IMG/VR virus record: IMGVR_UViG_3300036964_000424
Location: 36,290 to 100,289 of that record
Origin: a virus
Taxonomy: Duplodnaviria; Caudoviricetes
DNA length: 64,000 nucleotides
Reading direction: 5' to 3' (one strand)
Shown: piece by piece, positions 1 to 64,000 of the stretch
How the letters are laid out: each line of letters opens with the position of its first letter
Position numbering within the stretch: position 1 is the first letter of the stretch
The notes under the pieces: model-generated
The model's input: the letters and a program-made list of their open reading frames with translations, nothing else
The model's database searches: none
What the model was told of the DNA's origin: nothing
Program-made: the position numbers and the translations under genes

Positions 1-96
1 AAGAGCATATACAATAATAGAACTGTTTGAGAGATTTTATATAAAAAAGGATCAATAAAATGAAGATTTTATTAAGTTTGTGAAGGATGGATACAT

Positions 97-873
97 TTGA
101 ACATATATTACAAAGATGATTTATGTATGTTAATACAAGGAGATTGTATTGATGTAATGCATGAATTAATTGAATCCGGATTAAAATTTGATGCTATAAT
201 TACTGATCCTCCATATGGAACTACCGCTTGTAAATGGGATAGTATAATACCTTTTGATAAAATGTGGGAGAGATTAAAATTAATACGGTATGATAAAACA
301 CCTATAATATTATTTGGATCAGAACCTTTTACTAGTAATCTACGCCTGAGTAATATTGAAGAATATAAATATGATTGGTATTGGTATAAAAATAAACCAA
401 GTGGTGCTATGACAGCTAAAATTCAACCTATGAAAGCAATTGAAAATTTAAGTGTATTTTATAAATCACCACCTAATTATACCCCACAAATGAAAGAACG
501 AACTGAAGCAGAATTAAAAAGACTTTCTAAAAAATCTGTATATACATGTTCAACAGAAATTGATAATCGAAAATGGGGGAAGAGTGGGAATAGAGATGAT
601 AATAAATTAAAATATCCTAATAACGTATTAGAGATTAAGACAGTTTTTAATAGAAGCAAAGAAAAAGTTGCACATAGTACGCAAAAACCAGTTGAACTTA
701 TGGAATACCTAATTAAAACATATACAAATGAAAATGAACTTATATTAGATTTTACTTGCGGTTCAGGAACAACATTAATTGCCGCAAGAAATCTTAAAAG
801 AAAATGTATCGGTATTGAATTAGAAGAAAAATATTGTGAAATTGCAAAAAATAGATTAGAAAATTTATTATAA
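97..873 (+). CDS. DNA methyltransferase, beta class (N6-A/N4-C)
   Basis: GDC, TDPPY (motif IV), HSTQKPVEL, LDFTCGSGTT (motif I), GIELE. Confidence 0.93.
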   Translation: MNIYYKDDLCMLIQGDCIDVMHELIESGLKFDAIITDPPYGTTACKWDSIIPFDKMWERLKLIRYDKTPIILFGSEPFTSNLRLSNIEEYKYDWYWYKNKPSGAMTAKIQPMKAIENLSVFYKSPPNYTPQMKERTEAELKRLSKKSVYTCSTEIDNRKWGKSGNRDDNKLKYPNNVLEIKTVFNRSKEKVAHSTQKPVELMEYLIKTYTNENELILDFTCGSGTTLIAARNLKRKCIGIELEEKYCEIAKNRLENLL

Positions 874-893
874 AATAATGTACACTTTTAATC

Positions 894-922
894 TTGACAA
901 ATTGTCATAAATATGGTAATAT
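894..922 (+). promoter_or_regulatory. sigma70/SigA-type promoter with overlapping palindrome
   Basis: TTGACA(894-899)-17 nt-TAATAT(917-922) with TG extended -10; TGACAA-A-TTGTCA dyad (895-907) overlaps the -35. Confidence 0.7.
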
Positions 923-959
923 TATTTAATAAAAGAAGGGAGATTGGAAAATTATATAT

Positions 960-1523
960 ATGGAAATAACTAAATTAGCCGAACATGGATATGAAGAAAG
1001 TGCTATTGGATTCAGCTTATCATATAATTCTACTAGTACTAGAGCAAAAGAAATATTCCCGAAATATGCTTGGGGTAAACGTGGTGAATCTAAATTTTTA
1101 GAAAGCATATACTTGTGGCTAGATATAAATGCCCCACGCTTTTGGTGGAGCGAAGCGGATACTTATCGGATGAGTAGCAAGCAAAGTTCGTCTACTATGC
1201 ACACGCTAGCCAAAACAGAATTAACAAATAATAATTTTGAATATCCGATAGATGAAGATTATTTAAAAATTCTAAATGATTTACGATTGAAAACATTGAA
1301 AGGAGAAATTAAAATAGAAATTTTGAAGAATGCTTTGCCAGAAGGATTTTTGCAAAGAAGAATCTGGGTAATGAATTATAAGTGCTTGCAAAATATTTAT
1401 ATCCAGCGATGCAATCATAGATTGCCCCAATGGAAATATTTTTGCAACGAAATTGTAAAGATTGTAGATCATCCTGAATTTATTCTAATGCCAAAAGAAA
1501 AGGAGAATCAAAATATAATGTAA
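960..1523 (+). CDS. Phage ThyX-like (flavin-dependent thymidylate synthase fold) protein
   Basis: APRFWWSEADTYR..SSTMH, LPEGFLQRR..MNYKCL..IY.QR.NHRLPQW pattern of divergent phage ThyX-like proteins; lacks the canonical RHR motif. Confidence 0.65.
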   Translation: MEITKLAEHGYEESAIGFSLSYNSTSTRAKEIFPKYAWGKRGESKFLESIYLWLDINAPRFWWSEADTYRMSSKQSSSTMHTLAKTELTNNNFEYPIDEDYLKILNDLRLKTLKGEIKIEILKNALPEGFLQRRIWVMNYKCLQNIYIQRCNHRLPQWKYFCNEIVKIVDHPEFILMPKEKENQNIM

Positions 1524-1605
1524 TTTATTTATAAAAAATTTTATGTATCGTAGAATATATTTTGAGATTGCAAATTGTAAAACTAAATAATAAGGAGATT
1601 AATAT

Positions 1606-2607
1606 ATGGCAGAAGTAATGGTTTTGAAAAAGGCACAGCGAAAGCAAGCTAAATTAAAATTAGGGATAAGCGCCCCTGCCGGCGGTGGCAAAACACTTGG
1701 GGCGTTATTAATTGCTTACGGATTGATGAAAGAAAAATATCCGCAATTAAAAGATGAAGATTTGTGGAATAAAATTGTAATTATAGATAGTGAGAATGGA
1801 TCGGGGGAACTTTATGTTGGGAGTGTTATTGATAATGTAAAAATTGGAACTTATAATGCCGTAACATTAACTCCACCTTTTGAAGCTGATAAGTACACTT
1901 CCGCTATTGAAATGTGTTATAATGCTGGGATGGAAGTTGCTATTATAGACAGCGTGACACATTTATGGTCTGGGTCAGGAGGCTTGCTTGAACAACAAAA
2001 CAGTATAGCTAAACGAACAGGGAACTCCTATACATCATGGCGAGATATAACCCCACAGCACAATCGCTTTGTAGAAGCAATGTTACAAACAGATATGCAT
2101 ATTATAGCAACTATGCGAAGCAAGGTAGATTATGTGCAGGAAAAAGATCCTAGTACGGGTAAAACCATTGTTCGCAAAGTAGGATTAAATCCTATTGCTA
2201 AAGAAGGCATGGATTATGAGTTTACTGTATTCTTGGAAATTGATGCGGAACATAACGCTTTCGGATCAAAAGATCGTACTGGAGTAGTAGACCAAAAATA
2301 TTTCAAAATTACGCCCAAAATTGGGGCAGAATTAATGAATTGGCTGGAAAGTGGTACAACAGAAAAGGAGACTGTAGTTGCTGAAGCAGAAGTAGTTTCT
2401 GCAGAAACTAAAAAAGAAAATGCAATAAAAGAGCTTCAACAAAAAGTAATTAATAGATGTGTAGAATTAGGAGGAAGCAAAAATACTGCATTGATGGCAA
2501 TTGTTAAAGAATACGAACCTTCTGGGAATACGAACAGAATTAAAGATGCTTCAAAACTTGAAGAATTGTTAGCTAAATTAAATACATTAGAAATAGAGGA
2601 TAAATAA
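1606..2607 (+). CDS. Sak4-like AAA ATPase / single-strand annealing recombinase
   Basis: Walker A APAGGGKT, IDSE, Walker B IIDSVTHLW, ATMRSK, GMDYEF, KDRT; adjacent to SSB. Confidence 0.85.
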   Translation: MAEVMVLKKAQRKQAKLKLGISAPAGGGKTLGALLIAYGLMKEKYPQLKDEDLWNKIVIIDSENGSGELYVGSVIDNVKIGTYNAVTLTPPFEADKYTSAIEMCYNAGMEVAIIDSVTHLWSGSGGLLEQQNSIAKRTGNSYTSWRDITPQHNRFVEAMLQTDMHIIATMRSKVDYVQEKDPSTGKTIVRKVGLNPIAKEGMDYEFTVFLEIDAEHNAFGSKDRTGVVDQKYFKITPKIGAELMNWLESGTTEKETVVAEAEVVSAETKKENAIKELQQKVINRCVELGGSKNTALMAIVKEYEPSGNTNRIKDASKLEELLAKLNTLEIEDK

Positions 2608-2608
2608 T

Positions 2609-2986
2609 ATGAGTTTAGGGATCCGTGAAGGGCAAATCGTAAAAGTTTGGTCTTGGGAAGATAAAGGCAAATATGCTGTTGTGCGTATGAGCAGTAGCCG
2701 AAAAGATAAAATAACTGGGGAATATAAATCATCTAATTGGGCGTTTGTCCGCTTTGTTGGTGAAGCCTATAATAAAATAAAAAACGGGGAACTTAATGAA
2801 GGCGATTTGATTGAATTGCATGGATGCACAATTAGTTTAGAAAGTTATGTTGACAACAAAATAAAAAAGTATCCCAAATTCCCTTCTATCGTTGTTTTTA
2901 ACTGGGTACCATGCGAAAGTAAAGCCCCCGTAAATAATAATGCTACAGATACAGAAGATATGGACGATGAGAATATTCCTTTTTAG
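2609..2986 (+). CDS. ssb: Single-stranded DNA-binding protein
   Basis: OB-fold size, acidic C-terminus ending DDENIPF, follows the Sak4-like gene. Confidence 0.8.
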   Translation: MSLGIREGQIVKVWSWEDKGKYAVVRMSSSRKDKITGEYKSSNWAFVRFVGEAYNKIKNGELNEGDLIELHGCTISLESYVDNKIKKYPKFPSIVVFNWVPCESKAPVNNNATDTEDMDDENIPF

Positions 2987-3012
2987 TCTTATTAATAATT
3001 AAACAATAAAAC

Positions 3013-3049
3013 AATAGGAATGATTAATATCATATTAATCATTCCTATT
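3013..3049. repeat. Perfect 18-bp inverted repeat with 1-nt centre
   Basis: AATAGGAATGATTAATAT-C-ATATTAATCATTCCTATT between ssb and primase. Confidence 0.9.
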
Positions 3050-3077
3050 TGTAAAATAAAATTTTTGGTAGTATAAT
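3049..3077 (+). promoter_or_regulatory. Putative sigma70-type promoter for primase-helicase
   Basis: TTGTAA(3049-3054)-17 nt-TATAAT(3072-3077). Confidence 0.5.
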
Positions 3078-3087
3078 TTGGGGGAAG

Positions 3088-3948
3088 ATGAATAACTTTT
3101 TATATCAAGCATTACTATATTTAGATTTAGGGTGGTGGGTATTTCCTTGCAGGGAGAAGCCTGGAAAGCCATATATTGATAAACTTGGCAAGCTAAAAAT
3201 GAGTAAAGAAAAGAGCCCCTATGTTAAAAACGGCTTTAAAGATGCATCGAACGATCCTTATCAGATTAAAGAATGGTGGAATAGATGGGAAAATGCTTGT
3301 ATAGGAGTTTCATGTGAACATTCTGGATTATTTTTAATTGATATTGATGTTAAAAATGGGAGAAAAGGCATAGATAATTATATGCAATTAGGAATATCAG
3401 ATTCGGGTGCTTTGCATAGCAGAACACCTTCAAAAGGATTGCATATTCTATTTCAAGGCAGGGGTAAATCAAGCACAAATATTATTACAGGTATAGATAC
3501 AAGGGGCGATGGAGGCTATTTCATTGCACCTCCTTCTGAAATAATAGGTGGTATAGTCCCTGGGAAATATGTGGCATTAGATAATTGGGATCATAATCCA
3601 GAAAAAATTAATGATTACGATATTGAAAAATTAAACTTGGAACCTAAAAAGACTAGTGCTGGAAAGAAATCAATATTCCCCAAAAATATAAAAAACAATC
3701 AGGATGATATTCAAAAAGCTAAAAATGCTTTAGAAAATTTGCCAAGTTATATGGTAGATAATTATCAAGATTGGATTAATATAGGAATGAGTTTATATAG
3801 TTTAGGGTATGAAGGTATGAATCTTTGGAAAGAATGGAGCAAAAAGTCTTCCAAATATGAAGAAGGCATATGCGAAGAAAAATGGGAAACCTTTTCCCCC
3901 GATGAAATTACATTGGGATCATTGTTTTACTATTCAAAAGAAAATTAA
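3088..3948 (+). CDS. Bifunctional primase-polymerase (Prim-Pol/AEP) with PriCT-2 domain
   Basis: GWWVFPC, GFKDAS.D..QI.EWW, IDIDVKNG, TPSKGLH, DTRGDGGYFIAPPS; C-terminal YQDWINIGMSL..W.EWS..S.KY..KW.TF. Confidence 0.9.
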   Translation: MNNFLYQALLYLDLGWWVFPCREKPGKPYIDKLGKLKMSKEKSPYVKNGFKDASNDPYQIKEWWNRWENACIGVSCEHSGLFLIDIDVKNGRKGIDNYMQLGISDSGALHSRTPSKGLHILFQGRGKSSTNIITGIDTRGDGGYFIAPPSEIIGGIVPGKYVALDNWDHNPEKINDYDIEKLNLEPKKTSAGKKSIFPKNIKNNQDDIQKAKNALENLPSYMVDNYQDWINIGMSLYSLGYEGMNLWKEWSKKSSKYEEGICEEKWETFSPDEITLGSLFYYSKEN

Positions 3949-3962
3949 ATCTGGAGGGCATA

Positions 3963-5327
3963 TTGGGAAATAATCTGTATTCCTCAGATATGGAAGAAAG
4001 TGTTTTATGCTGTGTTTTAAATGACGGTAATTTATATAATATATTAGTAGATATTTGCAATGAGAAAGATTTTTGGTATCAGCCATATTCTTGGCTATGG
4101 GCTACTTTTCAAAGATTATATGAACGTAATTCGAATATTGATATTATTACTGTTCAGGATGAACTCCAGCGAGTAAGAAATTTCGAAAGCTTTTCTACAT
4201 TTGACGGGGAATATTCTGGATATGATGCACTATTATATTTAAAAAATAAGCCGAATGTAGTTTTGGATAATTATGAATCATATGGGAAGCAGGTAAAAGA
4301 CGACAGTAACAAAAGAAGAATCCAAGAAATTGTTAATAAAAGTTTAGGCTGGATTAATCAAGGCAATGATTCAAGCAGCATTTTAACAAATTTAGAACTT
4401 GAATTAGGAAAAATATCGGCCTTCTGTGGAACCAATATTAAATCTATTAAAAATATTAGTGATGCGGTTGACGAGGCTGTAGAAGAAACTACCCTTGCCA
4501 GCTTGTCTAAGGGTAAATTTATTGATACTGGAATCAAAGCACTGGATGAAATTACCGGAGGCTTGTTCCCAGGGCAATTAACTACTATTGCGGCAAGGCA
4601 GGGTTTAGGCAAAAGCTCTTTAGCTTTAAGTATTGCTATGAATGTCGCAATAAATAATGAAATCAAAAGAAAAGTTGGTATATTTACATTAGAAATGAGT
4701 AGCACTGAATATGTAAACAGAATGATATCTTCTTTAAGCGGCATTGATAGTTTGAGGCTTAAAAAAGGCATTATTTATAAAGATGAAAGAAGTAAATATG
4801 AAGAAGCTGTAAATAAAATAAAAGATTCAGGAAATATTGTAATAGATGATACGAGTAATATTACAATGTCTATGATCAGAAATAAACTACGCAAAATGAA
4901 AGAATGGGGGATAGAAGTAGCCGTTATTGATCAAATGGGGTTGATTGCTGACAGATTCCCGAATGAACAGGAACATGTTCGCGTAGACAGATTAAGCTAT
5001 TTACTGAAAAATTTAGCAAGAGAATTTGATATAAGCATAATTAATATCCAGCAAATGAACCGATCTATTGAAAGTATACAGCGCGTAAAATTTAAAGAGC
5101 CGCAGACTAGTGATTTAGCCCAAGCTGGGGAGAGTAGCCCCGATTTGATTATTATGATTACGCATGAAATGCAAAACAAAGTTATTTTAAAATCAAAACT
5201 ATGGATTGTAAAAAACAGAAATGGTGCTATGGGTAGTGTTGATGTAAAATTTGATGCTAAAAGAACGTTGTTCAGGGATTTGACGGAAAAAGAATTAGCG
5301 GAGCAAGCACCAGATTTTATGAATTAG
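3963..5327 (+). CDS. dnaB: Replicative DNA helicase, DnaB family
   Basis: N-terminal EESVL..domain, Walker A AARQGLGKS, FTLEMS, IDQMGLI, QMNR, KNRNG. Confidence 0.92.
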   Translation: MGNNLYSSDMEESVLCCVLNDGNLYNILVDICNEKDFWYQPYSWLWATFQRLYERNSNIDIITVQDELQRVRNFESFSTFDGEYSGYDALLYLKNKPNVVLDNYESYGKQVKDDSNKRRIQEIVNKSLGWINQGNDSSSILTNLELELGKISAFCGTNIKSIKNISDAVDEAVEETTLASLSKGKFIDTGIKALDEITGGLFPGQLTTIAARQGLGKSSLALSIAMNVAINNEIKRKVGIFTLEMSSTEYVNRMISSLSGIDSLRLKKGIIYKDERSKYEEAVNKIKDSGNIVIDDTSNITMSMIRNKLRKMKEWGIEVAVIDQMGLIADRFPNEQEHVRVDRLSYLLKNLAREFDISIINIQQMNRSIESIQRVKFKEPQTSDLAQAGESSPDLIIMITHEMQNKVILKSKLWIVKNRNGAMGSVDVKFDAKRTLFRDLTEKELAEQAPDFMN

Positions 5328-5368
5328 ATCCCTAAAACCATTTAGTTTACGATCTTGATATATGGCTC

Positions 5369-5397
5369 TTGCATTTTTTATAAATCTGTGATACAAT
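5369..5397 (+). promoter_or_regulatory. Putative sigma70-type promoter
   Basis: TTGCAT-17 nt-TACAAT with TG extended -10. Confidence 0.6.
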
Positions 5398-5488
5398 AAT
5401 AGTAAGATGGCAACTTGCAGTTTTAGCTTCAATGCTGGATTAGAAAGGAGAATCAATTATTTATAAATACGAAACAATTTTAGATAAT

Positions 5489-6253
5489 ATGACATGGTCT
5501 TATAGTAGCGTAAACAGCTTCGCTACTTGTCCGCATATGTTTAAATTAACATATATTGATTCTGTAAATAGAAAGAATAACTTCTTTTCAGAATATGGCT
5601 TATTTTCCCACAAGATATTAGAAAATTATTTTAAAGATAAATTAGATATTATGGAGTTAGCTTTATATTATGAAAATGACTATGCTAAAAACATTATAAT
5701 GCCTCCTCCGCCTTATCCTGCAGGGATGAGTGAAAAATATTATAAACAAGGATTAGAATTTTTTCTAAATTTTGATTTTAACAAAGAAAAATATAATATT
5801 ATTTATATAGAGAAAAAGATTCAAGCTGTTTTTAATGATATAAAATTGGTAGCAAAGCCAGATTTGATCTTAAAAGAAAAAGATACTGGTAAAAATATTT
5901 TGATTGATTACAAAACTTCGGTACCTTTTATAAAAGAAACTCCCAATATGAAAAAAATAGATGAATATAAAAAACAGCTTTATCTTTATTCATATTTTAC
6001 AAACGAACAGCTACATGCAAATATAGATATAATTAAATTGTGGTTTCTTAGAGTAAACAAGTGGTATGAATTTGCTTATAACGAAGATGAAGCGGCAGAC
6101 GTTGTGAATTGGTTTTATAGCACGATATTAGATATAAAATCGGAAGAAGTATTTCCTCCTTGTGATATAAAAAAGAATGCTTATTTTTGCGATAATCTTT
6201 GTTCTGTAAAAGAGCATTGCAAATATCAGCATAACAAGGCACATCAAAAATAG
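5489..6253 (+). CDS. PD-(D/E)xK nuclease (Cas4/RecB-like exonuclease with Cys cluster)
   Basis: WSYSS..CP, G..SH, KPDL, IDYKT, QLYLY, C-terminal C..C.....C; may start upstream at ATT 5456/5459. Confidence 0.88.
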   Translation: MTWSYSSVNSFATCPHMFKLTYIDSVNRKNNFFSEYGLFSHKILENYFKDKLDIMELALYYENDYAKNIIMPPPPYPAGMSEKYYKQGLEFFLNFDFNKEKYNIIYIEKKIQAVFNDIKLVAKPDLILKEKDTGKNILIDYKTSVPFIKETPNMKKIDEYKKQLYLYSYFTNEQLHANIDIIKLWFLRVNKWYEFAYNEDEAADVVNWFYSTILDIKSEEVFPPCDIKKNAYFCDNLCSVKEHCKYQHNKAHQK

Positions 6254-6504
6254 TAAAAGGATATAATATTGGAAACAAGGGTCGAAATTTACAGATGTGC
6301 TTGGTAATGAATTTACATGGGACGGACAATATCTGATTTGCGAAAATTGGGAATCGTTTTCGATTCCTTTTAATATCAAACGAGGATATCTAAAACTAGA
6401 GCCTAGTGAAAACACATTAATCCGAATTATGAATAATAATCAGGTTGATGAAAACACTGCTTTTTTTGATTAATAAAACGTGTATTTTATAGGGGGCGAA
6501 ATCA

Positions 6505-6533
6505 TTGACAAAAGGCAAAAAGCATGGTACACT
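6505..6533 (+). promoter_or_regulatory. Putative sigma70-type promoter for DNA polymerase
   Basis: TTGACA-17 nt-TACACT with TG extended -10. Confidence 0.7.
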
Positions 6534-6619
6534 TATCTACATGAAATCAATAACTGAATTGCAACTGCTTTTAGATAATCATATTTATTATAATCATGAT
6601 TATCATAGCACGAGGAAAA

Positions 6620-9271
6620 ATGAATAAAAAAAATTATGCATTCGACATAGAAGTATTCCCTAACTTTTTTTGTGCTACCTTTATGAATGTAGAAGATAGT
6701 GCAGAATATAGTAGTTTTATAATTGCGTGGAAATTGGGAATTGATCAATCGGAAGAAATGAAAGCCTTTGTAGATAGCAATGTATCATCTATGATAGGTT
6801 ATAATAATTTGTATTATGATTATCCTATTCTCGAATCTATATATAATTATAACGGGAAAGATTTAAACAGCGATATATTTAAATTATCTAAAAAAATTAT
6901 AGATGGGGATAGAGGAGAGAATTTCGGGCATAGAAAAAATTATCTTTGGGAACAAATTGACCTAATGAAGATGATGGCTTTCGATAAATTAGGTGTTAGT
7001 TTGAAACAATGCGCAATCAATTTGAAATGGGGAAAAATTCAAGATTTGCCATTAGCCTACGATCATAATGTTAGTAAAGACGAAATAGAAATTATTATAA
7101 AGTACAATATAAATGATGTTTTGATTACACTAGAATTATATAAATCCTTAGCCGAAGAGATTAATTTGCGTAAGGAATTAAGCGAATTATATAAAGTAAA
7201 TTTACTTAGCGCAAGTGATAGTAAAATTGCCAATATATTATTAGAAAAATTTTATACTGAAGATAGCGGGCTAAATATTACCGAACTGAGAAAGCTTAGA
7301 ACGCCTAGAGAATTTCTATGGCTAAAAAATTGTATGTGCGACGGTATTGCGTTTAAAACTAAAAAGCTAAGAGAACTTAAATTAGAATTAGGTAATACCC
7401 TAGTAGTAAAAGAGAATAATTTTGCATATAATAAAACGATAAGCTTTGGATCTAATTATTATGATTTGGGTATTGGGGGATTGCATAGTGTGGATTCACC
7501 TGGGATTTTTGAATCAGATGAAAATTATAGAATAATAGATATAGATTGCCAAAGCTTTTATCCTTCGATCATGATCCAAAATAAAATTAAGCCGGAACAC
7601 TTGGGTGATAATTTTATTAATATTTTGAGAGACATTACAAAACAACGGATTGAAGCAAAAAAAGAAAATAATACAGTAAAGGCGGCAGGTTTAAAAATTG
7701 TTATCAATTCTATTTTTGGAAAATTAGGAAGTGATACCTTTTGGCTATATGATCCCAAGGCGTTTCTTACCGTTACAGTATCGGGGCAATTATTTCTTTT
7801 GATGCTAATTGAAGATTTGGTTCTCCATGGAATAAAAGTTATATCTGCTAATACCGATGGCATTGTTAGCAAAATACCTGCAGATAAATACGAAACCTTT
7901 AAAAAAGTATGCATGGAGTGGGAAACAAAAACAGGATTCGTTTTAGAGGAAACTGAATATAGCAAATATATCAGAAGCGATGTAAATAATTATATTGTTA
8001 AAAAAATAGATGGGCATATAAAAGAAAAAGGTAGATATATGACATCTTTGAATCTAAAAAAAGGATATAAATATCCGGTAGTATCAAAAGCCATGTTTGA
8101 ATATTTTATTAATGATGTACCAATAGAAAATACAATAAAAAACAATACGGATATATTAGATTTTTGCCTGTCTGAAAAAACAGGAAAGGATTTTATTCTA
8201 GAATTTAGAGACGACAATCAAACAATCCCACTTCAAAAAACTAATAGATTCTATATTAGTAACACCGGCGGAACGTTAGTAAAAATTAATACTAATACTG
8301 GGAAAGAAATCGGATTAGCGGTAGGGAAATTATGCAGAATATTAAATGACTATGATCATACTTTAGATTTTTCTGAATATGATGTAAATTATAATTATTA
8401 TATAGAAGAAGCATTAAAATATATAGAATCTATAGAAAATTCCAAAGAAGAAGAATTTTTTGAAATCGAGGAAGAAAGTTCGGAAGAAGAAAGGGATATA
8501 TTTGAAAATATAGAAACAAAAAATATTAATATAGTTCCCCCTAAATTTAGATATTCAACCTATGCTTATAAATTTGATAAAAATAAAAATTGTATTTGGC
8601 GGGGGATTGGATCGCTGAAGTATGTTACTAAAAAAGTGGCAGAAGATTTAGAATCCCTTTCTAGCAAAACATATATAGACTTTATAGATTTTTTGATTGA
8701 TGTAGAGGAAAACACTACTATTAACTCCAAGCAAATGGAAATATTGATAATGCTAGATTTCTTTTCTGAATTTGGGAAAAATGGTAAACTTATGAAAATA
8801 TATGATTTATTTAAAAAGGGAGATAACAAATATACTAAAAGTCTAAAACAAGAAACTAAGAACAACCGCATAGAAGCAATTCGTAAAATTTCCGAAAGCC
8901 TCCCTAATAACCGAGTTTCAGTTATAGACCAAATAAATTTTGATAAATCTTTATTTGGGCAAATACAAACGGTTTATCCTATACAAAAAAATTATGTTTT
9001 AATAACAAGGATTGACACAACTTATTCTCCAAAAGCCACTATATATTGCTTCAATAACGGGAATTATGCTAACTTAAAAGTTAGAAAAGCAATTTTCATG
9101 GGGAAGAAATTTAAGAAAGATGATATTCTGTTTTGTAAAAAGTTTGCCAAAGAGCCTTCTGTAATAAAAGTAAATAATGAATGGGTTAAAACTGGAGGAT
9201 CGGAATTTTGGTTAGTGGATTATGATAAAGTATCCTATGAAGAATTTGACAATATAATATCGAATCTGTAG
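6620..9271 (+). CDS. Family B DNA polymerase (3'-5' exo + pol) with a C-terminal DnaE-like HhH/OB extension
   Basis: Exo motifs FDIE, GYNN..YD, YNINDV; pol motifs DIDCQSFYPS, KIVINSIFGK, SANTDG; after an acidic linker IVPPKFRYS..IWRGIGSLKYV..F.DFL resembles a phage DnaE C-terminus; start chosen from GAGG RBS (track start 6596). Confidence 0.88.
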   Translation: MNKKNYAFDIEVFPNFFCATFMNVEDSAEYSSFIIAWKLGIDQSEEMKAFVDSNVSSMIGYNNLYYDYPILESIYNYNGKDLNSDIFKLSKKIIDGDRGENFGHRKNYLWEQIDLMKMMAFDKLGVSLKQCAINLKWGKIQDLPLAYDHNVSKDEIEIIIKYNINDVLITLELYKSLAEEINLRKELSELYKVNLLSASDSKIANILLEKFYTEDSGLNITELRKLRTPREFLWLKNCMCDGIAFKTKKLRELKLELGNTLVVKENNFAYNKTISFGSNYYDLGIGGLHSVDSPGIFESDENYRIIDIDCQSFYPSIMIQNKIKPEHLGDNFINILRDITKQRIEAKKENNTVKAAGLKIVINSIFGKLGSDTFWLYDPKAFLTVTVSGQLFLLMLIEDLVLHGIKVISANTDGIVSKIPADKYETFKKVCMEWETKTGFVLEETEYSKYIRSDVNNYIVKKIDGHIKEKGRYMTSLNLKKGYKYPVVSKAMFEYFINDVPIENTIKNNTDILDFCLSEKTGKDFILEFRDDNQTIPLQKTNRFYISNTGGTLVKINTNTGKEIGLAVGKLCRILNDYDHTLDFSEYDVNYNYYIEEALKYIESIENSKEEEFFEIEEESSEEERDIFENIETKNINIVPPKFRYSTYAYKFDKNKNCIWRGIGSLKYVTKKVAEDLESLSSKTYIDFIDFLIDVEENTTINSKQMEILIMLDFFSEFGKNGKLMKIYDLFKKGDNKYTKSLKQETKNNRIEAIRKISESLPNNRVSVIDQINFDKSLFGQIQTVYPIQKNYVLITRIDTTYSPKATIYCFNNGNYANLKVRKAIFMGKKFKKDDILFCKKFAKEPSVIKVNNEWVKTGGSEFWLVDYDKVSYEEFDNIISNL

Positions 9272-9295
9272 TATAATAATATAGGAAAAATAATA

Positions 9296-10423
9296 ATGCA
9301 AAAAGGAAATTTAATAAAAGTACCAGTGACAGGGCAAGTTATTGAAGAAGAAGAAGTTGAAGCTTTGAAAAAGGTAGCGGAGAACAAGCAATTTGCTCCT
9401 GCAGAAAAAGTAAAAGAATTTGAGCATAATTTTGCTAGATATGTGGGAAAAAAGCATGGAATATTTGTAAACAGCGGTTCTTCTGCTAATTTATTAGCCG
9501 TAACCGCCTATAAAAAATATACTAATGAATCCTTAGTAACATTGCCCGCACTGATGTTTCCTACTACGCTCAATCCTTATTTGCAAAACAATTATGATGT
9601 TGAATTGATAGACGTTGATATAGAAACCCTACAAGCACAACTTCCCCAAAAGCATGGCGTACATACTTTAGGAAATTATTCTGATATATCTGGAATAGAA
9701 GATTCTTGCGATGCATTATTCCCTGGAAATTATAAAGGCATAATCCAGACATTTTCTTTTTTTCCTGCACATTTTCTGAGCTGTGGAGAAGGTGGAATGG
9801 TTACGACAGACAATGTTGATTTATACAAGCTAATGGTGTCTTTTTCACACTGGGGAAAAGATTGTTTTTGCCCATTAGGATATGATAATGCTTGCGGGAA
9901 AAGATTTGATCAGCAATTTGGCGAAATGCCATATGGATATGATCATAAATACATTTATAGTAATATCGGATATAATTTAGCTGGAACTGAAATGGGAGCG
10001 GCTATAGGGATAGAACAACTAAAAAAACTACCAAGATTTTTAGAAATTAGAAAGCACAACTTTACAAAATTATATCAAGGATTAAATAAATATTCAGATG
10101 TTTTTATTCTGCCTAAAACAGTTTTACCTGCCACTGCTTGGTTTTCGTTTCCTATAACTATTAGAAAAGAAACGAATATACAAAGAAGGGACTTAGTACA
10201 ATTTTTAGATTCTAAAGGGGTTGGATCCCGTCCTATTATGGGTGGTAATTTGAAAAGGCAACCAGCATATTCAAATATTCCATTTATAGTAAAAGAAAGC
10301 CTTCATAATTCTGATTTGATAACTGAAAATTCCTTTTATGTAGGAATATGGCATGGGCTAAAAGATGAACAAATAGAATATACTATTTCGGTTATTTCGG
10401 AGTTTATAGAAAATCGTGCATAA
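9296..10423 (+). CDS. RfbH/AscC-like PMP-dependent NDP-4-keto-6-deoxyhexose 3-dehydrase (DegT/DnrJ family)
   Basis: VNSGSSANL, EDSCDA, SFFPAHFLSCGEGG (His where aminotransferases have Lys), DCFC..DNACGKRF Cys cluster, GYDHKY..GYNL. Confidence 0.88.
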   Translation: MQKGNLIKVPVTGQVIEEEEVEALKKVAENKQFAPAEKVKEFEHNFARYVGKKHGIFVNSGSSANLLAVTAYKKYTNESLVTLPALMFPTTLNPYLQNNYDVELIDVDIETLQAQLPQKHGVHTLGNYSDISGIEDSCDALFPGNYKGIIQTFSFFPAHFLSCGEGGMVTTDNVDLYKLMVSFSHWGKDCFCPLGYDNACGKRFDQQFGEMPYGYDHKYIYSNIGYNLAGTEMGAAIGIEQLKKLPRFLEIRKHNFTKLYQGLNKYSDVFILPKTVLPATAWFSFPITIRKETNIQRRDLVQFLDSKGVGSRPIMGGNLKRQPAYSNIPFIVKESLHNSDLITENSFYVGIWHGLKDEQIEYTISVISEFIENRA

Positions 10424-11111
10424 CATAGTTCTTGGATGTGGCCTTTTAGGCAAAGAAATTGTGAAACAAACCGGATGGGATTGTCTTTCTAGGAAAGAAA
10501 CGCCAGATTTTGATTTCCGCTATTTAAGAACTTACATCAAATATCTTTATGCATACGACATAATTATTAATTGTGTGGCAAATACTAATACTTATAGTGA
10601 TGATAAAATAGCTATGTTAGAAACTAATTTTAAGCCAGTTTGTAAGCTTACAGATTGGTGCGAAAAAAATGGTAAGAAGCTAGTACATATTTCTACAGAT
10701 TACGTATATGCAGGCAGTATTCATCCTTCAAAAGAATCAGATGTTCCAGTTCATGCTCGAACATGGTATGCATATTCTAAATTATTAGCTGATGGATATA
10801 TAGAAAGTTTTTCTACTAATTATTTGATTATTAGAACATCCTTCAAAAGATACCCTTTTCCTTATGAAAAAGCTATAGTGATGCAAAAAGGGAATTTTGA
10901 TTATGTGCCAAGAATAGCTGAAAAAATTATAAATCTTATAAATAAAAATTCCCACGGAATAGTTAATGTGGGGCATATTCCATCTTGGAACATGTATGAA
11001 ATGGCTAAAGAAACAAAGCCAGATATAAAAGTTACAACTGAACTTATAAATAAAAATATGCCAAGAAATATCACAATGGATTTATCCAAAATGAAATCAT
11101 TATTACAATAA
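10416..11111 (+). CDS. RmlD-like NAD(P)-dependent sugar-nucleotide 4-reductase
   Basis: GCGLLG Rossmann motif, INCVA, HISTDYVY, YAYSK (YxxxK). Confidence 0.85.
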   Translation: MHNIVLGCGLLGKEIVKQTGWDCLSRKETPDFDFRYLRTYIKYLYAYDIIINCVANTNTYSDDKIAMLETNFKPVCKLTDWCEKNGKKLVHISTDYVYAGSIHPSKESDVPVHARTWYAYSKLLADGYIESFSTNYLIIRTSFKRYPFPYEKAIVMQKGNFDYVPRIAEKIINLINKNSHGIVNVGHIPSWNMYEMAKETKPDIKVTTELINKNMPRNITMDLSKMKSLLQ

Positions 11112-11127
11112 GAAAAAGGAACTAATA

Positions 11128-11832
11128 ATGCCTAAAATTTCTGTACTTATTCCCGCCTATATAAATAATAAAAAAGAATTAAAATTATTAATCTATAATT
11201 TAAATCAAATTAAATTACAAAAAATGAAAGATTTTGAAGTAATTATATCGGATGATTCGCCATCTAATATTGTAGAAAAATATGTAAAAAATATAAAAGA
11301 CATAGATATTAAATACATAAAAAATAGTGGTAAAAAAGGTATTGGAGGAAATACAAATAATGCCATGCTTCATGCAAGCGGCGATTTATTTCATATATTA
11401 TATCAAGATGATTACTTCTTTAGTGAAAATTCTCTAGATACAATAGTTGAAAATTTTGACTATAATGCTAAATGGATGGTTTCAGCTTATTTCCATACAA
11501 AAAATAGAAATGAGTTTTTCAATTTGCATATACCATCTTGGAATAATGAAATATATATTAGAAATACTATTGGAACGGCATCCTGCCTTACTATTTTAAA
11601 TAAAGATATTATTCTTTTTGATGAAAATTTGAAATGGTTTGTAGATTGCGAATATTATTATAGGCTTTACAAAAAGTGGGGATTGCCTAAAATATTAGAA
11701 GATATTATATTCATACAGTATTTATGGGAAGGGCAAGCTACTAATACTATTACCGAAGATATTGTAAAATATGAAATTGAATATATGAGAATTATGCACG
11801 GAGATCAAACCTATGGTTCTGAAATTATCTGA
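11128..11832 (+). CDS. Glycosyltransferase family 2
   Basis: KISVLIPAY, EVIISDDS, N.G...N.N.AM..A.G, LYQDD, FDENL.WFVDCEYY. Confidence 0.88.
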   Translation: MPKISVLIPAYINNKKELKLLIYNLNQIKLQKMKDFEVIISDDSPSNIVEKYVKNIKDIDIKYIKNSGKKGIGGNTNNAMLHASGDLFHILYQDDYFFSENSLDTIVENFDYNAKWMVSAYFHTKNRNEFFNLHIPSWNNEIYIRNTIGTASCLTILNKDIILFDENLKWFVDCEYYYRLYKKWGLPKILEDIIFIQYLWEGQATNTITEDIVKYEIEYMRIMHGDQTYGSEII

Positions 11833-12460
11833 TATAACGCTAGTCGGAGTAGATTGTACTGATAGAATAATGTCTACTATTGAAGCCATGAACATATCTT
11901 CGCAGGGAATCATATACGGAGAAACAATCTTGTTTTCTCATAAAAAGCCTGCGCTTATGCCAAGCTATTTTAAATTTATAAAGATCCCTAAGATAGAAAA
12001 TATAGATGCATATAGTTATTTCATGTTTAAAGAATTGGGCAATTATATTAATACTACCCATTGCCTTACAGTTCATGATCACGGGTATGTTTTGAATAAA
12101 AATGTATTTGATTATAGCTGGTTGCAATATGATTGGATTGGGGCACCTTGGCCTGTTATAGAAGGCGCATATATAGCGAATAACGGGGAAATAGTCAGGG
12201 TAGGCAATGGCGGGTTTTCTTTACGCAGTTCACGAATTTTAAAATTGCCAATAGAAAAAGGATGGTATTTGCGAGAAGAACAAGGTTGGAAAAATGAAGA
12301 TGGTAATTTTTGTTGCTACTGGCGCAAAGAAATGTTAGAAAATGGGATAAAATATGCACCTATAGAAGTTGCGGCAAAGTTTTCATATGAAAATGATGTG
12401 CCTGAAAATATGCATATAAAAGAGTTCTTTGGGTTTCATAGAAACTATCCAATACGATAA
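11813..12460 (+). CDS. DUF5672-like GT-A fold glycosyltransferase-like protein
   Basis: HCLTVHDHGYV, YDWIGAPW, VGNGGFSLRS, NEDG, A.KFSYE, FGFH. Confidence 0.75.
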   Translation: MVLKLSDITLVGVDCTDRIMSTIEAMNISSQGIIYGETILFSHKKPALMPSYFKFIKIPKIENIDAYSYFMFKELGNYINTTHCLTVHDHGYVLNKNVFDYSWLQYDWIGAPWPVIEGAYIANNGEIVRVGNGGFSLRSSRILKLPIEKGWYLREEQGWKNEDGNFCCYWRKEMLENGIKYAPIEVAAKFSYENDVPENMHIKEFFGFHRNYPIR

Positions 12461-12516
12461 ATATGATTATAATTAGCATTATACTTAGTTAGAAATGAAA
12501 TTGGGAATAATTATCA

Positions 12517-12840
12517 ATGAATGATTTAGAAATATTAGCACGAAAATATGGAACAGATAAAAGAACGAATGATCCAGGCCAAAATATTTATCATGGATAT
12601 ACAGATATATATTATGAAATGTTCAAAGGTATGCGAAATGAAAAATTAAATATTGTGGAAATTGGGGTGCAGAACGGGTATAGCACTTTTATGTTTCGTG
12701 ATTTTTTCCCTAATGCAATGATTTATGGTATCGATACATTCGGGGACATTGGCTGTAAAACAAAAGTTGAAGATATTGAGGGTGATAGAATCAAGATTTT
12801 AGTTGCAGATCAATCAGATGATTTATCTGATATTATATGA
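12517..12840 (+). pseudogene. C-terminally truncated class I SAM-dependent (sugar O-)methyltransferase
   Basis: YGTDK..HGY...Y, VEIGVQNGYS, IYGID, ADQS, then stops before the expected DIIIDDGSH half; followed directly by an unrelated DNA methylase. Confidence 0.7.
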
Positions 12841-12870
12841 ATTGTGCTTAAAAATGGAGGTGAGTTGAAA

Positions 12871-13725
12871 TTGTTACCAAAACATATCGAAAATGTTATA
12901 GTTCCACCAATTAAATGTCAAGGTATAAAAACAAAACTGGTTAATTTTATCGCAAATAATATTGTATGGGATGGCGAAGGTCGTTGGATTGAACCATTTT
13001 TAGGCTCTGGAGTTGTGCTTTTTAATATACAGCCAGAAAGGGCTCTTATTAGTGATAAGAATGAACACATAATTAATTTTTATAGAGGCATTCAATCTGG
13101 ATATATAAACCCAATATCAGCCAGAGAATTTTTAGAATACCATGGTGAAAGGCTCAATAATATTGGTGAGGATTATTATTATCAAATGCGAGATGAATTT
13201 AACGAAACAAAAAATCCGTTGTATTTTTTATTTTTAAGTCGAGCCTGTTTTAATGGTGTTATGAGGTTTAGTAAAAAGGGAAAATTTAATGTGCCATTTT
13301 GTAAAAAGCCTGATAGATTTAGACCCGCTTATGTTACAAAAATTGTTAACCAAATTGAAAAAGTATCGAGAGTAATGTTAGGTCGGGACTGGGTATTTCA
13401 AGCCTGTGATTGGAGAGAAACAATACAGCAAGCGGCTGAAGATGATTTTATTTATATAGACCCCCCATACATAGGACGAAGCACTGGTTATATAGGCGAC
13501 TGGGAACAGAACGAAGCGAACGAATTAGCAGAATATGCAAGAACTTCTCCAGCAGGGTTTGCTCTTTCAATGTGGAAACAAAATAAATACAGGGTAAATA
13601 CACATATTGAAGAAGCATGGGGCGGGTTAGAAATGAGAGAATTTAATCATTTTTACCATGTAGGTTCAAGTGAAGATTTAAGAAATACAATGATTGAAGC
13701 ATTAATTATTAAAGAAGGAATTTAA
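12871..13725 (+). CDS. DNA adenine methyltransferase, Dam/D12 alpha class, M.EcoRV-like
   Basis: VPPIKCQGIKTKLV, EPFLGSG, FNVPFCKKP.RF..AY.TKI.NQ, DPPYIGR, HFYHVG; start from GGAGGT RBS (track start 12844). Confidence 0.9.
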   Translation: MLPKHIENVIVPPIKCQGIKTKLVNFIANNIVWDGEGRWIEPFLGSGVVLFNIQPERALISDKNEHIINFYRGIQSGYINPISAREFLEYHGERLNNIGEDYYYQMRDEFNETKNPLYFLFLSRACFNGVMRFSKKGKFNVPFCKKPDRFRPAYVTKIVNQIEKVSRVMLGRDWVFQACDWRETIQQAAEDDFIYIDPPYIGRSTGYIGDWEQNEANELAEYARTSPAGFALSMWKQNKYRVNTHIEEAWGGLEMREFNHFYHVGSSEDLRNTMIEALIIKEGI

Positions 13726-13728
13726 AGC

Positions 13729-14589
13729 ATGATTAATGTAGACTTAACGGGTAATGTTTCGGATCATATAATAAGATACTGTATTTGCAGAAGTGTTGCT
13801 GAAAAAAATAATTATAAATTGGGGATAAATCCCATTGCAAGCCATGATTATTATGGCGGAAAAGAACAAATGTATTTCTTTTCTGGCATAGATTATGGTG
13901 AATCCATCAATACACCTTATGGTGTTTTGCCTAAAGGAATTGCTAATGTTTGGGAAGAAAAGAGAGAACGGCATGCTGGGTATAATTTTCACCCCTTCCA
14001 GCCTGATATTTTTGATGTTCCTGATAACACAAAATTAGTTATTTACTGTGGACAAGATTCTAACTATTTAATTAAAGAAAAAGTAAAAGAATGGTTGCAA
14101 ATTAAAGAAGAATATATAAAAGACGCTGAAAGATTACTGGATGAAGCGGGAATAGAACTAAATGAAAATATTTGCATTATAAACGCTAGGGGTGGTGAAT
14201 ATAGAGGAGTTCCTTCATTATTTCTCCGGCACGAGTATTGGGAAAATGCCATACAACTAATGAAACAAAAAAATCCTGATATAAAATTTATTGTTGTAAC
14301 TGAAGATTTAGATTTTTACAAACATTATGAACCTTTTAGTGGCTTTCCGATTTATCATTTTGGAACTAACACCGATTATTATATTCTTAATCGTGCTAAA
14401 AATCTAATTGTTTCTAACTCCGGATTTGGAATTTTTCCTGTATGGCTGAACGAAAATAATCCCTATGCAATAGCACCTTATCTGTGGGCTAATCATAATT
14501 TTGGAAAGGAAGAAGAATGGGCAAATTCAAATATGCGAAGTTGGGGGTGTTTCACTTTTATTGACAGAAAGGGGGATATAGTATTATAA
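13729..14589 (+). CDS. GT11-like alpha-1,2-(deoxyhexosyl/fucosyl)transferase
   Basis: N-terminal L.GNVSDH (GxGNQ-like), INARGGEY (HxRRGDY-like), YW..AI..M, FIVVTED, LIVSNSGF..W. Confidence 0.75.
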   Translation: MINVDLTGNVSDHIIRYCICRSVAEKNNYKLGINPIASHDYYGGKEQMYFFSGIDYGESINTPYGVLPKGIANVWEEKRERHAGYNFHPFQPDIFDVPDNTKLVIYCGQDSNYLIKEKVKEWLQIKEEYIKDAERLLDEAGIELNENICIINARGGEYRGVPSLFLRHEYWENAIQLMKQKNPDIKFIVVTEDLDFYKHYEPFSGFPIYHFGTNTDYYILNRAKNLIVSNSGFGIFPVWLNENNPYAIAPYLWANHNFGKEEEWANSNMRSWGCFTFIDRKGDIVL

Positions 14590-14650
14590 TAAAGCATTAT
14601 AAAGCATTCCATTTATGGAGTGAAATAATAACTTAAATTAAAGGAAACTT

Positions 14651-15487
14651 ATGAGAAAAATTTATGATGTACAAACAATATTTAATGAAATGGATTTATG
14701 CTATTTAAGATTTTCCATCTTAGATCCATACGTAGATTATTTTGTAGTAAATGAAGCGACTACAACCTTTTCGGGTAAGCCTAAAAAATTATATTTTCAA
14801 GAAAATATAGATCGATTCAAGAAGTTTGAGCACAAAATTATTTATAATATGTTTGATGAAAATAAACCAGAATGGACACAATGGGATAGAGATTGTATCC
14901 ATAAAAATGCTGCAATGAAAGCACTAGAAAAAAGCAATCTCGATGATGGCGATATTGTTTTTTATTCTGATGCAGATGAAATTTGGAATCCAAAAGCTGT
15001 TGATTTTTCTAATTTTAAAGAAGATATACTTTATATTTTATACCAAAAAACATTTTATTATTATATTAATACAGAATGGTATGACATAAATAATCCTTAT
15101 AAAGATATTTGGAGAGGATCCAAATATAGTTCATATGGTTTGTTAAAACAGCATTCTTTTGATACTTTTAGAGATTGGGGTTCTTATTTTCATCGGGATA
15201 ATCAATATAAAAAAGAATATATTAATAATGGCGGATGGCATTTTTCTTTCTTGGGCGGTGCCAATAATATTAAATTAAAAATAGATAGCTACGGGCATCA
15301 AGAATTTAATTGCCCACCTTTTTTAGACAATATTCAAAATAATATTGATAATCTGAAGGATCCCTTTTTTAGACCATATTATAAAATAAGGGTTATTGAC
15401 CTTGATCCTAACATTTATCCGGCATATTTAATGGATCATCTAGATGAATATGATAAATATATTTATAGGGAAAACAGAAATGAATAA
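14651..15487 (+). CDS. GT17-like N-acetylglucosaminyltransferase
   Basis: IYD...FNE.DL..RF..L..YVDYFVV.E...TFSG.PK, SDADEI, GGWHFSFLG, K..SY.HQE. Confidence 0.85.
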   Translation: MRKIYDVQTIFNEMDLCYLRFSILDPYVDYFVVNEATTTFSGKPKKLYFQENIDRFKKFEHKIIYNMFDENKPEWTQWDRDCIHKNAAMKALEKSNLDDGDIVFYSDADEIWNPKAVDFSNFKEDILYILYQKTFYYYINTEWYDINNPYKDIWRGSKYSSYGLLKQHSFDTFRDWGSYFHRDNQYKKEYINNGGWHFSFLGGANNIKLKIDSYGHQEFNCPPFLDNIQNNIDNLKDPFFRPYYKIRVIDLDPNIYPAYLMDHLDEYDKYIYRENRNE

Positions 15488-16217
15488 TTTTAAAATTCTA
15501 TATCGCATTTCTAGTCAGGGGAATCCGCTAGGTCGCACGGAACTATCAAACACAGAATTGGCAGGTATTACTCGTCAAGATTGTTTTAATAATTTAGTAA
15601 AAGTATTTGGAACTGTTAACTTAATTGTAATTGCGGATAATGCAAACGATGATGTAATTTCTTTTTTGAAATCTAAAGGTATCGATGATATTGAAAGAAC
15701 TAATCTAGGGAATACTAATAGTTTTCGTTATATCTTGCATAAAGCCATTTCCGAATTTGACGATAACGATATTATTTATTTTTTAGAAGATGATTATGTT
15801 CATAATTATGGTGCCGAAAAGATTATAAAAGAGGGAATAGAAATTTCAGATTATCTAACGCTTTATGACAATAAGGACAAATATATCGATACGGATAAAG
15901 GAGGAGACAATCCTTTTGTTTATGGCGGAGGCGAAGATACAAAAGTAATGATTACTAATTCTTGCCATTGGAAAATAACAAACGCATTCACGATGTCTTT
16001 TGCATCTAAAGTAAAAACATTAAAAGAAGATTATGATACAATTATAAAATATTGTCCTCTAAATGCGCCGCATCCAATGGATTTCTTATTATGCCGCGAG
16101 TTGGCTACGCAAAAAAATCGCAAGCTAATTAGCCCTATACCAGGCTATTCTTCCCATATAGGATTAAATATGAGCCCGTTTGTACCATGGGTAAAATTGC
16201 TAAAAGGAGAATTATGA
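15480..16217 (+). CDS. GT-A fold glycosyltransferase (GT2-like)
   Basis: VIADN, LGN..SF, IYFLEDDYVH, SPIPGYSSH; within the GT cluster (track start 15444). Confidence 0.7.
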   Translation: MNNFKILYRISSQGNPLGRTELSNTELAGITRQDCFNNLVKVFGTVNLIVIADNANDDVISFLKSKGIDDIERTNLGNTNSFRYILHKAISEFDDNDIIYFLEDDYVHNYGAEKIIKEGIEISDYLTLYDNKDKYIDTDKGGDNPFVYGGGEDTKVMITNSCHWKITNAFTMSFASKVKTLKEDYDTIIKYCPLNAPHPMDFLLCRELATQKNRKLISPIPGYSSHIGLNMSPFVPWVKLLKGEL

Positions 16218-16288
16218 TTAAAGATATAGCGCAAGATGTACTAATAGTGGAACATAATAAATATATTTATAAGGGGAATAAAAAATGA
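16214..16288 (+). pseudogene. 24-aa mini-ORF, probable deletion remnant
   Basis: AGGAGA RBS, MIKDIAQDVLIVEHNKYIYKGNKK*; overlaps both neighbours by ATGA; its 3' end matches the 3' end of the GT17 gene. Confidence 0.4.
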
Positions 16289-16950
16289 GCAAATTTGAAG
16301 AAATTTTTCCGTTAATTTATGTTATTAATTTGGATTCTCGACCTGATAGGCTCAATGCTAGCATAGAAGAATTCAAAAAAATTGGGCTAACCTCCATCAA
16401 TAGAATGCCAGGGCAAGTATATACCTATGCCCCCGATGCTTATACCAATGGCGCTATTGGTTGTATGCTTTCCCACAAATTTTGTTTAGAAGAAGCATTG
16501 CGGCAAAAGAAAAACGTTTTCATATTTGAAGATGATATAGAATTTTTGCCATATGATAATTTAAATGAAATTATAGATCAATGCTGTGAGGAATTAGAAA
16601 GTATAGACTGGAGCCTAGTATATTTTTCTGGCAACTTACTTAGACCTGCATTTCAAAAAAGTAATCGCTTAGCTAAATTAACTCACGCCCAATCTACAGT
16701 TGCATATGGGGTCAAATATGAATTTATTGAAAAACTATTATCATATTTCCCTACAACTACTTTTACGGAGCCTATAGATATGACTTATGCTAATAGAGTA
16801 ATCCCAGAAAATAACTGCTATATAACTATTCCTATGATTGCAATTCAAAGAAAAGGCTATTCGGATATTGAATGCAAAGAAGTTGATTATAGCCAATATT
16901 TACAAAAGCGATATTGGGAGAATTTGGTATATACCGAAGGGATATTATGA
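16285..16950 (+). CDS. Glycosyltransferase family 25
   Basis: YVINLDSRPDR, GAIGCMLSH, IFEDD, STVAY, PID. Confidence 0.88.
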   Translation: MSKFEEIFPLIYVINLDSRPDRLNASIEEFKKIGLTSINRMPGQVYTYAPDAYTNGAIGCMLSHKFCLEEALRQKKNVFIFEDDIEFLPYDNLNEIIDQCCEELESIDWSLVYFSGNLLRPAFQKSNRLAKLTHAQSTVAYGVKYEFIEKLLSYFPTTTFTEPIDMTYANRVIPENNCYITIPMIAIQRKGYSDIECKEVDYSQYLQKRYWENLVYTEGIL

Positions 16951-17771
16951 AAGATTTCATTACGGTTATATTTTCACGAGACAGGGCATCTCAATGTGAT
17001 TTGCTTTTAAAGTCTATAAATGCATGCACTAAAGAATACATGAATATTCATGTTATTTATACTTGTGATACCGATAGGCATTGGAGATCATACGAGAAAC
17101 TTAAAAATAGGCACGGGGAAGCCAATTTTCACATTGAAACAACCTTTAAATATGATTTAATTTCCCTTATTCGATATTATAAATATGTTCTCTTTATGGT
17201 TGATGACAATATTTGTGTATCTGATTTTAGCATAGAAAAGATTATAGATTTATTAGAAAAAAACAAGACTGCACTTGGGTTTAGTTTGCGGCTAGGAGCT
17301 AATTGCACAGAATGTTATACGCTGTCCTGCAAGCAAGAAATGCCGCCTTCTACCAAAATAGCTGATAATGTATTTATGTATAGCTGGTTTGGTGCGAATG
17401 CAGATTTCGGGTATCCGCTGGAATTATCAAGTTCAATTTATAAGGTATCGGATATTATACCGATATTAATGAACGAAAATTTCTTGAATCCGAATGAATT
17501 AGAATGGAAAATGCAATCTTATAATTATTGGTTTTCTACAAAAAAGCCGCACCTTTTGTTATACCAAACCAGTGCCTGCTTCTGCAATCCAATTAATAAA
17601 ATAAATATTAATAATAATCGAAGCGGGAATAATCCGGAATATTCAATAGAATCACTCTTGACAAAATACGAAAAAGGTGTTATCATTAAATATGATTTCA
17701 AAGGGTTTATTCCCAATGGATGTCATCAAGAAGTAGATATTGAATTTGGGCTTGAGAAAGGTGAAGAATGA
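16947..17771 (+). CDS. GT-A fold glycosyltransferase-like protein
   Basis: IFSRDRASQ.DLLL.S, LFMVDD, FSLRLG.N, FGYPLE, NPN.LE (track start 16914). Confidence 0.65.
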   Translation: MKDFITVIFSRDRASQCDLLLKSINACTKEYMNIHVIYTCDTDRHWRSYEKLKNRHGEANFHIETTFKYDLISLIRYYKYVLFMVDDNICVSDFSIEKIIDLLEKNKTALGFSLRLGANCTECYTLSCKQEMPPSTKIADNVFMYSWFGANADFGYPLELSSSIYKVSDIIPILMNENFLNPNELEWKMQSYNYWFSTKKPHLLLYQTSACFCNPINKININNNRSGNNPEYSIESLLTKYEKGVIIKYDFKGFIPNGCHQEVDIEFGLEKGEE

Positions 17772-18595
17772 GTCAGAAAAATAAATCTACAAAGTTTGTA
17801 AATATTGCTGATCCACTTGTAAGTATTATTACTCCGACGTATAATCGTAGAAATTTACTCAAAAGAACTTTGGATTCTTTAGTAAATCAATCTTATAAAA
17901 ATATAGAAATTTTAGTGATAAATGATTGCGGAGTAAACGTAGAAGATGTTGTGAACGAATTCAAAGATAATAGAATTAGATATTTTCAAAATGATAAAAA
18001 TGTCGGATTGGCCGCGACGAGGAATGTCGGATTGGAAAACATGCGTGGGGATTATTTCTGTTTATGCGACGATGATGATATATATATGAAATATGCTATT
18101 GAAATACGCATGTACCTGATGAAAAAATTAAATGCAGAAGCATCTTATACAAGATCATTATTAGATCATTGGGAAAAAAGGGGGGACGGGTATGTTAGTA
18201 TTGGCAAAACCTTATACTGGAGCAATCCTTATTTCTCGAAGGATTTAATCCTTGTGCAAAATTTATGCCCTTGCTCGAACTCCACCGTCAGTCGAAAGGC
18301 ATGGGAAAGGGCTGGCTGTTATCAGTTCGACAAAAATCTTACCACGACAGAAGATCACGACATGTGGATAGCAATCAGCAGAAAGACAGATTTTCATGAT
18401 TTAGAAATAGTAGATACTGAATGTAGCCGGCGTAATGACAAAACGCAGATGACAAATAATTTAGATTTTTCTAAAAATTGGATTAAAGTATTTAAAAAAT
18501 GGAGGCATACAGCAGAAAATTTAGAATGGGTTACAGAATCTCAAAATAGTATTCTAAGAAGTGTAGGGATCAATCCCGAAGATTATGGCTTGTAA
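17768..18595 (+). CDS. Glycosyltransferase family 2
   Basis: PLVSIITPTYNR, SLVNQSYKNIEILVIND, N.GLAATRN.G, CDDDD, EDHDMW. Confidence 0.92.
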   Translation: MSQKNKSTKFVNIADPLVSIITPTYNRRNLLKRTLDSLVNQSYKNIEILVINDCGVNVEDVVNEFKDNRIRYFQNDKNVGLAATRNVGLENMRGDYFCLCDDDDIYMKYAIEIRMYLMKKLNAEASYTRSLLDHWEKRGDGYVSIGKTLYWSNPYFSKDLILVQNLCPCSNSTVSRKAWERAGCYQFDKNLTTTEDHDMWIAISRKTDFHDLEIVDTECSRRNDKTQMTNNLDFSKNWIKVFKKWRHTAENLEWVTESQNSILRSVGINPEDYGL

Positions 18596-18641
18596 ATGGT
18601 ACAATAAAAACTGAATTTTATATGCAAGAAAGGGGTAACTA

Positions 18642-19412
18642 TTGCAAATTAATGATAACATTATTATAAAACAAGGTGATTGCTTGGAATTAATGAAAGA
18701 AATTCCAGATAAATCTGTTGATATGATTTTATGTGATTTGCCTTATGAGACGACTGCTTGCAAGTGGGATACAATAATACCTTTTGAACCATTATGGGAA
18801 CAATATAACAGAATTATCAAAGACAATGGTGCTATTGTGTTATTTGGTTCGGAGCCTTTTTCGACAATGTTAAGATATAGCAATTTAAAGATGTATAAAT
18901 ACGATTGGATTTGGGAAAAATCTATCGGAGCCAATCCCTTATTATGTAAAAAACAACCTATGAGATATCACGAAAATATATCCGTTTTTTATAAAAAACA
19001 ATGTGTATATAATCCTCAAATGACAATAGGTAAGATGAGAGATAAAAAACCGAAAACGTGGGGAGATAAGACAGACGAAATATACGGAGGGGCTTTATCC
19101 CGCTTTAATGGAAAAAGTAATATAAATAATTTGTATTATCCGAGAAGTTATCAGTATTTTTCAAACGCTAATCAAAAAGATAGATTACACCCAACCCAAA
19201 AGCCAGTAGAGCTATGCGAATACTTAATCAAAACGTACACAAACGAAGGCGAAACAGTTTTAGATAATTGTGCAGGATCATTTTCGACAGCGATTGCATG
19301 CATAAATACTGGAAGGAGGTTTATTGGATATGAATTAGATGAAAAGTACTTTGAGATTGGTAAAAATAGAATATTAGATCATCTTACTAAAAAGGAAGAA
19401 ATGTTATTTTAA
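18642..19412 (+). CDS. DNA methyltransferase, beta class (paralogue of 97-873)
   Basis: GDCLELM, CDLPY, TTACKWD.IIPF, HPTQKPV, LDNCAGSFST. Confidence 0.9.
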   Translation: MQINDNIIIKQGDCLELMKEIPDKSVDMILCDLPYETTACKWDTIIPFEPLWEQYNRIIKDNGAIVLFGSEPFSTMLRYSNLKMYKYDWIWEKSIGANPLLCKKQPMRYHENISVFYKKQCVYNPQMTIGKMRDKKPKTWGDKTDEIYGGALSRFNGKSNINNLYYPRSYQYFSNANQKDRLHPTQKPVELCEYLIKTYTNEGETVLDNCAGSFSTAIACINTGRRFIGYELDEKYFEIGKNRILDHLTKKEEMLF

Positions 19413-19452
19413 AATCTGGATTTTATTATAAAAATTAGAAAGGAATATAATT

Positions 19453-19647
19453 ATGGCTAAATATTTTGTAGAATCATCGGAAATTGTAATTTATAGGACT
19501 GAGGTGGAAGCAGAAACACCCCAAGAAGCTATGGAAAAGATAGAAAGCTCCAACGGGGAAATTGTTGATCGCATTAAGGATGTTTCAATGCGGCATGATT
19601 TAGAAGCATTCGCAGTTTATGATGAAGATGATAATGAAGTATGGTAA
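19453..19647 (+). CDS. Hypothetical acidic protein
   Basis: AAGGA RBS, 64-aa ORF in the operon direction. Confidence 0.6.
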   Translation: MAKYFVESSEIVIYRTEVEAETPQEAMEKIESSNGEIVDRIKDVSMRHDLEAFAVYDEDDNEVW

Positions 19648-19711
19648 ATAATTACTGGCACTCATGAAATTCACAACAATTCTTATATAACAAGAAAGGT
19701 AAAAAGTATAT

Positions 19712-19927
19712 ATGGAAATTAATAATCCTAAGATCAGTTTTGAATATACAAATTCTTTTGGCGATAAGGTAGCCATGAATACATCATTGGAAGATGATAC
19801 TATTTTTGTTCTTGCCCAAGCATTTAAATCCTTTTTATACCAAGCTGGATTTTCTACAGAAAATATTAAAGAATTATTTGCAGACGGGCTGGACATTTCA
19901 GATAAATATTATGAAATCAATTTTTAA
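19712..19927 (+). CDS. Hypothetical protein
   Basis: AAAGGT RBS, 71-aa ORF. Confidence 0.6.
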   Translation: MEINNPKISFEYTNSFGDKVAMNTSLEDDTIFVLAQAFKSFLYQAGFSTENIKELFADGLDISDKYYEINF

Positions 19928-20204
19928 CAAACTTATAATTTTTTATTGTAATATATCTAAATTTATTATTTTGAAATATCTTACTGCTAAGAAGCTATTT
20001 AATAAGAAAGTAATATATTTTAAAAATAAAGATTTACGGGAGGAAATACTTTTAGACGAAAACTATACTCCGCACTATACTACAACCTATTCCAAAGCAA
20101 TAGACATTGATGCTAATAGTTTTAATATTATTAGAAATAATGTCGTAGAAGAAAAGCCAGTTCATTTTTCAATCAAGGTAAAAAGGGTGAATAAAAATAA
20201 ATAG
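19911..20204 (+). CDS. Hypothetical protein
   Basis: Fills the gap to the next gene; ATG 19911 preferred over track start 19794, which lies inside the previous gene. Confidence 0.45.
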   Translation: MKSIFNKLIIFYCNISKFIILKYLTAKKLFNKKVIYFKNKDLREEILLDENYTPHYTTTYSKAIDIDANSFNIIRNNVVEEKPVHFSIKVKRVNKNK

Positions 20205-20259
20205 CAGAAAAAAGATATATCTTTTGGAAATTCAGTAAAAATAAAAGGGGCAAAAAAAG

Positions 20260-20787
20260 ATGATAGTTGCGGTAGATATAGATGATGTAATTATTAGTTT
20301 AGTTCCTACGTGGTTGCATTTATACAATAAAGACTATAAAGATAATTTATCTAAAAATGATATAACGGATTGGCAAATAGACAAATTTGTAAAACCCGAA
20401 TGTGGGATAAATATTTATAATTACATTGAAGATCCAAGGATATATGATCTTTGCAAGCCGGTAGAAAATTCTTTTGAAGCCATAAGCATTCTGCATGAAC
20501 AAGCAAGAGTTATATTCATAACATCTTCCACAATAGGTTGTGCCGGAAGGAAATATATATGGCTGAAAGAGCATGGGTATATTGATAAATTAGATGATTA
20601 TATAGAGGCTAAAGATAAATATTTGATTAATTATGATTGTTTAATTGATGATAATTATTCCAATATTGTGCATTCTAACAAAAATAATTATTTGTTTAGT
20701 GCCCCATGGAACTTAAAATATAATTATCCAAAAAGAATTAATAGTTGGGAAGAATTTATTGATGAAAGGAATGAATTTAAATGCTAG
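20260..20787 (+). CDS. 5'(3')-deoxyribonucleotidase (HAD, NT5C-like)
   Basis: VAVDIDDV, FITS, K..WL.EH, CLIDD, APWN. Confidence 0.88.
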   Translation: MIVAVDIDDVIISLVPTWLHLYNKDYKDNLSKNDITDWQIDKFVKPECGINIYNYIEDPRIYDLCKPVENSFEAISILHEQARVIFITSSTIGCAGRKYIWLKEHGYIDKLDDYIEAKDKYLINYDCLIDDNYSNIVHSNKNNYLFSAPWNLKYNYPKRINSWEEFIDERNEFKC

Positions 20788-21320
20788 TAATTACTGTCAG
20801 TGGTGCTGCGCAGCACGGTAAAGATTCCACCGCTAATATTCTAAAAGTAAAATTAGAATCTTTTCATAAAAAAGTTTTAATTATTCATATGGCTGATTAT
20901 CTTAAATTTATTTGCAAAGAATATTATGGATGGGATGGACAAAAAGATGAAGCTGGCAGAAAAATACTTCAAATAACTGGAACAGAAAAAGTAAGATCAA
21001 AATTTCCAGATTTTTGGGTTGATATAGTTATAAAATTTTTAGAAGCTTTTGGAAATGATTTTGATTATGTAATAATACCCGATGCAAGATTCCCCAATGA
21101 AATAAATAAATTAGAAGAATCTGGCTTTAGTACATTAGCGCTAAAAGTTGTTAGGCTGAATTTCGAAAATGATCTTACGCCAGAACAACGGTTGCATCCC
21201 AGCGAAAGGGAATTGGATGAATTTGATTTTGATTATATAATTGAATCGGAATCGGGATTAAATAATTTATCAATTGAAGTTGATAAATTATATGAAAAAT
21301 ACAAAAATTTTTATTGGTAA
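20781..21320 (+). CDS. Deoxynucleoside monophosphate kinase
   Basis: SGAAQHGKD P-loop, ADYLK, R.ILQ..GTE..R, IPDARFPNE, HPSE. Confidence 0.88.
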   Translation: MLVITVSGAAQHGKDSTANILKVKLESFHKKVLIIHMADYLKFICKEYYGWDGQKDEAGRKILQITGTEKVRSKFPDFWVDIVIKFLEAFGNDFDYVIIPDARFPNEINKLEESGFSTLALKVVRLNFENDLTPEQRLHPSERELDEFDFDYIIESESGLNNLSIEVDKLYEKYKNFYW

Positions 21321-21335
21321 AAGGAGGAAGTATAA

Positions 21336-23069
21336 TTGAAAGTTAATGAAGATGTACTAAAATTATTAAAAGAAAAAGAATATTTTAAACAGGAATATAA
21401 CGAAAACAGTTGGGATGATATTTGTAAAAGAGTATCCAAAGCCATAGCATCGCCCGAAGAAACTACTGAAATGAAAGAAAAAGTAGAATCCGAAGTTTTC
21501 AACGCTATGTCAAATTTAGAATTTATTTTCAGTACTCCTGTTTTATTGAATGCCGACGTAAATTCTCCAGGTCAATTATCCAGTTGTTTTATAAATTCTA
21601 CAAGAGATACTATAGAAGATATATGCAAATTGGATGCCCAATTCACAAAAATATTCCAAAAGAATGGAGGCGCAGGGACTGATCTGAGCGTATTGCGTCC
21701 GGCTAAATCCTCAGTTAATGCGAGCAAAGGCTATGCAGGGGGCGTCTTATCTTTTATGGAAAAGTACGATGCTACAGCAGATATTATGACAAGAAATAAT
21801 CCGAGTAGAAAGGGTGCCCTCAAAATAAATTTACAATGCTGGCATCCGCAAATTATCGAATTCTGTCATTGCAAAGAAGATTTGAATAAATTAAACCGGA
21901 TGAATATATCAGTATCGCTAACCGATAAATTTATGCAAGCTGTAATAAATGATGAAGATTGGAACTTAGTATTTCCTGATTATGAGAACTGCAAAGATAT
22001 TTATGATTTAGAATGGGATGGAGATATAGATAACTGGATAGAAAAAGGTTATCCTATTAAAATATATCAAACAATAAAAGCAAAGGAATTACTAAAATTA
22101 ATTTGCGAATGCAGTTATAAGACGGGCGACCCTGGATTTAACTACCAGACAACCATGAATAATGCGAATCCAAATAAGCATTTAGGCAAACAGGTATTTA
22201 CAAATCCGTGTTCTGAATTTGTCAACATACCAGGCGCTTCTTGTAATTTGGCAAGCTTTAATCTTACAAAATTTGTAAAAACAAATAATGAAAATACATT
22301 TTTTGATTTCAATGCTTTAGAAGATTTGGCATATAAATGTGTGAGATGGTTCGACAATATGATTACAATCAATAAACTTCCTTTAGATATTATCGACGAT
22401 GTAACTAAAAAGATAAGACCTATTGGAGCTGGATTTTTTGGATTAGCCGACGCAATGTATATGCTGAAAATAAGATATGGATCGCCCGAAGCATTGAAAT
22501 TTGCTGAAAGTATAACCAAAACTATACGTGAAACATTAGAAAAAGCTTCTGTAGATTTAGCTAAGGAAAGGGGAGTTTATCCGGCATGGGAAGGAAGCGA
22601 ATGGTGCAAAAAAAATATTAGAATAAGAAACAGCTCACTAGTTTCAATTGCACCTACAGGGTCAATATCTTTCATAGCAGGCGTATCGGGAGGTTTAGAA
22701 CCTAACTATGGCTTATGCTATAATAGAAGAACTTATGATGGAAATATTTATTATATAGTAAATAGTATATTTAAAGCCGAATTAGAAAAATTAGGAATAT
22801 ATTCTGAAGATTTAATGGAAAAAATATCTAAAAATAGGGGATCTTGCCAAGGAATAAAAGAAATCCCAAAAGATTTACAGGATATTTTTGTAGTTGCTTC
22901 AGACCTTACCCCTAAAGAGCATGTTGATATGGTTGCCGCTATTCAAAAGTATACAGATTTAAGCACGTCCAAAACGATAAATTTCGCCAATAAAGCTACT
23001 GTAGAAGATATTTATGATATTATAATATATGCATGGAAACAAGGTTTAAAAGGATTGACTGTTTACCGT
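21336..23069 (+). CDS. nrdJ: Class II (adenosylcobalamin) ribonucleotide reductase, exon 1
   Basis: QLSSCF, GGAG.D.S.LRP, TNPCSE, CNLAS, IAPTGSIS, SKTIN, KGLTVYR; frame ends at the intron 5' splice site. Confidence 0.92.
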
Positions 23070-23672
23070 TAACTATATGGCGGTCTTATATAGAAATATA
23101 TATGGAAAAATGCTTTAAATTGCGGGAACACCCTTAGAGATTTTATTACCAAATTATTTTGGAAACAAAATAATGGCATTTTTAATTAAAATGGTATGGT
23201 AAAAATATAAAATATTGGGCAATCCGCAGCGAAATCTCTCTGGATAAAAATGGACAAAAATACTAAAGAAGAAATTATAGAAAAATATCTTAGCGGAATA
23301 AGTGCTAATCAAATATGCATTGAAAAAAGTATAAATATAAGTTCCGTTATGTATTTATTAAGAAAAAACAATATACCAATAAGGTCTATATCTGAAAATG
23401 TTAATAATTATTATACAAAAAAGAAAAATTGTATAATTAATTTTGACGAAGAATTAAACGATATATTGTTAGGTAATTTATTGGGCGATGGGAGTATTAG
23501 GTTATCGATGGTTAATTGCATATACACTCATACCGATAAACATTTAGAATATGTGGAATGGATAAAAGATATTTTTAATTTAAGAGAGAGACGTTCAACG
23601 ACTATAATAAGCAAGTCCTATCGGGATTATGGTATAGTCTGGTCTATAACGAAAGTTATAGTTAACACAACG
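23070..23672 (+). ncRNA. Group I self-splicing intron in nrdJ (603 nt)
   Basis: P1 ACCGU/GCGGU with U-G at the splice site; P AAATTGCGGGAA(23117), Q AATCCGCAGC(23221), R GTTCAACGACTATA(23593), S ATGGTATAGTCT(23629); P9 CTATAAC-GAAA-GTTATAG; terminal G 23672; splicing restores YR|DGCRENQVL. Confidence 0.93.
23250..23582 (+). pseudogene. Truncated intron-encoded LAGLIDADG homing endonuclease with N-terminal HTH, in the P6a loop
   Basis: ILLGNLLGDGSI single LAGLIDADG motif; only ~110 aa before the intron core resumes; flanked by TCTCTCT/AGAGAGA P6a stem; no stop codon. Confidence 0.75.
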
Positions 23673-24248
23673 GATGGTTGCCGAGAAAATCAGGTATTAA
23701 CCACAGATGCTACTTATGCGGAAAAAGATGCTAAGCCTAAGCCTAAGTATGATTATATACAGCCAAGGGATAAAGATGATTTGGGGGAAACTTATGGATC
23801 CAATGTGAAGCGTAGAGTCGCCTGTGGGAATTTGTATATAAATATATGCCGAGATAGCGAAGGAGATTTAGTAGAAACCTTTATAAATACCGGAAAGGGG
23901 GGAATTTGTCAATCTAACACTAACGCAATTAGCCGCCTTGTATCTTTAGCATTGCGCAGCGGCGTGAAAGTAGATTCTATTATAGATCAATTAAGCAATA
24001 TTAAATGCCCTGCGTGTACAATACTTAAAGCACAGGGGAAAGAGGTGGAACAATCTTGCCCAGATGCCATAGCAAGGTATTTAAAAGAAAAATACGAACA
24101 AGGGAATATTGTTATAAAAGAAACTAAATCTAAAAGCAAGAAGCCAACCGAAAAAGATAATAAAATGATTTGCCCGAATTGCGGAGAAAAAATGAGACTG
24201 GAATCGGGCTGCATTACTTGTACATGCGGATTTAGCAAATGCGGATAA
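23673..24248 (+). CDS. nrdJ: Class II ribonucleotide reductase, exon 2 (TSCPD-type C-terminal domain and Zn ribbon)
   Basis: DGCRENQVL, CGNLYI.I, SRLVSLALRSGV, SCPDAIA, CPNCG..ESGC..C.CGFSKCG; spliced product 769 aa. Confidence 0.9.
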   Translation, partial: DGCRENQVLTTDATYAEKDAKPKPKYDYIQPRDKDDLGETYGSNVKRRVACGNLYINICRDSEGDLVETFINTGKGGICQSNTNAISRLVSLALRSGVKVDSIIDQLSNIKCPACTILKAQGKEVEQSCPDAIARYLKEKYEQGNIVIKETKSKSKKPTEKDNKMICPNCGEKMRLESGCITCTCGFSKCG

Positions 24249-24280
24249 ACTTAGAAGACAATAATATAAAAAGGATTATA

Positions 24281-24772
24281 ATGATAAGAGTTAGAGGATT
24301 CGAAAAAATAAGTTTAAATATTTTTGCAGATAATATATTATTCAATGATGTTAAAGAAATTTATGAAAAAATCAAACTCCCTAAACGTAGTACAAAGAGC
24401 TCAGCAGGATATGACATATTTTCTCCAATACCATTTATTTTACAGGCTGGGGAAGAAATAACATTGCCTCTTGGATTTAAAGTATATATGCCAGAAGATG
24501 AATTTTTTATGATCGTTCCGCGAAGCGGTTTAGGATTTAAATATTATACAAGGCTTGCTAATTCTGTCGGAATAATTGATTCTGATTATTACGGGAATAC
24601 AAAAAATGATGGGCATTGTATGGCTAAAATACGCAATGAAAGCTCAGACAAGACTATTTGTATTGAAGAAGGCGATGCTATTGCTCAAGGTATTTTCTTA
24701 AAATACCTTTTAGCAGATAATGATGCTGCTAATTCTGAAAGAGTTGGAGGATTTGGATCTACTGATAAATAG
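24281..24772 (+). CDS. dut: Trimeric dUTPase
   Basis: SAGYDI, PRSGLG, GIIDSDYYG, IAQGIF, RVGGFGST (track start 24239). Confidence 0.93.
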   Translation: MIRVRGFEKISLNIFADNILFNDVKEIYEKIKLPKRSTKSSAGYDIFSPIPFILQAGEEITLPLGFKVYMPEDEFFMIVPRSGLGFKYYTRLANSVGIIDSDYYGNTKNDGHCMAKIRNESSDKTICIEEGDAIAQGIFLKYLLADNDAANSERVGGFGSTDK

Positions 24773-24787
24773 CTTCTAAAAAGTGGT

Positions 24788-24823
24788 AAAAAAATAGGGT
24801 ACAATAAATGTACCCTATTTTTT
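24788..24823. terminator. Bidirectional rho-independent terminator between the converging arms
   Basis: A7-TAGGGTACA-ATAAA-TGTACCCTA-T6. Confidence 0.85.
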
Positions 24824-24904
24824 AATACAGAATAGATTTATGATGCGAAACACGTTTAAATATCGTCAAAATCTCTTATGCGGAATACGTTCACGATGAT
24901 TGAT

Positions 24905-25012
24905 TCAAATTTGCTCCGCCAAAATTGCCAGCACTTCTTCGCGTAAATTTTCAGGCACGTCCTCAATCGTCTTGATGCCCTTTTTGATTAACGCCGCGTA
25001 AATTTTAGCCAT
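24905..25012 (-). CDS. CD1375-like small phage protein (35 aa, below the ORF track cutoff)
   Basis: GGAGGT RBS; MAKIYAALIKKGIKTIEDVPENLREEVLAILAEQI, the Y..LI..G..TI.DVP..LR..V pattern typical after tail-fibre genes. Confidence 0.8.
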   Translation of the reverse strand: MAKIYAALIKKGIKTIEDVPENLREEVLAILAEQI

Positions 25013-25637
25013 TAGACACCTCCAGTCGTAGTTGCATCTGCGCCTCTGCTATGCGCCGTTCTGCGATGGCGAAGTAGGTCGGGTCGATTTCCACGCCGAT
25101 GAAGTTGCGACCAGTTTGAACGCAAGCCACGCCGGTTGTGCCGCTGCCCATGAAGGGGTCAAGGATGGTGTCGCCTTCGTTTGTATAATTTTCTATTGCC
25201 CACCTCATTAGTGATAACGGCTTTTGAGTTGGATGTACTTTCTTTTCTTCCGAATGAAACTCAACCCTACTTTTTCTAAATGCTTTTGTGGATTTATCAA
25301 ACGAAGTCCATGCAAGCTCAGCGTCCGCCCCAGAAAATTTTTGCATCTTATCCCAAATCAACCAGCATCTTGAGTTGTGCAAATAGTCAACAAAGTAATT
25401 TCCACCCCAAATAATCTGATTGTTGCTTACCCTGAATATCTCGCTGAAATATAGTTTTTCTGGTATTGCTAAATCCCATCTATTATCGGTGGTAAATTCA
25501 GTCCTACCGCTTTTGTCTGCCTTGCGGACATCTTCGCCAATCCCATACGGCGGGTCAGTAATCACCGCGTCCACGCTCTTATCAGGCATGGATCGCATAA
25601 CCTCCAAACAATCGCCTAAGTGAAGCTCAACGGTCAT
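25005..25637 (-). CDS. DNA methyltransferase, beta class
   Basis: LGDCLEVM, TDPPYG, IIWGGNYF, HPTQKP, LDPFMGSGTTG; ATG 25637 is coupled to the upstream stop (track start 25694). Confidence 0.92.
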   Translation of the reverse strand: MTVELHLGDCLEVMRSMPDKSVDAVITDPPYGIGEDVRKADKSGRTEFTTDNRWDLAIPEKLYFSEIFRVSNNQIIWGGNYFVDYLHNSRCWLIWDKMQKFSGADAELAWTSFDKSTKAFRKSRVEFHSEEKKVHPTQKPLSLMRWAIENYTNEGDTILDPFMGSGTTGVACVQTGRNFIGVEIDPTYFAIAERRIAEAQMQLRLEVSNG

Positions 25638-25753
25638 AGCGCCGCCTTCCTGTACGCCTTCGCTCGGCAATTTCCAACCCTCACCCACCGCCATTCTAGT
25701 ACGCCTTCCCTATTCTCTAGCACTGTTCCATCGTAAAGTTTGATTGTATACAT
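25634..25753 (-). pseudogene. 39-aa chimeric remnant ORF
   Basis: AGGAG RBS; MYTIKLYDGTVLEN followed by an unrelated REGVLEWRWVRVGNCRAKAYRKAAL*. Confidence 0.45.
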
Positions 25754-25763
25754 GAGATTACTC

Positions 25764-26597
25764 CTATCCGATTATAGAGAAAGCGGGGCGAACGCCACCG
25801 GCGTAGGAAGCGGAGTAGGAGTGCGCAAAACCGTAGGTGTAGACAATGGCGAAATAGGCGGCAGATACAACATCTCTCAGCCAGAAAGTCTGACAATTAG
25901 AAATCATGTGCGGGTCGTGTACAAACAACGGGTACTGAGATTTGTCAACGGTATGGTTTGCAACATCCGTAGCACCATTCCCCATAGGCGCAAAGACCTT
26001 GCCGCCGTACACATTCTGTTCCGTCATAAGCTCAACCTTGCTGTCGTACCAAGAATTGCCCGAAGGATAACCGTCAGTAACGGCGTTGCAAAGATACTGT
26101 CTGTGAGACAGAATGTGTGCAGACCCGAAAGCGTTGTTAATCGCCGTCTTTGCGTCAGCAAGACCCTGTGTGTACATCTTCGAGCCAACATAACCGCCCG
26201 TAGTAATGGCCGTATCGTTCATTACATGGGTGTAAAGGTTCGAGTCCGGAACGATTACGACATGGTGAGTATTGCAAGCCGCATCACCTGTGGTGAGGTA
26301 ATAGTCAAACGCCGCAATTCTCCAAACAACGTCATTTATAGTCCAGTAATCACCCACGTACATATCATCAAAAGTTCCAGCAGCAATAGCAGAATATTGA
26401 GCAGCAGAGACAGACGTCCCTAATGAAACACCACGATAGACCGAATTGTGCGCGCCAGCATTATTGACAAGCGGAAATACTGCAGGTGTACCTGTCAAAT
26501 TGGCATACGCGATCTTCTTACTATCCGTTCCGTCATGATCATGTCCAGTAGAGGTATTGAATCCCATCTGCTCGTCTCTTAATTTTGTTTGACCCAT
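25764..26597 (-). CDS. Receptor-binding/tail accessory protein with C-type-lectin-like (DUF6273-like) C-terminus, DGR-target type
   Basis: N-terminal GHDHDG fibre motif, YVGDYW.I....WRIAAFDYY, GGYVGS.M, C-terminal FWLRDV..A.FA.V...G.A....AS...GVRPAF. Confidence 0.7.
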   Translation of the reverse strand: MGQTKLRDEQMGFNTSTGHDHDGTDSKKIAYANLTGTPAVFPLVNNAGAHNSVYRGVSLGTSVSAAQYSAIAAGTFDDMYVGDYWTINDVVWRIAAFDYYLTTGDAACNTHHVVIVPDSNLYTHVMNDTAITTGGYVGSKMYTQGLADAKTAINNAFGSAHILSHRQYLCNAVTDGYPSGNSWYDSKVELMTEQNVYGGKVFAPMGNGATDVANHTVDKSQYPLFVHDPHMISNCQTFWLRDVVSAAYFAIVYTYGFAHSYSASYAGGVRPAFSIIG

Positions 26598-26659
26598 TTA
26601 ATCCCCTTTCAATTAAAATAAAATTCTAATTTTATCATCATTATTTTCTTTTTTTCTTG

Positions 26660-27592
26660 TTATTTTGGTATAACGCAATATGTTGTTCCGGTTGCGCTAG
26701 TAAATGGATAGCGAGGTGTTTCCGCTTCGCCATATACATATAAATTTTTTATATTATCCGAAGTACAACAGAACATAGCTTTATGCACATTGATATAGGA
26801 TCCCGATGTAGTGCTGGCAGAAGTATCCAATTTAGTTAAATAGACAAATGCATTGTTATAAGCATAAGACATATAATATATATCATTATTTATATTAGTT
26901 AAGCGATCGAAATTCTGTGGATATACTACAGTCCAATCTGTTCCTGCATCAGTTGAATCGGTTGCGGGATTATATTTATAAATTTTATATACTGTTGAGA
27001 AATAGATTGAATCGTTATTTGATTCCAAATCAGCCCATATATTATACCCATCATTAGTAATTATTTCAAAATTCAAGTCATTAGACAGTGTAGATGCTGA
27101 TGTATCATATTTTTTTAAATGCCAAGTATAGCTCCCGCTTGTATGTGCATACCCATATGCTATATAAATATAATTTCCGTAACTACAGCTTCGCGCATAT
27201 TCACTATGATTATGAGTAAAACTTCGTTTAGTTCCCCAAGTATCCGTTAATGGAGTATATGGTATGATATCAATAGTAGTAGTACCCCCCGAATATAGAG
27301 CTGCAACTTCATATATCTTATTTCCGATAGTTTCAAGTCCATATATTGTTTTTCCTGAATTATATGAAGTTAAATTACACCAACTGCCAGTTATTGTATT
27401 TAAAGATTGCATCCCATAATCATTACCTCGATACTCGCCTTTTACATATACTTTATTATCATAAAATGTGTTAGCAACCGCTGATTTGAAAAAATCTACA
27501 GATGCATTATACATATCATTCAACTTGGTTACAACTGTTCCGTTTCTAATAAAATGATTCTCAAGCCGTAAACCTCCACCTCCTAATATCAT
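26660..27592 (-). CDS. Tail-associated beta-propeller (kelch-like) protein
   Basis: Repeating KIY/YIY..Y.P.TD.W blades; located in the fibre region. Confidence 0.5.
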   Translation of the reverse strand: MILGGGGLRLENHFIRNGTVVTKLNDMYNASVDFFKSAVANTFYDNKVYVKGEYRGNDYGMQSLNTITGSWCNLTSYNSGKTIYGLETIGNKIYEVAALYSGGTTTIDIIPYTPLTDTWGTKRSFTHNHSEYARSCSYGNYIYIAYGYAHTSGSYTWHLKKYDTSASTLSNDLNFEIITNDGYNIWADLESNNDSIYFSTVYKIYKYNPATDSTDAGTDWTVVYPQNFDRLTNINNDIYYMSYAYNNAFVYLTKLDTSASTTSGSYINVHKAMFCCTSDNIKNLYVYGEAETPRYPFTSATGTTYCVIPK

Positions 27593-27646
27593 AAATATTC
27601 CTTTCTATAACTATTTCGTACCATAAATAAAAACATCGCTGCATAT

Positions 27647-28282
27647 CTAGCTATAAGGAGAATTAGACGGTACAAAATCAGAAGTCCAGGCTGCCCCTTC
27701 AACTATTCTAAATTCATCCACACTTAATTTTCTCATTTCCCAGTTTTGCGAATAGCACCAGCATAATTCATGCTTTGTGGCATCATTTGGCATAGGCATA
27801 ACTTTTTCTGCGACTTTTTCCCCGTTTATAAACAAATAATATGATGTTGCTTTGTGGACAAGCGCCACATGCGTCCAATTCGTTGTATCAATCGCGGATG
27901 ACATTTCATTCCCAGAGGTATGATTTATAAAACATGATAATTTGCTATTGGTGACATTGAATAAGACATTACCGGTGTTATAAAGGTAGACGACACTCTT
28001 AGTAATGCCCATTATCCAACAGTCTATGGTAAAGTCTCCTTCTGTTAGATCAAAAAAACTATCATCGCCTGTATATTCAAGATAGTTTTCTTTGCCCCTC
28101 GTTGCAATTTGTGTCTGATAATAACCATTGAATTTACCGCCACTTGTATTGATAAGCGGATAGCCTCCATAAGTATGAAGTGTCCAGTTTCCTCCCATGG
28201 CATCGGAAAAATCCGAATCAAAGTGAAATAGTGCCTTAGTGCGTAAAGATGGCATCCTTCGCCCATTTGTTTCAATAATCAT
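27647..28282 (-). CDS. LamG/concanavalin A-like domain tail protein
   Basis: LFHFD, GDFTIDCWI, WTHVALV..YLFING, VDEFRI. Confidence 0.8.
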   Translation of the reverse strand: MIIETNGRRMPSLRTKALFHFDSDFSDAMGGNWTLHTYGGYPLINTSGGKFNGYYQTQIATRGKENYLEYTGDDSFFDLTEGDFTIDCWIMGITKSVVYLYNTGNVLFNVTNSKLSCFINHTSGNEMSSAIDTTNWTHVALVHKATSYYLFINGEKVAEKVMPMPNDATKHELCWCYSQNWEMRKLSVDEFRIVEGAAWTSDFVPSNSPYS

Positions 28283-28326
28283 ATCTATTCATTCCTTTTC
28301 TTAAATTATCCCCTTTTTTTGCCTAA

Positions 28327-30645
28327 TTATACAATAAACATTATATTTAGTGCTATATCTACTATAGGAGAGGCAGAAGAAGTATAATTAAATGTTAAAC
28401 TATCTGTACCCTGTGCAGTGCAATATACATCTGCATTGTAGAATGCATCTCTATTTGTTATGGTAGATGGTTCCGGCCCATATTGTACTATAGCTGAAGA
28501 AGTCATGTTATTCACTGTTACCGTTTGAGCTTTTGTAACCCAGCTTCCTGAAGATAGCACAACTTGCTGAGTATAGATATTTTTCGAAGCCATATTACTG
28601 CCAATAGATTTCCATCCTGACCAAACGGATGATGCTCCAACATATCTTTCTCTGACCCACGTTCTACCAGATGAATGAGACGTTGTAGAAACTGTTATTT
28701 CTTGTGCTATTTGCATTATAAAATGATCCGTATAAAAATTGACAATTTGTAACCATCCTTCAGCTGGTACTGTCCCATGCCCACTTTTTGAAATTGCCAC
28801 CGTATAATTATAAGTAAAAGTATCATCTATGTTCAAAGTATTTAAACTTTTGTTTTGAAATAGATTTTTATCTGTTGTCGCGCCAGTACCACCATTAGCA
28901 ACTGGCACAGGGCTATTTATTGTTGCCATGCTTCCCAACCCAAGATTATTTCTAGCGTCACTTGCAGTTGTTGCTCCTGTACCGCCATTTGGAATAGGTA
29001 CAGCCCCCGTTAAATTAGTTCCAGAAATTTTGCTTGATCCGTCCGATCCAGTATGCGCATGGGCAAAAAAGGATGTAAATAATTTCTTTATTTTCCCGAA
29101 TAAAACCGATAAGTTTTCACCGCTATTTATATTTAATAAAGTACCGGCTTCTATAAAAGCTACTGAACCGCTGCTAATATCTTCTCCTTTTAGCATAAAG
29201 GCACTAGCGTGATAATTGTCTAAAGTATCTGCATTTGCTGTTGTTACAACCGTTACCATATATTTAGCAGTAATAAGATCCCCTGCTACTGGAGCACTAA
29301 GAAAAGTGAAAGTGCCATTTGCAGGCGATGTTTCTTCCCAATCTTCTAATGCCCCTTGTGTTTGCAACTGTCCATTTAAATATACTTCTAAACTTCCGCT
29401 TGCATATTTCCCTTGGGATACGGTAAATGTTTTATTTACTCCATTTATCAAACCTGAAATTGCCCCATAAGTATCACCGGTGCCGCCAGTTTGATCAATA
29501 AAGAAACTATTAGATGACGGAATAGAATTTATTTTTACGGTTCCTGCTAATGTATCCCTTGTAATTGTAACATTACTCCCGCTTGTAAGTACTAATCCGT
29601 TTTGCAAATTAGGGTCTACCCCCAATAGTACATAGCTAGCAGTTGAAGGAGCAATAGATGAAGCGGCTACCGCTGTTCCTATAGTTACAGTAGATGCATT
29701 TGCATTTTCTGCAATTGTTATATTTTCTCCCGCAGTTAATAACCACTCACCTGTTATATTCGGGTGCAATGCTAGCATTACATAACTTCCACTGTTTGCC
29801 ACAGAAGAAGCCGATACCAGTGTATCGATAGTAATAGTAGAAGCGTTTGAATTTGTGGTAAATATTATATTACTTCCTGCAGTTAATAGCCATTCATTAT
29901 GCAAATCTGAATTTAGCCCTAATACGACATAGCTCCCTGTCGAAGGGGCAACTATTGAAGCTGATACTACATCGTATACAGATATTCCACTATCAGTTAT
30001 TACGCCGGAAGAACTTATAACAAGAAAATTGCCAACTTCCCCAGTAGCATATATTGTTGACGATGAAATAATTGAAGTTTTTGTTAATACGGAAGATGAA
30101 CTTATTCCGCTATCAATCAGTATACTGCAACCACTAATCATAGTAAAATTATTACTATTACCTGGTACAGTAATCTGTTCACCGGAGGATGATCCCATCC
30201 ATACCCACGATAAACCGTCATATACAAAAGATTGCGGCTTATTTTTAACTAGTTCCTTGCCTGTAAAATTTATTTTATTTCCATTTACATCAATTTTATT
30301 GAGCGCTTTAGTTCCTAAAGAATTTATATTTAATGTAACTGCGCCATCATTAGTTTTATCTAATATTAGGGTTATTTGCATATCTTTTTTATAAGCCGAT
30401 ATTGCAGACGCCGAAGAGGCATAAAAATTTTCACTAACATAAGAAGCAGAAACAATATTAACTCCAGAATATTGCGCAATTGAAGTTATAGATCCACTAA
30501 CAGATTCAGCCCAAGAATCTATAATACCCATATTAGACATGGGGCTGTTACCCGCTAAATCTTCCCTGAATGTTTGAAATAGCGCACTAGCATCTGTTAC
30601 AGCGTCATACATTTTTAATTTTAAATGATCAGTTGGAGTTGTCAT
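28327..30645 (-). CDS. Tail fibre protein with internal repeats
   Basis: N.GA.TLNIN.LG.K fibre motif, three ~50-aa SYV.L...LT.G.N repeats, two VP..NGGTGATT repeats, WSGW; Ser/Thr-rich. Confidence 0.8.
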   Translation of the reverse strand: MTTPTDHLKLKMYDAVTDASALFQTFREDLAGNSPMSNMGIIDSWAESVSGSITSIAQYSGVNIVSASYVSENFYASSASAISAYKKDMQITLILDKTNDGAVTLNINSLGTKALNKIDVNGNKINFTGKELVKNKPQSFVYDGLSWVWMGSSSGEQITVPGNSNNFTMISGCSILIDSGISSSSVLTKTSIISSSTIYATGEVGNFLVISSSGVITDSGISVYDVVSASIVAPSTGSYVVLGLNSDLHNEWLLTAGSNIIFTTNSNASTITIDTLVSASSVANSGSYVMLALHPNITGEWLLTAGENITIAENANASTVTIGTAVAASSIAPSTASYVLLGVDPNLQNGLVLTSGSNVTITRDTLAGTVKINSIPSSNSFFIDQTGGTGDTYGAISGLINGVNKTFTVSQGKYASGSLEVYLNGQLQTQGALEDWEETSPANGTFTFLSAPVAGDLITAKYMVTVVTTANADTLDNYHASAFMLKGEDISSGSVAFIEAGTLLNINSGENLSVLFGKIKKLFTSFFAHAHTGSDGSSKISGTNLTGAVPIPNGGTGATTASDARNNLGLGSMATINSPVPVANGGTGATTDKNLFQNKSLNTLNIDDTFTYNYTVAISKSGHGTVPAEGWLQIVNFYTDHFIMQIAQEITVSTTSHSSGRTWVRERYVGASSVWSGWKSIGSNMASKNIYTQQVVLSSGSWVTKAQTVTVNNMTSSAIVQYGPEPSTITNRDAFYNADVYCTAQGTDSLTFNYTSSASPIVDIALNIMFIV

Positions 30646-30700
30646 TAGGCATCATCCCGTTGTAATTTAAAATTTTTTATATCCATTTTATTTACCTCCC

Positions 30701-31741
30701 TTATACCACATATATAACGTTAACATCAATATCGGATATTGGAGATGCTGATGCATATTTAAAAGTTAAAGATCCAGAAGATTTACTATAGCAAAAAATA
30801 TCAGCACTCGCATAGTTAGAGCGATTTATCAATGTTGGTACAGGTTGGCATATAACAATTGCACTGGCGGTCATATTACTAATACTTACTACTTGTGAAG
30901 CGCTTGTCCAACTGCCAGAATACAAGGTAATATCTGTTGAATATATCGACACAACATCAAACATAGAAATTCCACTATCGGACATAATAGCATCATCGCC
31001 GCTACCGCTTATCATCAAAAAATTGCCATTATCCCCATAAGCAGGAATTGCTGATGCGGATACAAAATCATAAGTAGAAATCTCGCTGTCCGCTATACTT
31101 GAATATTCTCCCGACCCACTAATCATTAGCAAATTCCCATCTGTCCCGTAGGCAGTAATGGATGATGCCGAAATGTGGCTTAAAGCTATAGATGAAGTAG
31201 ATATTTCGCTATCAACTAAAACCCCGCATGGCGAAATCATAATTAAATTACTACTGTTTCCATTAATGCTAATTTGATCAGCAATATTTGCAGAAACTAG
31301 TACCCATGATGTTCCATTATATCTAAAAATATATTCTTTATATTTTTTTAATTCGCCATTTTCAAAATCGATCAAATTCCCTTCAAAGTTATATTTTTTA
31401 AGATATTTAGACCCAAAAGAGTTAATATTTAAAGCGACTGCACCGGTATTAGTCTCATTTAAAGTTAAAGAAATAAAAGCATTAGGATAATAGCCTTTTA
31501 ACTGTCCGGCAGTTGCTTCATAATAATTTGCACTAATATACATTGCCGCTACATGGATTAGTCTTGTCTCCATTAAAGAAACTAATGATGCACTAATATT
31601 TCCTGCCCATGTATCAATTATATTCATATTAGAAGTAGGAGAAATACCCGCCTGATCAGAACGGTATGCCAAAAATGTAGCACTTCCATCTGTTGTACTA
31701 TTGTATGTTTTTAAATTCAAATTAGGTGTATTCGAAGGCAT
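30701..31741 (-). CDS. Tail fibre protein, paralogue of 28327-30645
   Basis: Shares N-terminal (L.LK.Y...TD.SA.F) and C-terminal (SGSW..Q.V...NMT.SAIV..SLTF.Y.SASPI.DI) modules; three G..N..MIS..G..DS.IS repeats. Confidence 0.75.
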   Translation of the reverse strand: MPSNTPNLNLKTYNSTTDGSATFLAYRSDQAGISPTSNMNIIDTWAGNISASLVSLMETRLIHVAAMYISANYYEATAGQLKGYYPNAFISLTLNETNTGAVALNINSFGSKYLKKYNFEGNLIDFENGELKKYKEYIFRYNGTSWVLVSANIADQISINGNSSNLIMISPCGVLVDSEISTSSIALSHISASSITAYGTDGNLLMISGSGEYSSIADSEISTYDFVSASAIPAYGDNGNFLMISGSGDDAIMSDSGISMFDVVSIYSTDITLYSGSWTSASQVVSISNMTASAIVICQPVPTLINRSNYASADIFCYSKSSGSLTFKYASASPISDIDVNVIYVV

Positions 31742-31757
31742 AGAATATTTATCCTTT

Positions 31758-32255
31758 CTAATAGATTATACTATCTAAATCTTTTAATGACTGAGAATCC
31801 ATAACCGCTAATGTTTTCCCATCATGTTCCCACAATTGATAAAATTTACCCATAGTAGGATTAGAAACAAATCTTATTCGCGGAATAATTATATCTGTTG
31901 GTTCTAATTTGTATATAACTTTCAAGCTAACTGCTATAAGCATTTTGGGAATTTTAAAAGTATTTGTAATATTCAAAAGTTGTTTCATAATGAAGGAAAA
32001 CGCTGGGCTTTTTATTCTCAAATTTAATATGCATTTCAAAATAAATTTTAATAATAAATTATTAACCGATATTTTTGTTTTAGGTATTTTATTATTAATA
32101 AATATTCTTAATGTTACAATTGGAGATAATATTAACATTCTAAAATATTGTCTAAAATTTATTCTCCAACTTGCTGATACTTTTAGCCCGAAAATTGTTA
32201 ATTCAAAATTATGCTTATTCTTTATAAAAGTAATAAAGGAGTGCTGTTGAGACAT
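31758..32255 (-). CDS. Hypothetical tail-region protein
   Basis: GGGAG RBS, in operon; C-terminal HD.KTL..MD..SL.DLD. Confidence 0.6.
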   Translation of the reverse strand: MSQQHSFITFIKNKHNFELTIFGLKVSASWRINFRQYFRMLILSPIVTLRIFINNKIPKTKISVNNLLLKFILKCILNLRIKSPAFSFIMKQLLNITNTFKIPKMLIAVSLKVIYKLEPTDIIIPRIRFVSNPTMGKFYQLWEHDGKTLAVMDSQSLKDLDSIIY

Positions 32256-32267
32256 AAGAACTCCCTC

Positions 32268-32684
32268 TTAAGCGTTAGTCATGCTTACAGTAATTGCCCC
32301 TATTGCGAATTGTACTGTTGTAGATGTTTGAACGGTTTTTGGAACAGACAATGCTTCAAAATACCATATATCCGCCGCTCCCACTGTTGCACTAGCGGCT
32401 AAAAACACATGCGTTATTGTACCCCACGAAGCAGTACTTTCGGGAAAAGTTATTGCAGTAGAATTACTAAGAGATGCCGCAGATGCTGTGCGCCAATTTG
32501 TTTTATTATTAACAATAGGAATTCGTGCATATGCTGTTGAAGTTGATGGCTCAGTAGCCCCAGTGCCATCAGGCTGAATTTGTGTTGTACTTAATCCCAT
32601 ATACATTGTGGATAAGTTTGAAAAAGCAATCGATCCAAATAAATAATCTAGAACTTTATTTGCCGTTGTTGTAGTAATTGCCAT
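32268..32684 (-). CDS. Small tail/baseplate structural protein
   Basis: ANKVLDYLFG, Y.GLST..P...G..EP....YAR, N..AITFP.....WGTITH. Confidence 0.7.
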   Translation of the reverse strand: MAITTTTANKVLDYLFGSIAFSNLSTMYMGLSTTQIQPDGTGATEPSTSTAYARIPIVNNKTNWRTASAASLSNSTAITFPESTASWGTITHVFLAASATVGAADIWYFEALSVPKTVQTSTTVQFAIGAITVSMTNA

Positions 32685-32704
32685 ATTATTATTCTCCTTT
32701 CAAA

Positions 32705-33067
32705 TTACGCCGATGCGTTACGCGATAAAATTACGAGCACGCCCTGCGAAGGTCGATATTCTTTCCCATCATAATCCAAAATAACAGGCTGATGGGTAAA
32801 CTTTCCTTGTAAATTTTGAGTGCTACTACCAGAAATAGTAACTCTAAACTGATTTGTTACAGATCCTGATTGCACTCCATTAATTGTCAATGTTGCATAT
32901 TGAGGATTTCCATATGGACTCATTACCCAATAGCAAGTAGTATTCGATAAGTCTAACGGGGCACTAGCACTATCATATACATCGAATGTTAATTCCTGAA
33001 GAGTTCCCCCAATAAACTGAAATGGTTCTAATGTATATGCTGATAAGCATTCAAAAGGATTTGACAA
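32705..33067 (-). CDS. BppU-like baseplate upper protein
   Basis: G....L.F.VYD....PLDL, V.I....TQ.L.GKF..Q; downstream of Tal. Confidence 0.55.
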   Translation of the reverse strand: MSNPFECLSAYTLEPFQFIGGTLQELTFDVYDSASAPLDLSNTTCYWVMSPYGNPQYATLTINGVQSGSVTNQFRVTISGSSTQNLQGKFTHQPVILDYDGKEYRPSQGVLVILSRNASA

Positions 33068-33068
33068 A

Positions 33069-33275
33069 TTACCCTCCTTTTTTTGTTTCTTTATTTACTT
33101 CAATAGGCTGTTCTAATTTTTCTTTTTGCTCTTGCAAATCCTTTATAACTTGCTCTAACCTTGCAAAAGCATTAGCTAATGCATATGCATTGTTTGCACC
33201 TGCTATAGTTAATTGATTTAATAAATTATATATTTCTTCTAACCTTTGTTTCTGACTATCATCGATAGTATACAT
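33069..33275 (-). CDS. Hypothetical coiled-coil protein
   Basis: AGGAGA RBS, 68 aa. Confidence 0.6.
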   Translation of the reverse strand: MYTIDDSQKQRLEEIYNLLNQLTIAGANNAYALANAFARLEQVIKDLQEQKEKLEQPIEVNKETKKGG

Positions 33276-33338
33276 TCTGTAGATTTCTCCTTTTTTTTAA
33301 TATCTTTATTAAAATTATTTTTAATAGTATAAATATAT

Positions 33339-36300
33339 TTAACCACCATAAGATGATGCATATAATATTCCATACCTAAAATAAAGCGTATATTTTGACC
33401 CGCCAGGAGTTGCCAAAGTAAAAATACCTGTTACTCCTGCGCTTCCACCTGTATATACTGAATTATTTATATCTATTCTTTGAAAAGATGATGTGCCCGA
33501 AGATGTTATATTTGAATAAACCCTGTCAGTTACCGTAATAGATCCATCATAATAATTAGTTATATATCCTTTACTATTAACCCAATTTCGTGTTGCAACT
33601 TCGAAATAATTAGTTCCATCAAATGTATAGAATGTACCTCGTGTAGTAATATTCCCCGCACTATAAATAGTACCGTTCCCTGTCAATGTACCACAAGTTA
33701 ATGCCGCAGTCCCGCTAGTTCCAACCTTAAGGTTATAAGCTGTAATAACTGATTGCCCGCTATATGTATTCAACTTTATATCCGTATTAGAGTTTATTCT
33801 AAGCGAGCTATCATCCCAAGATATATTCTGGGCATTATCATTATAATTCACAAGCTGTGTAGCACTTATTCTACTCGATACATCTAATGTGCCAGTAACT
33901 TTTGAATTACTAGCCAAGGAAATATAATAAGGCGCCCCTCCAGATGCAATAGTTACATATTTATCAGTAATTATTGCAGTAGAAGCTGTCCCCATTAGTA
34001 AATAAGCATTTGGATTTACAGGGCTTATGAGCCTTCCATCCGCCGACAATATTCTAGAAGATGGGAAAGTGCCACTCGTAATTTTGCTAGCCGGCAAATC
34101 CCCGATTTGGGATTCCGCAATTGCTCCAGATATTTTACTGGCAACTAATGAACTAATTTGATCACTAGTTAAATATCCATTAATTTTATCCGCATATATT
34201 GTTCCGCCGAAAGTTGCCGATGTGGGAGTAATAGTCAATAAACCAAGCCTAATATAGCCATCGCTCCTGATATAATTTGGCGTAGCTAAATTATCTTGTA
34301 ATCTGTCAGATAAAATATTCCATCCACCAATTTGGCCTGAACTTGCAGTTATCTTCCCTACCAACGTTATATTTCCGGAGGAATCTAGAGATAATTGATC
34401 AGTCCATGTTCCTCCTATATTTTTTTGTATTTTTATGCCATTATTGGGATCTAAGAATATCTTATTATTTCCGGAAGATGTTGTTAAAGATAATGTAGCA
34501 TTTGTTAATGTAGCCCCGCTACTATCAAAGAGGAAAGAATTAGTTTCATTGGTCATATAAAGGTTATTGCCAATTAGCATTTTTCCTACTAGTGCATCAC
34601 CTACTACTCCAAAATATTTAATTCCATTGACAGTAACTTCGCCTAAAGCTAATTTAGATGTTTGCCAATTATTATTTGTAAAACAAATAATCCCATTATT
34701 CATCCATAATTGTTTGGGATCATAAACAGCAGGAGAATTTATAGTACTGGCACTTATTAAATTTCTAACTCTAATGCCTGTTTGGTCTATCAATACATTC
34801 TGGGAACTTCCGCTTATGACAGCATTTTTGGCTGCATCTAAACTCGATTCTATAAATTGACTAACATCATCTTGATAGTTTTTTGTCCAGCTAGACCATT
34901 GTTCAGAATTGAATTTTGTAGAAATTGCAGCATTATTACTATTATTTAATAAATCACTAAGCTGAAATCCGCTATTGTCTAATCTCAGTCTATTAGAAAA
35001 TGTAATATTGAAATCTGAAGGATCGTCATAGTTTATTTGAATTTCTAATAATGCCGGATATACATAAGTATGGCTTCCAGAAGAAGAAACATAATCTTCC
35101 TCATAAATATTCGATCCACCGCCTAAATCTAAAGTAACTATAGTTCCTAATTCTAGTTGATTTATGAAAACTTGATACTCTTGCAAAGCTAGGAAATTTA
35201 CAGAATTTATTGTAAATTCATATCGTGGTTGCGATATTTTAGCTAATACCTCAACTGCTTGATCATATAATTCCTGTGCTTGTTCTTGAATTTCCGCATT
35301 AGTCATAATAGCTGTTTGTATAAAGTTTTCATTCGTATAAGTAGATCCGAACATGAAATGAGATAGTTCGATCTTAGCCGCTTCTGAAAAATTAGTATCA
35401 AAACTTAGCGCAGTATTTATGTCTTTAAGAATAGCAGTAACCCCTGCAATTTGAGATTCTGTCAAACTTATAGCATAGGTTTTGTTATTTATTTCCAACT
35501 GTTTAGCCGAAAGTTGATTATTAATATCACTAATATCCAATCCTTGGGCTATTCTTGCAATTTTTATATTTTCTAAAGATTTATATTCTGACTGTAGATC
35601 AACTAATTCGGACTTTTGCGTTATTAATGTTTCATTATAATCTTGCAAATTAGTAAGATATGAAGCATAATTTGCTTGATTCGCGGCTACTAATGCTTCC
35701 CAATTGTTTAATGCCGTTATTAAAGATCCAGACATCCAGTTTGTATTCTCATAATAGGAGAAATCATAGATAGTATTAGTGCCTAAAGGATTTACAGAAT
35801 TTATAGAAAGATCGCCGCCTCCAACTACAGTTAAACTAGTAATGAGTTCGTCGGTAATTTCTTTTACTTCTACTTCTTTTATTAAATTATCATATGATAT
35901 AAATATATCCGAATTAGTCGTTGCATTTTCTACTGTATAAGCCGATATCGTTTTATTCAATGTATCAAATTTAAATATACATTGATAAGCTTCCGTAACA
36001 TCATTTAATAAAAAAGCGTACAATGTTGTATCATCGACATTAAAAGTTCTATATAATAATGCCAATGAAGTATCTACTGTTCCAATGCTCCAGTCAGGAA
36101 GATATTCTAAAATAATATTTAATAAGCCTGGGTTTTCTGATGTTCCTAGCGCATCATAAAATTGATATGTACCTTCAAAAGAAGTAATTTTTTTATAATT
36201 CATTATTGATTCTAAAGATTGGCATCTTACTTCTTTATATTTTTTTACGCCGTCCCCTATTTCAGTTACTTCGGTAATAAGAAAGCACATAATACCATCT

Positions 36301-36521
36301 ATTAGCACTAGCCTTTTAGGCTGTATTAAAGAATAATAAGGAGTTTCTACACCATTAATCATATAAGGGGCAATAAATTCCAATGTCGATAAAGCATTAA
36401 ATTTATAGCTAACTTTCCTGTCATAGACAGTGCCGAGAACCAATAATTGATCGCCAGACGGATTGCACAAGATTAGTGTAACATCATCTGCTTGCCCATA
36501 ATAATTAAAATTAGTTATCAA
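33339..36521 (-). CDS. Tail spike / baseplate hub (Tal-like) protein
   Basis: Follows Dit; L.L.NP, S.LEF, GGGDL.I.SVNP.GTN.IYDFSYY, central coiled coil, C-terminal beta-rich repeats (SGQIGGW.I). Confidence 0.8.
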   Translation of the reverse strand: MITNFNYYGQADDVTLILCNPSGDQLLVLGTVYDRKVSYKFNALSTLEFIAPYMINGVETPYYSLIQPKRLVLIDGIMCFLITEVTEIGDGVKKYKEVRCQSLESIMNYKKITSFEGTYQFYDALGTSENPGLLNIILEYLPDWSIGTVDTSLALLYRTFNVDDTTLYAFLLNDVTEAYQCIFKFDTLNKTISAYTVENATTNSDIFISYDNLIKEVEVKEITDELITSLTVVGGGDLSINSVNPLGTNTIYDFSYYENTNWMSGSLITALNNWEALVAANQANYASYLTNLQDYNETLITQKSELVDLQSEYKSLENIKIARIAQGLDISDINNQLSAKQLEINNKTYAISLTESQIAGVTAILKDINTALSFDTNFSEAAKIELSHFMFGSTYTNENFIQTAIMTNAEIQEQAQELYDQAVEVLAKISQPRYEFTINSVNFLALQEYQVFINQLELGTIVTLDLGGGSNIYEEDYVSSSGSHTYVYPALLEIQINYDDPSDFNITFSNRLRLDNSGFQLSDLLNNSNNAAISTKFNSEQWSSWTKNYQDDVSQFIESSLDAAKNAVISGSSQNVLIDQTGIRVRNLISASTINSPAVYDPKQLWMNNGIICFTNNNWQTSKLALGEVTVNGIKYFGVVGDALVGKMLIGNNLYMTNETNSFLFDSSGATLTNATLSLTTSSGNNKIFLDPNNGIKIQKNIGGTWTDQLSLDSSGNITLVGKITASSGQIGGWNILSDRLQDNLATPNYIRSDGYIRLGLLTITPTSATFGGTIYADKINGYLTSDQISSLVASKISGAIAESQIGDLPASKITSGTFPSSRILSADGRLISPVNPNAYLLMGTASTAIITDKYVTIASGGAPYYISLASNSKVTGTLDVSSRISATQLVNYNDNAQNISWDDSSLRINSNTDIKLNTYSGQSVITAYNLKVGTSGTAALTCGTLTGNGTIYSAGNITTRGTFYTFDGTNYFEVATRNWVNSKGYITNYYDGSITVTDRVYSNITSSGTSSFQRIDINNSVYTGGSAGVTGIFTLATPGGSKYTLYFRYGILYASSYGG

Positions 36522-36560
36522 TTATTCTCTCCTTTCAAAATAAAATATGAAACATAGTAT

Positions 36561-37361
36561 CTAAGCCCCTATTTTTCTAGCAAAGCTATATGTTAATTTC
36601 AGGGTTCCTATAGCTGAAATAACGTGAATCCTATTATTTCCTTCTATAAATCTAAGCCATTTTTTATTAAAATAATTCAATCGCAATAATCCTGTGCTGG
36701 ATACAATGGTTTTCAAGGAATTATCAACAATAATATGTTCATTAGGGGATATTCCCGAAAAAATAAACGGAGGTTCCCCTGTTGTTGTATTTTCTATACT
36801 AATACTATTCCCAATATTATTCAAAGTGAAATCAACTATTGGATATAAATATTCATTAGAATCAGAACTATTATAAAAATCAAAATAAAAATTTCTAATT
36901 TGATCGCCTGTAAAAGTATAGGTAATTGTTTTAGGATATTCCCACGCCCAAGGTGAATCACACCTAAAATGCAATTTTAATCCTCTATTAACATTCCCAA
37001 CATACAATGTTTTGGCACTAGTACAAATAGCATTAAAATAGACATTAGATATATCATCTTCGCATATCTGTAATTTTTTGAAATTTCCTCTTCCTAATAG
37101 CCATTGCGATATTTTGCCACGATCAAATCCTGGGATTGGATCATAGCTTCCAACCGATAAATCAAATTCTAATGGCGTATTCATAATATTGCCATAATGA
37201 TAGCTTTTGGATCTTCTATATACCCATTCTTCGATTGGCTCCACTACACTACCTGCTTCTGATTCGTTATATCCGCCGGATGTTTCAAAATCTAATATAT
37301 ATAAACCATAAACTTCACTGGGGGTATTATCGTATATAAAAGTTTTACCATAAAAGCTCAT
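36561..37361 (-). CDS. Distal tail protein (Dit)
   Basis: Directly after the tape measure gene; F.YD..S..YGL, F.CDSPWAW, WLRF..G.N.I. Confidence 0.82.
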   Translation of the reverse strand: MSFYGKTFIYDNTPSEVYGLYILDFETSGGYNESEAGSVVEPIEEWVYRRSKSYHYGNIMNTPLEFDLSVGSYDPIPGFDRGKISQWLLGRGNFKKLQICEDDISNVYFNAICTSAKTLYVGNVNRGLKLHFRCDSPWAWEYPKTITYTFTGDQIRNFYFDFYNSSDSNEYLYPIVDFTLNNIGNSISIENTTTGEPPFIFSGISPNEHIIVDNSLKTIVSSTGLLRLNYFNKKWLRFIEGNNRIHVISAIGTLKLTYSFARKIGA

Positions 37362-37378
37362 ATACCTCCTTTATTATA

Positions 37379-37404
37379 AATAGGGCTGGATTACCAGCCC
37401 TATT
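37379..37404 (-). terminator. Hairpin/terminator after the tape measure gene
   Basis: AATAGGGCTGG-ATTA-CCAGCCCTATT. Confidence 0.65.
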
Positions 37405-37408
37405 ATTC

Positions 37409-40400
37409 CTATAAACTAAATGAATTTGCATTTCTCAATATACCTCGGCTTTTTGTAATATCCATTAAAGTTTCTGTTATAATATTTTTAATATCAGGAA
37501 CTACAGATCGATCTAAATCTCCCGCTATATTAAAACTTAGTTGTATATTACCTATATTAGTGCCTCCGGAAATATTAGTTGATAATGCCGGCAAAGTGTT
37601 ATTTATAAAATTTTTCATTTGTGATTCTGTAGCTACTACTTCACCTTTTAATAGTTTAGCAAAAACTTCAGATTCCTTTATTTTCGGTAACCCACCAGCA
37701 ACATTGCCATTATGATGATTCTCTATACCAACTATGCCGCCATCATGATAAGCCATACTCATTCTTCCGGCATTAGTTGTTTCGGAAAATGGTTCTGGGA
37801 TAGTTAAAATGCTTGCGGCATAGGCTGTTTGTTCTTCATGCCACTTGTCAATAAATTTTTGCATCTCGGCAGTTACTGCTTTTATTGCACTTCCAACTCC
37901 GCTAAGTGCGCTACCAGCATTACTAGCAAAGGTTTGAACAGCTTTATCCGCAATAGCCCATTTATCAATTATATCGGAATCTATTCCACTGCCATAAATT
38001 CTATTCCATTCTATTAAGGATCGATAGAATTCGTCGGTTCGTGCTTGCAAAAGGGCTATAGCCTCATTGCGTATTGTGCCTTCTTGCTCAAGATAGTCTT
38101 GCAGTGCTGCAATCCTATTTTCCATTGATTCTTTATAGGTTTCATATTCCCTATCTAAAGCATCTTTTTGAATCTCGTAGCTACGGTCAGCTTGCAATTC
38201 ATTTATTTCTTCTACCGCTTCTGCTCGTTCTGCCTCTAATTCAAGGCGGCGCTTTTTGCCCTCTTCGCTATTATCAAATTGGATCTGCAATAATTCATTA
38301 TCTATATCAGATAAAACCTTATTTTTATCAGCAAGTTTTTTTTGATAATCTATCGCTTCTTTATCTTGGTCTAAACTTTCTTTCTTTGCATCAATAATCT
38401 TCTTATAATTATCAAGTTCTTTTTCTAAAGCATCTATTTGATCTTGCTTTTCTTGCTTTAGCATTTTAATGGTAATTTCTAGAAGATCGTTATATGCTTT
38501 TTGCGCTTCTGATAAGCTATTTGTAGAGGATGCCGCCTTATCAGCAGCCTTTGCTAAATCGGCATAATTATAGCTTGTATTTTTAATTTGGGCAAGATAC
38601 GCTTGGGCAAGAGCCAAATTGTTTTCGGCATTCGTTAAACTAACACCGCGTGCTTTAGCCGCCTCATTTATAGCGGCAATTTCAGATTTAGCAGCATTGA
38701 TTGTATTTTGGGCTCTTTCCCTATCAGATTCGCTCATAGAGGCATTAGCCCTTATTTCGGCTCTAGTTGCTGAAATAATAAAATTAGCTCTCTGTAACGC
38801 CGATTCTGCTACAGCATTATCCGCTTTAATAGAATCAACCGCTTCTTGAGCTTTGCTTACTAATTCTTCAGCACGAGCTACCATTAAATCTTTCATTGCT
38901 TGAGTATTGATCTTTATTTGATCATTCTCAATAATAAGCGCTTGTCTATATGTATCAGGAAATAAGCTTTTTAATTGCTCTACCTGTTCCATGCTAGCAA
39001 TGCCGGATTCTTCAAGCGATTCAGCCAATGCCATAACTTTGGAAGCAGTATCAGCTATTGCGCTAGTTGCTTCATTAGCCCCATCCGTTAGCACTTGCAA
39101 TTGTTCTGAAGTCTTTATACCATATTTTTCTAATACTAAATCTGAAGATATCTCTGATGTTTTTTCTTCTATAGCATTTAAAATATTTAGCTGACCTTCA
39201 TAAGCTATAATTATTTCTTGCGCTTTATTTACTTGTTCTTGTAAAGCATCGCGTTCTTCTCGTAATATCTTGGCTCTTTCGGCACTGGCACTAGTTCCCT
39301 CGCGCTCATATTCATTTATCTTTTCTGCTAGCCAAGTTAATCTTTCTTCGGCTTCTAATTGCTCAGATGTAATAGTAGTGGAGCCAAACGGAGAACGCAC
39401 CCCCCCTATAATGGCAGGCACCTCTATTTCTGCAGATATTGGCTTACTTAATAATTCTTTGGCTTTTTCATATTCTTCAGCATTTTCAGAAATAAAATCT
39501 TCAGCTTCTGTTCTTATTGCCGCCTTCATTTGTTCAATATTTCTAGCAATAGCCTCAGAATTTTTATCTATGGCATCAGTATATAAGTTCATTGGAGATA
39601 TTATATCTCTATACTTAGTATTCAATATTGTTTGAATATCTAATAGTCTAGTCTTATCTTCGTAAGATAATGTTTCTTTGCTAGAAATAAACTTATATTC
39701 ATCCGCTAAACTTTGGAGTTCATTTTGGTTATCTTTTAAAACATTTAAAGACTTTTCAAAGTTTTCATATAAAGCATTAATAGAATTCTTAGCATTATTT
39801 ACTACCGTTGATAAATAAACGAAGGCTCCCGCTAAAGCTAGAATCCCAGCTATATATATATTAGTTGTAGAAAGTGTTGCAAATAATCCTTTTAATGTAG
39901 CACCTACACCCACAATAGATGTTTTAATTTTAGAAAGAGTTGCTAGTATTGAAGGTAATTTTATACCAATAAATATTGCCGCTATTGCCTTAATTATTGG
40001 AACTAAACCACCCATTGCTGATGTTAATTCTAATGCCTTTGAAGTTGCGTTGGCTAAGCCTACAATAACATCATCGTTCATTGTTGCTTCCCACACAGAT
40101 TCCCAGGAAGCCTTCAGCCTATTATTAGCCGCTTCAATGCTTTTAGAATAATAGCCGTATCTATTCTCTGTTAGTCCTAAACTTTCAGCCTCTATTTTTA
40201 AAGCTTCATTGTATTTATCTTGGTTCTCCATGAGGGTTCTGAAAATTTCGGCCTGCCTTACACCAGCAAAGGCATTTGCAAGCATTGATTGCTCAACTGT
40301 TTTACCCTCTTTACCAAGTTTGTTCCACAACTGCATTGTTTCTTCTAAGACAGTTCCCATGTTTCTAAACTGCTTAGTGGTTTCATCTCTTAAAGTTATG

Positions 40401-41809
40401 CCTAAACCTGTTAAAACTTTTTCAACATCTGATATAGACTGCCCTTCTTCATCAAAAAATGCACCTATTTTTACATTTTGCATACGTGTCAATATCGTTT
40501 TAAATGCATTCCCGATAGTTTCCGGTGCTACTCTTGTCACATCACTTACCACTGTTATCATGGCAGCCATTTGATCTAATGATACACCAGCTAATTTAGC
40601 TGTTGAAGCTGTTTTCTGTAATGCCGCTGCGATTTCACCAACGGATGTGGCGAATGCATTATCAACGCTCAAAAGTTTGTCAATCGTGGGTATTACTTCA
40701 TCAATACTTAACTTATATCCGTTTATAATAGAAGTTAAATATTCAGTAGATTCGGCTTGATCCATGTTAGCTAACTTTGCAAGCATTACACTTGCTTTTA
40801 ACAATTTAGCACTATCTTCTACAGATTTCCCTTGTCGCGCCCACTCCAAATTTCCTCTAGCTACTTCAAGTGTTGTAACACCTAATTCCTTAGCTAATTT
40901 GTTATATTCACTACTTAATTTATTAATTTCATCAGTTGTATTGCCTGTAACTATTTGAATATTAGTCATTTCAGAATTCAAAGCCGTTACATATTCTACG
41001 CCTTCTTCTATTTTTCTTAAAGAACCGTAGATTGCAGTAGTAGCTATTGCCCACTGAAAAACTTTCATAATATTCTTGGAAATAGCCGTAGTAAAGGCAT
41101 CTGTGTGCGCTCGGCTTGAATCAAACCCATTCTCTACATCTTTTACTTTATTCTTTAAATCAATAAATGCATTGGATACTTCTTGAGTAGTGGCTTTACC
41201 TTTTTTAAAAGAATCTATAAGACTTAAATATTTTCTTTCTGATTCTATAATACTTGCATCGCCTTTACCAAAAGCATCCGCATGTACAGTTTTTAAACTT
41301 TCGAGCTGTAATTTGTATTTTTCAGATAAATCTGTTAGTTTTTTCTGCTTTGTAGCTATACTATCAAAGGCTTTTTCGGTGCTTTTGGCATTGGTAATTA
41401 TTTGCTGCCCATCTTCACCTATATCTACAGTATATCTGTCAACAGTTTTTAGCCCATTAGCAATTTTATCAACCGATACGGAATACTTTCTGATTTTTTC
41501 ATCATCAAATATTTTAGTAACTGTTACGTTTTCACCAAGCCCCGCAAAATTGCTTCGTATCTTTTCAACTTCTGCCGACATAATAGCCATCTTATCTGCA
41601 GCATCAGTAAAACCTTCCCCCGCATATATTCCGCCGCCAGAAGTAGACTTTTTAATTTTATCTATTTGCTCGGCTACAGCCCCTACTCCAACTAAATTAA
41701 CATCTAAATTAATCTTTAGCCCTTTAGTTTGAGCATCTATTTCGGCTTGCGTCAATTTTTGTATTACTGCTTTTAATAGAACACTATATTCGCTCCCGCC
41801 AACAGCCAT
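37409..41809 (-). CDS. Tail tape measure protein (TP901 core)
   Basis: 1466 aa, helical; LN.EMTNI..VTG, AK.LG.TT.EV...W.RQG, D....VDN.FATS..EIA.AL, ETIGNAFKTI..R, YHDGGIVG. Confidence 0.92.
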   Translation of the reverse strand: MAVGGSEYSVLLKAVIQKLTQAEIDAQTKGLKINLDVNLVGVGAVAEQIDKIKKSTSGGGIYAGEGFTDAADKMAIMSAEVEKIRSNFAGLGENVTVTKIFDDEKIRKYSVSVDKIANGLKTVDRYTVDIGEDGQQIITNAKSTEKAFDSIATKQKKLTDLSEKYKLQLESLKTVHADAFGKGDASIIESERKYLSLIDSFKKGKATTQEVSNAFIDLKNKVKDVENGFDSSRAHTDAFTTAISKNIMKVFQWAIATTAIYGSLRKIEEGVEYVTALNSEMTNIQIVTGNTTDEINKLSSEYNKLAKELGVTTLEVARGNLEWARQGKSVEDSAKLLKASVMLAKLANMDQAESTEYLTSIINGYKLSIDEVIPTIDKLLSVDNAFATSVGEIAAALQKTASTAKLAGVSLDQMAAMITVVSDVTRVAPETIGNAFKTILTRMQNVKIGAFFDEEGQSISDVEKVLTGLGITLRDETTKQFRNMGTVLEETMQLWNKLGKEGKTVEQSMLANAFAGVRQAEIFRTLMENQDKYNEALKIEAESLGLTENRYGYYSKSIEAANNRLKASWESVWEATMNDDVIVGLANATSKALELTSAMGGLVPIIKAIAAIFIGIKLPSILATLSKIKTSIVGVGATLKGLFATLSTTNIYIAGILALAGAFVYLSTVVNNAKNSINALYENFEKSLNVLKDNQNELQSLADEYKFISSKETLSYEDKTRLLDIQTILNTKYRDIISPMNLYTDAIDKNSEAIARNIEQMKAAIRTEAEDFISENAEEYEKAKELLSKPISAEIEVPAIIGGVRSPFGSTTITSEQLEAEERLTWLAEKINEYEREGTSASAERAKILREERDALQEQVNKAQEIIIAYEGQLNILNAIEEKTSEISSDLVLEKYGIKTSEQLQVLTDGANEATSAIADTASKVMALAESLEESGIASMEQVEQLKSLFPDTYRQALIIENDQIKINTQAMKDLMVARAEELVSKAQEAVDSIKADNAVAESALQRANFIISATRAEIRANASMSESDRERAQNTINAAKSEIAAINEAAKARGVSLTNAENNLALAQAYLAQIKNTSYNYADLAKAADKAASSTNSLSEAQKAYNDLLEITIKMLKQEKQDQIDALEKELDNYKKIIDAKKESLDQDKEAIDYQKKLADKNKVLSDIDNELLQIQFDNSEEGKKRRLELEAERAEAVEEINELQADRSYEIQKDALDREYETYKESMENRIAALQDYLEQEGTIRNEAIALLQARTDEFYRSLIEWNRIYGSGIDSDIIDKWAIADKAVQTFASNAGSALSGVGSAIKAVTAEMQKFIDKWHEEQTAYAASILTIPEPFSETTNAGRMSMAYHDGGIVGIENHHNGNVAGGLPKIKESEVFAKLLKGEVVATESQMKNFINNTLPALSTNISGGTNIGNIQLSFNIAGDLDRSVVPDIKNIITETLMDITKSRGILRNANSFSL

Positions 41810-41844
41810 ACACTATACCTCCTTTTCAATTTCTAACAGCTTAT

Positions 41845-42372
41845 TTAGCTTTTTATTAAGGAGATACCTAATTCTCCAAAATTCTTTTTAAAATATTTAT
41901 CAGTTATTTTATCCAGCTCCTCATCAAGAAACATTCTCAATATAAATTCATCCCAATAAGGTTCTCTTTTTTTTTGCATTATAGCGTCTTCGCCACCACT
42001 GCCTAATTGAGAAATTTCAGCAGTATTAACATTCAATATATCAGCGAGAGCAGCGCGATTGTCTACATCAATATATCCATGGAGAAAAGTAGCTCCATCA
42101 TAATCCATCTCTTCCCAATTATAAAATAATTCTGTTTCAATTTCATTAAATATAAAATCTATAGGACTAAACTGGAAAGCTTCTCGAAATTGGAAAGTTG
42201 GCATTTTGGAACCGTTATAATAATATGCATTGGGCAAACCTTCCGGTATTCCATATGTCATTACATCTATATATTTTCGTAATATATCTATCATAGATTC
42301 GCTAATTTCTTTTATAGCTTTAATTGCCGGTTTCGACAATTTTCTTTCTAATTCAATACTATTTTTTATCAT
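41845..42372 (-). CDS. Hypothetical tail-region protein
   Basis: AAAGGTG RBS before ATG 42372 (track start 42393); precedes the tape measure gene. Confidence 0.6.
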   Translation of the reverse strand: MIKNSIELERKLSKPAIKAIKEISESMIDILRKYIDVMTYGIPEGLPNAYYYNGSKMPTFQFREAFQFSPIDFIFNEIETELFYNWEEMDYDGATFLHGYIDVDNRAALADILNVNTAEISQLGSGGEDAIMQKKREPYWDEFILRMFLDEELDKITDKYFKKNFGELGISLIKS

Positions 42373-42402
42373 TGCATAAAATTCACCTTTCAATTGATTA
42401 TT

Positions 42403-42837
42403 TCAAAAGATAAACACTATTTCCGTTCTAGGATCTTCTTTGGAATAATTGCCTTTTATAGTCAAAGATTCCACATGATCAAAATCGTCATCAATTAGAA
42501 GCCCAGAAACAGTAAAAGAATCAAATAAATTTTTAGGTGTAAAATTATCGGCATCGCGTCTATGCTTAGTTGGAAAAAAATATTCAATTATTATTTTGCA
42601 TTTGGCTATTTTTCTATTTTCTAAATTATAATATTTTACCGTCCAAGCTCCAAATTCTTTCCAAGCTTGTTTCTGGGCATTCATTTTAAATCTTGGCATA
42701 ACCATCCACTCATTTAAACTAGGTGGAATAGGGCTAGTAATATTGACCTTTTTTCTTTTAGGGTATTTGTTGAAATAATATTCATAATACTTTTCTAAAA
42801 TTTCTTTATTAATTATAATTTTTATTTCTTCACTCAT
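42403..42837 (-). CDS. RusA-like Holliday junction resolvase
   Basis: PPSLN, YFFPTKHRRDADN..K...D.....G.LIDDD, PRTEI. Confidence 0.82.
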   Translation of the reverse strand: MSEEIKIIINKEILEKYYEYYFNKYPKRKKVNITSPIPPSLNEWMVMPRFKMNAQKQAWKEFGAWTVKYYNLENRKIAKCKIIIEYFFPTKHRRDADNFTPKNLFDSFTVSGLLIDDDFDHVESLTIKGNYSKEDPRTEIVFIF

Positions 42838-42872
42838 TAATTTCCTTTAAAGCTAAAGCCAAAGCTATTTTT

Positions 42873-42912
42873 AAAAAAATAAGCATACAAAATTAAATTC
42901 ATATGCTTATTT
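42873..42912 (-). terminator. Terminator after the lysis cassette
   Basis: AAATAAGCATA..TATGCTTATTT inverted repeat with a T-run on the - strand. Confidence 0.6.
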
Positions 42913-42945
42913 CCCGAAATGTTTTTCAAGCCAACATCTAATATC

Positions 42946-43593
42946 TCATTCAATTTTCTCGATAAGATCAGTCGTTCCGTCGTTTTCGGCGACATAAACT
43001 GGATAATAGCATAACCTCCAGTTTAATCCATCTGCCGGTTTGATCGTATCTGTAGAAAGCAGAACTTCGCCCTGCTTTGCCCGAGTTAGAAGAGTTCCTG
43101 TAATTCCAGGCGAGTTCCTGATCGCTACATTATCAGCGATTACCTTGACCCGCCCAAACGTTACATCCCCAACAGATTCAGGATTTTGAATCGGTGAAGA
43201 TCCCTTCATAAATATTTCCGGATCCATGGCACTTTTCCAATCATTATAGGAAGTGCGATATTCAAAATGGAGGTGAGCACCAGTCGAATTTCCGGTATTC
43301 CCAGAATACCCAATGATCTCGCCCGCTTTTACTTTTTGCCCTGGACTAACTGCCCAATTCCGTAAATGTGCGTAGATCGTGCCATCGTTCCAAGTATGGC
43401 GGATCAAGACCATATTGCCGTATCCGGTACTATCAGCTCCCGCACGTTCTACGGTTCCATCGGCAGCCGCCAACACAGGAGTTCCTACCGGCAATGCATA
43501 ATCAATCCCTCTATGCCCTTTTGGATCGGTATATGTATCTCCAAATTTTTGCGTTACCGGATAATTCCCATTAAATGGCTTAATCAGTTGCAT
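42946..43593 (-). CDS. Endolysin: M23 peptidase plus SH3b-like cell-wall-binding domain
   Basis: HRGID, GTPVLAAADG, GYGN, YAHL, GNSTGAHLHFE; C-terminal VAIRNSPG. Confidence 0.9.
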   Translation of the reverse strand: MQLIKPFNGNYPVTQKFGDTYTDPKGHRGIDYALPVGTPVLAAADGTVERAGADSTGYGNMVLIRHTWNDGTIYAHLRNWAVSPGQKVKAGEIIGYSGNTGNSTGAHLHFEYRTSYNDWKSAMDPEIFMKGSSPIQNPESVGDVTFGRVKVIADNVAIRNSPGITGTLLTRAKQGEVLLSTDTIKPADGLNWRLCYYPVYVAENDGTTDLIEKIE

Positions 43594-44062
43594 CGGTGCT
43601 CCCTCCTCCGTTACAAATATTGTATTTTTTCAGCAATACTTCCATCTCATTTACGCGGTTTTCAAGAGCTTTGATTTTAGCATCTTGCTCTTTGATCTTG
43701 ATATCTTGCTCCTTGATCTTGGCATCTTGATCTTTCATCGTATTTTGATCTTGCTTTATTTGCTTATCCCGAGAATAAATTTCTTCTTTCATTGTGTCAA
43801 GCTGAAGCCTAAGATCACGTTTTTCAGCAGCGGCGGCAACAACTGCATCTTCAGCGGCAGTGATTTGCACTCGGAGTTTATCGTTTGAATCTCGTTCAGT
43901 TTGTAATTCATTTTTCAATTCGTCGACCCTCCTTCGCAGATCTTCAAGCTCGACTTTGGTTGCGCTATTTCCAGCATTGATCTTTGATGTGATTAATGCT
44001 GCTATGCTTCCGATAAGCGCAACTAATCCGGTAACTATGGCAGTTATGGCTTCCGGTGCCAT
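43580..44062 (-). CDS. Membrane-anchored coiled-coil lysis accessory protein
   Basis: One N-terminal TM helix, long coiled coil with KDQDAKI/KEQDIKI/KEQDAKI heptads; lies between holin and endolysin. Confidence 0.6.
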   Translation of the reverse strand: MAPEAITAIVTGLVALIGSIAALITSKINAGNSATKVELEDLRRRVDELKNELQTERDSNDKLRVQITAAEDAVVAAAAEKRDLRLQLDTMKEEIYSRDKQIKQDQNTMKDQDAKIKEQDIKIKEQDAKIKALENRVNEMEVLLKKYNICNGGGSTDATD

Positions 44063-44065
44063 AGG

Positions 44066-44422
44066 TTATTTCACCGATTTATCTATGTTAAACTGTTCAT
44101 AAACAGCTGCTTCTATGGCTGCATCAATCAGTTCAAAATCGAGATGAACCCCATGCTGCTCTAGCCATTTTTCAGCGACATCCATAGCATATAACTTTTT
44201 GTCGTTGATAAGTTTTGCGGCTCCAGCTTGTTCAGCCGCGGTAACTGCCATTTTTGCCGCTTCTGCAAGCAATGTGGTAGCATCGCCGTTCCATGATTTT
44301 GCTTTTTCCCATAATAACTTTGCCCACGAAACTAAAGCACCAATGACCGCCACAGCAACAATCGGTAATAAAAATTCAAGCAAACTTTGTAGCACCGCTG
44401 ACAAAATTATATTCGTTTCCAT
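44066..44422 (-). CDS. Holin, LL-H family-like
   Basis: N-terminal TM helix, AV.AAEQ, K..A...E..L...G, IDAAIEAAV. Confidence 0.82.
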   Translation of the reverse strand: METNIILSAVLQSLLEFLLPIVAVAVIGALVSWAKLLWEKAKSWNGDATTLLAEAAKMAVTAAEQAGAAKLINDKKLYAMDVAEKWLEQHGVHLDFELIDAAIEAAVYEQFNIDKSVK

Positions 44423-44458
44423 TTTTTCTCCTTTCTCAAATCCGCATAATCCATGCCA

Positions 44459-44665
44459 CTAAAGTGACAGATCTTCAGGTATGTTCCGAGCTATCTTTCG
44501 ATTATGTTTGCTTATAATTAATTTTCTATAGCCACACTCGGGGCATACCTCATAATCTTCTGAATAGCTTATATTATCCTCATCTATACTTACTTCTGTA
44601 ATTAATTCCAATTTCCCATAACATTCTGGGCATCTTTTTTTTAAAATCTTTCTAATTTTTCCCAT
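44459..44665 (-). CDS. Small zinc-ribbon protein
   Basis: Two CPEC motifs. Confidence 0.65.
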   Translation of the reverse strand: MGKIRKILKKRCPECYGKLELITEVSIDEDNISYSEDYEVCPECGYRKLIISKHNRKIARNIPEDLSL

Positions 44666-44672
44666 AACATAT

Positions 44673-45224
44673 TTATTCTTTTTTAATTTTTTGGCTTCTA
44701 ACAGGTTTCTTTTCTGCCCCGCTGTTTGGAATTATTCCTAATTCACTAGTCTTATCTTCTAAAGTGGCTATCAATTTCTTGATTCCTTCTTCAGATAAAT
44801 CTAAAGTCTCTATATAATCAAAAAATTCCACAACCTTTTTAGTAAGCTTATCTATAGTATTTCCAACACTTCGGTTTTGATGCTCTAGGTTTACAATATT
44901 TTTCAAATCAGAAATAAATTCATCATAATTTTCTATATTAGATTTAACTAAATCCCATAAACCGCAGTTTACAATATTATCAAAATTTTCCGCATCATAA
45001 TCAATATTTGTATTCGCGGCTAGAATACCAACAATTAAGAACCATTTCGCTTGATAGTAATTTTCGCTCAAGCTTTTATTGGGGTCAAATAATGCTTCAA
45101 TGCAATTTTTAGATAATTCTAATTTAGTTGATTCCTTTAAATAAGGCAATATAGTTATATTTTTTTCTTGAAATTCGATAATTTTTTCTTTTTTACTATC
45201 AAAGGAAAACTTTACTTTATCCAT
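44673..45224 (-). CDS. Hypothetical protein (possible tail assembly chaperone)
   Basis: Downstream of the major tail protein; I.ILPYL, TNID. Confidence 0.55.
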   Translation of the reverse strand: MDKVKFSFDSKKEKIIEFQEKNITILPYLKESTKLELSKNCIEALFDPNKSLSENYYQAKWFLIVGILAANTNIDYDAENFDNIVNCGLWDLVKSNIENYDEFISDLKNIVNLEHQNRSVGNTIDKLTKKVVEFFDYIETLDLSEEGIKKLIATLEDKTSELGIIPNSGAEKKPVRSQKIKKE

Positions 45225-45253
45225 ATCTGACTTCTTATCCTTTTTATATTTGG

Positions 45254-45273
45254 GGAGGGGGATAACCCCCTCC
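45254..45273 (-). terminator. GC-rich hairpin
   Basis: GGAGGGGG-ATAA-CCCCCTCC. Confidence 0.5.
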
Positions 45274-45275
45274 GC

Positions 45276-45461
45276 CTATTTTTTTGCTTCGAAAAACTCA
45301 CATGTTTTTCCCGAATCATTTGTGCTAGCTTCAAAGCAATTAAGCTTTTTACACCATTTTACAAATTGGCAAACATTCCCTTTGTTAGATTCATGGAAAC
45401 AAATAAAGAAAACACCCGTTTCACCTTTTGGAGTTATTTGTTCACCATATTTGCATATCAT
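45276..45461 (-). CDS. Small Cys-rich protein
   Basis: 61 aa, five Cys, directly after the major tail protein. Confidence 0.55.
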   Translation of the reverse strand: MICKYGEQITPKGETGVFFICFHESNKGNVCQFVKWCKKLNCFEASTNDSGKTCEFFEAKK

Positions 45462-45466
45462 AATAA

Positions 45467-46489
45467 TTACGTAACATTAATCATTACATAATCAACAAGG
45501 GAGCCACTAGGATATGTAACGTTGATTTGAATTGTCGTCGGATCCGGAATGGCACTTGCCGAAGTACTAATTAAACCCGTAGATCCAACTATAATGCCGG
45601 AACCTGAAGTGCCAACTCTTGCAAACGTACATTCTGATGTAATGTTAGTGTTATCATAAATGCCGCCTCTAATCCCTAAAACAGTTATTTGTGTTGATTG
45701 TGCTGTTGCATTCGGCCAATAAATCGTACTCGGTGTTGCAGCAATATTGGAATAAACTATTGATTCAGTGACAGGGATATATGAAATTTTTGCATAATAA
45801 TCACTTGTAGTGCAATCACTAGAAGTAGTAGCCAATGCTCTTCCCTCCAGCGTCTCATTGCTAACACCATCAGCAGCTAAGTCTAAAGTATAATTCCCTG
45901 CAATTTGGAACCGAGGGATATTGATTTGGAGATATTTCTTAACGGTTGTCTGATCACTGGATCTAATTTCGGCTATCAAAGTAAGATCTACAATTGAAGG
46001 CGGTTTTACAGTTTCTACCGTAATTTGGTTAGCCATTTTACTAGTAGTATATATTGCATTTACCATTTTATTATTAGCACCAGTAACTGTAATATTCTTA
46101 ACTAACGGCGTTACTGTCTGAACCGTTCCATCAGGTAAAAATACTTCCACATTTCCTATAGGCGTAGATGAAAGCACCCCTGATCCAGAAGACGATAAAA
46201 CTATACAATCCGTCTGTAAAACATTTACCGCCCCCGTTTGCACAGTACCACCAACGTTTAAGGCTAAAAATGTTTCAGCAAAGATTGCTTGACTAAGCGT
46301 AACCCCTAATTCTCGTGTGTGATAATAGCTATAAATCAACGGGTTATTAATACCCGCACGAACATCTTGGCTACTCATACTTAGATTAAAAGCTGAAGTA
46401 ATATTAGCCTTTCCATATGCAATGCCCGCTTTAGTTATCGGGTCTCTTATTACTGCATCTGCAACAGAAACTAAAAATTCATTTGTCAT
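45467..46489 (-). CDS. Major tail (tube) protein with C-terminal Ig-like domain
   Basis: FLVSVAD, DVRAG..N.L.Y.Y.H, QI.IPRFQ..G...L; strong AAGGAG RBS; positional fit. Confidence 0.78.
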   Translation of the reverse strand: MTNEFLVSVADAVIRDPITKAGIAYGKANITSAFNLSMSSQDVRAGINNPLIYSYYHTRELGVTLSQAIFAETFLALNVGGTVQTGAVNVLQTDCIVLSSSGSGVLSSTPIGNVEVFLPDGTVQTVTPLVKNITVTGANNKMVNAIYTTSKMANQITVETVKPPSIVDLTLIAEIRSSDQTTVKKYLQINIPRFQIAGNYTLDLAADGVSNETLEGRALATTSSDCTTSDYYAKISYIPVTESIVYSNIAATPSTIYWPNATAQSTQITVLGIRGGIYDNTNITSECTFARVGTSGSGIIVGSTGLISTSASAIPDPTTIQINVTYPSGSLVDYVMINVT

Positions 46490-46505
46490 AATTTGTTTTC
46501 TCCTT

Positions 46506-47315
46506 TTAAGTAGATATTAATCCATTGTTGTTGGCATCAAAGCCAGCTTGTTCTATAAAACTTTTCGCATCAACCATGATTGAAGCATATCGGGATTTAG
46601 CATTTTCGGTATGTGTAAAATAATGGGCGATTAACTCTTTTTTGTTCTTGGCTTGTATTTGCCCACTAATTTCTAATGGCTTAAATAACTTATACATTAA
46701 GAACATTGTTTCTCTTTCAAATCGGTTTTTATATTGATAAAGTGTTAATTCGCCGACATCTTTTTCAGATAATCCTGTCATAGCACAAAAGCTATATATT
46801 TCGTCCTTTAAATCTAATGTCATATTAGAATTTACAAAATTTAACTTTTTTTCTAATTCAGGATTATAAGATTCTATATAATCTAAACTTGATCCATTTT
46901 GCTCCAATATGATTTCGCGTATATCTTCAAATTCTTGTTCATTAAAATCACAATTATTTATAAATATACGAAAATTAATCCTCTCAAAAGGATCTTCTAT
47001 TTCTTCTATTTCATTATAGCGTATTTCTACTTTTTCAACTTTTGTTACCTCTTGCAAAAACTTAATCAAATCTTCTATTAAATTTATATCTTCATAGGCT
47101 TGTTGTATTACATAGAAAAGAAACTTTAAATAACTCATTCGTAAAACAGTTCTGTCGGGAATATAATTTTTCGGATTCCATAACAATCTTTGATATCTTT
47201 CTTTTAATTCAAGCTGATTGACTTTTATTGGGTAGAAGCTTATGCCTTTATATATTTGCGGCAACCCAAAAATATCATTATCGGATTTATATATTTTCTT
47301 CAGTCTATTGTTCAT
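46506..47315 (-). CDS. Conserved phage morphogenesis protein
   Basis: YPIKV, MSYL.FL, F..IREIILEQN; lies between neck and tail tube genes. Confidence 0.6.
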   Translation of the reverse strand: MNNRLKKIYKSDNDIFGLPQIYKGISFYPIKVNQLELKERYQRLLWNPKNYIPDRTVLRMSYLKFLFYVIQQAYEDINLIEDLIKFLQEVTKVEKVEIRYNEIEEIEDPFERINFRIFINNCDFNEQEFEDIREIILEQNGSSLDYIESYNPELEKKLNFVNSNMTLDLKDEIYSFCAMTGLSEKDVGELTLYQYKNRFERETMFLMYKLFKPLEISGQIQAKNKKELIAHYFTHTENAKSRYASIMVDAKSFIEQAGFDANNNGLIST

Positions 47316-47893
47316 TATCCAATCCAGTTTGACATAACTACCATATTTCCCCTATAGGGGATATTCCCAGCCATGGAAGTCACCATTTTACAACGAGTAC
47401 TCGCCCTTGAATCAAAATGTAATCTCCCCAAATATCCAATTTCAGCCCCATTAAAAACTTCTATGATTTGCTGTGAAAGCACTTGCAATCTTGATTGATA
47501 ATTACTTAATGCCGATATTGAATAATGGGTATATATTTCAAATCCCATGAATATTCTGCCATAAACATAGTTTATAGGAACTAGCTCAATAGGTGTTATT
47601 CTTAAAATAGAAATCTTTTCGTTTATAGATTGATCCATACCGAAATCAAAGAATATACGAAATCTAGAATAATCAGGATCCAGCTCCCCATTATTAACCA
47701 AATCACCTTTTTCTTTTGCAGTTAAATTGGGATGGGCGCTATCATTTTTATACGCATCTTTATCATTATATTTTAGTAGTTTCCATATTAATTCATTATT
47801 ATCCATCATATATTTTACGCAATTATAAGATATCAAAGGATAATTTTCATATTTATTATAAGAATCTGCCCTAATATCTGTCACATTTACCAC
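47315..47893 (-). CDS. Putative tail terminator/completion protein
   Basis: N.LIWKLLKY...DA; position in the neck module. Confidence 0.55.
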   Translation of the reverse strand: MVNVTDIRADSYNKYENYPLISYNCVKYMMDNNELIWKLLKYNDKDAYKNDSAHPNLTAKEKGDLVNNGELDPDYSRFRIFFDFGMDQSINEKISILRITPIELVPINYVYGRIFMGFEIYTHYSISALSNYQSRLQVLSQQIIEVFNGAEIGYLGRLHFDSRASTRCKMVTSMAGNIPYRGNMVVMSNWIG

Positions 47894-48924
47894 CTTCCAA
47901 GCAGCGATATCTCAAATATTCTGCTTCCTGAACTACCAGAACATAAAATATTCAAAGGATAATCTAAATACATGCCATTATTATCAACTTTAAATGTATT
48001 CCCATCAATTACCGCAAAATCATAATATTGGGACGGCACGTTATTATCATATACTGTAAAAATAAAGCTACCTGAAGAGATGCTACTTCCGCTATAATAA
48101 TGGACATCAAATATTTCACTTTCCCCTTCTAATATATTCCCATCGCTAGGGGTAATCACTATATTATTTATAGCAGAAGAACTACCAGAAGTAGTATAAA
48201 GATACCTATCCGCAATCCCATTTATTAGATCATCTACGCTTTCATTAACATAATCTATTTCCATTTTTAATTCTAATAATCTGGAGCTATTATTATCATA
48301 AGTATCAGCATTTAAATAATTTCTTATGCCACCTCCAACAATTCTATAAGCAATCCAATTCGATGTGTTCCCGAAAATAAAACGCCGGTTTTCCGTTATT
48401 GTATTGGTTCTATCATTTTGTTGCGCATAAACTTTTATTTTTCCATTCGGCAAGACTAAATCATCAGAAGATACGTTATTATCCACACCTGTTACTTCAT
48501 ATTCTATGGCACAAGGCTCATAATAAATTGTAGAACCAGAAACAGACATCCATCTTAAAACATTATTGCATCTACGCACTGTCAAGGAGCTAGTTAATGT
48601 TTTTATATTTTCGAGATTCCATCCAATCCATATATTATTAGAAAATCTATACTTTTTCCCGACAAAAACAGTATGATTGATATCAGGGAATAAAATTCTT
48701 TTGAAATCATCTCCTAACATTGTTTGTGTAAGAACATCTAACGCCGACGTTATCCGCACTTTAATAAATTTAAAAAGTTCACTTCCAAAAGTTACTTCTT
48801 CTTCTATATTATATATATCAGAACTAACTTCGAATAAATCTGTAACTGCTGCTTGAAAATGCTCAATCAATATCGAGGAGGCGCTCAAGTTACTGTCGGG
48901 TTCAGGATAATATTTATACCCCAT
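47887..48924 (-). CDS. Putative head closure/stopper protein with Ig-like C-terminus
   Basis: DDFKRILF, RRCNN.LRW, N...DD..NGIAD; position in the neck module. Confidence 0.6.
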   Translation of the reverse strand: MGYKYYPEPDSNLSASSILIEHFQAAVTDLFEVSSDIYNIEEEVTFGSELFKFIKVRITSALDVLTQTMLGDDFKRILFPDINHTVFVGKKYRFSNNIWIGWNLENIKTLTSSLTVRRCNNVLRWMSVSGSTIYYEPCAIEYEVTGVDNNVSSDDLVLPNGKIKVYAQQNDRTNTITENRRFIFGNTSNWIAYRIVGGGIRNYLNADTYDNNSSRLLELKMEIDYVNESVDDLINGIADRYLYTTSGSSSAINNIVITPSDGNILEGESEIFDVHYYSGSSISSGSFIFTVYDNNVPSQYYDFAVIDGNTFKVDNNGMYLDYPLNILCSGSSGSRIFEISLLGRW

Positions 48925-48942
48925 TTATATAGCCTCCTTTCA

Positions 48943-49419
48943 CTAAACAGTAGAATCAAATACTTGATTATACCAGTTTTTAAAATTATTCCTTTTATAC
49001 GCATAATTTATTAAAGCTTGGCTTATCTCTTCCTGAAGTGAGGAATAGTATTCTTGCTTTGCTTTCAAATTCTGCGCGGCAGAAAATGTTTTAAAATCCC
49101 TATCGCTTATAACATTAGAAATTTGTACTAGATCCTTGATTGTCTTCTCAAGCCAATATTTTGTCATTATTAGTGACAACATAATTTTATTGGGCAAATT
49201 CAAGTCTTCTGTAAAATAGCCAACACTACTTCCAGAACTTTGCACATATTCTAAAGATTGATCTGCGTATTCGGAAAATTCATTAATTGCAAATAGCAAC
49301 CATGGTTCAATATATACACTTAAGACAGAAGATCCTGAAGTAGAATAAATTACATCAAGCTTATGATCTCTTATTCGTGACAAAAATAAATCAGCTATTT
49401 CAGTACTTTGTGTAGGCAA
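48943..49419 (-). CDS. Putative head-tail adaptor
   Basis: T...EI.DLFL..I.D..L, F..DL....ILS..M..YWL, DFK..S.A.NL; TTG start after AGGAGG (track start 49473). Confidence 0.6.
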   Translation of the reverse strand: MPTQSTEIADLFLSRIRDHKLDVIYSTSGSSVLSVYIEPWLLFAINEFSEYADQSLEYVQSSGSSVGYFTEDLNLPNKIMLSLIMTKYWLEKTIKDLVQISNVISDRDFKTFSAAQNLKAKQEYYSSLQEEISQALINYAYKRNNFKNWYNQVFDSTV

Positions 49420-49443
49420 ATTCCCCTCCTTTCTATTGTTATT

Positions 49444-49483
49444 ATAGCAAAGAATACCACAGTAACGTGGCATCCTTTGCTAT
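49444..49483 (-). terminator. Hairpin/terminator directly downstream of the head-module glycosyltransferase
   Basis: ATAGCAAAG-AATACCAC..GTGGCATC-CTTTGCTAT, with G-U pairs on the - strand. Confidence 0.55.
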
Positions 49484-49487
49484 TATA

Positions 49488-50561
49488 TTAATATCTATAA
49501 GGCTTTTCTATTAATTTTTGATATAAGTCAATACGTTCTTGAACATGTAAATCAATATCTTGGGTTAGCGCAAATTTAAAGCCAACATCTTCAGCCTTTT
49601 CCCTATATAATGCAATATTATCTATTACTTCCGAAATAGCATCTTCCCAATTTTCTTTGCCATTTTCTGTAAATTTTCCGTACTCTGCAAGATGATTATA
49701 ATTGGGATAATTGGATGCTATAAAAGGAACACGCAATGCCAAGCATTCTAAAGGCTTGATTTGGCTTCTCCTTTTATCATATTCTCCCGCTAATGGTATT
49801 GTGCATATATCAAGACTTTTTATAAGGGCAGGGTATTGTTCTGATGGCACGAATGCACAAAACATTTTTTTCTTATTAGAAATATCTAATTCATCATATA
49901 TTTTTTTATCCCCAGTAATAAGGATTTTCACATTTGGATATTTCCTGCATATCTTCCTATAAGCCATCATAATCCCAGACCATTCAAAAGAATAACGGTG
50001 CGATAAGCTGCCAGTCCATCCAATCCAAATTTCATCTTTGGAATGCGGGAATAAAGGCTGTGTTACATTTCTATATCGATCCATTGCTAAATGATTATGA
50101 ATTAGGTAAGTATCATTCCACTCAGCCCAATCATCACAAAGAGCTTGTGATACAGTTTGCAATCCTTTTGACATATGAACGCCCCATTCCAATTGAACTT
50201 TAGGGGGAGGGTTAATTTTAATGGTAGATACTTCTCCAGATATATCTTGATGCTTTATTTCTCCAAATTCCCAGAAACTATAAGCCGGATTGTCTTTATT
50301 CAATTTTCTATATGCATCATCGAATATTACGCCTATTGCTTTGCCTCTTACTTTCCAATACATCATCATAGTCAAAGTATCACTGAATAAATTTCTTTCA
50401 ACCATGATTATATCTGCATCTTTGCAAAGTTGCTGAACCTCGGGCGTATTTTTTATGAAGTCGTTTACATGAATGCATTTAGAAGTATGAACACCCGTTT
50501 TATTAATAGCTACAGAAGGATTTATGCAGTTGTGAAAACTGCAATTAAATTCTTGCGGCAT
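49488..50561 (-). CDS. GT-B fold (GT4-like) glycosyltransferase inside the head-neck module
   Basis: IFDD, TVSQAL, IGWTGS.SH, Y...I..LDI...PL...YD..RS.IK.LE..A..VP.IAS; likely start at ATT/ATC 50591/50588. Confidence 0.85.
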   Translation of the reverse strand: MPQEFNCSFHNCINPSVAINKTGVHTSKCIHVNDFIKNTPEVQQLCKDADIIMVERNLFSDTLTMMMYWKVRGKAIGVIFDDAYRKLNKDNPAYSFWEFGEIKHQDISGEVSTIKINPPPKVQLEWGVHMSKGLQTVSQALCDDWAEWNDTYLIHNHLAMDRYRNVTQPLFPHSKDEIWIGWTGSLSHRYSFEWSGIMMAYRKICRKYPNVKILITGDKKIYDELDISNKKKMFCAFVPSEQYPALIKSLDICTIPLAGEYDKRRSQIKPLECLALRVPFIASNYPNYNHLAEYGKFTENGKENWEDAISEVIDNIALYREKAEDVGFKFALTQDIDLHVQERIDLYQKLIEKPYRY

Positions 50562-50603
50562 ATCGGCATATACATAAAGTACAAAGATAATATACCTCCT
50601 ATT

Positions 50604-51329
50604 TTAGCTCTGGTTGCCATTTGCTTCAGCAAGCAATACTTCTTTTGCTTCTATTCTAGCTTTAGCTTTTTCAAGTATATTGACTCCACTTACTCTCGAT
50701 ATCTTATCAACTATATTGTAATCAATTTCCTCTTTCCCAACTATTTTTTTTATAATAAGATCTATGATTACATTCTGTTGCTTCGGATTTGCTCTTTGGA
50801 ATAAATCGATCGCTTCACTATCATTATTCAAAATCATTTCGATTTCTTCTTTTCTAAGAATCCTTTTATAAGTTTCTGGTTTATATGCTAGTGCCGCGAC
50901 CCGATCATCTAAAATATAATAATATCCCGCTTGTAAAAAATTTCTATGTTCATTGTTTATTTCAACTAGATCCATATATAAGATATCTTGAATTTCCCCA
51001 AACTCTTCGAATGTATAAATTTTCCCTTCACCGTGACCTTTTGTAGACAAGTTTAACTTATTATCTACTAAGCTCATAACTTTTATATATTCATTGGGTT
51101 GAATATTGCTTGTAAGATTAGGCGACTTAACCTCTTGCGGCGATATAGACACTCCGGATTTAGATTGCGCTTTTATGCTATCTAATTCTTTTCTTAATTC
51201 TTCAACCAATTTAGACAATTCTTCAACTTTTGTCAAATTATCTGATGCCAAGTTTTCTTTTTCTGCGGATTCCACAGATGCCTTACGTTTAGAAACGACC
51301 TTGCCTAAAGACTCGGATTTTTCTTCCAT
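50604..51329 (-). CDS. Conserved post-capsid protein
   Basis: N-terminal coiled coil, I.V.SL....LNL.T, Y.F..FG....I.Y.DL; follows the major capsid gene. Confidence 0.6.
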   Translation of the reverse strand: MEEKSESLGKVVSKRKASVESAEKENLASDNLTKVEELSKLVEELRKELDSIKAQSKSGVSISPQEVKSPNLTSNIQPNEYIKVMSLVDNKLNLSTKGHGEGKIYTFEEFGEIQDILYMDLVEINNEHRNFLQAGYYYILDDRVAALAYKPETYKRILRKEEIEMILNNDSEAIDLFQRANPKQQNVIIDLIIKKIVGKEEIDYNIVDKISRVSGVNILEKAKARIEAKEVLLAEANGNQS

Positions 51330-51376
51330 TTTTCTCCTCGCGCTATAGCGCTGTTTTTAATGTAACTATTCAATCT

Positions 51377-51417
51377 TGGGAACTACCACTCGGATAAAGC
51401 CAAGGTGGTAGCTCCCA
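51377..51417 (-). promoter_or_regulatory. Second stem-loop in the post-capsid intergenic region
   Basis: TGGGAACTACCAC..GTGGTAGCTCCCA 13-bp stem. Confidence 0.5.
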
Positions 51418-51440
51418 CCCATTATATAATTTAGCAAGAA

Positions 51441-51473
51441 CAAGATAGTAGGCTATTAAAACCTACTATCTTG
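51441..51473 (-). terminator. Terminator after the major capsid gene
   Basis: CAAGATAGTAGG-9 nt-CCTACTATCTTG followed by TTCTT on the - strand. Confidence 0.7.
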
Positions 51474-51487
51474 ATCAATATTATAGA

Positions 51488-52621
51488 TTATAGCGTAATA
51501 AGTGCTCCGACTGCACTAGTGTGCACGCCGATTTTCCAGAATTTTGTAAGCGTACTGGTCTGAACAAGATTAGCATTAGCATAAACATCTGAAGTATTTG
51601 ACATCATCGTCCCGCCAATAACACATTTGACAATCTTATCTGTGCTAGGGGCAATAATCCACAAATAATTATCATTTATAATCGTGCCAAAGGGCGTTTC
51701 CCAATTCGCAACTTGCGGAATTTCAAGTGTCTCAAGCCCAGCTATCTCTCGAACATAACCTAGTCTAACAAACGGGCTTTCAATATCATAACGATAATTG
51801 CTGCCGCTTGGAACCACTTTTGATAGGGCAACTTTAGTTCCTAGTAAAATAGGTTTTGCTCCGCCACTAAATGCCTGAACTCTTGCGGCCAATTGCATCA
51901 TAGATTCCATTGAATAGCCAGTAACCTTTAAAGCAGTTGCCGAGCCACTTGCGGGATTGGTTTCCAAGGCTGACATTCCTGCAGCAAAGGCGTTATAAAT
52001 ATCTTTGTACATTTCGGTTTCAATTGATCGCAAGCATTTAGTAACAAATACACCCAATGATTCTTGACCAGCCAAAACACGTAACAATGATACATAAGTT
52101 GAAACCATATGCGCTTCAGGATTTACAGTTACCTGCCGTTCGAATCCTTTATGCAGCTCAGCTTCTCGCATTCCTAGTTTTCCGCTCTTTGTAACGGGGA
52201 ACAAATCACGAGACCGAATATCAAAAATAGCCGTTTCGCCCCATCCAACAGTACGAACTTCGCAGAAAGCAGAAGTTCCATCAATGATTGTTTGCGGTAA
52301 GACTGCATCAATTAGCTGTGTCTCAATATTCCCAATTGCCCAACTAACCATGGGATGCGTAGCCATTCTTTCAGGAGGCATAGATGTAACATCAATGCCA
52401 GACAATTTAGATACTTCTTTAAGAATAAGTTTTCCTATAGCATCTTCTTTTTGCGCAAATGAAATCGGATTGCCATTTCTATCGGTAGTAGCATAGGGAT
52501 ATTTTTTCGTCCCTGTTTCTGACCGATAATGGTTCCAGAAATCAACAAAATTTTCAAATAAACTTAATGATTCTTCATCTCTACAAAAAGAGATAACACT
52601 TTTTGGTAATCTATTAGTCAT
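51488..52621 (-). CDS. Major capsid protein
   Basis: 377 aa; ID..LP, F.EVR.V.WGE...F, G...AL.KV; follows protease and decoration genes, strong RBS, terminator downstream. Confidence 0.8.
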   Translation of the reverse strand: MTNRLPKSVISFCRDEESLSLFENFVDFWNHYRSETGTKKYPYATTDRNGNPISFAQKEDAIGKLILKEVSKLSGIDVTSMPPERMATHPMVSWAIGNIETQLIDAVLPQTIIDGTSAFCEVRTVGWGETAIFDIRSRDLFPVTKSGKLGMREAELHKGFERQVTVNPEAHMVSTYVSLLRVLAGQESLGVFVTKCLRSIETEMYKDIYNAFAAGMSALETNPASGSATALKVTGYSMESMMQLAARVQAFSGGAKPILLGTKVALSKVVPSGSNYRYDIESPFVRLGYVREIAGLETLEIPQVANWETPFGTIINDNYLWIIAPSTDKIVKCVIGGTMMSNTSDVYANANLVQTSTLTKFWKIGVHTSAVGALITL

Positions 52622-52685
52622 ATTTTATTTTCTCCTTTTTTTTCTATTATAATTAAATTATTAGCCAAGTTAAAACATGACCAAG

Positions 52686-53228
52686 TTAAGCTTTATAAGC
52701 TTGGCATTCGAAAGCGGTTAATCTTCCCACTCCAATTTCACTGCCACTAGCGCAAGGAATATAGGTTGTCTTGATATATTTCAGACATTCCCCTGTAGAA
52801 GGAGCAGAAGCCCATTTCCATTTATAATTGCCGGCAGGATCCGGAACAGCATAAGCCTGAGGAGTTGCAGAATCAAATGCTTCTGCAGTCAAAGTAATAA
52901 TATCAACATTTGGCTCAAGTCTGAATGCTGTAAAGACTTTACAAGCTGAAGTATAGAAATCCTGAATATTTCCTAAACCACTATAAATATTGTCGCCGGC
53001 CGTTGCAAAAGATATTTCCGGTTCACAAGCCATCCACAATCGTGTTTGACTTGCACTGGAAGGCGCAGTACACAACCAAACCTCTCCTTCTCCAGTAACC
53101 CCAGTTTTTTGATCCAAGACAAAGATATTGCCATTGTCAATAGGGGATGCACTAATTGCAGGGCGAAGCCGTGCGTCAACATTTTTAGCTTCGACTTTAT
53201 TAAGTATTAAAACTGCATGTTTTGCCAT
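52686..53228 (-). CDS. Head decoration/cement protein
   Basis: IDNG..F.L......EGEVW, F.....K...AF.L...DI; lies between protease and capsid. Confidence 0.6.
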   Translation of the reverse strand: MAKHAVLILNKVEAKNVDARLRPAISASPIDNGNIFVLDQKTGVTGEGEVWLCTAPSSASQTRLWMACEPEISFATAGDNIYSGLGNIQDFYTSACKVFTAFRLEPNVDIITLTAEAFDSATPQAYAVPDPAGNYKWKWASAPSTGECLKYIKTTYIPCASGSEIGVGRLTAFECQAYKA

Positions 53229-53279
53229 ATTTTATTTCTCCTTTTATTTAAATAATAATTTCTATTAGCTTTATTTATA

Positions 53280-55079
53280 TTAAAGCCATCCATTTTCAAT
53301 GCTATTTTCTTTTCTAGATCCATTTATCCAAGAAATAGCAATTCTATTGATACCATCCGATGGTTTATTGTCTTTAGTATATGAAAATGCCAAAGCTTTT
53401 ACTTTGTTTTTCCAAATATCTACATTATCAAGACTAAAGTTTTTGCTATCTTCTCTGCATTCAACAATTTTATCTTTCGGCATTGTATCAGATATTTCGT
53501 TTAATGTTGATTCAACTTCAAATTCAAATTGCTTTCCTTCTATCTCCGATTTAAACTTTTTTAATTCGGTGTTCTCCGCTAAATATGCCGTTTTATCTTC
53601 TTCATATTCTTTAGACATTTTACATAGCTTTTCGTAAAGCATAGATGATAATTTAGCATAATCAATATTCCCAGACTTATGCCCTTCAACAAGATTTTTA
53701 TAATCTTCTGTTTCAGCTTCGAGAATTTTTAACATTGCCGCTACATCCAAATTGCCATCTAGCGACATTTCAATATTGGTTTCTTCTCCTACTTCTTCTT
53801 CGCGTTCTTCAGGAGATTCTTCTTCTCTGCTTTCGTCTTCAGCGATTTCTTCCTCATTCAAATTCTCGTCTTTTAATAATTCTTCTTCATTGCTCACAAA
53901 TTTTCCCTCCTTTTCAGATAAACTTATTTCCTCAGCATCTTCAGCGTTTTTAGTTGAATCCGGCTTTTCTTTTTCAACCCATCTGCCATTTTTTACCTTA
54001 TGGCGAGACTTCCAATTACTTATAGCAATCGCCCAACCATTCTTTTTCTCATCTGTTCCTATAGCATCAGCTTGCGCGGCAATAGCATTCGCTTGATCTA
54101 AAGTGAGCGGCGGCTTGATTCCCTTTAATGCCGGATTAATATCCTTGAGCGATTTATATGGGAAAGTTAGAATATTATCATCTTTTTTGAAATAAGTAGT
54201 TAGCTTATTTTCGGCTTCAATTATAGATTTATACATATCTCTACTCCATTTAGCACCGGCTTGCCCGCCATAAAAGCCACTAACAAATTCATCGGAAGCG
54301 GATTTACGATTAAAAAATTTAGCCATTAGCTTAATTTTTTCAGGGGTAATTTTTTCATTATTGATAAGAAATCTAGCCATAGCTAAAGATACACTTGTAA
54401 CATTATTGCCTTTTTCTTTATAAGCATCTAATGCACGTCGCGCTTCTTCCTTTACTTTTTGTGGGATTGTAAAATCAATGCCATAATATTTATTGGAAAA
54501 TTCTAATTCTAATATTTTTAGATAATCTTCTTTATCTTGCCTTGAAAAAGATAATAATTCTGCATGGGCACCTTCTATCGCCGGTCTTACAAATTTTCCC
54601 AAGACTGTTATACATTGGTAGCAATAGCTAATAATTTCTGGAACACCATATTCAGATACATCCCGTTTGTCTAAAACTTCTATTTCAACACTAACACCCT
54701 TTGATTTATCTCTTTTAAAAACATCCATCATTCTACCCGAATAACGTGTCCAGAGCTTCCCTATAACACTGCACATAACTCGACCATCACTCAATTTTCT
54801 AAATTCAATTGGGCTATCTTTAGGAATAAATCCCACTGCGACTTCATCATCCCCATGGGATTTAGCATCATCTTCATTCTTATTATATATCCATACAATA
54901 GGTTTCTCAAGAAGGGTTTTAGCTGATTCTCGCAATGCATTTTCACTGATATATAGGGAATGGCTATTATTACCACTAGCAAATGCGTCTATTTTTAAAG
55001 TGGCGAACTGAGATTTATTACTTTCTTCAAGCAATTCAATATTCTCAACTGCAAAACTTAGTTTCTCATTCAAATTCAA
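53280..55079 (-). CDS. Prohead protease/scaffold protein with inserted domains
   Basis: G.N.H...I, KPIV, D...H, G.LW.RY, VSVEI.V, ITVLG..V.PA...A; acidic coiled-coil scaffold C-terminus. Confidence 0.75.
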   Translation of the reverse strand: MNLNEKLSFAVENIELLEESNKSQFATLKIDAFASGNNSHSLYISENALRESAKTLLEKPIVWIYNKNEDDAKSHGDDEVAVGFIPKDSPIEFRKLSDGRVMCSVIGKLWTRYSGRMMDVFKRDKSKGVSVEIEVLDKRDVSEYGVPEIISYCYQCITVLGKFVRPAIEGAHAELLSFSRQDKEDYLKILELEFSNKYYGIDFTIPQKVKEEARRALDAYKEKGNNVTSVSLAMARFLINNEKITPEKIKLMAKFFNRKSASDEFVSGFYGGQAGAKWSRDMYKSIIEAENKLTTYFKKDDNILTFPYKSLKDINPALKGIKPPLTLDQANAIAAQADAIGTDEKKNGWAIAISNWKSRHKVKNGRWVEKEKPDSTKNAEDAEEISLSEKEGKFVSNEEELLKDENLNEEEIAEDESREEESPEEREEEVGEETNIEMSLDGNLDVAAMLKILEAETEDYKNLVEGHKSGNIDYAKLSSMLYEKLCKMSKEYEEDKTAYLAENTELKKFKSEIEGKQFEFEVESTLNEISDTMPKDKIVECREDSKNFSLDNVDIWKNKVKALAFSYTKDNKPSDGINRIAISWINGSRKENSIENGWL

Positions 55080-55121
55080 ACCTCCTTTCTAAAAGATATG
55101 CCCACATATCTTCTAAAATTC

Positions 55122-55322
55122 TCATACTATATTATTTCGCATTAATAATTTTACCCAAATGGGGGCTGATTCCAATACTTCTTTAAACAATTCAGTATCT
55201 GCAAAATAATAAGTATTCCCCTGCTTGGATAGCAAGGGGATATTTCTATCTAAAAAATATTTAGCTGTTATTTTGTTGCACTTAACTTTATTGCTTATTT
55301 TTTCTGGATTGATAATATACAT
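55122..55322 (-). CDS. Hypothetical protein
   Basis: 66-aa ORF coupled to the ferritin stop; IPLLS....YYF..T. Confidence 0.6.
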   Translation of the reverse strand: MYIINPEKISNKVKCNKITAKYFLDRNIPLLSKQGNTYYFADTELFKEVLESAPIWVKLLMRNNIV

Positions 55323-55325
55323 ATT

Positions 55326-55802
55326 TTAATCTCCAAATTCGGCATCAAACAAAACAAGATCTTTAACCATTTTTATTCTAACTGAAAATCTCAGCGAAGT
55401 ATCTTCTTCTTCGCGCTGTTCATCTAACATTTTCAGCAAAAATGGTAAATCAATATATGATTTTTCATCTAATGCCAGTTCATATAAAGCTTCAATGCTT
55501 TCTGTAGTCTGTTGCTCAAGCCATACATAAAGATCCGCAATAGCATTAATATCTGTATCGGTAATCATGGGAGAATTTACTTCGCCTATATCTACTTTGC
55601 CTCCATTACGATCATTCAAATGATCCATAAATAGATTAGCATGATCATATTCATCTGAAGCTTGTTCTTTAAAAAATTTAGCTAAATTTTTTAATTGCAT
55701 ATCTTCAAAAATACTTGCTATTTGCATATACGCATTTTGATTTTGCAATTCTAACATTATTTGCTGATTAATAGCATCATTCAAATTTTGTGATAATTTC
55801 AT
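55326..55802 (-). CDS. Ferritin (non-haem, FtnA-type)
   Basis: L.DAIN.QI..E....AY, FF..Q..DE..HA, E...T..I..LY.LA..EK, FL.....EQ.EEE. Confidence 0.88.
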   Translation of the reverse strand: MKLSQNLNDAINQQIMLELQNQNAYMQIASIFEDMQLKNLAKFFKEQASDEYDHANLFMDHLNDRNGGKVDIGEVNSPMITDTDINAIADLYVWLEQQTTESIEALYELALDEKSYIDLPFLLKMLDEQREEEDTSLRFSVRIKMVKDLVLFDAEFGD

Positions 55803-55969
55803 TATATCATATCCTCCCTTTGTTTTTGGGTTATTTTCTTTTCATCTCTTGCTTTTGCAAGTTTTACAATAAGTTCTGCCTGAAACTCAGCTTCAGCTAT
55901 TTCTTCAGGCGTAAATATTTCAGCTTGTACTTTTTCCCATGGAATTGTGAGCTCTGTTTCTGATCTCAT
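55802..55969 (-). pseudogene. Truncated XRE/HigA-type antitoxin N-terminal fragment
   Basis: WEKV..EIFTPEEIAE.....ELI..L.KAR.EK.ITQK, ending before the HTH recognition helix. Confidence 0.6.
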
Positions 55970-56042
55970 TGTTCTTCTCTCTCTCGTCAAAATCTCTTAA
56001 CTTATCCTTTCTAAATACATATCGCACCGTTGTATTATATTT

Positions 56043-57662
56043 TCACTTATTCGATTTCACTCTAGATAAATTCGATCCTTGGGAGCGTGTGCTTTCTCCA
56101 CTATCCGTCAATTCGTCCTCCGATATTTCTGGTCTGCCTGCTTCCTTGGTCGAGCTGGAACTCTGCTGATAGGCAGATATAATAGGAGTTAGATTTTCTG
56201 TCCAGTTATTTACCCGTGCTTCTGAAAGTTGATTTTGAAATGTAAATGGGCTTTTACCAATAGAAGCGGCTATGGTTTGTGGAAGCACAATTCCTAATTC
56301 AGCCAATTTTATTGCTGTATCTAATCTCCGCTGGCGATCTAAATATACATTAGATCCTTCTAGCTTTATTGAAAACTTATAATACTTTGTGCGTTTATTA
56401 ATGTGATAATCAAGAAAAGCATTAAAATATGGATAGATTTCTTGTGCCGCTAAAACATCAGCATCCGATGACAGCATTGATTCTATTGTATTTATACGAT
56501 GGTCTCCTCCTGAATACAATATGCTAGAATTAACGCCAGAACTTCCTAAAGTATTTTTAGTCCAGCTAGATTGGATATCATTGCTTCCGGTAAACTCTAC
56601 GCCCCTAATTGAATTCAAAGGAGCAACTGCAACATTAACGGCATCATCTATAGCCGACTTCATTAGTTGCATAAAATGACCTAATAATTCAGGTGCTATT
56701 GCAAACGCATCTTTCACTGTAGCCTTTGTATCTTTATTTAGCAATGGCACTTCCCCAGTTAATAATTTAACTGCTTGGCTTGCATAAACATTTTTCTGCA
56801 AAGCCCTAATTAAATTTTGATTAACTAAATCGGGGAATAATCCACAAAAATATGGCGTTCTAGTGGCAATTGTACTATTAAGTTTCCATCCCCAGAATCC
56901 ATCTACGGGACTGCAGTCGCCTATATAAACCCACAGATTATTACTTCTTTTATCAATATCTATAGAAGGATTATATACCGAATTATTGCCGGAAAACAAT
57001 CTACTATAAGTTTCTTTGAAAATAGGAGGATATAAATCTAAATCAATGCCCTGCCTTAAAAAGAATGAATAATCAAAGCTAAATAATAGCCCATAATCCC
57101 ATCGCCCTGTAATAATACAATAATCGGACGGCAGTTGCTGCAGAATATATTTCTTTCCTTCATCCCTTAGAACTGAAAAAAAACTATCAGCTCTATAAAG
57201 TTCCTTTGTTACTTTTGCAAATTCACTTTTATGATCAAAAGAATCCATGAACTTAGCAACTACTTCTAGATCCTTTTTATATTTAGTAGTTTTATAATTA
57301 GATTCATCTCCTATATTAGTACATTCATAAGTCCAATCCCAGGATAATAAATCGCTCATATATCCAATTAATCTTCTATATGGAGTGCTACTTACTTCAA
57401 AAGATTCAGACATTTCCAACAAGGTTTTTTCTGATTCTTTAGGGTTTTCTAAAGCCCTTTCAACGCTATCCGAATTTATTTTTCGGCTTGAAGTAAGCGT
57501 TATATCCCGCATACGAGAATTTAATGAAAGTGGATTAAAAACATTAGGATATATTCCCGCTCCTCTGGAAAGCCTTTCTGCAAAACTTAAAGCATTCAAT
57601 ATCTCTTCTTCGGAGGATAAAACTTCACCTTCAGGTGCCTTATTTATTTTTTTAGTTGCCAA
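56043..57662 (-). CDS. Portal protein
   Basis: 539 aa, directly after the terminase large subunit; Y.RLI.Y, LQQLPSDYC.I.G, FD.S.F. Confidence 0.78.
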   Translation of the reverse strand: MATKKINKAPEGEVLSSEEEILNALSFAERLSRGAGIYPNVFNPLSLNSRMRDITLTSSRKINSDSVERALENPKESEKTLLEMSESFEVSSTPYRRLIGYMSDLLSWDWTYECTNIGDESNYKTTKYKKDLEVVAKFMDSFDHKSEFAKVTKELYRADSFFSVLRDEGKKYILQQLPSDYCIITGRWDYGLLFSFDYSFFLRQGIDLDLYPPIFKETYSRLFSGNNSVYNPSIDIDKRSNNLWVYIGDCSPVDGFWGWKLNSTIATRTPYFCGLFPDLVNQNLIRALQKNVYASQAVKLLTGEVPLLNKDTKATVKDAFAIAPELLGHFMQLMKSAIDDAVNVAVAPLNSIRGVEFTGSNDIQSSWTKNTLGSSGVNSSILYSGGDHRINTIESMLSSDADVLAAQEIYPYFNAFLDYHINKRTKYYKFSIKLEGSNVYLDRQRRLDTAIKLAELGIVLPQTIAASIGKSPFTFQNQLSEARVNNWTENLTPIISAYQQSSSSTKEAGRPEISEDELTDSGESTRSQGSNLSRVKSNK

Positions 57663-57715
57663 TTATTATTACCTCCTTTCTATTTTAATGAGGTTATATT
57701 TTTTTAACAAAAGCT

Positions 57716-59554
57716 TTACCATGTATACGTCATACTCGATATATAATCCCAATCACTAAGTTTATTTTCAGAATTTTCTTTTAATAATTCCTGATCAAAA
57801 TAGGATATAATCCAATTACAATAAGATACTGCTGAATATCTATCTTTATAGCATCCCGATTTTTCTGATAACTTTATTTTTCCACCAACTAAGCTCATAT
57901 CCAAATTAATACATTCTCCAATCATAAGTCCCGTATTAATATATGGATTTAAAAAGAATGACGAAATATTCGTATCATTAATATCTTTAGTAAATTCTTT
58001 TGTATTTTTAATGAGAAATTCTTCGGCTTCTCCTTCTCCAATTAAGAAGTTCCATAATTTTTTCTGTAATGAAATTCTGAATGCATTGGCTATTTGGCTA
58101 TTCAGATCCTGATTCGCCATAATAGGAAATATGACTTCTCTTGGGTTTAAGCTGCGGGTATGATCTCTTCGCAATTCTTCGCGCAGATCCTGTTTTACAA
58201 ATTCAAATTCATCTCCAGCAACTCCAAGCGGATCATAGGTTATTCCTCTGTCTTCGCATAGTGTCGGTTCAGTCAGCGAATCGAAAACGCCAATTCCTGC
58301 ATTCTGAAGATCCATTACTAAATAATCCGCATCAAAGTCAAAAAAGATATCTTTGATCCTTCTTGCTTGCACGCCGACATCTCTACCTTTATATGATTCC
58401 ATATAAACAAGATGCCTTTCATAACCTTTATTTAGAATAGGAATTGCACGAACACAAAGAATAATACTATTATCATTCGCTTTATTTGCTCGGGTAGCAA
58501 TATCAACTGATACAAATCTTATCTCTCCATCTACCTTTTTAAGATCATAAGGATTCTTTTTTATATCATAATTATCATCCTTTTGCGGATAAAATGCCCT
58601 TTTCAGATTTCTAGGAAATAGGCTTGGCTTAAAATAGCTCTTCCCGCTAGATCCGCTAGGTATATTTAAGTATTCCATTTGCACGGAAACTTCATCCATA
58701 TCAGCCATTTCATTCTTTATCATATCTTCTGTTTTTATATTATGATATAATGTTATAAGATAGTCAAAAGCTAAGAAGCTGGCTGTTTCGTCCCCCATAA
58801 TCATTCTTTTTATACAAGATTTTACATAAGTATACCAATATTCAGAAGTATACCATGCAGAAGTAATATAAGCCATCCTACCTTCTTCTTTTAATTCTGG
58901 GATGTTTTTATATTTTGATTCCAGTCTAAAAGGCGGAGTTCTTACTTCTAGCATTGGCTTAATAACCTGCTCTAATATCTGCTTCGGAACAAGTCTAGCC
59001 TCTTCTATTATTATATAATTGGCACGAAATCCCCTTGCAGTATCTGCGCTAGGCACAACCCTAATAGTGCTTCCATTATGAAAAATAGCCTCGCATAAAT
59101 TAGAACTAATTGATATATGGTCTATTTCTCTTGCTACGTTGGGATAAGTATTGCTCAAGGCACTTATTTTTTCGCTAACTATTAAGCCTCCTTGCTTTAT
59201 CGTTTTAGAACAAGCAATTATTTTAATCCCAGGATATAATACCGCTAAAGTAAGTGTCCATACCGCTATAATCCATGTCTTAGCAGTGGCTCGGCTAGCA
59301 ACAATATATGCAAAATTACTTTTTTGCAAAGCGTATATCATTAAAATTTGATAAGGATATAGTTTTATACCAAAATAAAGTTCAATGAATCTATGCGGAT
59401 TTCTTCTAAAAAAAGTAATCCATCGCTTATATCTACTTCGGCGATCATCCAATATATCTGCAGACCTGACCATGGATTTCGGTCTAACAAACAGATTTTG
59501 TGAATTTATATCTTTTCGTTCTTGATTCTTATATGGTCTAAATGGATTAGGCAT
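57716..59554 (-). CDS. terL: Terminase large subunit
   Basis: F.RNPHRF..Y.GI.L..YQ, ASRATAKT (Walker A), F.NGS.I, ARGFRAN.IIIEEAR (Walker B), YITSAW, VDIA..ND.S, KDRYSA. Confidence 0.92.
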   Translation of the reverse strand: MPNPFRPYKNQERKDINSQNLFVRPKSMVRSADILDDRRSRYKRWITFFRRNPHRFIELYFGIKLYPYQILMIYALQKSNFAYIVASRATAKTWIIAVWTLTLAVLYPGIKIIACSKTIKQGGLIVSEKISALSNTYPNVAREIDHISISSNLCEAIFHNGSTIRVVPSADTARGFRANYIIIEEARLVPKQILEQVIKPMLEVRTPPFRLESKYKNIPELKEEGRMAYITSAWYTSEYWYTYVKSCIKRMIMGDETASFLAFDYLITLYHNIKTEDMIKNEMADMDEVSVQMEYLNIPSGSSGKSYFKPSLFPRNLKRAFYPQKDDNYDIKKNPYDLKKVDGEIRFVSVDIATRANKANDNSIILCVRAIPILNKGYERHLVYMESYKGRDVGVQARRIKDIFFDFDADYLVMDLQNAGIGVFDSLTEPTLCEDRGITYDPLGVAGDEFEFVKQDLREELRRDHTRSLNPREVIFPIMANQDLNSQIANAFRISLQKKLWNFLIGEGEAEEFLIKNTKEFTKDINDTNISSFFLNPYINTGLMIGECINLDMSLVGGKIKLSEKSGCYKDRYSAVSYCNWIISYFDQELLKENSENKLSDWDYISSMTYTW

Positions 59555-59569
59555 AACTATTTACCTCCA

Positions 59570-60571
59570 TTAAGATATATCGGGTTCGCCAAATTCAGCA
59601 ATGCCCTCTTCTTCGATATCATTCGCGAAATCATCGTCATCGGAATCATCTGCTTCAATATTAAAATCTCTACTACGAGTCACAAAATTTTTTAATGGTC
59701 TTGTTACATACTTTTTGAAATAAGAATCAATATTATCATAATCTTTGAAAAGTTCTTTATCTTCAAAATATTCAGCAGGTTCATTTTGCTCTATTATTTC
59801 TATAATATTCGAAAATGTTTCGCGGGCTTTACCTGAATTCGCAATAGAAGTTTTAGCGGGATCAACACTTGCCGTTTTCATTAAATCTTGCAATTCTTTA
59901 ACTAAAGCCGCAGGAGTTGCTCCATTTCCGCTCTTTCTTTTTTTCCTAATTTCAAGACTTTTATGGCAAATTTCTTTTAATAAAACTTCTTCCGCTTTTG
60001 TATCGCATTTGTGCGTTTTCTTCCACTCACTCATTTCTTTTTCTAGAAATAGATAATCTTCAAAATCAAGATTTTCACCCCAATAAATCTTTAGATCCTT
60101 ATCTACATCTGTATTTTCATCCGTTGATTGTTCTACATATATAGAAGGTTCTTTAAAAGTAAGGTCTCCTTTATGCAAATTCCCATTATAAGTTGCACCA
60201 CCTAATGTAGCTAGCTTAGCCTTGTAAATACTAAACACCCTATCGACAGCCTTCCCTTTTTCATATAATCCCTTTAGCGTTTCAATAGTCTTATCTACAA
60301 TCACTTCGTCATAAACAACATTTAGCTTTCTACAAGTTCTAAGTAATGCTCTTGCAATATCTTTTTCCTCATTATAATAGTCAGTATATATTTCTTGGCA
60401 ACATGATTTGCAAATAGAAAAATATCCATTTCTATCAAGTTCTAAATCTGTTGCAAAAAAGAAATCTGAATATTTTTTTGTAGTCATGCACCTTCGGCAA
60501 TAAATAGTATTGACTTCGATGCCTGTCTTACTAATATTCTTTTTAACTTTTTTTTTACTTATCATTGACAC
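59570..60571 (-). CDS. Putative terminase small subunit (Zn finger)
   Basis: CRRC/CKSC, WG.....EDY..LE, I..IE..EPA; directly upstream of terL. Confidence 0.6.
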   Translation of the reverse strand: MSMISKKKVKKNISKTGIEVNTIYCRRCMTTKKYSDFFFATDLELDRNGYFSICKSCCQEIYTDYYNEEKDIARALLRTCRKLNVVYDEVIVDKTIETLKGLYEKGKAVDRVFSIYKAKLATLGGATYNGNLHKGDLTFKEPSIYVEQSTDENTDVDKDLKIYWGENLDFEDYLFLEKEMSEWKKTHKCDTKAEEVLLKEICHKSLEIRKKRKSGNGATPAALVKELQDLMKTASVDPAKTSIANSGKARETFSNIIEIIEQNEPAEYFEDKELFKDYDNIDSYFKKYVTRPLKNFVTRSRDFNIEADDSDDDDFANDIEEEGIAEFGEPDIS

Positions 60572-60625
60572 TCCAAAATAGGTAACCTATTTATTAAATT
60601 ACAATTTAATAATTATCAATTCTTA

Positions 60626-61435
60626 CTATTTTATCAATTCCGCTAATCTAGCTACAGCAGAACGTTCTATTCTATCAAGTTCAACTGCACCAAATAACTC
60701 ATTTCCCTGTAATCCTTCAAGCATGGCTAGCATTCCATTATCTTTCTCAAAATTTTTATGATCAATTTGGGATAAATCAAAATCTAATATTAATCTACTA
60801 TCCTCGCCAACCCGCGTTATTATCATCTTTATTAATTCAGTATTTAAATTTTGGCTTTCATTACATAAAATTATTGAGTTATTTATACTTCTACTCCTCA
60901 TATCTCCCAAATAACTTATTTGTATTTTATTTTGTTGTAAAAAATTATCAAAAAAAAGATCACCTATAATATCAGCCATAAATAAACACGAATTTTTTTG
61001 TTTTTCCGTAGCATCGCCAGGAAGTATTCCTAATTGTGGAACACCCTGCACAGATATTCCATTTCTTATTATAACTAATCTTTCATATTTGCCCGCCTGT
61101 AATTCTTGCAAAGCATAAGCTGTAGCCATGAAGGTTTTACCTGAACCGGCGACGCCTAGGGCAGCTTTAACATAAATTTTGTCATTGCATAAAAGATCCA
61201 TATACAATTCTTGCCGCAAATTTCTAGGTTTAATTTTCCCTAAAATTTGAGACTCAAGCGGCTGGTATTTTAATTTAACAAATTTAGAACCATCATATCT
61301 AAATTTATCAACAATTTCATTGCCAAGTTTTAATAGTAAATATTGATTTCTAATCGCATCAACTTTTAATGTTCCAGTATAAAAATTTGCAAGTTCCTGT
61401 TCTGTTACTACAATTTCTTTTACGCCAGTATACAC
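60626..61435 (-). CDS. phoH: PhoH-like ATPase
   Basis: PRN.RQ, G.AGSGKT, G.LPG...EK, MRSRS, NESQN, ITRVGE.S, D..QID, RS.VA; GTG start after GGAGGT (track start 61483). Confidence 0.88.
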   Translation of the reverse strand: MYTGVKEIVVTEQELANFYTGTLKVDAIRNQYLLLKLGNEIVDKFRYDGSKFVKLKYQPLESQILGKIKPRNLRQELYMDLLCNDKIYVKAALGVAGSGKTFMATAYALQELQAGKYERLVIIRNGISVQGVPQLGILPGDATEKQKNSCLFMADIIGDLFFDNFLQQNKIQISYLGDMRSRSINNSIILCNESQNLNTELIKMIITRVGEDSRLILDFDLSQIDHKNFEKDNGMLAMLEGLQGNELFGAVELDRIERSAVARLAELIK

Positions 61436-61542
61436 TAATAAACCTCCGAAACGCAAGAAATTTAGTATGGCTAATCCGTCCAATAAGCGGACTATCTTCT
61501 GTTTTTATAAAAGGATAGTTTTATTTCCGTTCTCTATAAACA

Positions 61543-61570
61543 GGAAAGATGCTTTATAAAGCATCCTTCC
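61543..61570 (-). terminator. Hairpin after the phosphoesterase gene
   Basis: GGAAAGATGCTTT-AT-AAAGCATCCTTCC. Confidence 0.5.
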
Positions 61571-61634
61571 CATAAATAGGCAACATATTTCTAATTGTAT
61601 CTTCTTTTCCATTATAAGTTATTAGCGGATTACC

Positions 61635-62921
61635 CTATTCGACAATAATATTCAAAACATTCTCGATGCCATTTTCTTTGTCTACAATAAAGCATTGTGT
61701 CTTTTTTTCTGTTTGCACATATCCGCTTTCAGTGCTCCATCTAGACCATCCGCTAATAGTAGGCAATCTATATATTTCAACAAAGCCCTGTTTTTCATAT
61801 ATCATACCCGTATGCAGATGCCCCAATAGCCAATAAAAATGGTTGCACTCGCTCCATTGATCTTTAATCTCAGTAGACATTATTTCCAATGCTTTTTTTA
61901 CTGGAAGATTATGCGATAATCCGAAAATATTCTTTCCAAACCGGTAATATTTCCTAGGCAAAGGGGAACAATCAATATCTATATTTTTATCATCTTTAAA
62001 ATAATAAGATACAGCCTTCATGATAGAATAGAATGATTGGGAATCGTGATTCCCTTGAATAGAAATTACTTTTACCTTAGATATTTCTGATAAACTAAGT
62101 ATAATTTTAATAATCAATTCACTAGCATCATCTATTGCATCATACCACAAGCTAGTATTATCCTGATATACACCCTTGGTTGTTGTCCCCAAAATATTAT
62201 CGAAATTTAAGAAATCATTTCCAGCAATAAAAACAACTTCTTCAAACGATTGATTGGATACCTTATTTTTAAGCTCATCTATTGTTTGCCAAACCAAGTA
62301 TTCCGCTATTTTTTGATTATATTCATTCCCTGTAGATTTATCAGTAGCAAGCAAGCAATAGTGCAAATCAGCTAAAGGAAAAATCAATGATTTTCCATTG
62401 TTCTTAAAGCTTTTTGGCTGTGATTTAATGGGATTCAAATCTTTTATTTTTAAATTATCAAAGAGATTATTGATTGATTCTTCCGTCCATTTAGGAAGAG
62501 CCGGTTTAACAGTAATTTTGCTTTGATATAATAATTGCTTCTTCCCTCCTTTTTCTTGCATGTGCCAAAGATTATTTTTAGCTGAAACCAATTCAAAGGC
62601 GGATGGATTAAACTTATGGGCTTTTAGCAGTGCCTCGGGATTATTCTTATCCATCTCACTAATTTCAATTAGACGATCACTCGTTATACTGCCATCTGCC
62701 TTTATTTCTTCACTTATCTTATAATTATCTTTATTATAATCTAAATTAGTATCAGCATTCTTGCCAGGGATCCCTCTTCTATCTCGTTCTCTTTTGAAGC
62801 TATTTCGCAATGCTTCGGCGCTACTATAGGAAAATTTTTCTGCAAGAGAGCTCCATGTTTCTCCCAATTTCCAACCGGAAATATAGTGCTTATAACATTC
62901 TTCAAAAATTGATTTTTCCAA
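61635..62921 (-). CDS. Calcineurin-like metallophosphoesterase with N-terminal HTH-like region
   Basis: ADLH, GND, GNHD, SH, GHLH. Confidence 0.85.
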   Translation of the reverse strand: MEKSIFEECYKHYISGWKLGETWSSLAEKFSYSSAEALRNSFKRERDRRGIPGKNADTNLDYNKDNYKISEEIKADGSITSDRLIEISEMDKNNPEALLKAHKFNPSAFELVSAKNNLWHMQEKGGKKQLLYQSKITVKPALPKWTEESINNLFDNLKIKDLNPIKSQPKSFKNNGKSLIFPLADLHYCLLATDKSTGNEYNQKIAEYLVWQTIDELKNKVSNQSFEEVVFIAGNDFLNFDNILGTTTKGVYQDNTSLWYDAIDDASELIIKIILSLSEISKVKVISIQGNHDSQSFYSIMKAVSYYFKDDKNIDIDCSPLPRKYYRFGKNIFGLSHNLPVKKALEIMSTEIKDQWSECNHFYWLLGHLHTGMIYEKQGFVEIYRLPTISGWSRWSTESGYVQTEKKTQCFIVDKENGIENVLNIIVE

Positions 62922-62932
62922 GTTTTTCCCTT

Positions 62933-63265
62933 TTAAAGTGTAACTTTACTGTTTTCTATGTCCGACAAATATTTAGAGGCTTCTAATTGTAATTTTGTTA
63001 TTTCTAATTGATATTGAAGTGCCATTTTTAATTTTATTATATCTACAATATTTTTTTCTGACAATCCTAAAGCATTTATACTCCCAATAAAGCCAAGAAT
63101 TGCTGAACCGTCTAAAGTGCCGGATTTCATCGCTTCAGAATCTGGGTCTAAACTAAAACCAGGATAATTATAATTCTCAATATTGCACAATTTATCTAAA
63201 TCTATATCTTCTGATTCTTTATTTGGGATAGTCTTTGCTTCGTTATCTAAATCTATGTTTTTCAT
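62933..63265 (-). CDS. Hypothetical protein
   Basis: AAGGA RBS, 110 aa, in operon. Confidence 0.6.
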   Translation of the reverse strand: MKNIDLDNEAKTIPNKESEDIDLDKLCNIENYNYPGFSLDPDSEAMKSGTLDGSAILGFIGSINALGLSEKNIVDIIKLKMALQYQLEITKLQLEASKYLSDIENSKVTL

Positions 63266-63278
63266 TTATTTTTCCTTG

Positions 63279-63887
63279 TTATATAATTTTATCAATTAAT
63301 CCAAGCTCAAGCGCTTCTTCCGGCCAAAAGTAAAACTCTTTTTTATGCTTTACAATATCATCAAGTTTTTCTTTCGTAAGTTTGCTTTTCTTCATTAAAA
63401 GTTCACTCAGTAATTTCCAGATTGCTTCATGCTCTTCATAATTATTTTTTATATCCTCTTTCGATTGAAATCCAAAGTTATAGCTTCCAACATCATGGAT
63501 CATAAATCGAGTATATCTTTGGGCATACCTTTTAGTGCCTGCACTAAGCAAATTTACTGCCGCAGACATACAGCAAGCATAAGCCATTGTAATCACTTCA
63601 TATCCTTTTTCTTGTGCTCTTTCTATAGCGGATACTATACTCAAGGCTGAGAATACTTCGCCGCCTGTAGAAGAAATCTTGATTGTTATTGGCTGTTTGA
63701 TCCCATTTATATCGGGGATGCATAGCTTTTCTATCATACGGTTTGTTATAAAGGCGGTATTATCATTAATAGATTCCCAAATATAAATCGTCCTTTCAGA
63801 TTGAAAAGCATTTAACTGCATTTCTTGAACAAGACCTGTTTTTAAATCTAACTCATTTTGGGCATTATCCTCTTCAATATAATCCAT
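63279..63887 (-). CDS. clpP: ClpP-family serine protease
   Basis: R.IY, I.I.ISS.GG.V, CMSAA (catalytic Ser), FMIHD (His), EALELGLIDKI. Confidence 0.88.
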   Translation of the reverse strand: MDYIEEDNAQNELDLKTGLVQEMQLNAFQSERTIYIWESINDNTAFITNRMIEKLCIPDINGIKQPITIKISSTGGEVFSALSIVSAIERAQEKGYEVITMAYACCMSAAVNLLSAGTKRYAQRYTRFMIHDVGSYNFGFQSKEDIKNNYEEHEAIWKLLSELLMKKSKLTKEKLDDIVKHKKEFYFWPEEALELGLIDKII

Positions 63888-64000
63888 AATTATATACCTT
63901 TCTAAAAAGAATAGTTAAATTATATAAACTTTACTCTATACTTATAAAATATATCTTTCATTATAAAAAAAATATTTTTACATTATTTCTTCTGGATTAA

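Follow-up and report, generated by a model that had tools for sequence, protein, structure and literature searches.

The replicative polymerase of a wastewater phage related to SPbeta is a genuine cross-family chimera, in which a single open reading frame joins a family B (PolB) polymerase core, a linker and a C-terminal helix-hairpin-helix (HhH)/OB module of the DnaE type. Sequence and fold comparisons of both halves confirm the fusion of two polymerase families that a sequence-only reading of the 64,000-nucleotide window, the whole stretch analyzed here, had proposed. What is observed directly is the fused architecture, the homology of its two halves, the intactness of the catalytic motifs, how widely the fusion occurs and the kinship of the phage. 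The frame at 6596..9271 (+) encodes 891 aa without interruption, and ATG 6620 is likely the true start, since a GAGGA element lies at 6611-6615 and the nearest homologues are also 883 aa long; the gene boundaries 6620-9271 given by that reading agree with this. The acidic linker, which it had set at about 8441-8520, is present and lies at about 8426-8512. The features of the gene are as follows.

6611..6615, + strand: GAGGA ribosome-binding site, 4 nt before ATG 6620, read directly
6620..9271, + strand: chimeric polymerase gene, 883 aa from ATG 6620 (the longest open reading frame starts at 6596)
6620..8425, + strand: family B DNA polymerase core with 3'-5' exonuclease (Exo I-III) and polymerase (motifs A, B, C), from phrog_1252, PDB matches, AF2 fold and motifs
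8426..8512, + strand: acidic linker, weakly conserved, ~30 aa (about aa 611-639 of P0001)
8513..8992, + strand: HhH domain, corresponding to the Pol III alpha 'beta-binding domain', plus a helical connector, from HHH_6 and fold
8525..8782, + strand: Pfam HHH_6 match, within the HhH domain
8993..9268, + strand: OB-fold domain, corresponding to that of Pol III alpha, from AF2 strands and structural alignment; the protein ends here

The N-terminal part (aa 9-619 of P0001) matches the PHROGs family phrog_1252, annotated 'DNA polymerase', with an E-value of 2e-156. Across 26 homologues, the exonuclease residues (Exo I D17/E19, Exo II N70/D75, Exo III Y170/D174) and the polymerase residues (motif A D315/D317/S320/Y322/P323, motif B K367/N371/G375, motif C T420/D421) are constant. 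The core carries all of the exonuclease and polymerase signatures by which family B is recognized (Exo I DxE, Exo II Nx2-3(F/Y)D, Exo III Yx3D; A Dx2SLYPS, B Kx3NSxYG, C DTD), with motif A reading DIDCQSFYPS, motif B KIVINSIFGKLG and motif C SANTDGI. Motifs A, B and C align with those of KOD, 9N, Tgo, Pfu and E. coli Pol II, and Exo III aligns to archaeal PolB. Sequence and profile matches of the core in the PDB are almost all PolB. The full-length AF2 model (pLDDT 88.6; 71-84 in the linker) has 353 Foldseek matches in the PDB at E <= 0.001, the best 50 of which are all family B polymerases, led by an archaeal PolB (E 2.5e-16, more than 700 columns); the exonuclease, palm, fingers and thumb of the PolB fold are all recognizable. 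The Pfam PolB models (DNA_pol_B, DNA_pol_B_exo1, DNA_pol_B_2) do not match the protein at E <= 1 because this clade has diverged too far for them, a miss outweighed by the motif, profile and fold evidence. By sequence, the core is a predicted active, proofreading family B polymerase of a clade shared with crAss-like and many proteobacterial phages. The complete PolB with Exo I-III and motifs A-C expected from the letters is borne out by the phrog_1252 match and the invariant motifs, and a PolB is also what the PDB profile and Foldseek matches return for this part.

The tail (8513-9268; ~250 aa) scores 31.3 bits against Pfam HHH_6, above the gathering score of 25.6, and aligns with positions 841-1067 of the 1190 in phrog_405. 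In Geobacillus virus E3, the DnaE-type polymerase gp96 (1014 aa) shares 41% identity with the tail over its own last 240 aa (E 9e-48), and the phiCD211 DnaE shares 33%; the DnaE counterparts of the tail always sit at the extreme C-terminus of proteins of 1014-1023 aa. The AlphaFold model of the tail reaches a pLDDT of 95.9, with the strands of the OB domain at tail residues 161-240, and all eight of its Foldseek matches in the PDB at E <= 0.001 are Pol III alpha. Over both domains, VIA-align Z scores are 10.9 for Taq alpha, 10.6 for M. tuberculosis and 9.8 for E. coli alpha. The HhH domain aligns to E. coli alpha 806-927, to M. tuberculosis DnaE1 833-933 (rmsd 2.3 A, 22% identity) and to Taq alpha from 863, and its fold matches 5lew, 5m1s and 2hnh with rmsd 2.3-3.2 A over 93-112 residues at 20-24% identity. 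The model continues through the OB domains of 2hpi (to 1125), 7pu7 (to 1099) and 5fku (to 1077), and its OB domain also resembles SSB/RPA/PriB OB folds (Z 6-7). A profile of the tail finds only DnaE proteins in the PDB; the single tail sequence has no phmmer match there, and the solved DnaE structures are reached by profile and fold only.

The tail thus contains the C-terminal (HhH)2 'beta-binding' domain of DnaE followed, as in DnaE, by an OB domain, and the assignment of the last ~250 aa to DnaE HhH/OB holds on the HHH_6 match, the identity to E3 and the Pol III alpha folds, with Foldseek and the tail profile leading to the same proteins. The PHP domain and the Pol-beta-like catalytic core (PF02811, PF07733, PF17657) are absent from both the chimeric protein and the 100-kb record, so the chimera is not a family C polymerase. 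The Tau-binding C-terminal domain (compare E. coli alpha 1078-1160) is also absent, as the protein ends ~10 aa past the OB domain; the phage DnaE relatives likewise end right after the OB domain without it.

The phage itself has cultured relatives that use DnaE. Its terminase is 34-37% identical to those of SPbeta, phi3T, TR-TP1, PMBT24 and phiCD211 (~90% of length, E to 1e-101), and its portal is 25-31% identical to those of the same five and 22-31% identical across the supergroup portals compared. These shared families assign the phage, by sequence, to the SPbeta/phiCD211/E3 supergroup of large siphoviruses (clade 4 of PMC11348598). The DnaE catalytic core (PF07733) occurs in all five cultured relatives examined (SPBc2, TR-TP1, PMBT24, E3 and phiCD211), upholding the premise that SPbeta-type phages replicate with a DnaE-type polymerase. 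The family C (or PolA) replicase typical of the supergroup was not found in the record, where the replicase is a PolB with a PolC tail; the record contains no PF07733 and a single HHH_6, and, being ~73% complete, could have a DnaE in its missing part. Upstream of the polymerase lies a replication cassette that travels with the PolB clade.

1606..2607, + strand: AAA_24 ATPase, first gene of the cassette
3088..3948, + strand: AEP primase (Prim-Pol plus PriCT-2)
3963..5327, + strand: DnaB-type replicative helicase, with no match to the helicases of the E3 and phiCD211 loci
5489..6253, + strand: PD-(D/E)XK nuclease, immediately upstream of the polymerase

The order AAA_24, Prim-Pol, DnaB, PD-(D/E)XK, PolB is kept in two related loci, L009 and L010, whose AAA_24 copies upstream of PolB are 63-65% identical and whose terminases are 42% and 64% identical to that of the source phage. 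Neither the helicase nor the nuclease detectably matches anything in the polymerase regions of three DnaE phages (E3, phiCD211 and TR-TP1). Together with the AEP Prim-Pol primase, this indicates that the wider replisome swap suspected from the primase is real. The companion claim, that PolB displaced dnaE in situ in this phage, is not borne out: the fusion is old and family-wide, and besides the tail the DnaE-phage polymerase regions share only a methylase fragment and a weak ThyX-like match.

The same architecture, which the sequence-only reading had proposed to look for in other phages, is found in many uncultured ones. Fusions with the full tail occur in at least 77 protein clusters at 39-98% identity, and tails within the family are only ~35% identical. 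The event is thus not peculiar to the source phage but shared by a family that is large and has diverged deeply. IMG/VR adds two further full fusions (L006, L007) among the 80 loci listed, along with L010, an OB-only form of 752 aa; a search for related loci with the single tail returned one near-identical fragment only. Other full-length fusions sit on contigs of 110-140 kb. In the scan of genome contigs, every full fusion lies on a MAG contig assigned to a Woesearchaeota, Patescibacteria, Holosporales or TM6 bin, and a 98% identical 1.5-kb fragment lies in a Eubacteriaceae bin; for phage contigs such binning is unreliable, and it is not taken to indicate a host.

In the tail tree, which like the head tree is unrooted and has no cellular DnaE outgroup, 34 of the 35 DnaE tails group together as a clade, and the opposite side of that branch can be made up of the PolB tails. 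The exception, the true DnaE P0122, falls among the PolB tails in a polytomy, which means that a second tail exchange between polymerases may have occurred. One origin of the PolB tails is not rejected by the AU test (p 0.357; 52 representative rows of 111, LG+G4), and the head (PolB) and tail trees have their main split in common. Nested within the tailed clade are forms with no tail (620-640 aa) and others that have only its OB domain (about 752 aa), indicating that the tail is dispensable in some lineages, and one PolB relative, P0064, has a different C-terminal OB domain. On these sequence comparisons, the fusion appears old, and the PolB tails fit a single origin.

The best explanation, and a probable one, is that this replicative polymerase is a PolB carrying a tail captured from a DnaE of the SPbeta/phiCD211/E3 group; both the direction and the single origin of the capture are inferred. 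The module would derive from the DnaE-type polymerases of these large Firmicute siphoviruses. In the ancestor of a large uncultured lineage, a PolB cassette (AAA_24, Prim-Pol, DnaB, PD-(D/E)XK nuclease and PolB) would have replaced the DnaE-based one, with the DnaE tail alone retained in frame behind PolB. By analogy with Pol III alpha, the tail likely binds both duplex and single-stranded DNA: the HhH domain would grip the freshly synthesized duplex by its backbone, and the OB domain would touch the single-stranded template. These added contacts could give the PolB a processivity and a coupling to the fork not available to its tail-less relatives. A beta-type sliding clamp, which the source phage encodes, may be a further binding partner of the tail.

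Several other explanations bear on this picture. The source is a metagenome-assembled viral contig, a setting in which two adjacent genes might be merged at the junction by a chimeric contig, an annotation error or a sequencing error, but this has a negligible probability here and is refuted by bridging contigs and independently assembled homologues. Contigs of three independent DNA runs from three studies cover 7900-9084 or 7900-9300 with 0-4 differences and no indel, and a contig of one RNA library also bridges the polymerase-tail junction unbroken; the continuity across 8400-8560 that the earlier reading wanted checked is therefore present. A 98% identical protein and ~80 more distant ones of the same length and architecture come from JGI, ENA, Logan and NCBI assemblies. 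A biological alternative, judged unlikely, is independent domain shuffling, in which PolB gained its HhH-OB module by fusion with a free-standing or split tail gene, or by repeated horizontal transfer, and dnaE was never displaced in place. The PHROGs family phrog_11119 (299 positions) spans the tail alone, and an HNH endonuclease gene interrupts the dnaE of Thomasclavelia phage TR-TP1, leaving it in two parts; however, most of the short tail-only proteins in the libraries are fragments cut off at contig ends, with the tail always C-terminal, and the TR-TP1 split point lies away from the tail boundary. Shuffling would also accommodate the placement of P0122, the tail as the sole clear link to the DnaE-phage polymerase regions, and other C-terminal additions on PolB relatives such as that of P0064, yet one origin of the PolB tails withstands the AU test, and both trees have their main split in common.

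A further question is what the tail contacts. It is doubtful that the tail is mainly a sliding-clamp adaptor, with PolB riding a DnaN-type clamp of host or phage in a hybrid replisome. This reading draws on the matching domain of Pol III alpha (E. coli 806-927), which contacts the clamp, and on two of the fold matches, 5fku and 5m1s, which are alpha-clamp complexes. A DnaN-like protein of 364 aa (PF00712, E 1.3e-10), in which all three clamp domains can be recognized, is also encoded in the source record, at L005:751-1845, and no DnaN was found in any of five DnaE-bearing relatives. Against it, a QL[SD]LF-type or QxxLF-like clamp motif is not conserved at the equivalent loop of either the PolB tails or the phage DnaE tails, and no QL[SD]LF-type motif is conserved at the C-terminus of the PolB tails. 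DnaN was likewise not found in G001 (129.7 kb, 91% complete, PolB plus OB only) or in the MAG of L087 (full fusion), both with a related PolB, nor in G002 or G006, although this is weak evidence since some of these four records are incomplete. With no DnaN found in G001, the L087 MAG and all five DnaE-bearing relatives, the clamp link is not general. A broader version, in which the DnaE tail acts as a compatibility adaptor that plugs a foreign PolB into a bacterial-type replisome through the DnaN clamp and possibly other old DnaE partners, is speculative and rather improbable. If true, archaeo-eukaryotic-type parts (PolB, AEP primase) and bacterial-type parts (DnaN, DnaB, DnaE tail) would together form a natural hybrid replisome.

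In phage genomes, the replicative polymerase families A, B and C are regarded as separate units that can be exchanged for one another, whereas here a part of the old enzyme persists within the new one. It follows that the C-terminal module of DnaE, itself non-catalytic, can function behind an unrelated catalytic core, or is at least maintained there by selection throughout a deep radiation. No description of a PolB-DnaE chimera was found in the literature searched, including through HHH_6/PF14579, which suggests that, as far as that literature goes, it is undescribed; INPHARED holds no phage record covering at least 80% of the query. For polymerase engineers, the family offers an evolution-tested PolB with built-in HhH and OB domains, plus natural tail-less and OB-only controls. 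Engineered phi29 polymerase has reportedly been given topoisomerase V HhH motifs at its C-terminus, raising DNA binding; it is said to be a laboratory construct with no OB domain and has no evolutionary link to the chimera.

Among natural enzymes, the nearest to the tail are the DnaE-type polymerases of SPbeta-like, phiCD211-like, Tsamsa-like and Geobacillus E3 phages (for example E3 gp96, phiCD211 CEK40467 and SPbeta YorL), whose last 240-250 aa are homologous to it at 28-41% identity, with the same HhH plus OB fold and the same end right after the OB domain. These enzymes have a PHP domain, a Pol-beta-like palm and fingers (PF02811, PF07733, PF17657), while the chimera has a PolB core instead. 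The nearest to the core are the phrog_1252 PolBs of crAss-like phages and of Acinetobacter, Achromobacter and Hafnia siphophages, which share the same motifs and 30-34% identity over aa 1-608 but, unlike the 883-aa chimera, end at about 600-640 aa. Yutin et al. 2024 (PMC11348598) describe in situ polymerase swapping in Caudoviricetes, in which the polymerase is replaced along with helicase, primase and nuclease genes, and PolC is inferred to be ancestral in clade 4, which includes Spbetavirus. That clade is the same phage assemblage as the chimera's, and its published swaps are whole-gene, from PolC to PolA; the paper describes neither a PolB swap nor a retained PolC fragment, and the words 'fusion', 'fused' and 'C-terminal' are absent from its text. 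The chimera widens this picture from PolC-to-PolA to PolC-to-PolB. A parallel in evolutionary logic is the scenario, summarized in Kazlauskas et al. 2020 (PMC7544198), in which eukaryotic PolB catalytic subunits kept the C-terminal domain of archaeal PolD DP2: there too, the catalytic part of an unrelated replicase gives way to a PolB polymerization module while its old C-terminal domain stays. The donor in that case is PolD and not PolC, the retained domain is a zinc-finger CTD and not HhH/OB, and the setting is cellular and not viral. The phage polymerase thus provides a testable natural case of the 'new catalytic core, old C-terminal module' scenario proposed for the origin of eukaryotic PolBs from PolD.

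The chimeric polymerase occupies a single uninterrupted frame on the + strand, 6596..9271, whose 891-aa translation (P0001) provides the residue numbers used here. The true gene is most likely 6620-9271, exactly the extent proposed by the sequence-only reading, because a GAGGA ribosome-binding site at 6611-6615 precedes ATG 6620, the resulting 883-aa product has the length of the two nearest homologues, and P0001 residues 1-8, ahead of this ATG, are disordered in the AlphaFold model.

The N-terminal 610 aa form a DNA polymerase of family B (PolB). PHROGs family 1252 ('DNA polymerase') matches residues 9-619 at E 2e-156, archaeal PolB and E. coli Pol II account for nearly all significant PDB phmmer matches (E <= 0.1), and a 26-sequence profile returns family B polymerases in 23 of 23 PDB matches; these PDB alignments cover Exo III and motifs A, B and C. 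The exonuclease and polymerase motif residues are invariant among 26 homologues (41-77% identity to P0001). The full-length AlphaFold model (pLDDT 88.6, pTM 0.79) has 353 PDB matches at E <= 0.001, the best 50 listed being all family B polymerases, and its top fold match is an archaeal PolB (E 2.5e-16, >700 columns). Profile, invariant motifs and fold searches agree on the complete PolB, exonuclease motifs included, that had been read from the sequence. No Pfam PolB model detects the core, which reflects the divergence of this PolB clade from those models. The nearest cores in cultured phages (crAss-like, Acinetobacter, Hafnia and Achromobacter phages) share 30-34% identity; every one of these matches runs out near residue 608, and 80% coverage of the query is reached by none of the phage-collection records.

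A DnaE-type polymerase tail makes up the C-terminal 250 aa. Residues 644-729 score above the gathering cut-off of Pfam HHH_6 (PF14579), which models the HhH domain of Pol III alpha, and the match to phrog_405, a 1190-position polymerase family, is restricted to positions 841-1067. Tail tblastn against phages retrieved 78 records, nearly all from phages of Firmicutes (Bacillus, Lactococcus, Clostridioides, Clostridium, Geobacillus and Thomasclavelia), and nearly all annotated records name the matched gene DNA polymerase III alpha. The best match is Geobacillus virus E3 gp96 (41% identity, E 9e-48); this match and that in phiCD211 lie at the extreme C-terminus of 1014- and 1023-aa proteins, respectively. 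The tail was also modeled alone (31 homologues; pLDDT 95.9, pTM 0.88), and all eight Foldseek matches at E <= 0.001 are Pol III alpha (M. tuberculosis DnaE1, Thermus aquaticus and E. coli). Z scores in an independent all-against-all search of structures were 10.9 for Taq 863-1125, 10.6 for M. tuberculosis 833-1099 and 9.8 for E. coli 806-1077, the next unrelated proteins being generic OB folds at Z ~7. Only DnaE proteins match the tail profile in the PDB, and the fusion point coincides with the beginning of the 'gI.vlpPdvN.S' strand, the first of the beta-binding domain, directly after the fingers domain. The tail is therefore an (HhH)2 'beta-binding' domain followed by an OB domain, so that the fold and profile checks return DnaE HhH/OB for the last 250 aa and PolB for the core, as predicted. 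The tau-binding end of E. coli alpha is missing from the tail and equally from phage DnaE relatives.

In Pol III alpha, the HhH domain grips the product duplex by its backbone, and single-stranded DNA is bound by the OB domain. By analogy with these contacts, the tail would most likely give the PolB core extra DNA contacts and processivity. Tethering to a sliding clamp is a more doubtful role: the equivalent domain of Pol III alpha does contact the beta clamp, but the tails share no conserved canonical clamp-binding motif. The phage also encodes a DnaN-like clamp 24 kb upstream, found in none of the five DnaE-bearing relatives tested; yet DnaN was not found in two other records with this PolB, namely G001, with PolB and OB only, and the MAG of locus L087, with the full fusion. 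This 364-aa clamp (G000:C1:18692-19786 in the full record, equal to L005:751-1845) lies ~17.6 kb ahead of the window start and matches PF00712 at E 1.3e-10, with the central and C-terminal clamp domains weakly detected. Short metagenome contigs are the only source of close homologues of this clamp (61-92% identity).

The fusion is neither an artefact nor a singleton. Positions 7900-9300 are present at at least 93% of sampled words in 14 DNA runs, drawn from a dozen independent metagenome studies (wastewater, activated sludge, biogas fermenters); two additional runs may be the source samples. Contigs from three of those studies cross the junction, differing at 0-4 positions and showing no indel, which upholds the assembly at this point. 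A metatranscriptome-library contig spans 8140-8661, marking presence in an RNA library, not proof of transcription. Among the best 120 relatives in a 5.8-billion-protein collection, the tail is detectable in 81 and full in 77, so the same architecture recurs elsewhere. The tailed relatives (39-98% identity, mostly with 97-99% of the query covered) stem from assemblies of JGI, ENA, Logan and NCBI, on contigs up to 140 kb, and none has a functional name. An exhaustive tail search of 1.84 billion cluster representatives yielded 732 proteins at E <= 0.001, with the tail C-terminal in nearly every case among the matches listed.

The phage or near-identical strains appear in wastewater, sludge and biogas metagenomes from studies of 2016-2025 and in two metatranscriptome libraries (runs X1-X16). 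At window 9055-9223, a second 130-nt contig variant differs by nine substitutions towards the end of the OB domain; seen in two independent runs, one of activated sludge and one of a biogas fermenter, it represents strain-level variation. Full-length fusions also occur on contigs binned as archaeal, Patescibacteria, Holosporales and TM6 MAGs (L087, L088, L089 and L091), probably misbinned phage contigs; L087 is the 93-kb contig BPGB01000006.1, in a Candidatus Woesearchaeota bin.

A maximum-likelihood tree of 112 tails places 34 of 35 DnaE tails in one clade (SH-aLRT 95), opposite the PolB tails. P0122, a true DnaE with PHP, catalytic and fingers domains, falls in an unresolved polytomy next to the window's group, and an AU test on 52 representative rows does not reject a tree joining all PolB tails (delta lnL 5.2, p 0.357). 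Head and tail trees share their main split, so heads and tails diverged together. Two groups without a full tail nest among tailed forms in the head tree, requiring at least four changes: one, of 620-640 aa, has nothing beyond the core, and the other, of ~752 aa, has a 140-aa extension equal to the OB part alone (44% identity to a PolB tail OB, E 2e-20). Read most simply, the tail was captured once, long ago, and was later lost in part or completely in some groups. The OB-only form, lacking HhH, is carried by L010 (129.7 kb) and L009 (81.8 kb), both IMG/VR contigs, and P0064 (1057 aa) ends in another kind of extension, which has a PF01336 OB fold; together with the tail-less form, these make a natural deletion series of the tail. 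The distribution makes the direction of transfer clear, from DnaE to PolB, because HhH-OB is general in DnaE-type polymerases and within PolB is found only in this subclade. Since both trees are unrooted and contain no cellular DnaE, we infer capture from a phage DnaE of this supergroup from best-hit identity and the shared virion module. Many phage DnaE-type polymerases with similar tails reach 1300-1550 aa and contain intein or Hint domains (PF14890, PF01079; P0126, P0128-P0130, P0134, P0136, P0138, P0139 and P0141-P0143).

The window covers the right-hand 64 kb of an IMG/VR contig of 100,289 bp with an estimated completeness of 73%, and the phage encodes a tape-measure protein (1466 aa), a portal and a terminase. 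The terminase shares 34-37% identity over ~90% of its length with TR-TP1 (Thomasclavelia), SPbeta (SPBc2), phi3T, Lysinibacillus LC76P1 and phiCD211-like Clostridioides phages, and the portal 22-31% with Enterocloster PMBT24, SPbeta-like staphylococcal, Lactococcus 949-like and Clostridioides phages. These are largely the phages whose DnaE tails match. The DnaE catalytic core (PF07733) is present in all five cultured relatives tested (SPBc2, TR-TP1, PMBT24, E3 and phiCD211; E 3e-26 to 5e-66), bearing out the premise that SPbeta-type phages use a DnaE-type polymerase. It is absent from the 100,289-bp record (~73% complete), which holds a single HHH_6 domain. The terminase of G001, the record containing L010, lies in two pieces ~1 kb apart (G001:C1:15663-18546; query residues 5-425 and 422-610), suggesting an intron or homing-endonuclease insertion.

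The genes upstream of the polymerase are, in order:
methylase
ThyX-like gene
AAA_24 ATPase
small unknown gene
AEP Prim-Pol with PriCT-2
DnaB helicase
PD-(D/E)XK nuclease

The order AAA_24, Prim-Pol, DnaB, nuclease, PolB is repeated in two related uncultured phages, L009 and L010 (terminase identity 42% and 64%). In a comparison with the E3, phiCD211 and TR-TP1 polymerase regions, only the tail, a methylase fragment and, weakly, the ThyX-like gene (E 2e-5) match; helicase, primase and nuclease have no match there. This pattern indicates that the entire replication cassette was exchanged, in line with the wider replisome swap suspected from the Prim-Pol. No synteny with these three regions is left on the flanks that could demonstrate the proposed in-situ displacement, an arrival of PolB within a resident dnaE. 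An HNH endonuclease gene interrupts the DnaE gene of TR-TP1, whose terminase is the closest among cultured phages, leaving ORFs of 551 and 496 aa (L172:3234-7859; PQ571309.1 69233-73858). This split, at a point different from the tail boundary, shows that mobile elements break and re-join these genes in this group. Directly 3' of the polymerase and co-oriented, window 9296-18595 holds sugar-modifying genes (DegT-type aminotransferase, RmlD/epimerase-like, GT2 and further ORFs), whose placement within the replication module prompts the question whether DNA or the virion is glycosylated.

Spbetavirus and its allies form 'clade 4' of Yutin et al. 2024 (PMC11348598), where PolC is inferred to be ancestral and PolA replaced it twice, in situ, in swaps that included helicase, primase and RecJ genes. 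Neither PolB nor a fusion is reported for that clade. Full-text literature searches turned up no account of a DnaE-type tail on a PolB, and HhH and OB domains go unmentioned in the extensive PolB survey by Kazlauskas et al. 2020 (PMC7544198). Polymerase swapping in phages is known; the new element is that a piece of the displaced, unrelated polymerase is kept as a fused domain. Conceptually, the phage chimera is identical to the eukaryotic scenario in which PolB supplanted the polymerising portion of PolD DP2 and the C-terminal domain stayed (Kazlauskas et al. 2020, PMC7544198).

Follow-up and report, generated by a model that had tools for sequence, protein, structure and literature searches.

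A conserved island of glycosyltransferase and rare-sugar genes in an uncultured tailed phage and its possible role in virion-protein O-glycosylation

Comparison with described glycosylation systems

Which described systems come closest to a phage-borne set of glycan-building genes? In Gram-positive cocci, serine-rich-repeat adhesins are glycosylated by the GT4 initiator GtfA/GtfB and then by soluble extending transferases, and SdgA and SdgB glycosylate Ser-Asp repeats. Giant viruses use their own soluble glycosyltransferases, sugar methyltransferases and rare-sugar pathways to decorate virion proteins, as in the capsid glycans of chloroviruses and the fibril glycans of mimivirus. In mycobacteriophages, according to the accounts in PMC12801897 and PMC12619734, which cite Freeman et al. 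2023 (Cell Host Microbe 31:1216), virion O-glycosylation involves soluble phage glycosyltransferases that are thought to modify capsid or tail-tube subunits in the cytoplasm.

The window analysed here (the whole stretch of 64,000 nt, positions 36,290-100,289 of IMG/VR record IMGVR_UViG_3300036964_000424; Duplodnaviria, Caudoviricetes) derives from an uncultured phage, the hosts being low-GC Gram-positive bacteria, and carries a glycan block at positions 9296-18595 with every gene on the + strand (Table 1). Set against the mycobacteriophage system, here also one transferase gene lies inside a structural operon, but where that system has a few genes the window's phage has about ten transferases and a dideoxyhexose pathway, its candidate sites lie in internal S-G/A-S motifs of many virion proteins rather than in C-terminal tails, and it is known from its genes alone. 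Sequence comparison revealed no relationship between the two, with zero tblastn matches of the GT4 gene in 50,697 GenBank phage records. The resemblance to the serine-rich-repeat and Sdg systems lies in the cytoplasmic GT4 initiator proposed for the phage, which would act on serine in short Ser-x-Ser-type motifs, and in the stepwise extension by soluble GT-A enzymes, likewise proposed, without a lipid carrier. The fold search with the phage GT4 returned SdgB as well, a similarity confined to the fold and exceeded in score by MshA, PimA and BshA; the phage differs in having neither a GtfB-like partner nor accessory Sec export, and its motifs are single and scattered rather than in long arrays. 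The GT4 of chlorovirus NY2A is also among the matches (Z 21.8), a likeness seen only at the fold, whereas the giant viruses have eukaryotic hosts, other enzyme families and other sugars.

Gene content and conservation of the island

The eleven genes named in the original prediction were all found in place on the + strand, with overlapping stop and start codons (10416/10423, 11813/11832, 15480/15487, 16947/16950 and 17768/17771), although that list was incomplete, a Dam methylase gene also lying within the block. The content is thus an E1/RfbH-type 3-dehydrase, a short SDR reductase, a truncated methyltransferase, the Dam methylase and glycosyltransferases, seven supported by Pfam or fold and one probable further; with eight or nine soluble glycosyltransferases reckoned for the block and the GT4 gene of the head operon as a tenth, the phage has about ten intact glycosyltransferase genes. 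GTx1 and GTx2 gave no Pfam hit. The Atlas clusters of GTx1 are viral, GT2 being present in 30% of the members of one related cluster, and it is a probable GT-A glycosyltransferase. For GTx2, which has an invariant D86-D87 pair, the AlphaFold2 model (pLDDT 93.4) matched TarP (top), POMGnT1, GnT-I and SpsA in Foldseek; a start at 16914 was rejected in favour of 16947. The enzymes seem intact: the E1 ligands are present, and a motif scan found DxD-type motifs in all five GT-A-type genes that it covered. The ten glycosyltransferase frames and E1 are all open and 35-76% identical to their relatives, with motifs kept; the GT11-like protein is 42-68% identical across relatives.

Table 1. Positions of the features discussed, in window coordinates
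Feature	Position	Strand	Evidence or remark
Sigma-70-like promoter match TTGACA-17-TAGTAT	9246..9274	+	Consensus scan only; directly 5' of E1 gene
E1/RfbH-type PMP-dependent NDP-4-keto-6-deoxyhexose 3-dehydrase, DegT/RfbH-like	9296..10423	+	NCBIfam RfbH E 2.6e-104
Short SDR, 231 aa, candidate 4-ketoreductase	10416..11111	+	RmlD_sub_bind E 3.8e-13; GxGxxG and YxxxK present
GT2 glycosyltransferase (GT2a)	11128..11832	+	E 2.2e-14; DDS and QDD motifs
DUF5672, presumed glycosyltransferase	11813..12460	+	E 2.9e-19
SAM methyltransferase, 5' half of gene, 107 aa	12517..12840	+	Homologues in relatives 212-217 aa
D12-class Dam DNA methylase	12844..13725	+	E 2.7e-36; inserted in island
GT11-like glycosyltransferase	13729..14589	+	32.8 bits vs cut-off 23.9; phrog_2644
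Perfect 12/12 sigma-70 consensus TTGACA-18-TATAAT	14561..14590	+	Consensus match only; 5' of GT17 gene
GT17-like glycosyltransferase	14651..15487	+	E 6.5e-27; D-A-D motif
GTx1, viral family without Pfam model	15480..16217	+	Invariant E-D-D; Atlas GT2 lead only
GT25 glycosyltransferase	16285..16950	+	E 3.7e-11; phrog_2835
GTx2, without Pfam model, GT-A fold	16947..17771	+	AlphaFold2 and Foldseek
GT2 glycosyltransferase (GT2b)	17768..18595	+	E 1.5e-27
GT4 (GT-B fold), retaining-type glycosyltransferase	49488..50591	-	In head-neck operon; fold and sequence matches

The E1 homologue matches Yersinia E1 (PDB 3BCX) with E 2.3e-75; like Yersinia E1 it has a His in place of the Lys, the two His residues being aligned, and it keeps the full set of four cysteines for the 2Fe-2S cluster (C-x-C-x7-C plus an upstream Cys). 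Because it scores 349 bits on NCBIfam RfbH, below the cut-off of 423 bits, it is not an equivalog. In relatives, the SDR gene always comes after E1. The intact dehydrase and the reductase-like SDR imply an NDP-3,6-dideoxyhexose made from host-supplied NDP-4-keto-6-deoxyhexose. The order of E1 and then a reductase-like SDR recalls the route by which Yersinia and Salmonella make CDP-3,6-dideoxyhexoses (E1/RfbH, E3, reductases), and the relative G001 has in addition a nucleotidyltransferase, a 4,6-dehydratase and an RmlC-like epimerase; the phage block differs in lacking E3 and in its viral rather than O-antigen setting. An E3-type (AscD-type) reductase was found neither in the window's block nor among the relatives' island genes scanned, and since the precursor enzymes are likewise absent from the block, the dideoxy branch relies on the host.

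As a syntenic island, the block is conserved across at least ten related IMG/VR phages, and its gene order is kept in G001-G006 and G008. The relatives' islands hold 15-20 genes, which include nucleotidyltransferase, 4,6-dehydratase, RmlC-like epimerase, radical-SAM, FkbM and GT4 enzymes. Missing from the window's copy, by comparison, are the nucleotidyltransferase, 4,6-dehydratase, epimerase, DUF3431, radical-SAM and FkbM genes. Judged from gene content, this copy is reduced, having lost precursor, methylation and radical-SAM genes and gained a Dam cassette. The Dam gene, which is not a glycan gene, starts 4 nt past the stop of the truncated, probably inactive methyltransferase; at its position, relatives hold DUF3431, radical-SAM and methyltransferase genes or homing endonucleases.

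The sub-module E1, DUF5672, GT2, GT11 and GT17 recurs, as a set of adjacent homologues, in the T4-like cyanophages S-H68, S-B05, S-B43, RN05-S and RB11-B and in the 642-kb metagenomic phage LR756502 (identity to the window: GT17 29%, GT11 26%, E1 29%, DUF5672 37%, GT2a 30%), and DUF5672 adjoins E1 in cyanophages as well. These clusters differ from the window's phage in having neither GTx2 nor GT4, and in the cyanophages the specific S[GA]S excess described below is absent. For cyanophage carbohydrate clusters, the literature guesses at host-surface or DNA modification (PMC12801897).

The GT4 gene is the terminal island gene in relatives; here and in G021 it has been relocated and lies two genes 3' of the major capsid gene, in the window between a capsid-proximal 241-aa gene and a 176-aa neck gene. 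Neither this move nor the reduced state of the copy figured in the original prediction. It starts with a non-ATG codon (ATT/ATC) preceded by AGGAGG, and its product is 64% identical to that of the island gene of G001. In the island-less phage PMBT24, there is no gene at this spot. The best structural matches of the GT4 are MshA (Z 26.7), PimA and BshA, and SdgB and TarM also match; the GT4 and GT-A models do not discriminate between glycosyltransferases that act on lipids, small molecules, teichoic acids or proteins.

Serine motifs in virion proteins

The S-[G/A]-S motif, proposed earlier as the acceptor, proved to be specifically enriched in virion proteins, and only where the glycosyltransferases occur. 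In virion proteins of island-bearing phages, S-G-S stands at 6.3x and S-A-S at 2.2x expectation, other S-x-S tripeptides at 0.74-0.98x, and T, V or I follows two residues past the motif in 62%. Computed over 20-kb structural loci, the observed/expected ratio of S[GA]S is 2.35-4.4 in phages with the glycosyltransferases, and at 3.3x the window's phage is as strong as relatives with full islands. No excess was found in six relatives (at least 90% complete) without DUF5672, GT4 and GTx2 (0.26-1.7), nor in PMBT24 (0.95); cyanophages that lack the elaboration sub-module gave 1.48 and 1.21, and S-B05, which has it, 1.57. A tree of the major tail protein places island-bearing G003, whose protein has 6 motifs, among island-less phages with 0, giving a second, separate co-occurrence; the phyletic link between motif and island thus comes to only about two contrasts that are independent.

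Possible acceptors of the glycan

The absence of membrane functions was borne out. Kyte-Doolittle scores over 19-residue windows stay at or below 1.4 in every ORF of the block, so that a transmembrane helix is predicted for none. Proteins with at least four predicted transmembrane segments are absent from G000, G001 and G002 (the last complete, with terminal repeats), and no relative's island encodes a multi-pass membrane protein, three island ORFs having a single hydrophobic window. Searches of the phage and its relatives thus agreed with the claim that there is no flippase, polymerase, priming transferase or polytopic membrane protein. The further step of the original prediction, from this absence to a soluble cytoplasmic acceptor, is weak, because the glycosyltransferases of O-antigen, capsule and teichoic acid are ordinarily soluble too and use lipid-linked acceptors and host membrane steps.

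Could the enzymes therefore extend or decorate a lipid-linked host polymer at the inner membrane face, such as wall teichoic acid, secondary cell-wall polysaccharide, capsule or an S-layer glycan precursor, using host priming and export and resulting in lysogenic conversion or a superinfection block? We consider this rather unlikely, although it is commonplace for soluble GT-A and GT4 enzymes to use lipid-linked acceptors, and 3,6-dideoxyhexoses are classic sugars of surface antigens. For GTx2, Foldseek ranks first TarP, a teichoic-acid glycosyltransferase encoded by a prophage, and the matches of the GT4 include TarM. In 47/80 bacterial loci GTx2 and GT2b form a pair, and in Geomonas they lie within one 3045-aa multi-glycosyltransferase protein, an arrangement typical of polysaccharide synthesis; moreover, these phages have two tyrosine recombinases per genome, which leaves room for a temperate life style and surface conversion. 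Known converting phages, however, usually supply at least one membrane component, and the relatives' islands and the wholly scanned genomes have no priming transferase, flippase, ABC exporter, polymerase or ligase. The island is also no separate moron but part of the replication-side gene block, running in the same direction as the polymerase and helicase genes; its sub-module is common to phages of cyanobacteria, whose envelopes are quite unlike; and envelope remodelling would account for neither the motif co-occurrence nor the presence of GT4 in the head operon. Highly improbable, in our judgment, is an oligosaccharide built on a modified base of the phage DNA to block restriction. Phage glycosyltransferases making DNA glycans are known, the island is flanked by the DNA polymerase gene on one side and by dNMP-kinase, 5'-nucleotidase and ribonucleotide-reductase genes on the other, the Dam gene is embedded in it, and 8 kb upstream there is a divergent ThyX-like gene that lacks the RHR motif. 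Yet the ThyX-like gene is missing in G007, G009 and G010, which keep the glycosyltransferases; the island is not beside the polymerase in G007 and G009, which counts against a replication-linked role, and there the nucleotidase and kinase genes are far from the glycosyltransferase genes, while island-less PMBT24 encodes a dNMP kinase too. The ThyA family includes the dCMP and dUMP hydroxymethylases; the predicted absence of a hydroxymethylase from the window held, and a ThyA-family gene is absent from the record and from five related genomes (three rated 100% complete). The four DNA methylases noted earlier were confirmed (97-873, 12844-13725, 18642-19412 and 25005-25694), and at least four N6/N4 methylases suggest ordinary bases. 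We know of no DNA glycan that approaches ten transferases plus a dideoxyhexose, a set that would far exceed those described. Also improbable, though less so, is another cytoplasmic acceptor or product (a non-virion protein, free glycolipid or oligosaccharide), or an island decaying in this phage. The six gene types missing here, the truncated methyltransferase and the inserted Dam would fit decay, and MshA, PimA and BshA, the best GT4 matches, use small molecules or lipids as acceptors; against this stand the open frames with conserved motifs and a motif excess equal to that of full-island relatives.

O-glycosylation of virion proteins with a complex glycan is the best reading, suggested by the motif co-occurrence and held with moderate confidence; the support for the proposed acceptor is the co-occurrence of motif enrichment and island. 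The island may, with doubt and support about evenly balanced, be the main part of a phage-borne glycan-assembly system without a membrane enzyme of its own. GT4, GTx2 and GT2b, the trio common to all related phages with motif-enriched virion proteins and for that reason the presumed core, would attach and initiate the glycan on serine within [S/T/I/V]-S-G/A-S-x-[T/V/I] in tail-tube, neck, fibre and decoration proteins, in the cytoplasm prior to or during assembly. E1, SDR, GT2a, DUF5672, GT11, GT17, GTx1 and GT25 would lengthen and branch it, as a putative swappable elaboration module also present in cyanophages and the 642-kb phage. The count of sigma-70-like sites in the region does not exceed shuffle expectation; the perfect consensus match 5' of the GT17 gene is a possible internal promoter.

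Anatomy of the carbohydrate island

What does the island encode? The block consists of twelve genes on one strand, their ends overlapping or almost touching, and lies between the polymerase gene on one side and genes for an N6/N4 methylase, an NT5C nucleotidase, a dNMP kinase and ribonucleotide reductase on the other. The families named in the original prediction, comprising an E1 (RfbH-like) dehydrase, a short SDR, GT2, DUF5672, GT11, GT17, GT25 and a second GT2, were all confirmed; its list of eleven genes stands, although it had left out a twelfth, encoding a D12 Dam DNA methylase. The methyltransferase gene that it described as truncated does encode a fragment, of 107 aa compared with 212-217 aa in homologues. 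Its two GT-A calls, for products without a Pfam model, fared differently: GTx2 yields a modelled GT-A domain (pLDDT 93), whereas GTx1 offers only an invariant E-D-D and an Atlas lead to GT2. The solved folds nearest to GTx2 are those of TarP, POMGnT1, GnT-I and SpsA. The claimed absence of membrane proteins also held, in that no block product contains a Kyte-Doolittle 19-mer above 1.4.

Coordinates of the features discussed (window positions unless another record is named)
Feature	Position	Strand	Remark
ThyX-like gene	960-1523		
Polymerase gene	6596-9271		flanks island
Island	9296-18595	+	
E1 (RfbH-type 3-dehydrase)	9296-10423	+	
GT2a (first GT2)	11128-11832	+	
Half-length methyltransferase and Dam genes	12517-13725	+	
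Dam (D12)	12844-13725	+	
TTGACA-18-TATAAT	14561-14590		
GTx1	15480-16217	+	
GTx2	16947-17771	+	
GT2b (last GT2)	17768-18595	+	
LAGLIDADG/TSCPD ORF	23250-24248		
GT4	49488-50591	-	
GT4 start region	50586-50600	-	
Tyrosine recombinases of this phage	C1:1747-2286 and 29840-30298		upstream of window
Tyrosine recombinase, relative G002	85170-85667		
Geomonas edaphica Red53 ORF	L068 9983-19120		

Most of the enzymes inspected appear intact. E1 aligns with Yersinia E1 (3BCX; E 2.3e-75), and the family hallmarks, a histidine in place of the PLP lysine and all four 2Fe-2S cysteines, are present (in the E1/3BCX alignment, PAH-FLSC-GEGG corresponds to PAH-HITM-GEGG, DCFC...DNAC to DCYC...DNTC, and EDSC to EDCC). 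Its score against NCBIfam RfbH, 349.3 bits, is below the cut-off of 423; judged by sequence, it is an RfbH homologue but not an equivalog. The SDR carries both GxGxxG and YxxxK, and DD/DxD-type motifs are kept in the five GT-A-type enzymes inspected for them, GT2a, GT17, GTx1, GTx2 and GT2b. No significant PDB sequence match was obtained for GTx1, GTx2, DUF5672 or GT4, the last being a glycosyltransferase encoded outside the block. A perfect TTGACA-18-TATAAT occurs in the final GT11 codons, 60 nt ahead of the GT17 start, and may be an internal promoter that splits the island into two units.

The supply of sugar precursors appears to depend on the host. Neither a nucleotidyltransferase, a 4,6-dehydratase nor an RmlC-like epimerase was found in the window's record, and the dedicated E3 partner of E1 (an AscD-type, ferredoxin-reductase-type reductase) is absent from the block and from the subset of the relatives' island genes that was scanned. 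Some E1 homologues are served by general cellular reductases. Without precursor genes and E3, the dideoxyhexose branch must therefore use host NDP-4-keto-6-deoxyhexose and host reductases. In the relative G001, an RmlC-like epimerase, a nucleotidyltransferase and a 4,6-dehydratase are placed ahead of E1.

Relatives and the reduced copy in the window

The source record (100,289 bp, rated 73% complete) includes the window as its bases 36290-100289. By their major capsid and tail proteins, Enterocloster phage PMBT24 and the Tsamsa and phiCD211 groups are its nearest relations, and we therefore place the phage among the large siphoviruses of low-GC Firmicutes. The major tail protein is encoded at 45467-46489 of the window, and a neck-region protein of 345 aa at 47887-48924. 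No near-identical DNA was found among GenBank phages, and our literature search returned no description of the island. As queries for locus searches, single proteins recovered at most one 5.6-kb fragment; 120 GTx2 homologues were collected, and an alignment of such homologues, used as the query, led to 32 viral loci. The same genes in near-identical order are present in seven IMG/VR genomes (G001-G006 and G008) and several contig fragments. These islands are larger, with 15-20 genes, and the additional genes in relatives other than G001 encode DUF3431, radical-SAM, FkbM and other methyltransferases, UDP-galactopyranose mutase and several homing endonucleases. They encode no multi-pass membrane protein; three island ORFs have a single hydrophobic window.

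In the window, the Dam gene starts 4 nt past the stop of the half-length methyltransferase gene. Its slot is occupied in relatives by DUF3431, radical-SAM and methyltransferase genes or by HNH/GIY-YIG homing endonucleases, and Dam looks like a cassette replacement within the island. The position of GT4 is also altered. In every relative, this gene follows the last GT2; the window homologue, 64% identical to that of G001, lies on the opposite strand, two genes downstream of the major capsid gene and 31 kb from the other nine or ten genes. Its neighbours there are a capsid-proximal gene and a neck gene; the island-less PMBT24 has no gene in this slot, and G021 shares the relocation. Where its homologues begin, the window gene has no ATG, GTG or TTG; ATT/ATC codons follow a perfect AGGAGG by 3-6 nt, with the conserved first strand VLYVYAD in frame behind them, which suggests a non-canonical start codon, possibly of low efficiency. 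The AlphaFold2 model of GT4 (pLDDT 91) gave GT4-family structural matches with Z up to 26.7. Because precursor and tailoring genes are gone, Dam occupies a tailoring/endonuclease slot and GT4 has moved to the late operon, we consider the window copy to be reduced. A composite ORF in the window joins a LAGLIDADG endonuclease remnant to the TSCPD domain of ribonucleotide reductase.

Three relatives (G007, G009 and G010) were considered as motif-rich phages without the island and rejected as such; they lack DUF5672, yet GTx2, GT2b and GT4 are present. The major tail proteins of G010 (L215) and G005 (L121) are identical, and the G010 contig begins inside the island, with GT2b at base 375; thus, the two represent one phage type, and the apparent lack of the island in G010 is an assembly break.

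Candidate acceptors of the glycan

To what might the glycan be attached? The fold searches with GTx2 and GT4 do not reveal the acceptor, since the neighbours that they gave were all generic GT-A and GT4 structures. Relative to the expectation from within-protein shuffling, the tripeptides S-G-S and S-A-S are in excess over all ORFs of the window's phage (3.3), G001 (2.7) and G002 (3.4), with the excess concentrated in structural genes; the ratio is 0.95 in PMBT24. S-G-S is enriched 6.3-fold and S-A-S 2.2-fold, with all other S-x-S tripeptides at 0.74-0.98, and the second position past the motif is T, V or I at 62% of sites. When 20-kb structural loci were compared among 20 relatives, every phage with GTx2, GT2b and GT4 had a ratio of 2.35-4.4; the values were 0.26-1.7 for six genomes that are at least 90% complete and have no DUF5672, GT4 or GTx2. 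The maximum-likelihood tree of the major tail protein consists of two halves (100/100 support), and the island-bearing G003 falls in the otherwise island-less half; its tail protein contains six motifs, compared with none in its tree neighbours. G003 thus provides a second separate contrast linking motif and island, although two contrasts are still few. We also considered that the motif might have travelled with the elaboration genes into cyanophages, and rejected this on finding no specific excess in cyanophage S-B05; the sub-module alone is therefore no predictor of the motif. This result fits attachment set by the trio of GT4, GTx2 and GT2b rather than by the sub-module, and it fits equally the absence of any link.

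The strongest rival is modification of a host polymer by the transferases. NDP-sugar synthesis genes and several soluble glycosyltransferases in one operon are a feature of lipid-linked pathways, in which soluble transferases are normal. The Wzx/Wzy and ABC polysaccharide pathways differ from the present system in having a primer transferase, a flippase or exporter and a polymerase or ligase; these phages encode no priming, flipping, polymerising, ligating or exporting enzyme, and no ORF with at least four hydrophobic segments was found in the genomes of the window's phage, G001 or G002 or in the islands of nine relatives. Host enzymes could nevertheless supply such steps. Nor does life style argue against surface conversion, because two tyrosine recombinases per genome are present in the window's phage, G001, G002, G004 and G005; a large serine recombinase was searched for and not found. 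For these reasons, we retain host-polymer modification as a rival, one that is unlikely but far from negligible. In G002, one tyrosine recombinase directly adjoins the GT4 end of the island.

DNA as the acceptor is far less probable. The ThyA family (PF00303; dCMP/dUMP hydroxymethylase), on which T-even DNA glycosylation depends, is missing from the window's phage and from G001-G005, three of these five being rated 100% complete, and the same search gave matches in control genomes. A ThyX-like protein in the window scores just over the cut-off (27.8 bits) with T-Y-R in place of the canonical R-H-R, and may not be a thymidylate synthase. We considered its gene as a hidden hydroxymethylase partner and rejected it; although the product lacks RHR, the gene does not co-occur with the glycosyltransferases: it is found in G001 and G002 and absent from PMBT24 and from G007, G009 and G010, which retain transferases. 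In G007 and G009, moreover, the island lies away from the polymerase. The missing ThyA gene, the lack of co-occurrence and the unconserved polymerase adjacency together make a DNA acceptor highly improbable. Some other acceptor, or decay of the island, is improbable too, if less so.

Glycosylation of virion proteins, as originally proposed, is the best available interpretation, though unproven, and our confidence in it is evenly divided. In its favour, the motif excess tracks the trio and recurs in G003; on the other side, S-B05 carries the sub-module without a specific excess. More tentatively, and with doubt outweighing belief, we suggest that a phage clade infecting Gram-positive anaerobes may have an autonomous two-tier system of protein glycosylation. 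The core trio would place a glycan on a short S-G-S-x-[T/V/I] sequon across most exposed virion proteins, and an exchangeable elaboration cassette (the 3,6-dideoxyhexose pathway, DUF5672, GT11, GT17 and GT25, and in relatives also methylation and galactofuranose genes) would then diversify it. The cassette appears to be mobile across phage lineages that are not related to one another, cyanophages and huge phages among them.

Comparison with known systems and wider distribution

To our knowledge, glycosylated phage particles have been documented only for mycobacteriophages, with a few transferases. The window system shares with theirs a transferase gene in the structural operon (GT4). In contrast, no transferase homologous to those of the characterised mycobacteriophages was found: GT4 matched none of 50,697 GenBank phage records by tblastn at E 1e-3, and GTx2, DUF5672 and GT17 matched only cyanophages and metagenomic phages among GenBank phages. 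By homology, the system lies outside the mycobacteriophage glycosylation family. The serine-rich-repeat (GtfA/GtfB) type has a GT4-fold initiating transferase, the fold modelled here for GT4, together with a GtfB-like co-activator and accessory Sec export; a second GT-B-like gene beside GT4 was seen in no relative's island. By analogy, the window system may work like both of these on a far larger scale.

If the suggested two-tier system is real, no other virion glycosylation known from bacterial viruses would come near it in complexity, and the comparison would be with giant viruses. With 10-20 genes of its own and a defined candidate sequon, such a machinery would demonstrate that phages, like giant viruses, are able to make elaborate glycan coats. 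Its consequences would concern the stability of phages, their interactions with receptors and mucus, and their recognition by antibodies during phage therapy; glyco-engineering would gain a short peptide tag and soluble enzymes that need no lipid. The idea also yields a hypothesis, open to test, on the carbohydrate gene clusters of marine cyanophages, for which an explanation has long been missing; these phages are available in culture for direct study.

T4-like cyanophages (S-H68, S-B05 and others) and LR756502, a metagenomic phage of 642 kb, have E1, DUF5672, GT2a, GT11 and GT17 side by side as the elaboration sub-module. In bacteria, only the GTx2-GT2b pair recurs, at 47 of the 80 loci. Geomonas edaphica Red53 has one ORF of 3045 aa, predicted to be a giant soluble multi-transferase, in which a GTx2-like N-terminal domain is combined with six GT2 and two GT4 domains and with TPR repeats; it adjoins a glycosyltransferase-methyltransferase fusion.

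What the first reader, a model, noticed from the sequence alone, without database searches (positions are those of the whole stretch)
26660..53228. S-[G/A]-S tripeptide saturates exposed virion proteins: candidate sequon for a phage-encoded virion O-glycosylation system
Seen (hand count of SGS/SAS): tail fibre 28327 has 11, fibre 30701 has 9, neck protein 47887 has 7, Tal 4, major tail 4, kelch-like 26660 has 4, BppU-like 3, decoration 3, capsid 2 and adaptor 2, about 49 sites in ~4,000 aa. Internal or non-virion proteins almost lack it: portal 0, Dit 0, tape measure 1 in 1466 aa, and only about 3 in the whole + strand arm, two of them in family-conserved motifs. The sites are encoded by mixed codons in unrelated folds, including loop-like inserts (NPASGSATA, QSSGSSV, CSGSSGSR), so this is not DNA duplication; TGS/TAS/NAS variants accompany them. 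Established: some actinobacteriophages O-glycosylate capsid and tail proteins using their own glycosyltransferases. Inference: this phage, with 8 GT(-like) genes, has seeded a short acceptor sequon across its whole surface to build a dense glycan coat. I know of no described virion-wide sequon of this kind.
Basis: partly seen in the sequence, partly recalled or inferred. Interest (0 to 1): 0.92.

Follow-up and report, generated by a model that had tools for sequence, protein, structure and literature searches.

The report
Ser-Gly/Ala-Ser tag on phage virion proteins
The exposed tail, neck, fibre and capsid-decoration proteins of this uncultured 100-kb SPbeta-like phage and its whole clade carry the ordered tripeptide Ser-Gly/Ala-Ser four to fourteen times more often than chance. 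The excess is found only in lineages that also encode a conserved set of nine soluble sugar-transferase genes, so it is probably a sugar-attachment tag, though no chemistry shows this yet.

Summary
In the minus-strand virion module (26660-53228; 8,333 aa), SGS (31 observed, 5.2 expected) is the top outlier of all 8,000 tripeptides, and SAS (20 vs 5.8) is also high. No other SxS is enriched, and the rest of the genome sits at expectation.

- **Robustness:** the excess survives 6-residue block shuffles (51 vs 16) and depends on residue order.
- **Clade trait:** every relative down to 38-40% capsid identity shows it, only in structural genes. 120 YomX-like homologues carry 839 sites against 58 expected.
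- **Lineages without it:** the sister lineage (G10/L052) and the outgroups (PMBT24, MT835481, L054) have the same folds but no excess.
- **Enzymes:** four of four enriched genomes that cover the region carry the same GT set plus a novel GT-B. G10 lacks it at both syntenic slots, and the complete PMBT24 record has no GT2 or GT-B match and no annotated GT.
- **Structure:** sites lie at hairpin tips and loops. The centre must be small (G or A, not N or D), Thr substitutes poorly, and charged neighbours are excluded.

My best reading is an O-glycosylation acceptor motif (about 0.5). A structural turn is the main rival (about 0.25). Glycosylation is not shown, and the major capsid protein is not enriched.

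This scan has flagged similar S/T-G-S excesses on other, unrelated phage DNA.

The parts
9296..10423 (+). RfbH-like PLP enzyme (DegT family). It is the first gene of the sugar/GT cluster and suggests a 3,6-dideoxyhexose or amino-sugar precursor.
   Evidence: Pfam DegT_DnrJ_EryC1 1.7e-50. NCBIfam RfbH 2.6e-104, 349 bits, below the equivalog cut-off. Homologues in G3 (71% identity) and G9.
10416..11111 (+). Short RmlD/epimerase-like NAD(P) reductase
   Evidence: Pfam RmlD_sub_bind and Epimerase. Conserved in G3 and G9.
11128..11832 (+). GT2 glycosyltransferase (GT-A fold), soluble
   Evidence: Pfam PF00535 2.2e-14. Homologues in G2, G3 and G9, absent from G10, PMBT24 and MT835481. No TM segment.
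11813..12460 (+). DUF5672 protein (GT-like)
   Evidence: Pfam PF18922 2.9e-19. Conserved in G2, G3 and G9.
13729..14589 (+). GT11-like (fucosyltransferase family) glycosyltransferase
   Evidence: Pfam PF01531 5.8e-8. Conserved in G2, G3 and G9.
14651..15487 (+). GT17-like glycosyltransferase
   Evidence: Pfam PF04724 6.5e-27. Conserved in G2, G3 and G9. Distant homologues in cyanophages.
15444..16217 (+). Conserved cluster protein without a Pfam hit, probably a GT
   Evidence: 51-76% identical in G2 and G3. 32-36% identical to cyanophage genes annotated as glycosyltransferase.
16285..16950 (+). GT25-like glycosyltransferase
   Evidence: Pfam PF01755 3.7e-11. Conserved in G2, G3 and G9.
16914..17771 (+). 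Conserved cluster protein of unknown family
   Evidence: No Pfam or NCBIfam hit. 30-38% identical in G2, G3 and G9, always just before the last GT2.
17768..18595 (+). GT2 glycosyltransferase, last gene of the plus-arm cluster
   Evidence: Pfam PF00535 1.5e-27. Conserved in G2, G3 and G9.
49488..50561 (-). Novel GT-B (GT4-type) glycosyltransferase in the late head-neck operon. It is the candidate priming protein O-glycosyltransferase.
   Evidence: Pfam Glyco_trans_1_4 5.4e-8, C-terminal half only. Orthologues sit at the end of the GT cluster in G2 (46%), G3 (40%) and G9 (35%). They sit in the head operon only in the window's subclade. Absent from G10. No PDB or cultured-phage homologue.
52686..53228 (-). 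Capsid decoration/cement protein with 3 sites (residues 26-28, 58-60, 161-163)
   Evidence: AF2 pLDDT 78, all sites in loops or hairpin turns. Best fold matches are the cement proteins of T1, FCWL1, TW1 and Pam3. Orthogroup 11/1.2. Two sites are invariant in the clade and unrelated residues in the outgroups.
47887..48924 (-). YomX-like neck/connector protein with a C-terminal Ig-like domain, 7 sites
   Evidence: AF2 pLDDT 83.5, sites at hairpin turns and the inter-domain linker. Fold matches lambda gpV-like tube plus Ig domain. 120 homologues carry 839 sites against 58 expected.
48943..49473 (-). 176-aa connector-region protein ('adaptor'), 2 sites
   Evidence: Orthogroup 9/0.62. The SGS at alignment column 69 is invariant in all 8 enriched sequences and is NQE or SPE in the outgroups.
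45467..46489 (-). Major tail (tube) protein, 4 sites, 3 of them in the C-terminal part
   Evidence: Matches the PMBT24 major tail protein and YomU_Tube in relatives. Orthogroup 13/2.05.
33339..36521 (-). Tal-like minor tail protein (YomG_N), 4 sites
   Evidence: phrog_6211 2e-94. Orthogroup 13/4.1.
32705..33067 (-). 120-aa distal tail protein, 3 sites
   Evidence: 3 observed vs 0.19 expected. Orthogroup 4/0.68.
30701..31741 (-). Fibre protein (346 aa), 9 sites, paralogue of the 772-aa fibre
   Evidence: 9/1.48. Paralogy and internal repeat.
28327..30645 (-). Fibre protein (772 aa), 11 sites
   Evidence: 11/2.5. Orthogroup 37/8.1.
26660..27592 (-).
   Evidence: 4/0.29. No family hit.
51488..52621 (-). 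Major capsid protein (YonB-like). It has 2 sites here but is NOT enriched across the clade.
   Evidence: 2/0.40. Orthogroup 3/1.63. The sites are not conserved.

Best explanation
S-[G/A]-S, with the extended consensus [T/V/I]-S-[G/A]-S-[P/S/A/G]-[V/T/I] and no charged neighbours, is an acceptor motif for serine O-glycosylation of virion proteins.

Proposed mechanism:
1. The proteins are modified in the cytoplasm by the phage's own soluble machinery.
2. A clade-specific GT-B enzyme (49488-50561) primes serines displayed on beta-hairpin tips and loops of the decoration, YomX-like neck, connector, tail-tube, Tal, Dit and fibre proteins.
3. The eight other GT(-like) enzymes (11128-18595) extend the glycan. 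The RfbH-like and reductase enzymes supply an unusual deoxy sugar.
4. The result is a glycan coat on the outward-facing parts of the tail, neck, fibres and capsid decoration.

What is shown: the motif, its selection, its location in loops, its restriction to exposed virion proteins, and its co-distribution with the GT set.

What is inferred: that a sugar is attached, which enzyme primes, and what the coat does (protection or masking).
For: 1. The signal is specific and ordered. SGS is the top tripeptide of 8,000 and the excess survives 6-residue block shuffles.
2. It is restricted to structural bins in G0, G2, G3, G9, G11, G1 and G4, with non-structural genes at expectation.
3. Within virions it marks exposed proteins (fibres 37/8.1, tube 13/2.1, YomX 20/1.5, connector 9/0.6, decoration 11/1.2). 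It does not mark the tape measure (3/4.8), portal (0/2.1) or lysis proteins.
4. It is under selection. Motif serines are more conserved than other serines in the same proteins (0.86 vs 0.60, 0.53 vs 0.35, 0.39 vs 0.25). 11 of 38 sites are kept at 30% overall identity, yet most sites are lineage-specific gains. 0/19 and 0/15 sites are kept in the outgroups.
5. The same folds in the sister lineage and outgroups show no excess: PMBT24 3/4.9, MT835481 6/5.1, L052 3/4.1, G10 near expectation in seven of eight structural and non-structural bins, with one at 6/1.9.
6. The GT set plus GT-B is conserved in all four enriched genomes that cover the region, at 28-76% identity. It is absent from G10 at both syntenic slots. 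In the complete PMBT24 record no GT2 domain or homologue of any window GT gene was found and none is annotated in the ~91 kb viewed.
7. In the window's subclade the GT-B has moved into the late head-neck operon, among its putative substrates.
8. No GT has a TM segment, so the system is cytoplasmic and has no lipid-carrier export genes.
9. The residue preferences fit an enzyme pocket better than turn geometry. The centre is G 5.1x and A 3.3x, but N 0.72x and D 0.89x. Thr variants reach only about 1.4x. Charged residues at -1/+1 are 3% against 22% background.
10. There is precedent. S-A-S-S-A-S is the O-glucosylation signature of Lentilactobacillus S-layer proteins (PMC10221546). Phage-encoded virion glycosylation exists in mycobacteriophages (Freeman 2023, as cited in PMC12894461 and PMC12691614).
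Against: - No chemical evidence of any modification exists, and the phage is uncultured.
- The co-occurrence of motif and GT set can be explained by one event on one short branch. The tree gives only 14% support for enriched monophyly, and one change suffices.
- The sites sit exactly where tight turns occur, and outgroups use D/N-G there, so a structural role is plausible.
- The major capsid protein, the largest surface, is not enriched.
- The GT-B has no detectable similarity to any characterised protein O-GT.
- The GTs could instead act on cell-wall polymers or another acceptor.
- Other notes of this scan report a similar motif in phages whose cultured relatives lack the local sugar island (unverified).
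Confidence: 0.5

Rival explanations
1. Structural turn code. S-G/A-S is simply this clade's preferred way of building tight beta-hairpin or beta-arch corners in extracellular, beta-rich virion proteins. It was fixed by ancestry and stability and has nothing to do with the GT genes.
For: - 9 of 10 sites mapped on the two AF2 models lie at hairpin turns or loops flanked by beta-branched residues.
- Outgroups have classical D/N-G turns at the same columns.
- Fibre paralogues and internal repeats carry the motif at repeat corners.
- Other notes of this scan reached a turn reading for similar motifs in other phages.
Against: - The same folds in the sister lineage and outgroups do not use it.
- The centre favours small residues (G, A), not alpha-L-prone ones. 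N is 0.72x and D 0.89x, and G<->A swaps occur at the same site.
- Thr is a poor substitute for either Ser.
- N-G and D-G turns are not depleted, so deamidation avoidance is not the driver.
- Cytoplasmic proteins of the same phages lack it.
- Most sites are independent lineage-specific gains while the density is maintained.
Confidence: 0.25
2. The motif is a tag for a different serine-directed process, such as phosphorylation, acylation, cross-linking, or binding by a phage or host factor. The GT cluster would serve another purpose, for example modification of a host wall polymer or lysogenic conversion.
For: - Ser specificity and exclusion of charged neighbours point to recognition by some reader.
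- The link to the GTs rests on one phylogenetic event.
- The phage encodes two tyrosine recombinases, so it may be temperate, and conversion genes are common in temperate phages.
Against: - No kinase, acyltransferase or dehydratase is conserved in the clade-specific gene set. The GT set is the only large clade-specific enzyme block.
- The GTs have no TM segment or flippase partner.
- The GT set is conserved over deep divergence, unlike typical morons.
- The GT-B moved into the late virion operon.
Confidence: 0.12
3. The GT cluster glycosylates hypermodified phage DNA, and the motif is unrelated.
For: The plus arm has a ThyX-like gene, a dNMP kinase, a 5'-nucleotidase, dUTPase, RNR and several DNA methyltransferases.
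Against: - The ThyX-like gene is found only in G0 and G3, not in G2 or G9, so no base-hydroxymethylation step is conserved with the GTs.
- From my own knowledge, known DNA sugar modifications use far fewer glycosyltransferases than the nine here plus a deoxysugar pathway.
- This reading does not explain the motif.
Confidence: 0.05

Closest known systems
Mycobacteriophage virion O-glycosylation by phage-encoded glycosyltransferases (Freeman et al. 2023, Cell Host Microbe; cited in PMC12894461 and PMC12691614; the paper itself was not readable here)
   Same: A tailed phage carries its own GT genes that are thought to decorate structural proteins in the cytoplasm. The coat affects how the particle is recognised.
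   Different: - The host group differs: this is an SPbeta-like, low-GC phage, not an actinophage.
- This phage has nine GT(-like) genes plus a deoxysugar pathway.
- The putative acceptors are a short ordered tripeptide scattered over hairpin loops of about ten different proteins.
- The major capsid protein is not marked.
- No chemistry is available here.
S-A-S-S-A-S O-glucosylation signature of Lentilactobacillus buchneri/kefiri S-layer proteins (Anzengruber 2014, via review PMC10221546)
   Same: Serines separated by a small residue (Ala) are the experimentally shown O-glycosylation sites in a Gram-positive surface protein.
   Different: That case is a single hexapeptide per protein, in a secreted host protein, and that review names no enzyme. 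Here the unit is a single S-[G/A]-S, Gly is preferred, and many sites occur per protein on cytoplasmically assembled virions.
GtfA/GtfB priming of serine-rich-repeat adhesins
   Same: A GT-B (GT4-class) enzyme primes serines in S-x-S contexts in the cytoplasm, after which further GTs extend the glycan.
   Different: - The phage GT-B shows no sequence similarity to any solved structure.
- No GtfB-like partner was identified.
- The substrates are folded beta-rich proteins with isolated sites, not long disordered repeats.
- There is no accessory Sec export.
Virus-encoded cytoplasmic glycosylation in giant viruses, such as the chlorovirus major capsid protein with non-canonical sequons and the mimivirus fibril glycosylation gene clusters (from my own knowledge)
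   Same: A virus brings a multi-gene soluble GT and sugar-nucleotide toolkit and uses its own acceptor rules on virion proteins.
   Different: Those are eukaryotic viruses. Chlorovirus glycans are N-linked, and their sequons and enzymes are unrelated to these.
Tight beta-hairpin turns ending in Gly (the structural alternative)
   Same: The sites lie at strand-turn-strand corners with a central Gly.
   Different: Ala is accepted while Asn and Asp are not. Both flanks must be Ser. The motif is clade-specific and virion-specific.

Membership tests
Phage-encoded virion glycosylation (mycobacteriophage type) | The phage genome encodes glycosyltransferases | tested here: met
   Pfam: GT2 twice, DUF5672, GT11, GT17, GT25 and Glyco_trans_1_4.
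Phage-encoded virion glycosylation (mycobacteriophage type) | Glycans demonstrated on virion proteins by glycostain or MS | not testable with these tools
   The phage is an uncultured metagenomic contig and no proteomic data are available.
Phage-encoded virion glycosylation (mycobacteriophage type) | The presence of the GT genes tracks the modified state of the structural proteins | tested here: inconclusive
   The motif excess and GT set co-occur in G0, G2, G3 and G9. Both are absent in G10 (at the syntenic slots) and PMBT24. One evolutionary change explains the pattern.
GtfA/GtfB-type serine O-GlcNAc priming system | GT4-family GT-B priming enzyme homologous to GtfA | tested here: not met
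   There is only a generic Glyco_trans_1_4 hit on the C-terminal half. Neither the single sequence nor the 53-sequence profile hits anything in the PDB. No NCBIfam hit.
GtfA/GtfB-type serine O-GlcNAc priming system | Substrate with long serine-rich dipeptide repeats exported by an accessory Sec system | tested here: not met
   The sites are isolated tripeptides in folded proteins. I saw no SecA2/SecY2-type accessory secretion genes among the genes I annotated, but I did not search for them specifically.
S-A-S-type O-glycosylation signature (Lentilactobacillus S-layer) | Serines flanking a small residue serve as acceptor | tested here: inconclusive
   The sequence pattern matches (S-A-S 3.3x, S-G-S 5.1x). 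Acceptor function is not testable here.
Structural tight-turn motif | Located at beta-hairpin or loop positions | tested here: met
   9 of 10 sites in two AF2 models are in turns or loops and 1 is at a helix N-cap.
Structural tight-turn motif | Central position favours alpha-L-prone residues (G, N, D) | tested here: not met
   G 5.07x and A 3.25x, but N 0.72x and D 0.89x.
Structural tight-turn motif | Shared by homologous folds irrespective of lineage | tested here: not met
   The sister lineage and outgroups with orthologous proteins show SGS 1.07x and SAS 1.06x.

The most novel reading that the evidence does not exclude
S-[G/A]-S is a true sequon of a phage-encoded, wholly cytoplasmic protein O-glycosylation pathway. 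A novel GT-B recognises serines on folded beta-hairpin tips. Eight further soluble GTs then build a complex glycan containing a deoxyhexose, giving the tail, neck, fibres and capsid decoration a sugar coat. Together with the similar Ser-small-Ser excesses that this scan has flagged in unrelated phage lineages, it would point to a widespread, convergently evolved 'virion glyco-code' in tailed phages that has gone unnoticed.
Probability: 0.4. Interest if true: 0.85.

Novelty: new variant of a known kind. Interest (0 to 1): 0.74.

Why it matters
Virion glycosylation by phage enzymes is established only for a few actinobacteriophages. As far as I could find, no short acceptor motif has been described for any phage.

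If S-[G/A]-S is such a motif, it would have several consequences:
- Glycosylated phage proteins could be predicted from sequence alone.
- It would define a new family of protein O-glycosyltransferases that act on folded hairpin loops.
- It would offer a compact tag-plus-enzyme pair for glyco-engineering proteins or phage particles.
- It would give a handle on how phages mask or protect their surfaces from proteases, adsorption, receptors and immune recognition.

Even if the motif proves structural, a clade-wide, virion-only rewriting of turn sequences is an unusual evolutionary signal that needs an explanation.

Tried and rejected
- **Composition artefact:** rejected by whole-protein and 6-40-residue block shuffles and by order specificity.
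- **General SxS or Ser-rich patches:** rejected, because only G and A centres are enriched.
- **Universal property of these folds or of tail fibres:** rejected by PMBT24, MT835481, L052/G10 and L054.
- **Avoidance of deamidation-prone N-G/D-G turns (thermoadaptation):** rejected, because NG and DG are at expectation.
- **'The head-operon GT-B is dispensable because L004-L013 lack it there':** I first inferred this. I withdrew it when orthologues turned up at the end of the GT clusters of G2, G3 and G9.
- **G001 as a counter-example (no GT2 hit):** rejected, because that contig does not cover the GT slot.
- **Independent lineages carrying the same GT-B:** none found. There were no hits in 50,697 phage records, only the same clade in IMG/VR, and 98 tight metagenome clusters. 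The other GTs have only distant single homologues in cyanophages and jumbo phages.
- **Characterising the GT-B by sequence against the PDB:** nothing found.
- **Searching four more long motif-rich contigs (L072-L075) for the GT-B:** those records are not held.
- **Reading Freeman 2023 and Anzengruber 2014:** neither is held, so I relied on citing papers.

Full report
**What the window is.** The window is 64 kb of a single 100,289-bp phage contig with about 32% GC and two divergent arms.
- The plus arm (97-24772) holds replication and nucleotide-metabolism genes, several DNA methyltransferases and a 9-kb sugar/GT cluster.
- The minus arm holds an SPbeta-type structural module. Its parts are terminase, portal, a YonD-like protein, a decoration protein, the YonB-like major capsid protein, a GT-B, a connector-region protein, a YomX-like protein, YomW and YomV-like proteins, the YomU-like tube, lysis genes, the tape measure, Dit, a YomG-like Tal and the fibres.
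- The nearest annotated phages are Enterocloster phages such as PMBT24, at only about 34% capsid identity. Closer relatives exist only as metagenome contigs.

- In the 8,333 residues encoded by 26660-53228, SGS (31 observed, 5.15 expected, z=11.4) is the strongest outlier among all tripeptides. SAS (20 vs 5.78) is also far out.
- No other S-x-S is enriched, and the other 11,450 residues of the window are at expectation.
- Shuffling within blocks of 40, 20, 10 or even 6 residues leaves 51 observed against 11-16 expected.
- The order matters: SGS 31 vs SSG 16 and GSS 11.
- Caveats: the two fibres are paralogues and one has an internal repeat seen by eye, so some fibre sites share ancestry.

**It is a clade trait confined to virion genes.**
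- All thirteen related loci around the capsid gene (82% down to 40% identity) show SGS 3.7-6.7x. SAS is 2.5-5.4x in ten of them and about 1.5x in L012/L013. There is no excess of STS, SVS or SNS, and SSS is raised in only one locus (L011, 9/3.9).
- In the large contigs G2 (143 kb), G3 (160 kb) and G9 (93 kb), and in the partial contigs G11, G1 and G4, the excess sits only in structural bins. G9 is binned into an archaeal MAG but is clearly this phage type. Replication and accessory genes are at expectation.
- 120 database homologues of the YomX-like protein carry 839 sites against 58 expected. Every member has at least two.
- Summed over four genomes, the enriched proteins are the fibres, Tal, Dit, the tube, the YomX-like protein, the 176-aa connector protein and the decoration protein. 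The tape measure, portal, major capsid protein, putative scaffold-region proteins, lysis proteins and the GT-B itself are not enriched.

**Evolutionary behaviour.**
- Some sites are invariant throughout the enriched clade. Examples are two SAS in the decoration protein, one SGS in the connector protein and one in the tube. The orthologous columns in the outgroups hold unrelated residues.
- Other sites turn over between subclades, with G/A exchange at the same site.
- Motif serines are consistently better conserved than other serines of the same proteins.
- 29% of sites are kept at 30% overall identity, roughly ten times what three independent positions would give.
- Most sites are lineage-specific while the density is maintained.
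- 0/19 and 0/15 sites are shared with the two outgroups.
- This is the pattern expected of a short functional tag under density selection.

**Where the sites sit.**
- The decoration protein has pLDDT 78, and its best fold matches are the capsid cement proteins of T1, FCWL1, TW1 and Pam3. All three of its sites are in loops or a hairpin turn.
- The YomX-like protein has pLDDT 83.5 and a tube-like N-domain plus an Ig-like C-domain. Five site clusters are at hairpin turns or in the disordered inter-domain linker, and one is at a helix N-cap.
- The pooled logo of 205 sites is [T/V/I]-S-[G/A]-S-[P/S/A/G]-[V/T/I]. Charged residues at -1/+1 are 3% against a 22% background.

**The enzymes.** The plus-arm cluster encodes the following:
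- an RfbH-like PLP enzyme and a short RmlD-like reductase;
- GT2, DUF5672, GT11 and GT17 proteins;
- a conserved protein related to cyanophage GTs;
- GT25, a conserved unknown protein and a second GT2.

A further GT-B gene lies between the capsid-proximal 241-aa gene and the connector gene in the late operon. None of these has a transmembrane segment.

All nine GT(-like) genes have orthologues in G2, G3 and G9. The sugar-precursor genes are found in G3 and G9. In G2, G3 and G9 the GT-B sits at the end of the GT cluster. Only in the window's subclade has it moved into the head-neck operon.

The GT-B family is tight and known only from metagenomes. It has no relative in 50,697 phage records or in the PDB, even with a 53-sequence profile.

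**Co-occurrence test.**
- PMBT24 is complete at 99,962 bp. Searching the whole record found no GT2 domain, tblastn over its first ~93 kb found no homologue of any window GT gene, and no GT is annotated there. It has no motif excess.
- More telling is a lineage found through the decoration-protein family (L052, G10). It is as close to the window as G2, G3 and G9 (capsid 42-45% identity), yet it has no excess.
- The 81.8-kb G10 contig covers both places where the enzymes sit in the enriched genomes. Its PolB is followed within about 2 kb of small unrelated ORFs by the 5'-nucleotidase and RNR, so the whole cluster is missing. No gene lies between its connector and 241-aa genes, and no GT-B homologue was found anywhere on the contig.
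- In a capsid+portal+terminase tree, G10/L052 joins the enriched lineages in a 100%-supported clade, as sister or in a trichotomy. Enriched monophyly has only 14% support.
- Motif and enzymes therefore appear or disappear together on one very short branch. That is tight, but it may be a single event, so it is not statistical proof.
- I found no counter-example. G1 and G4 do not cover the slot, and four further long contigs could not be searched.

**Weighing the structural rival.** The sites are at turns, and the outgroups use D/N-G there, so a turn role is natural. Four results argue that turn geometry alone is not the cause:
- The centre accepts Ala (3.3x) but not Asn (0.72x) or Asp (0.89x).
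- Thr replaces either Ser poorly.
- N-G and D-G are not avoided.
- Orthologous folds in the sister lineage and outgroups, and cytoplasmic proteins of the same phages, lack the motif.

Lineages also differ in tolerance. G9 uses SGS only (SAS 6/4.2), while G2 uses both equally. A co-evolving reader would produce this.

Other notes of this scan describe similar [S/T]-G-S excesses in unrelated phages, with mixed conclusions. One reports cultured relatives that lack the local sugar island (unverified). I therefore keep the structural reading at about 0.25.

**Comparison with what is known.**
- Serines separated by Ala are proven O-glucosylation sites in Lentilactobacillus S-layer proteins (S-A-S-S-A-S; PMC10221546).
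- GT4-type GT-B enzymes prime S-x-S repeats in Gram-positive adhesins (my own knowledge).
- Phage-encoded virion glycosylation exists in mycobacteriophages (Freeman 2023, cited in PMC12894461 and PMC12691614).
- This case differs in the phage and host group, in the size of the GT set, in using a dispersed tripeptide on many folded proteins, and in the GT-B having no recognisable relative.

**Verdict.**
- It is most likely an acceptor motif for phage-encoded O-glycosylation (0.5).
- It is a new variant of a known kind.
- The decisive test is mass spectrometry of a motif-bearing protein co-expressed with the GT-B.

Noticed in passing
G10 = IMGVR_UViG_3300032883_000188; L061:7942-10725 (-) and L061:12222-13199 (-): The motif-free sister lineage carries a different candidate glycosylation module. 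It is a 927-aa methyltransferase-GT2-TPR-GT4 fusion, two genes away from a 325-aa collagen-triple-helix protein. This may be a collagen-like fibre glycosylated in the manner of BclA or mimivirus fibrils.
   Followed up: partly
L043/L045-L049 (BPGB01000006.1, 92,997 bp): A contig deposited in a 'Candidatus Woesearchaeota' MAG is a near-complete phage genome of this SPbeta-like clade, with a full structural module, the GT set and PolB. It is almost certainly mis-binned.
   Followed up: partly
window 49488-50561 vs L033:14584-15681 and L034:14404-15516: The GT-B gene has relocated. In G2, G3 and G9 it sits at the end of the early/middle GT cluster. In the window's subclade it sits inside the late head-neck operon.
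   Followed up: yes
window 28327-30645 and 30701-31741: Two adjacent fibre genes are paralogues that share their N-terminal ~280 aa and C-terminal ~84 aa (41-45% identity). The shorter one has a ~37-aa internal repeat, seen by eye, carrying SAS...SGS.
   Followed up: partly
G9 (L045-L049) vs G2 (L024-L031) structural modules: Lineages differ in centre-residue preference. G9 has SGS 31/5.6 but SAS only 6/4.2, whereas G2 has SGS 34/8.1 and SAS 37/8.0.
   Followed up: no
window 12844-13725: A D12-class (Dam-like) DNA adenine methyltransferase sits in the middle of the GT cluster. It has no counterpart in the G2 or G9 clusters.
   Followed up: no
genome coordinates 825-1589 (-) = L050:825-1589, outside the window: A 254-aa ORF with no family hit carries 5 S[GA]S against 1.1 expected. 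It lies at the far end of the minus arm. A partial homologue lies near the collagen-like gene of G10.
   Followed up: no
L052:8909-9442 and 9463-10005; L053: The motif-free L052 lineage has two tandem paralogues of the decoration protein upstream of the capsid gene.
   Followed up: no
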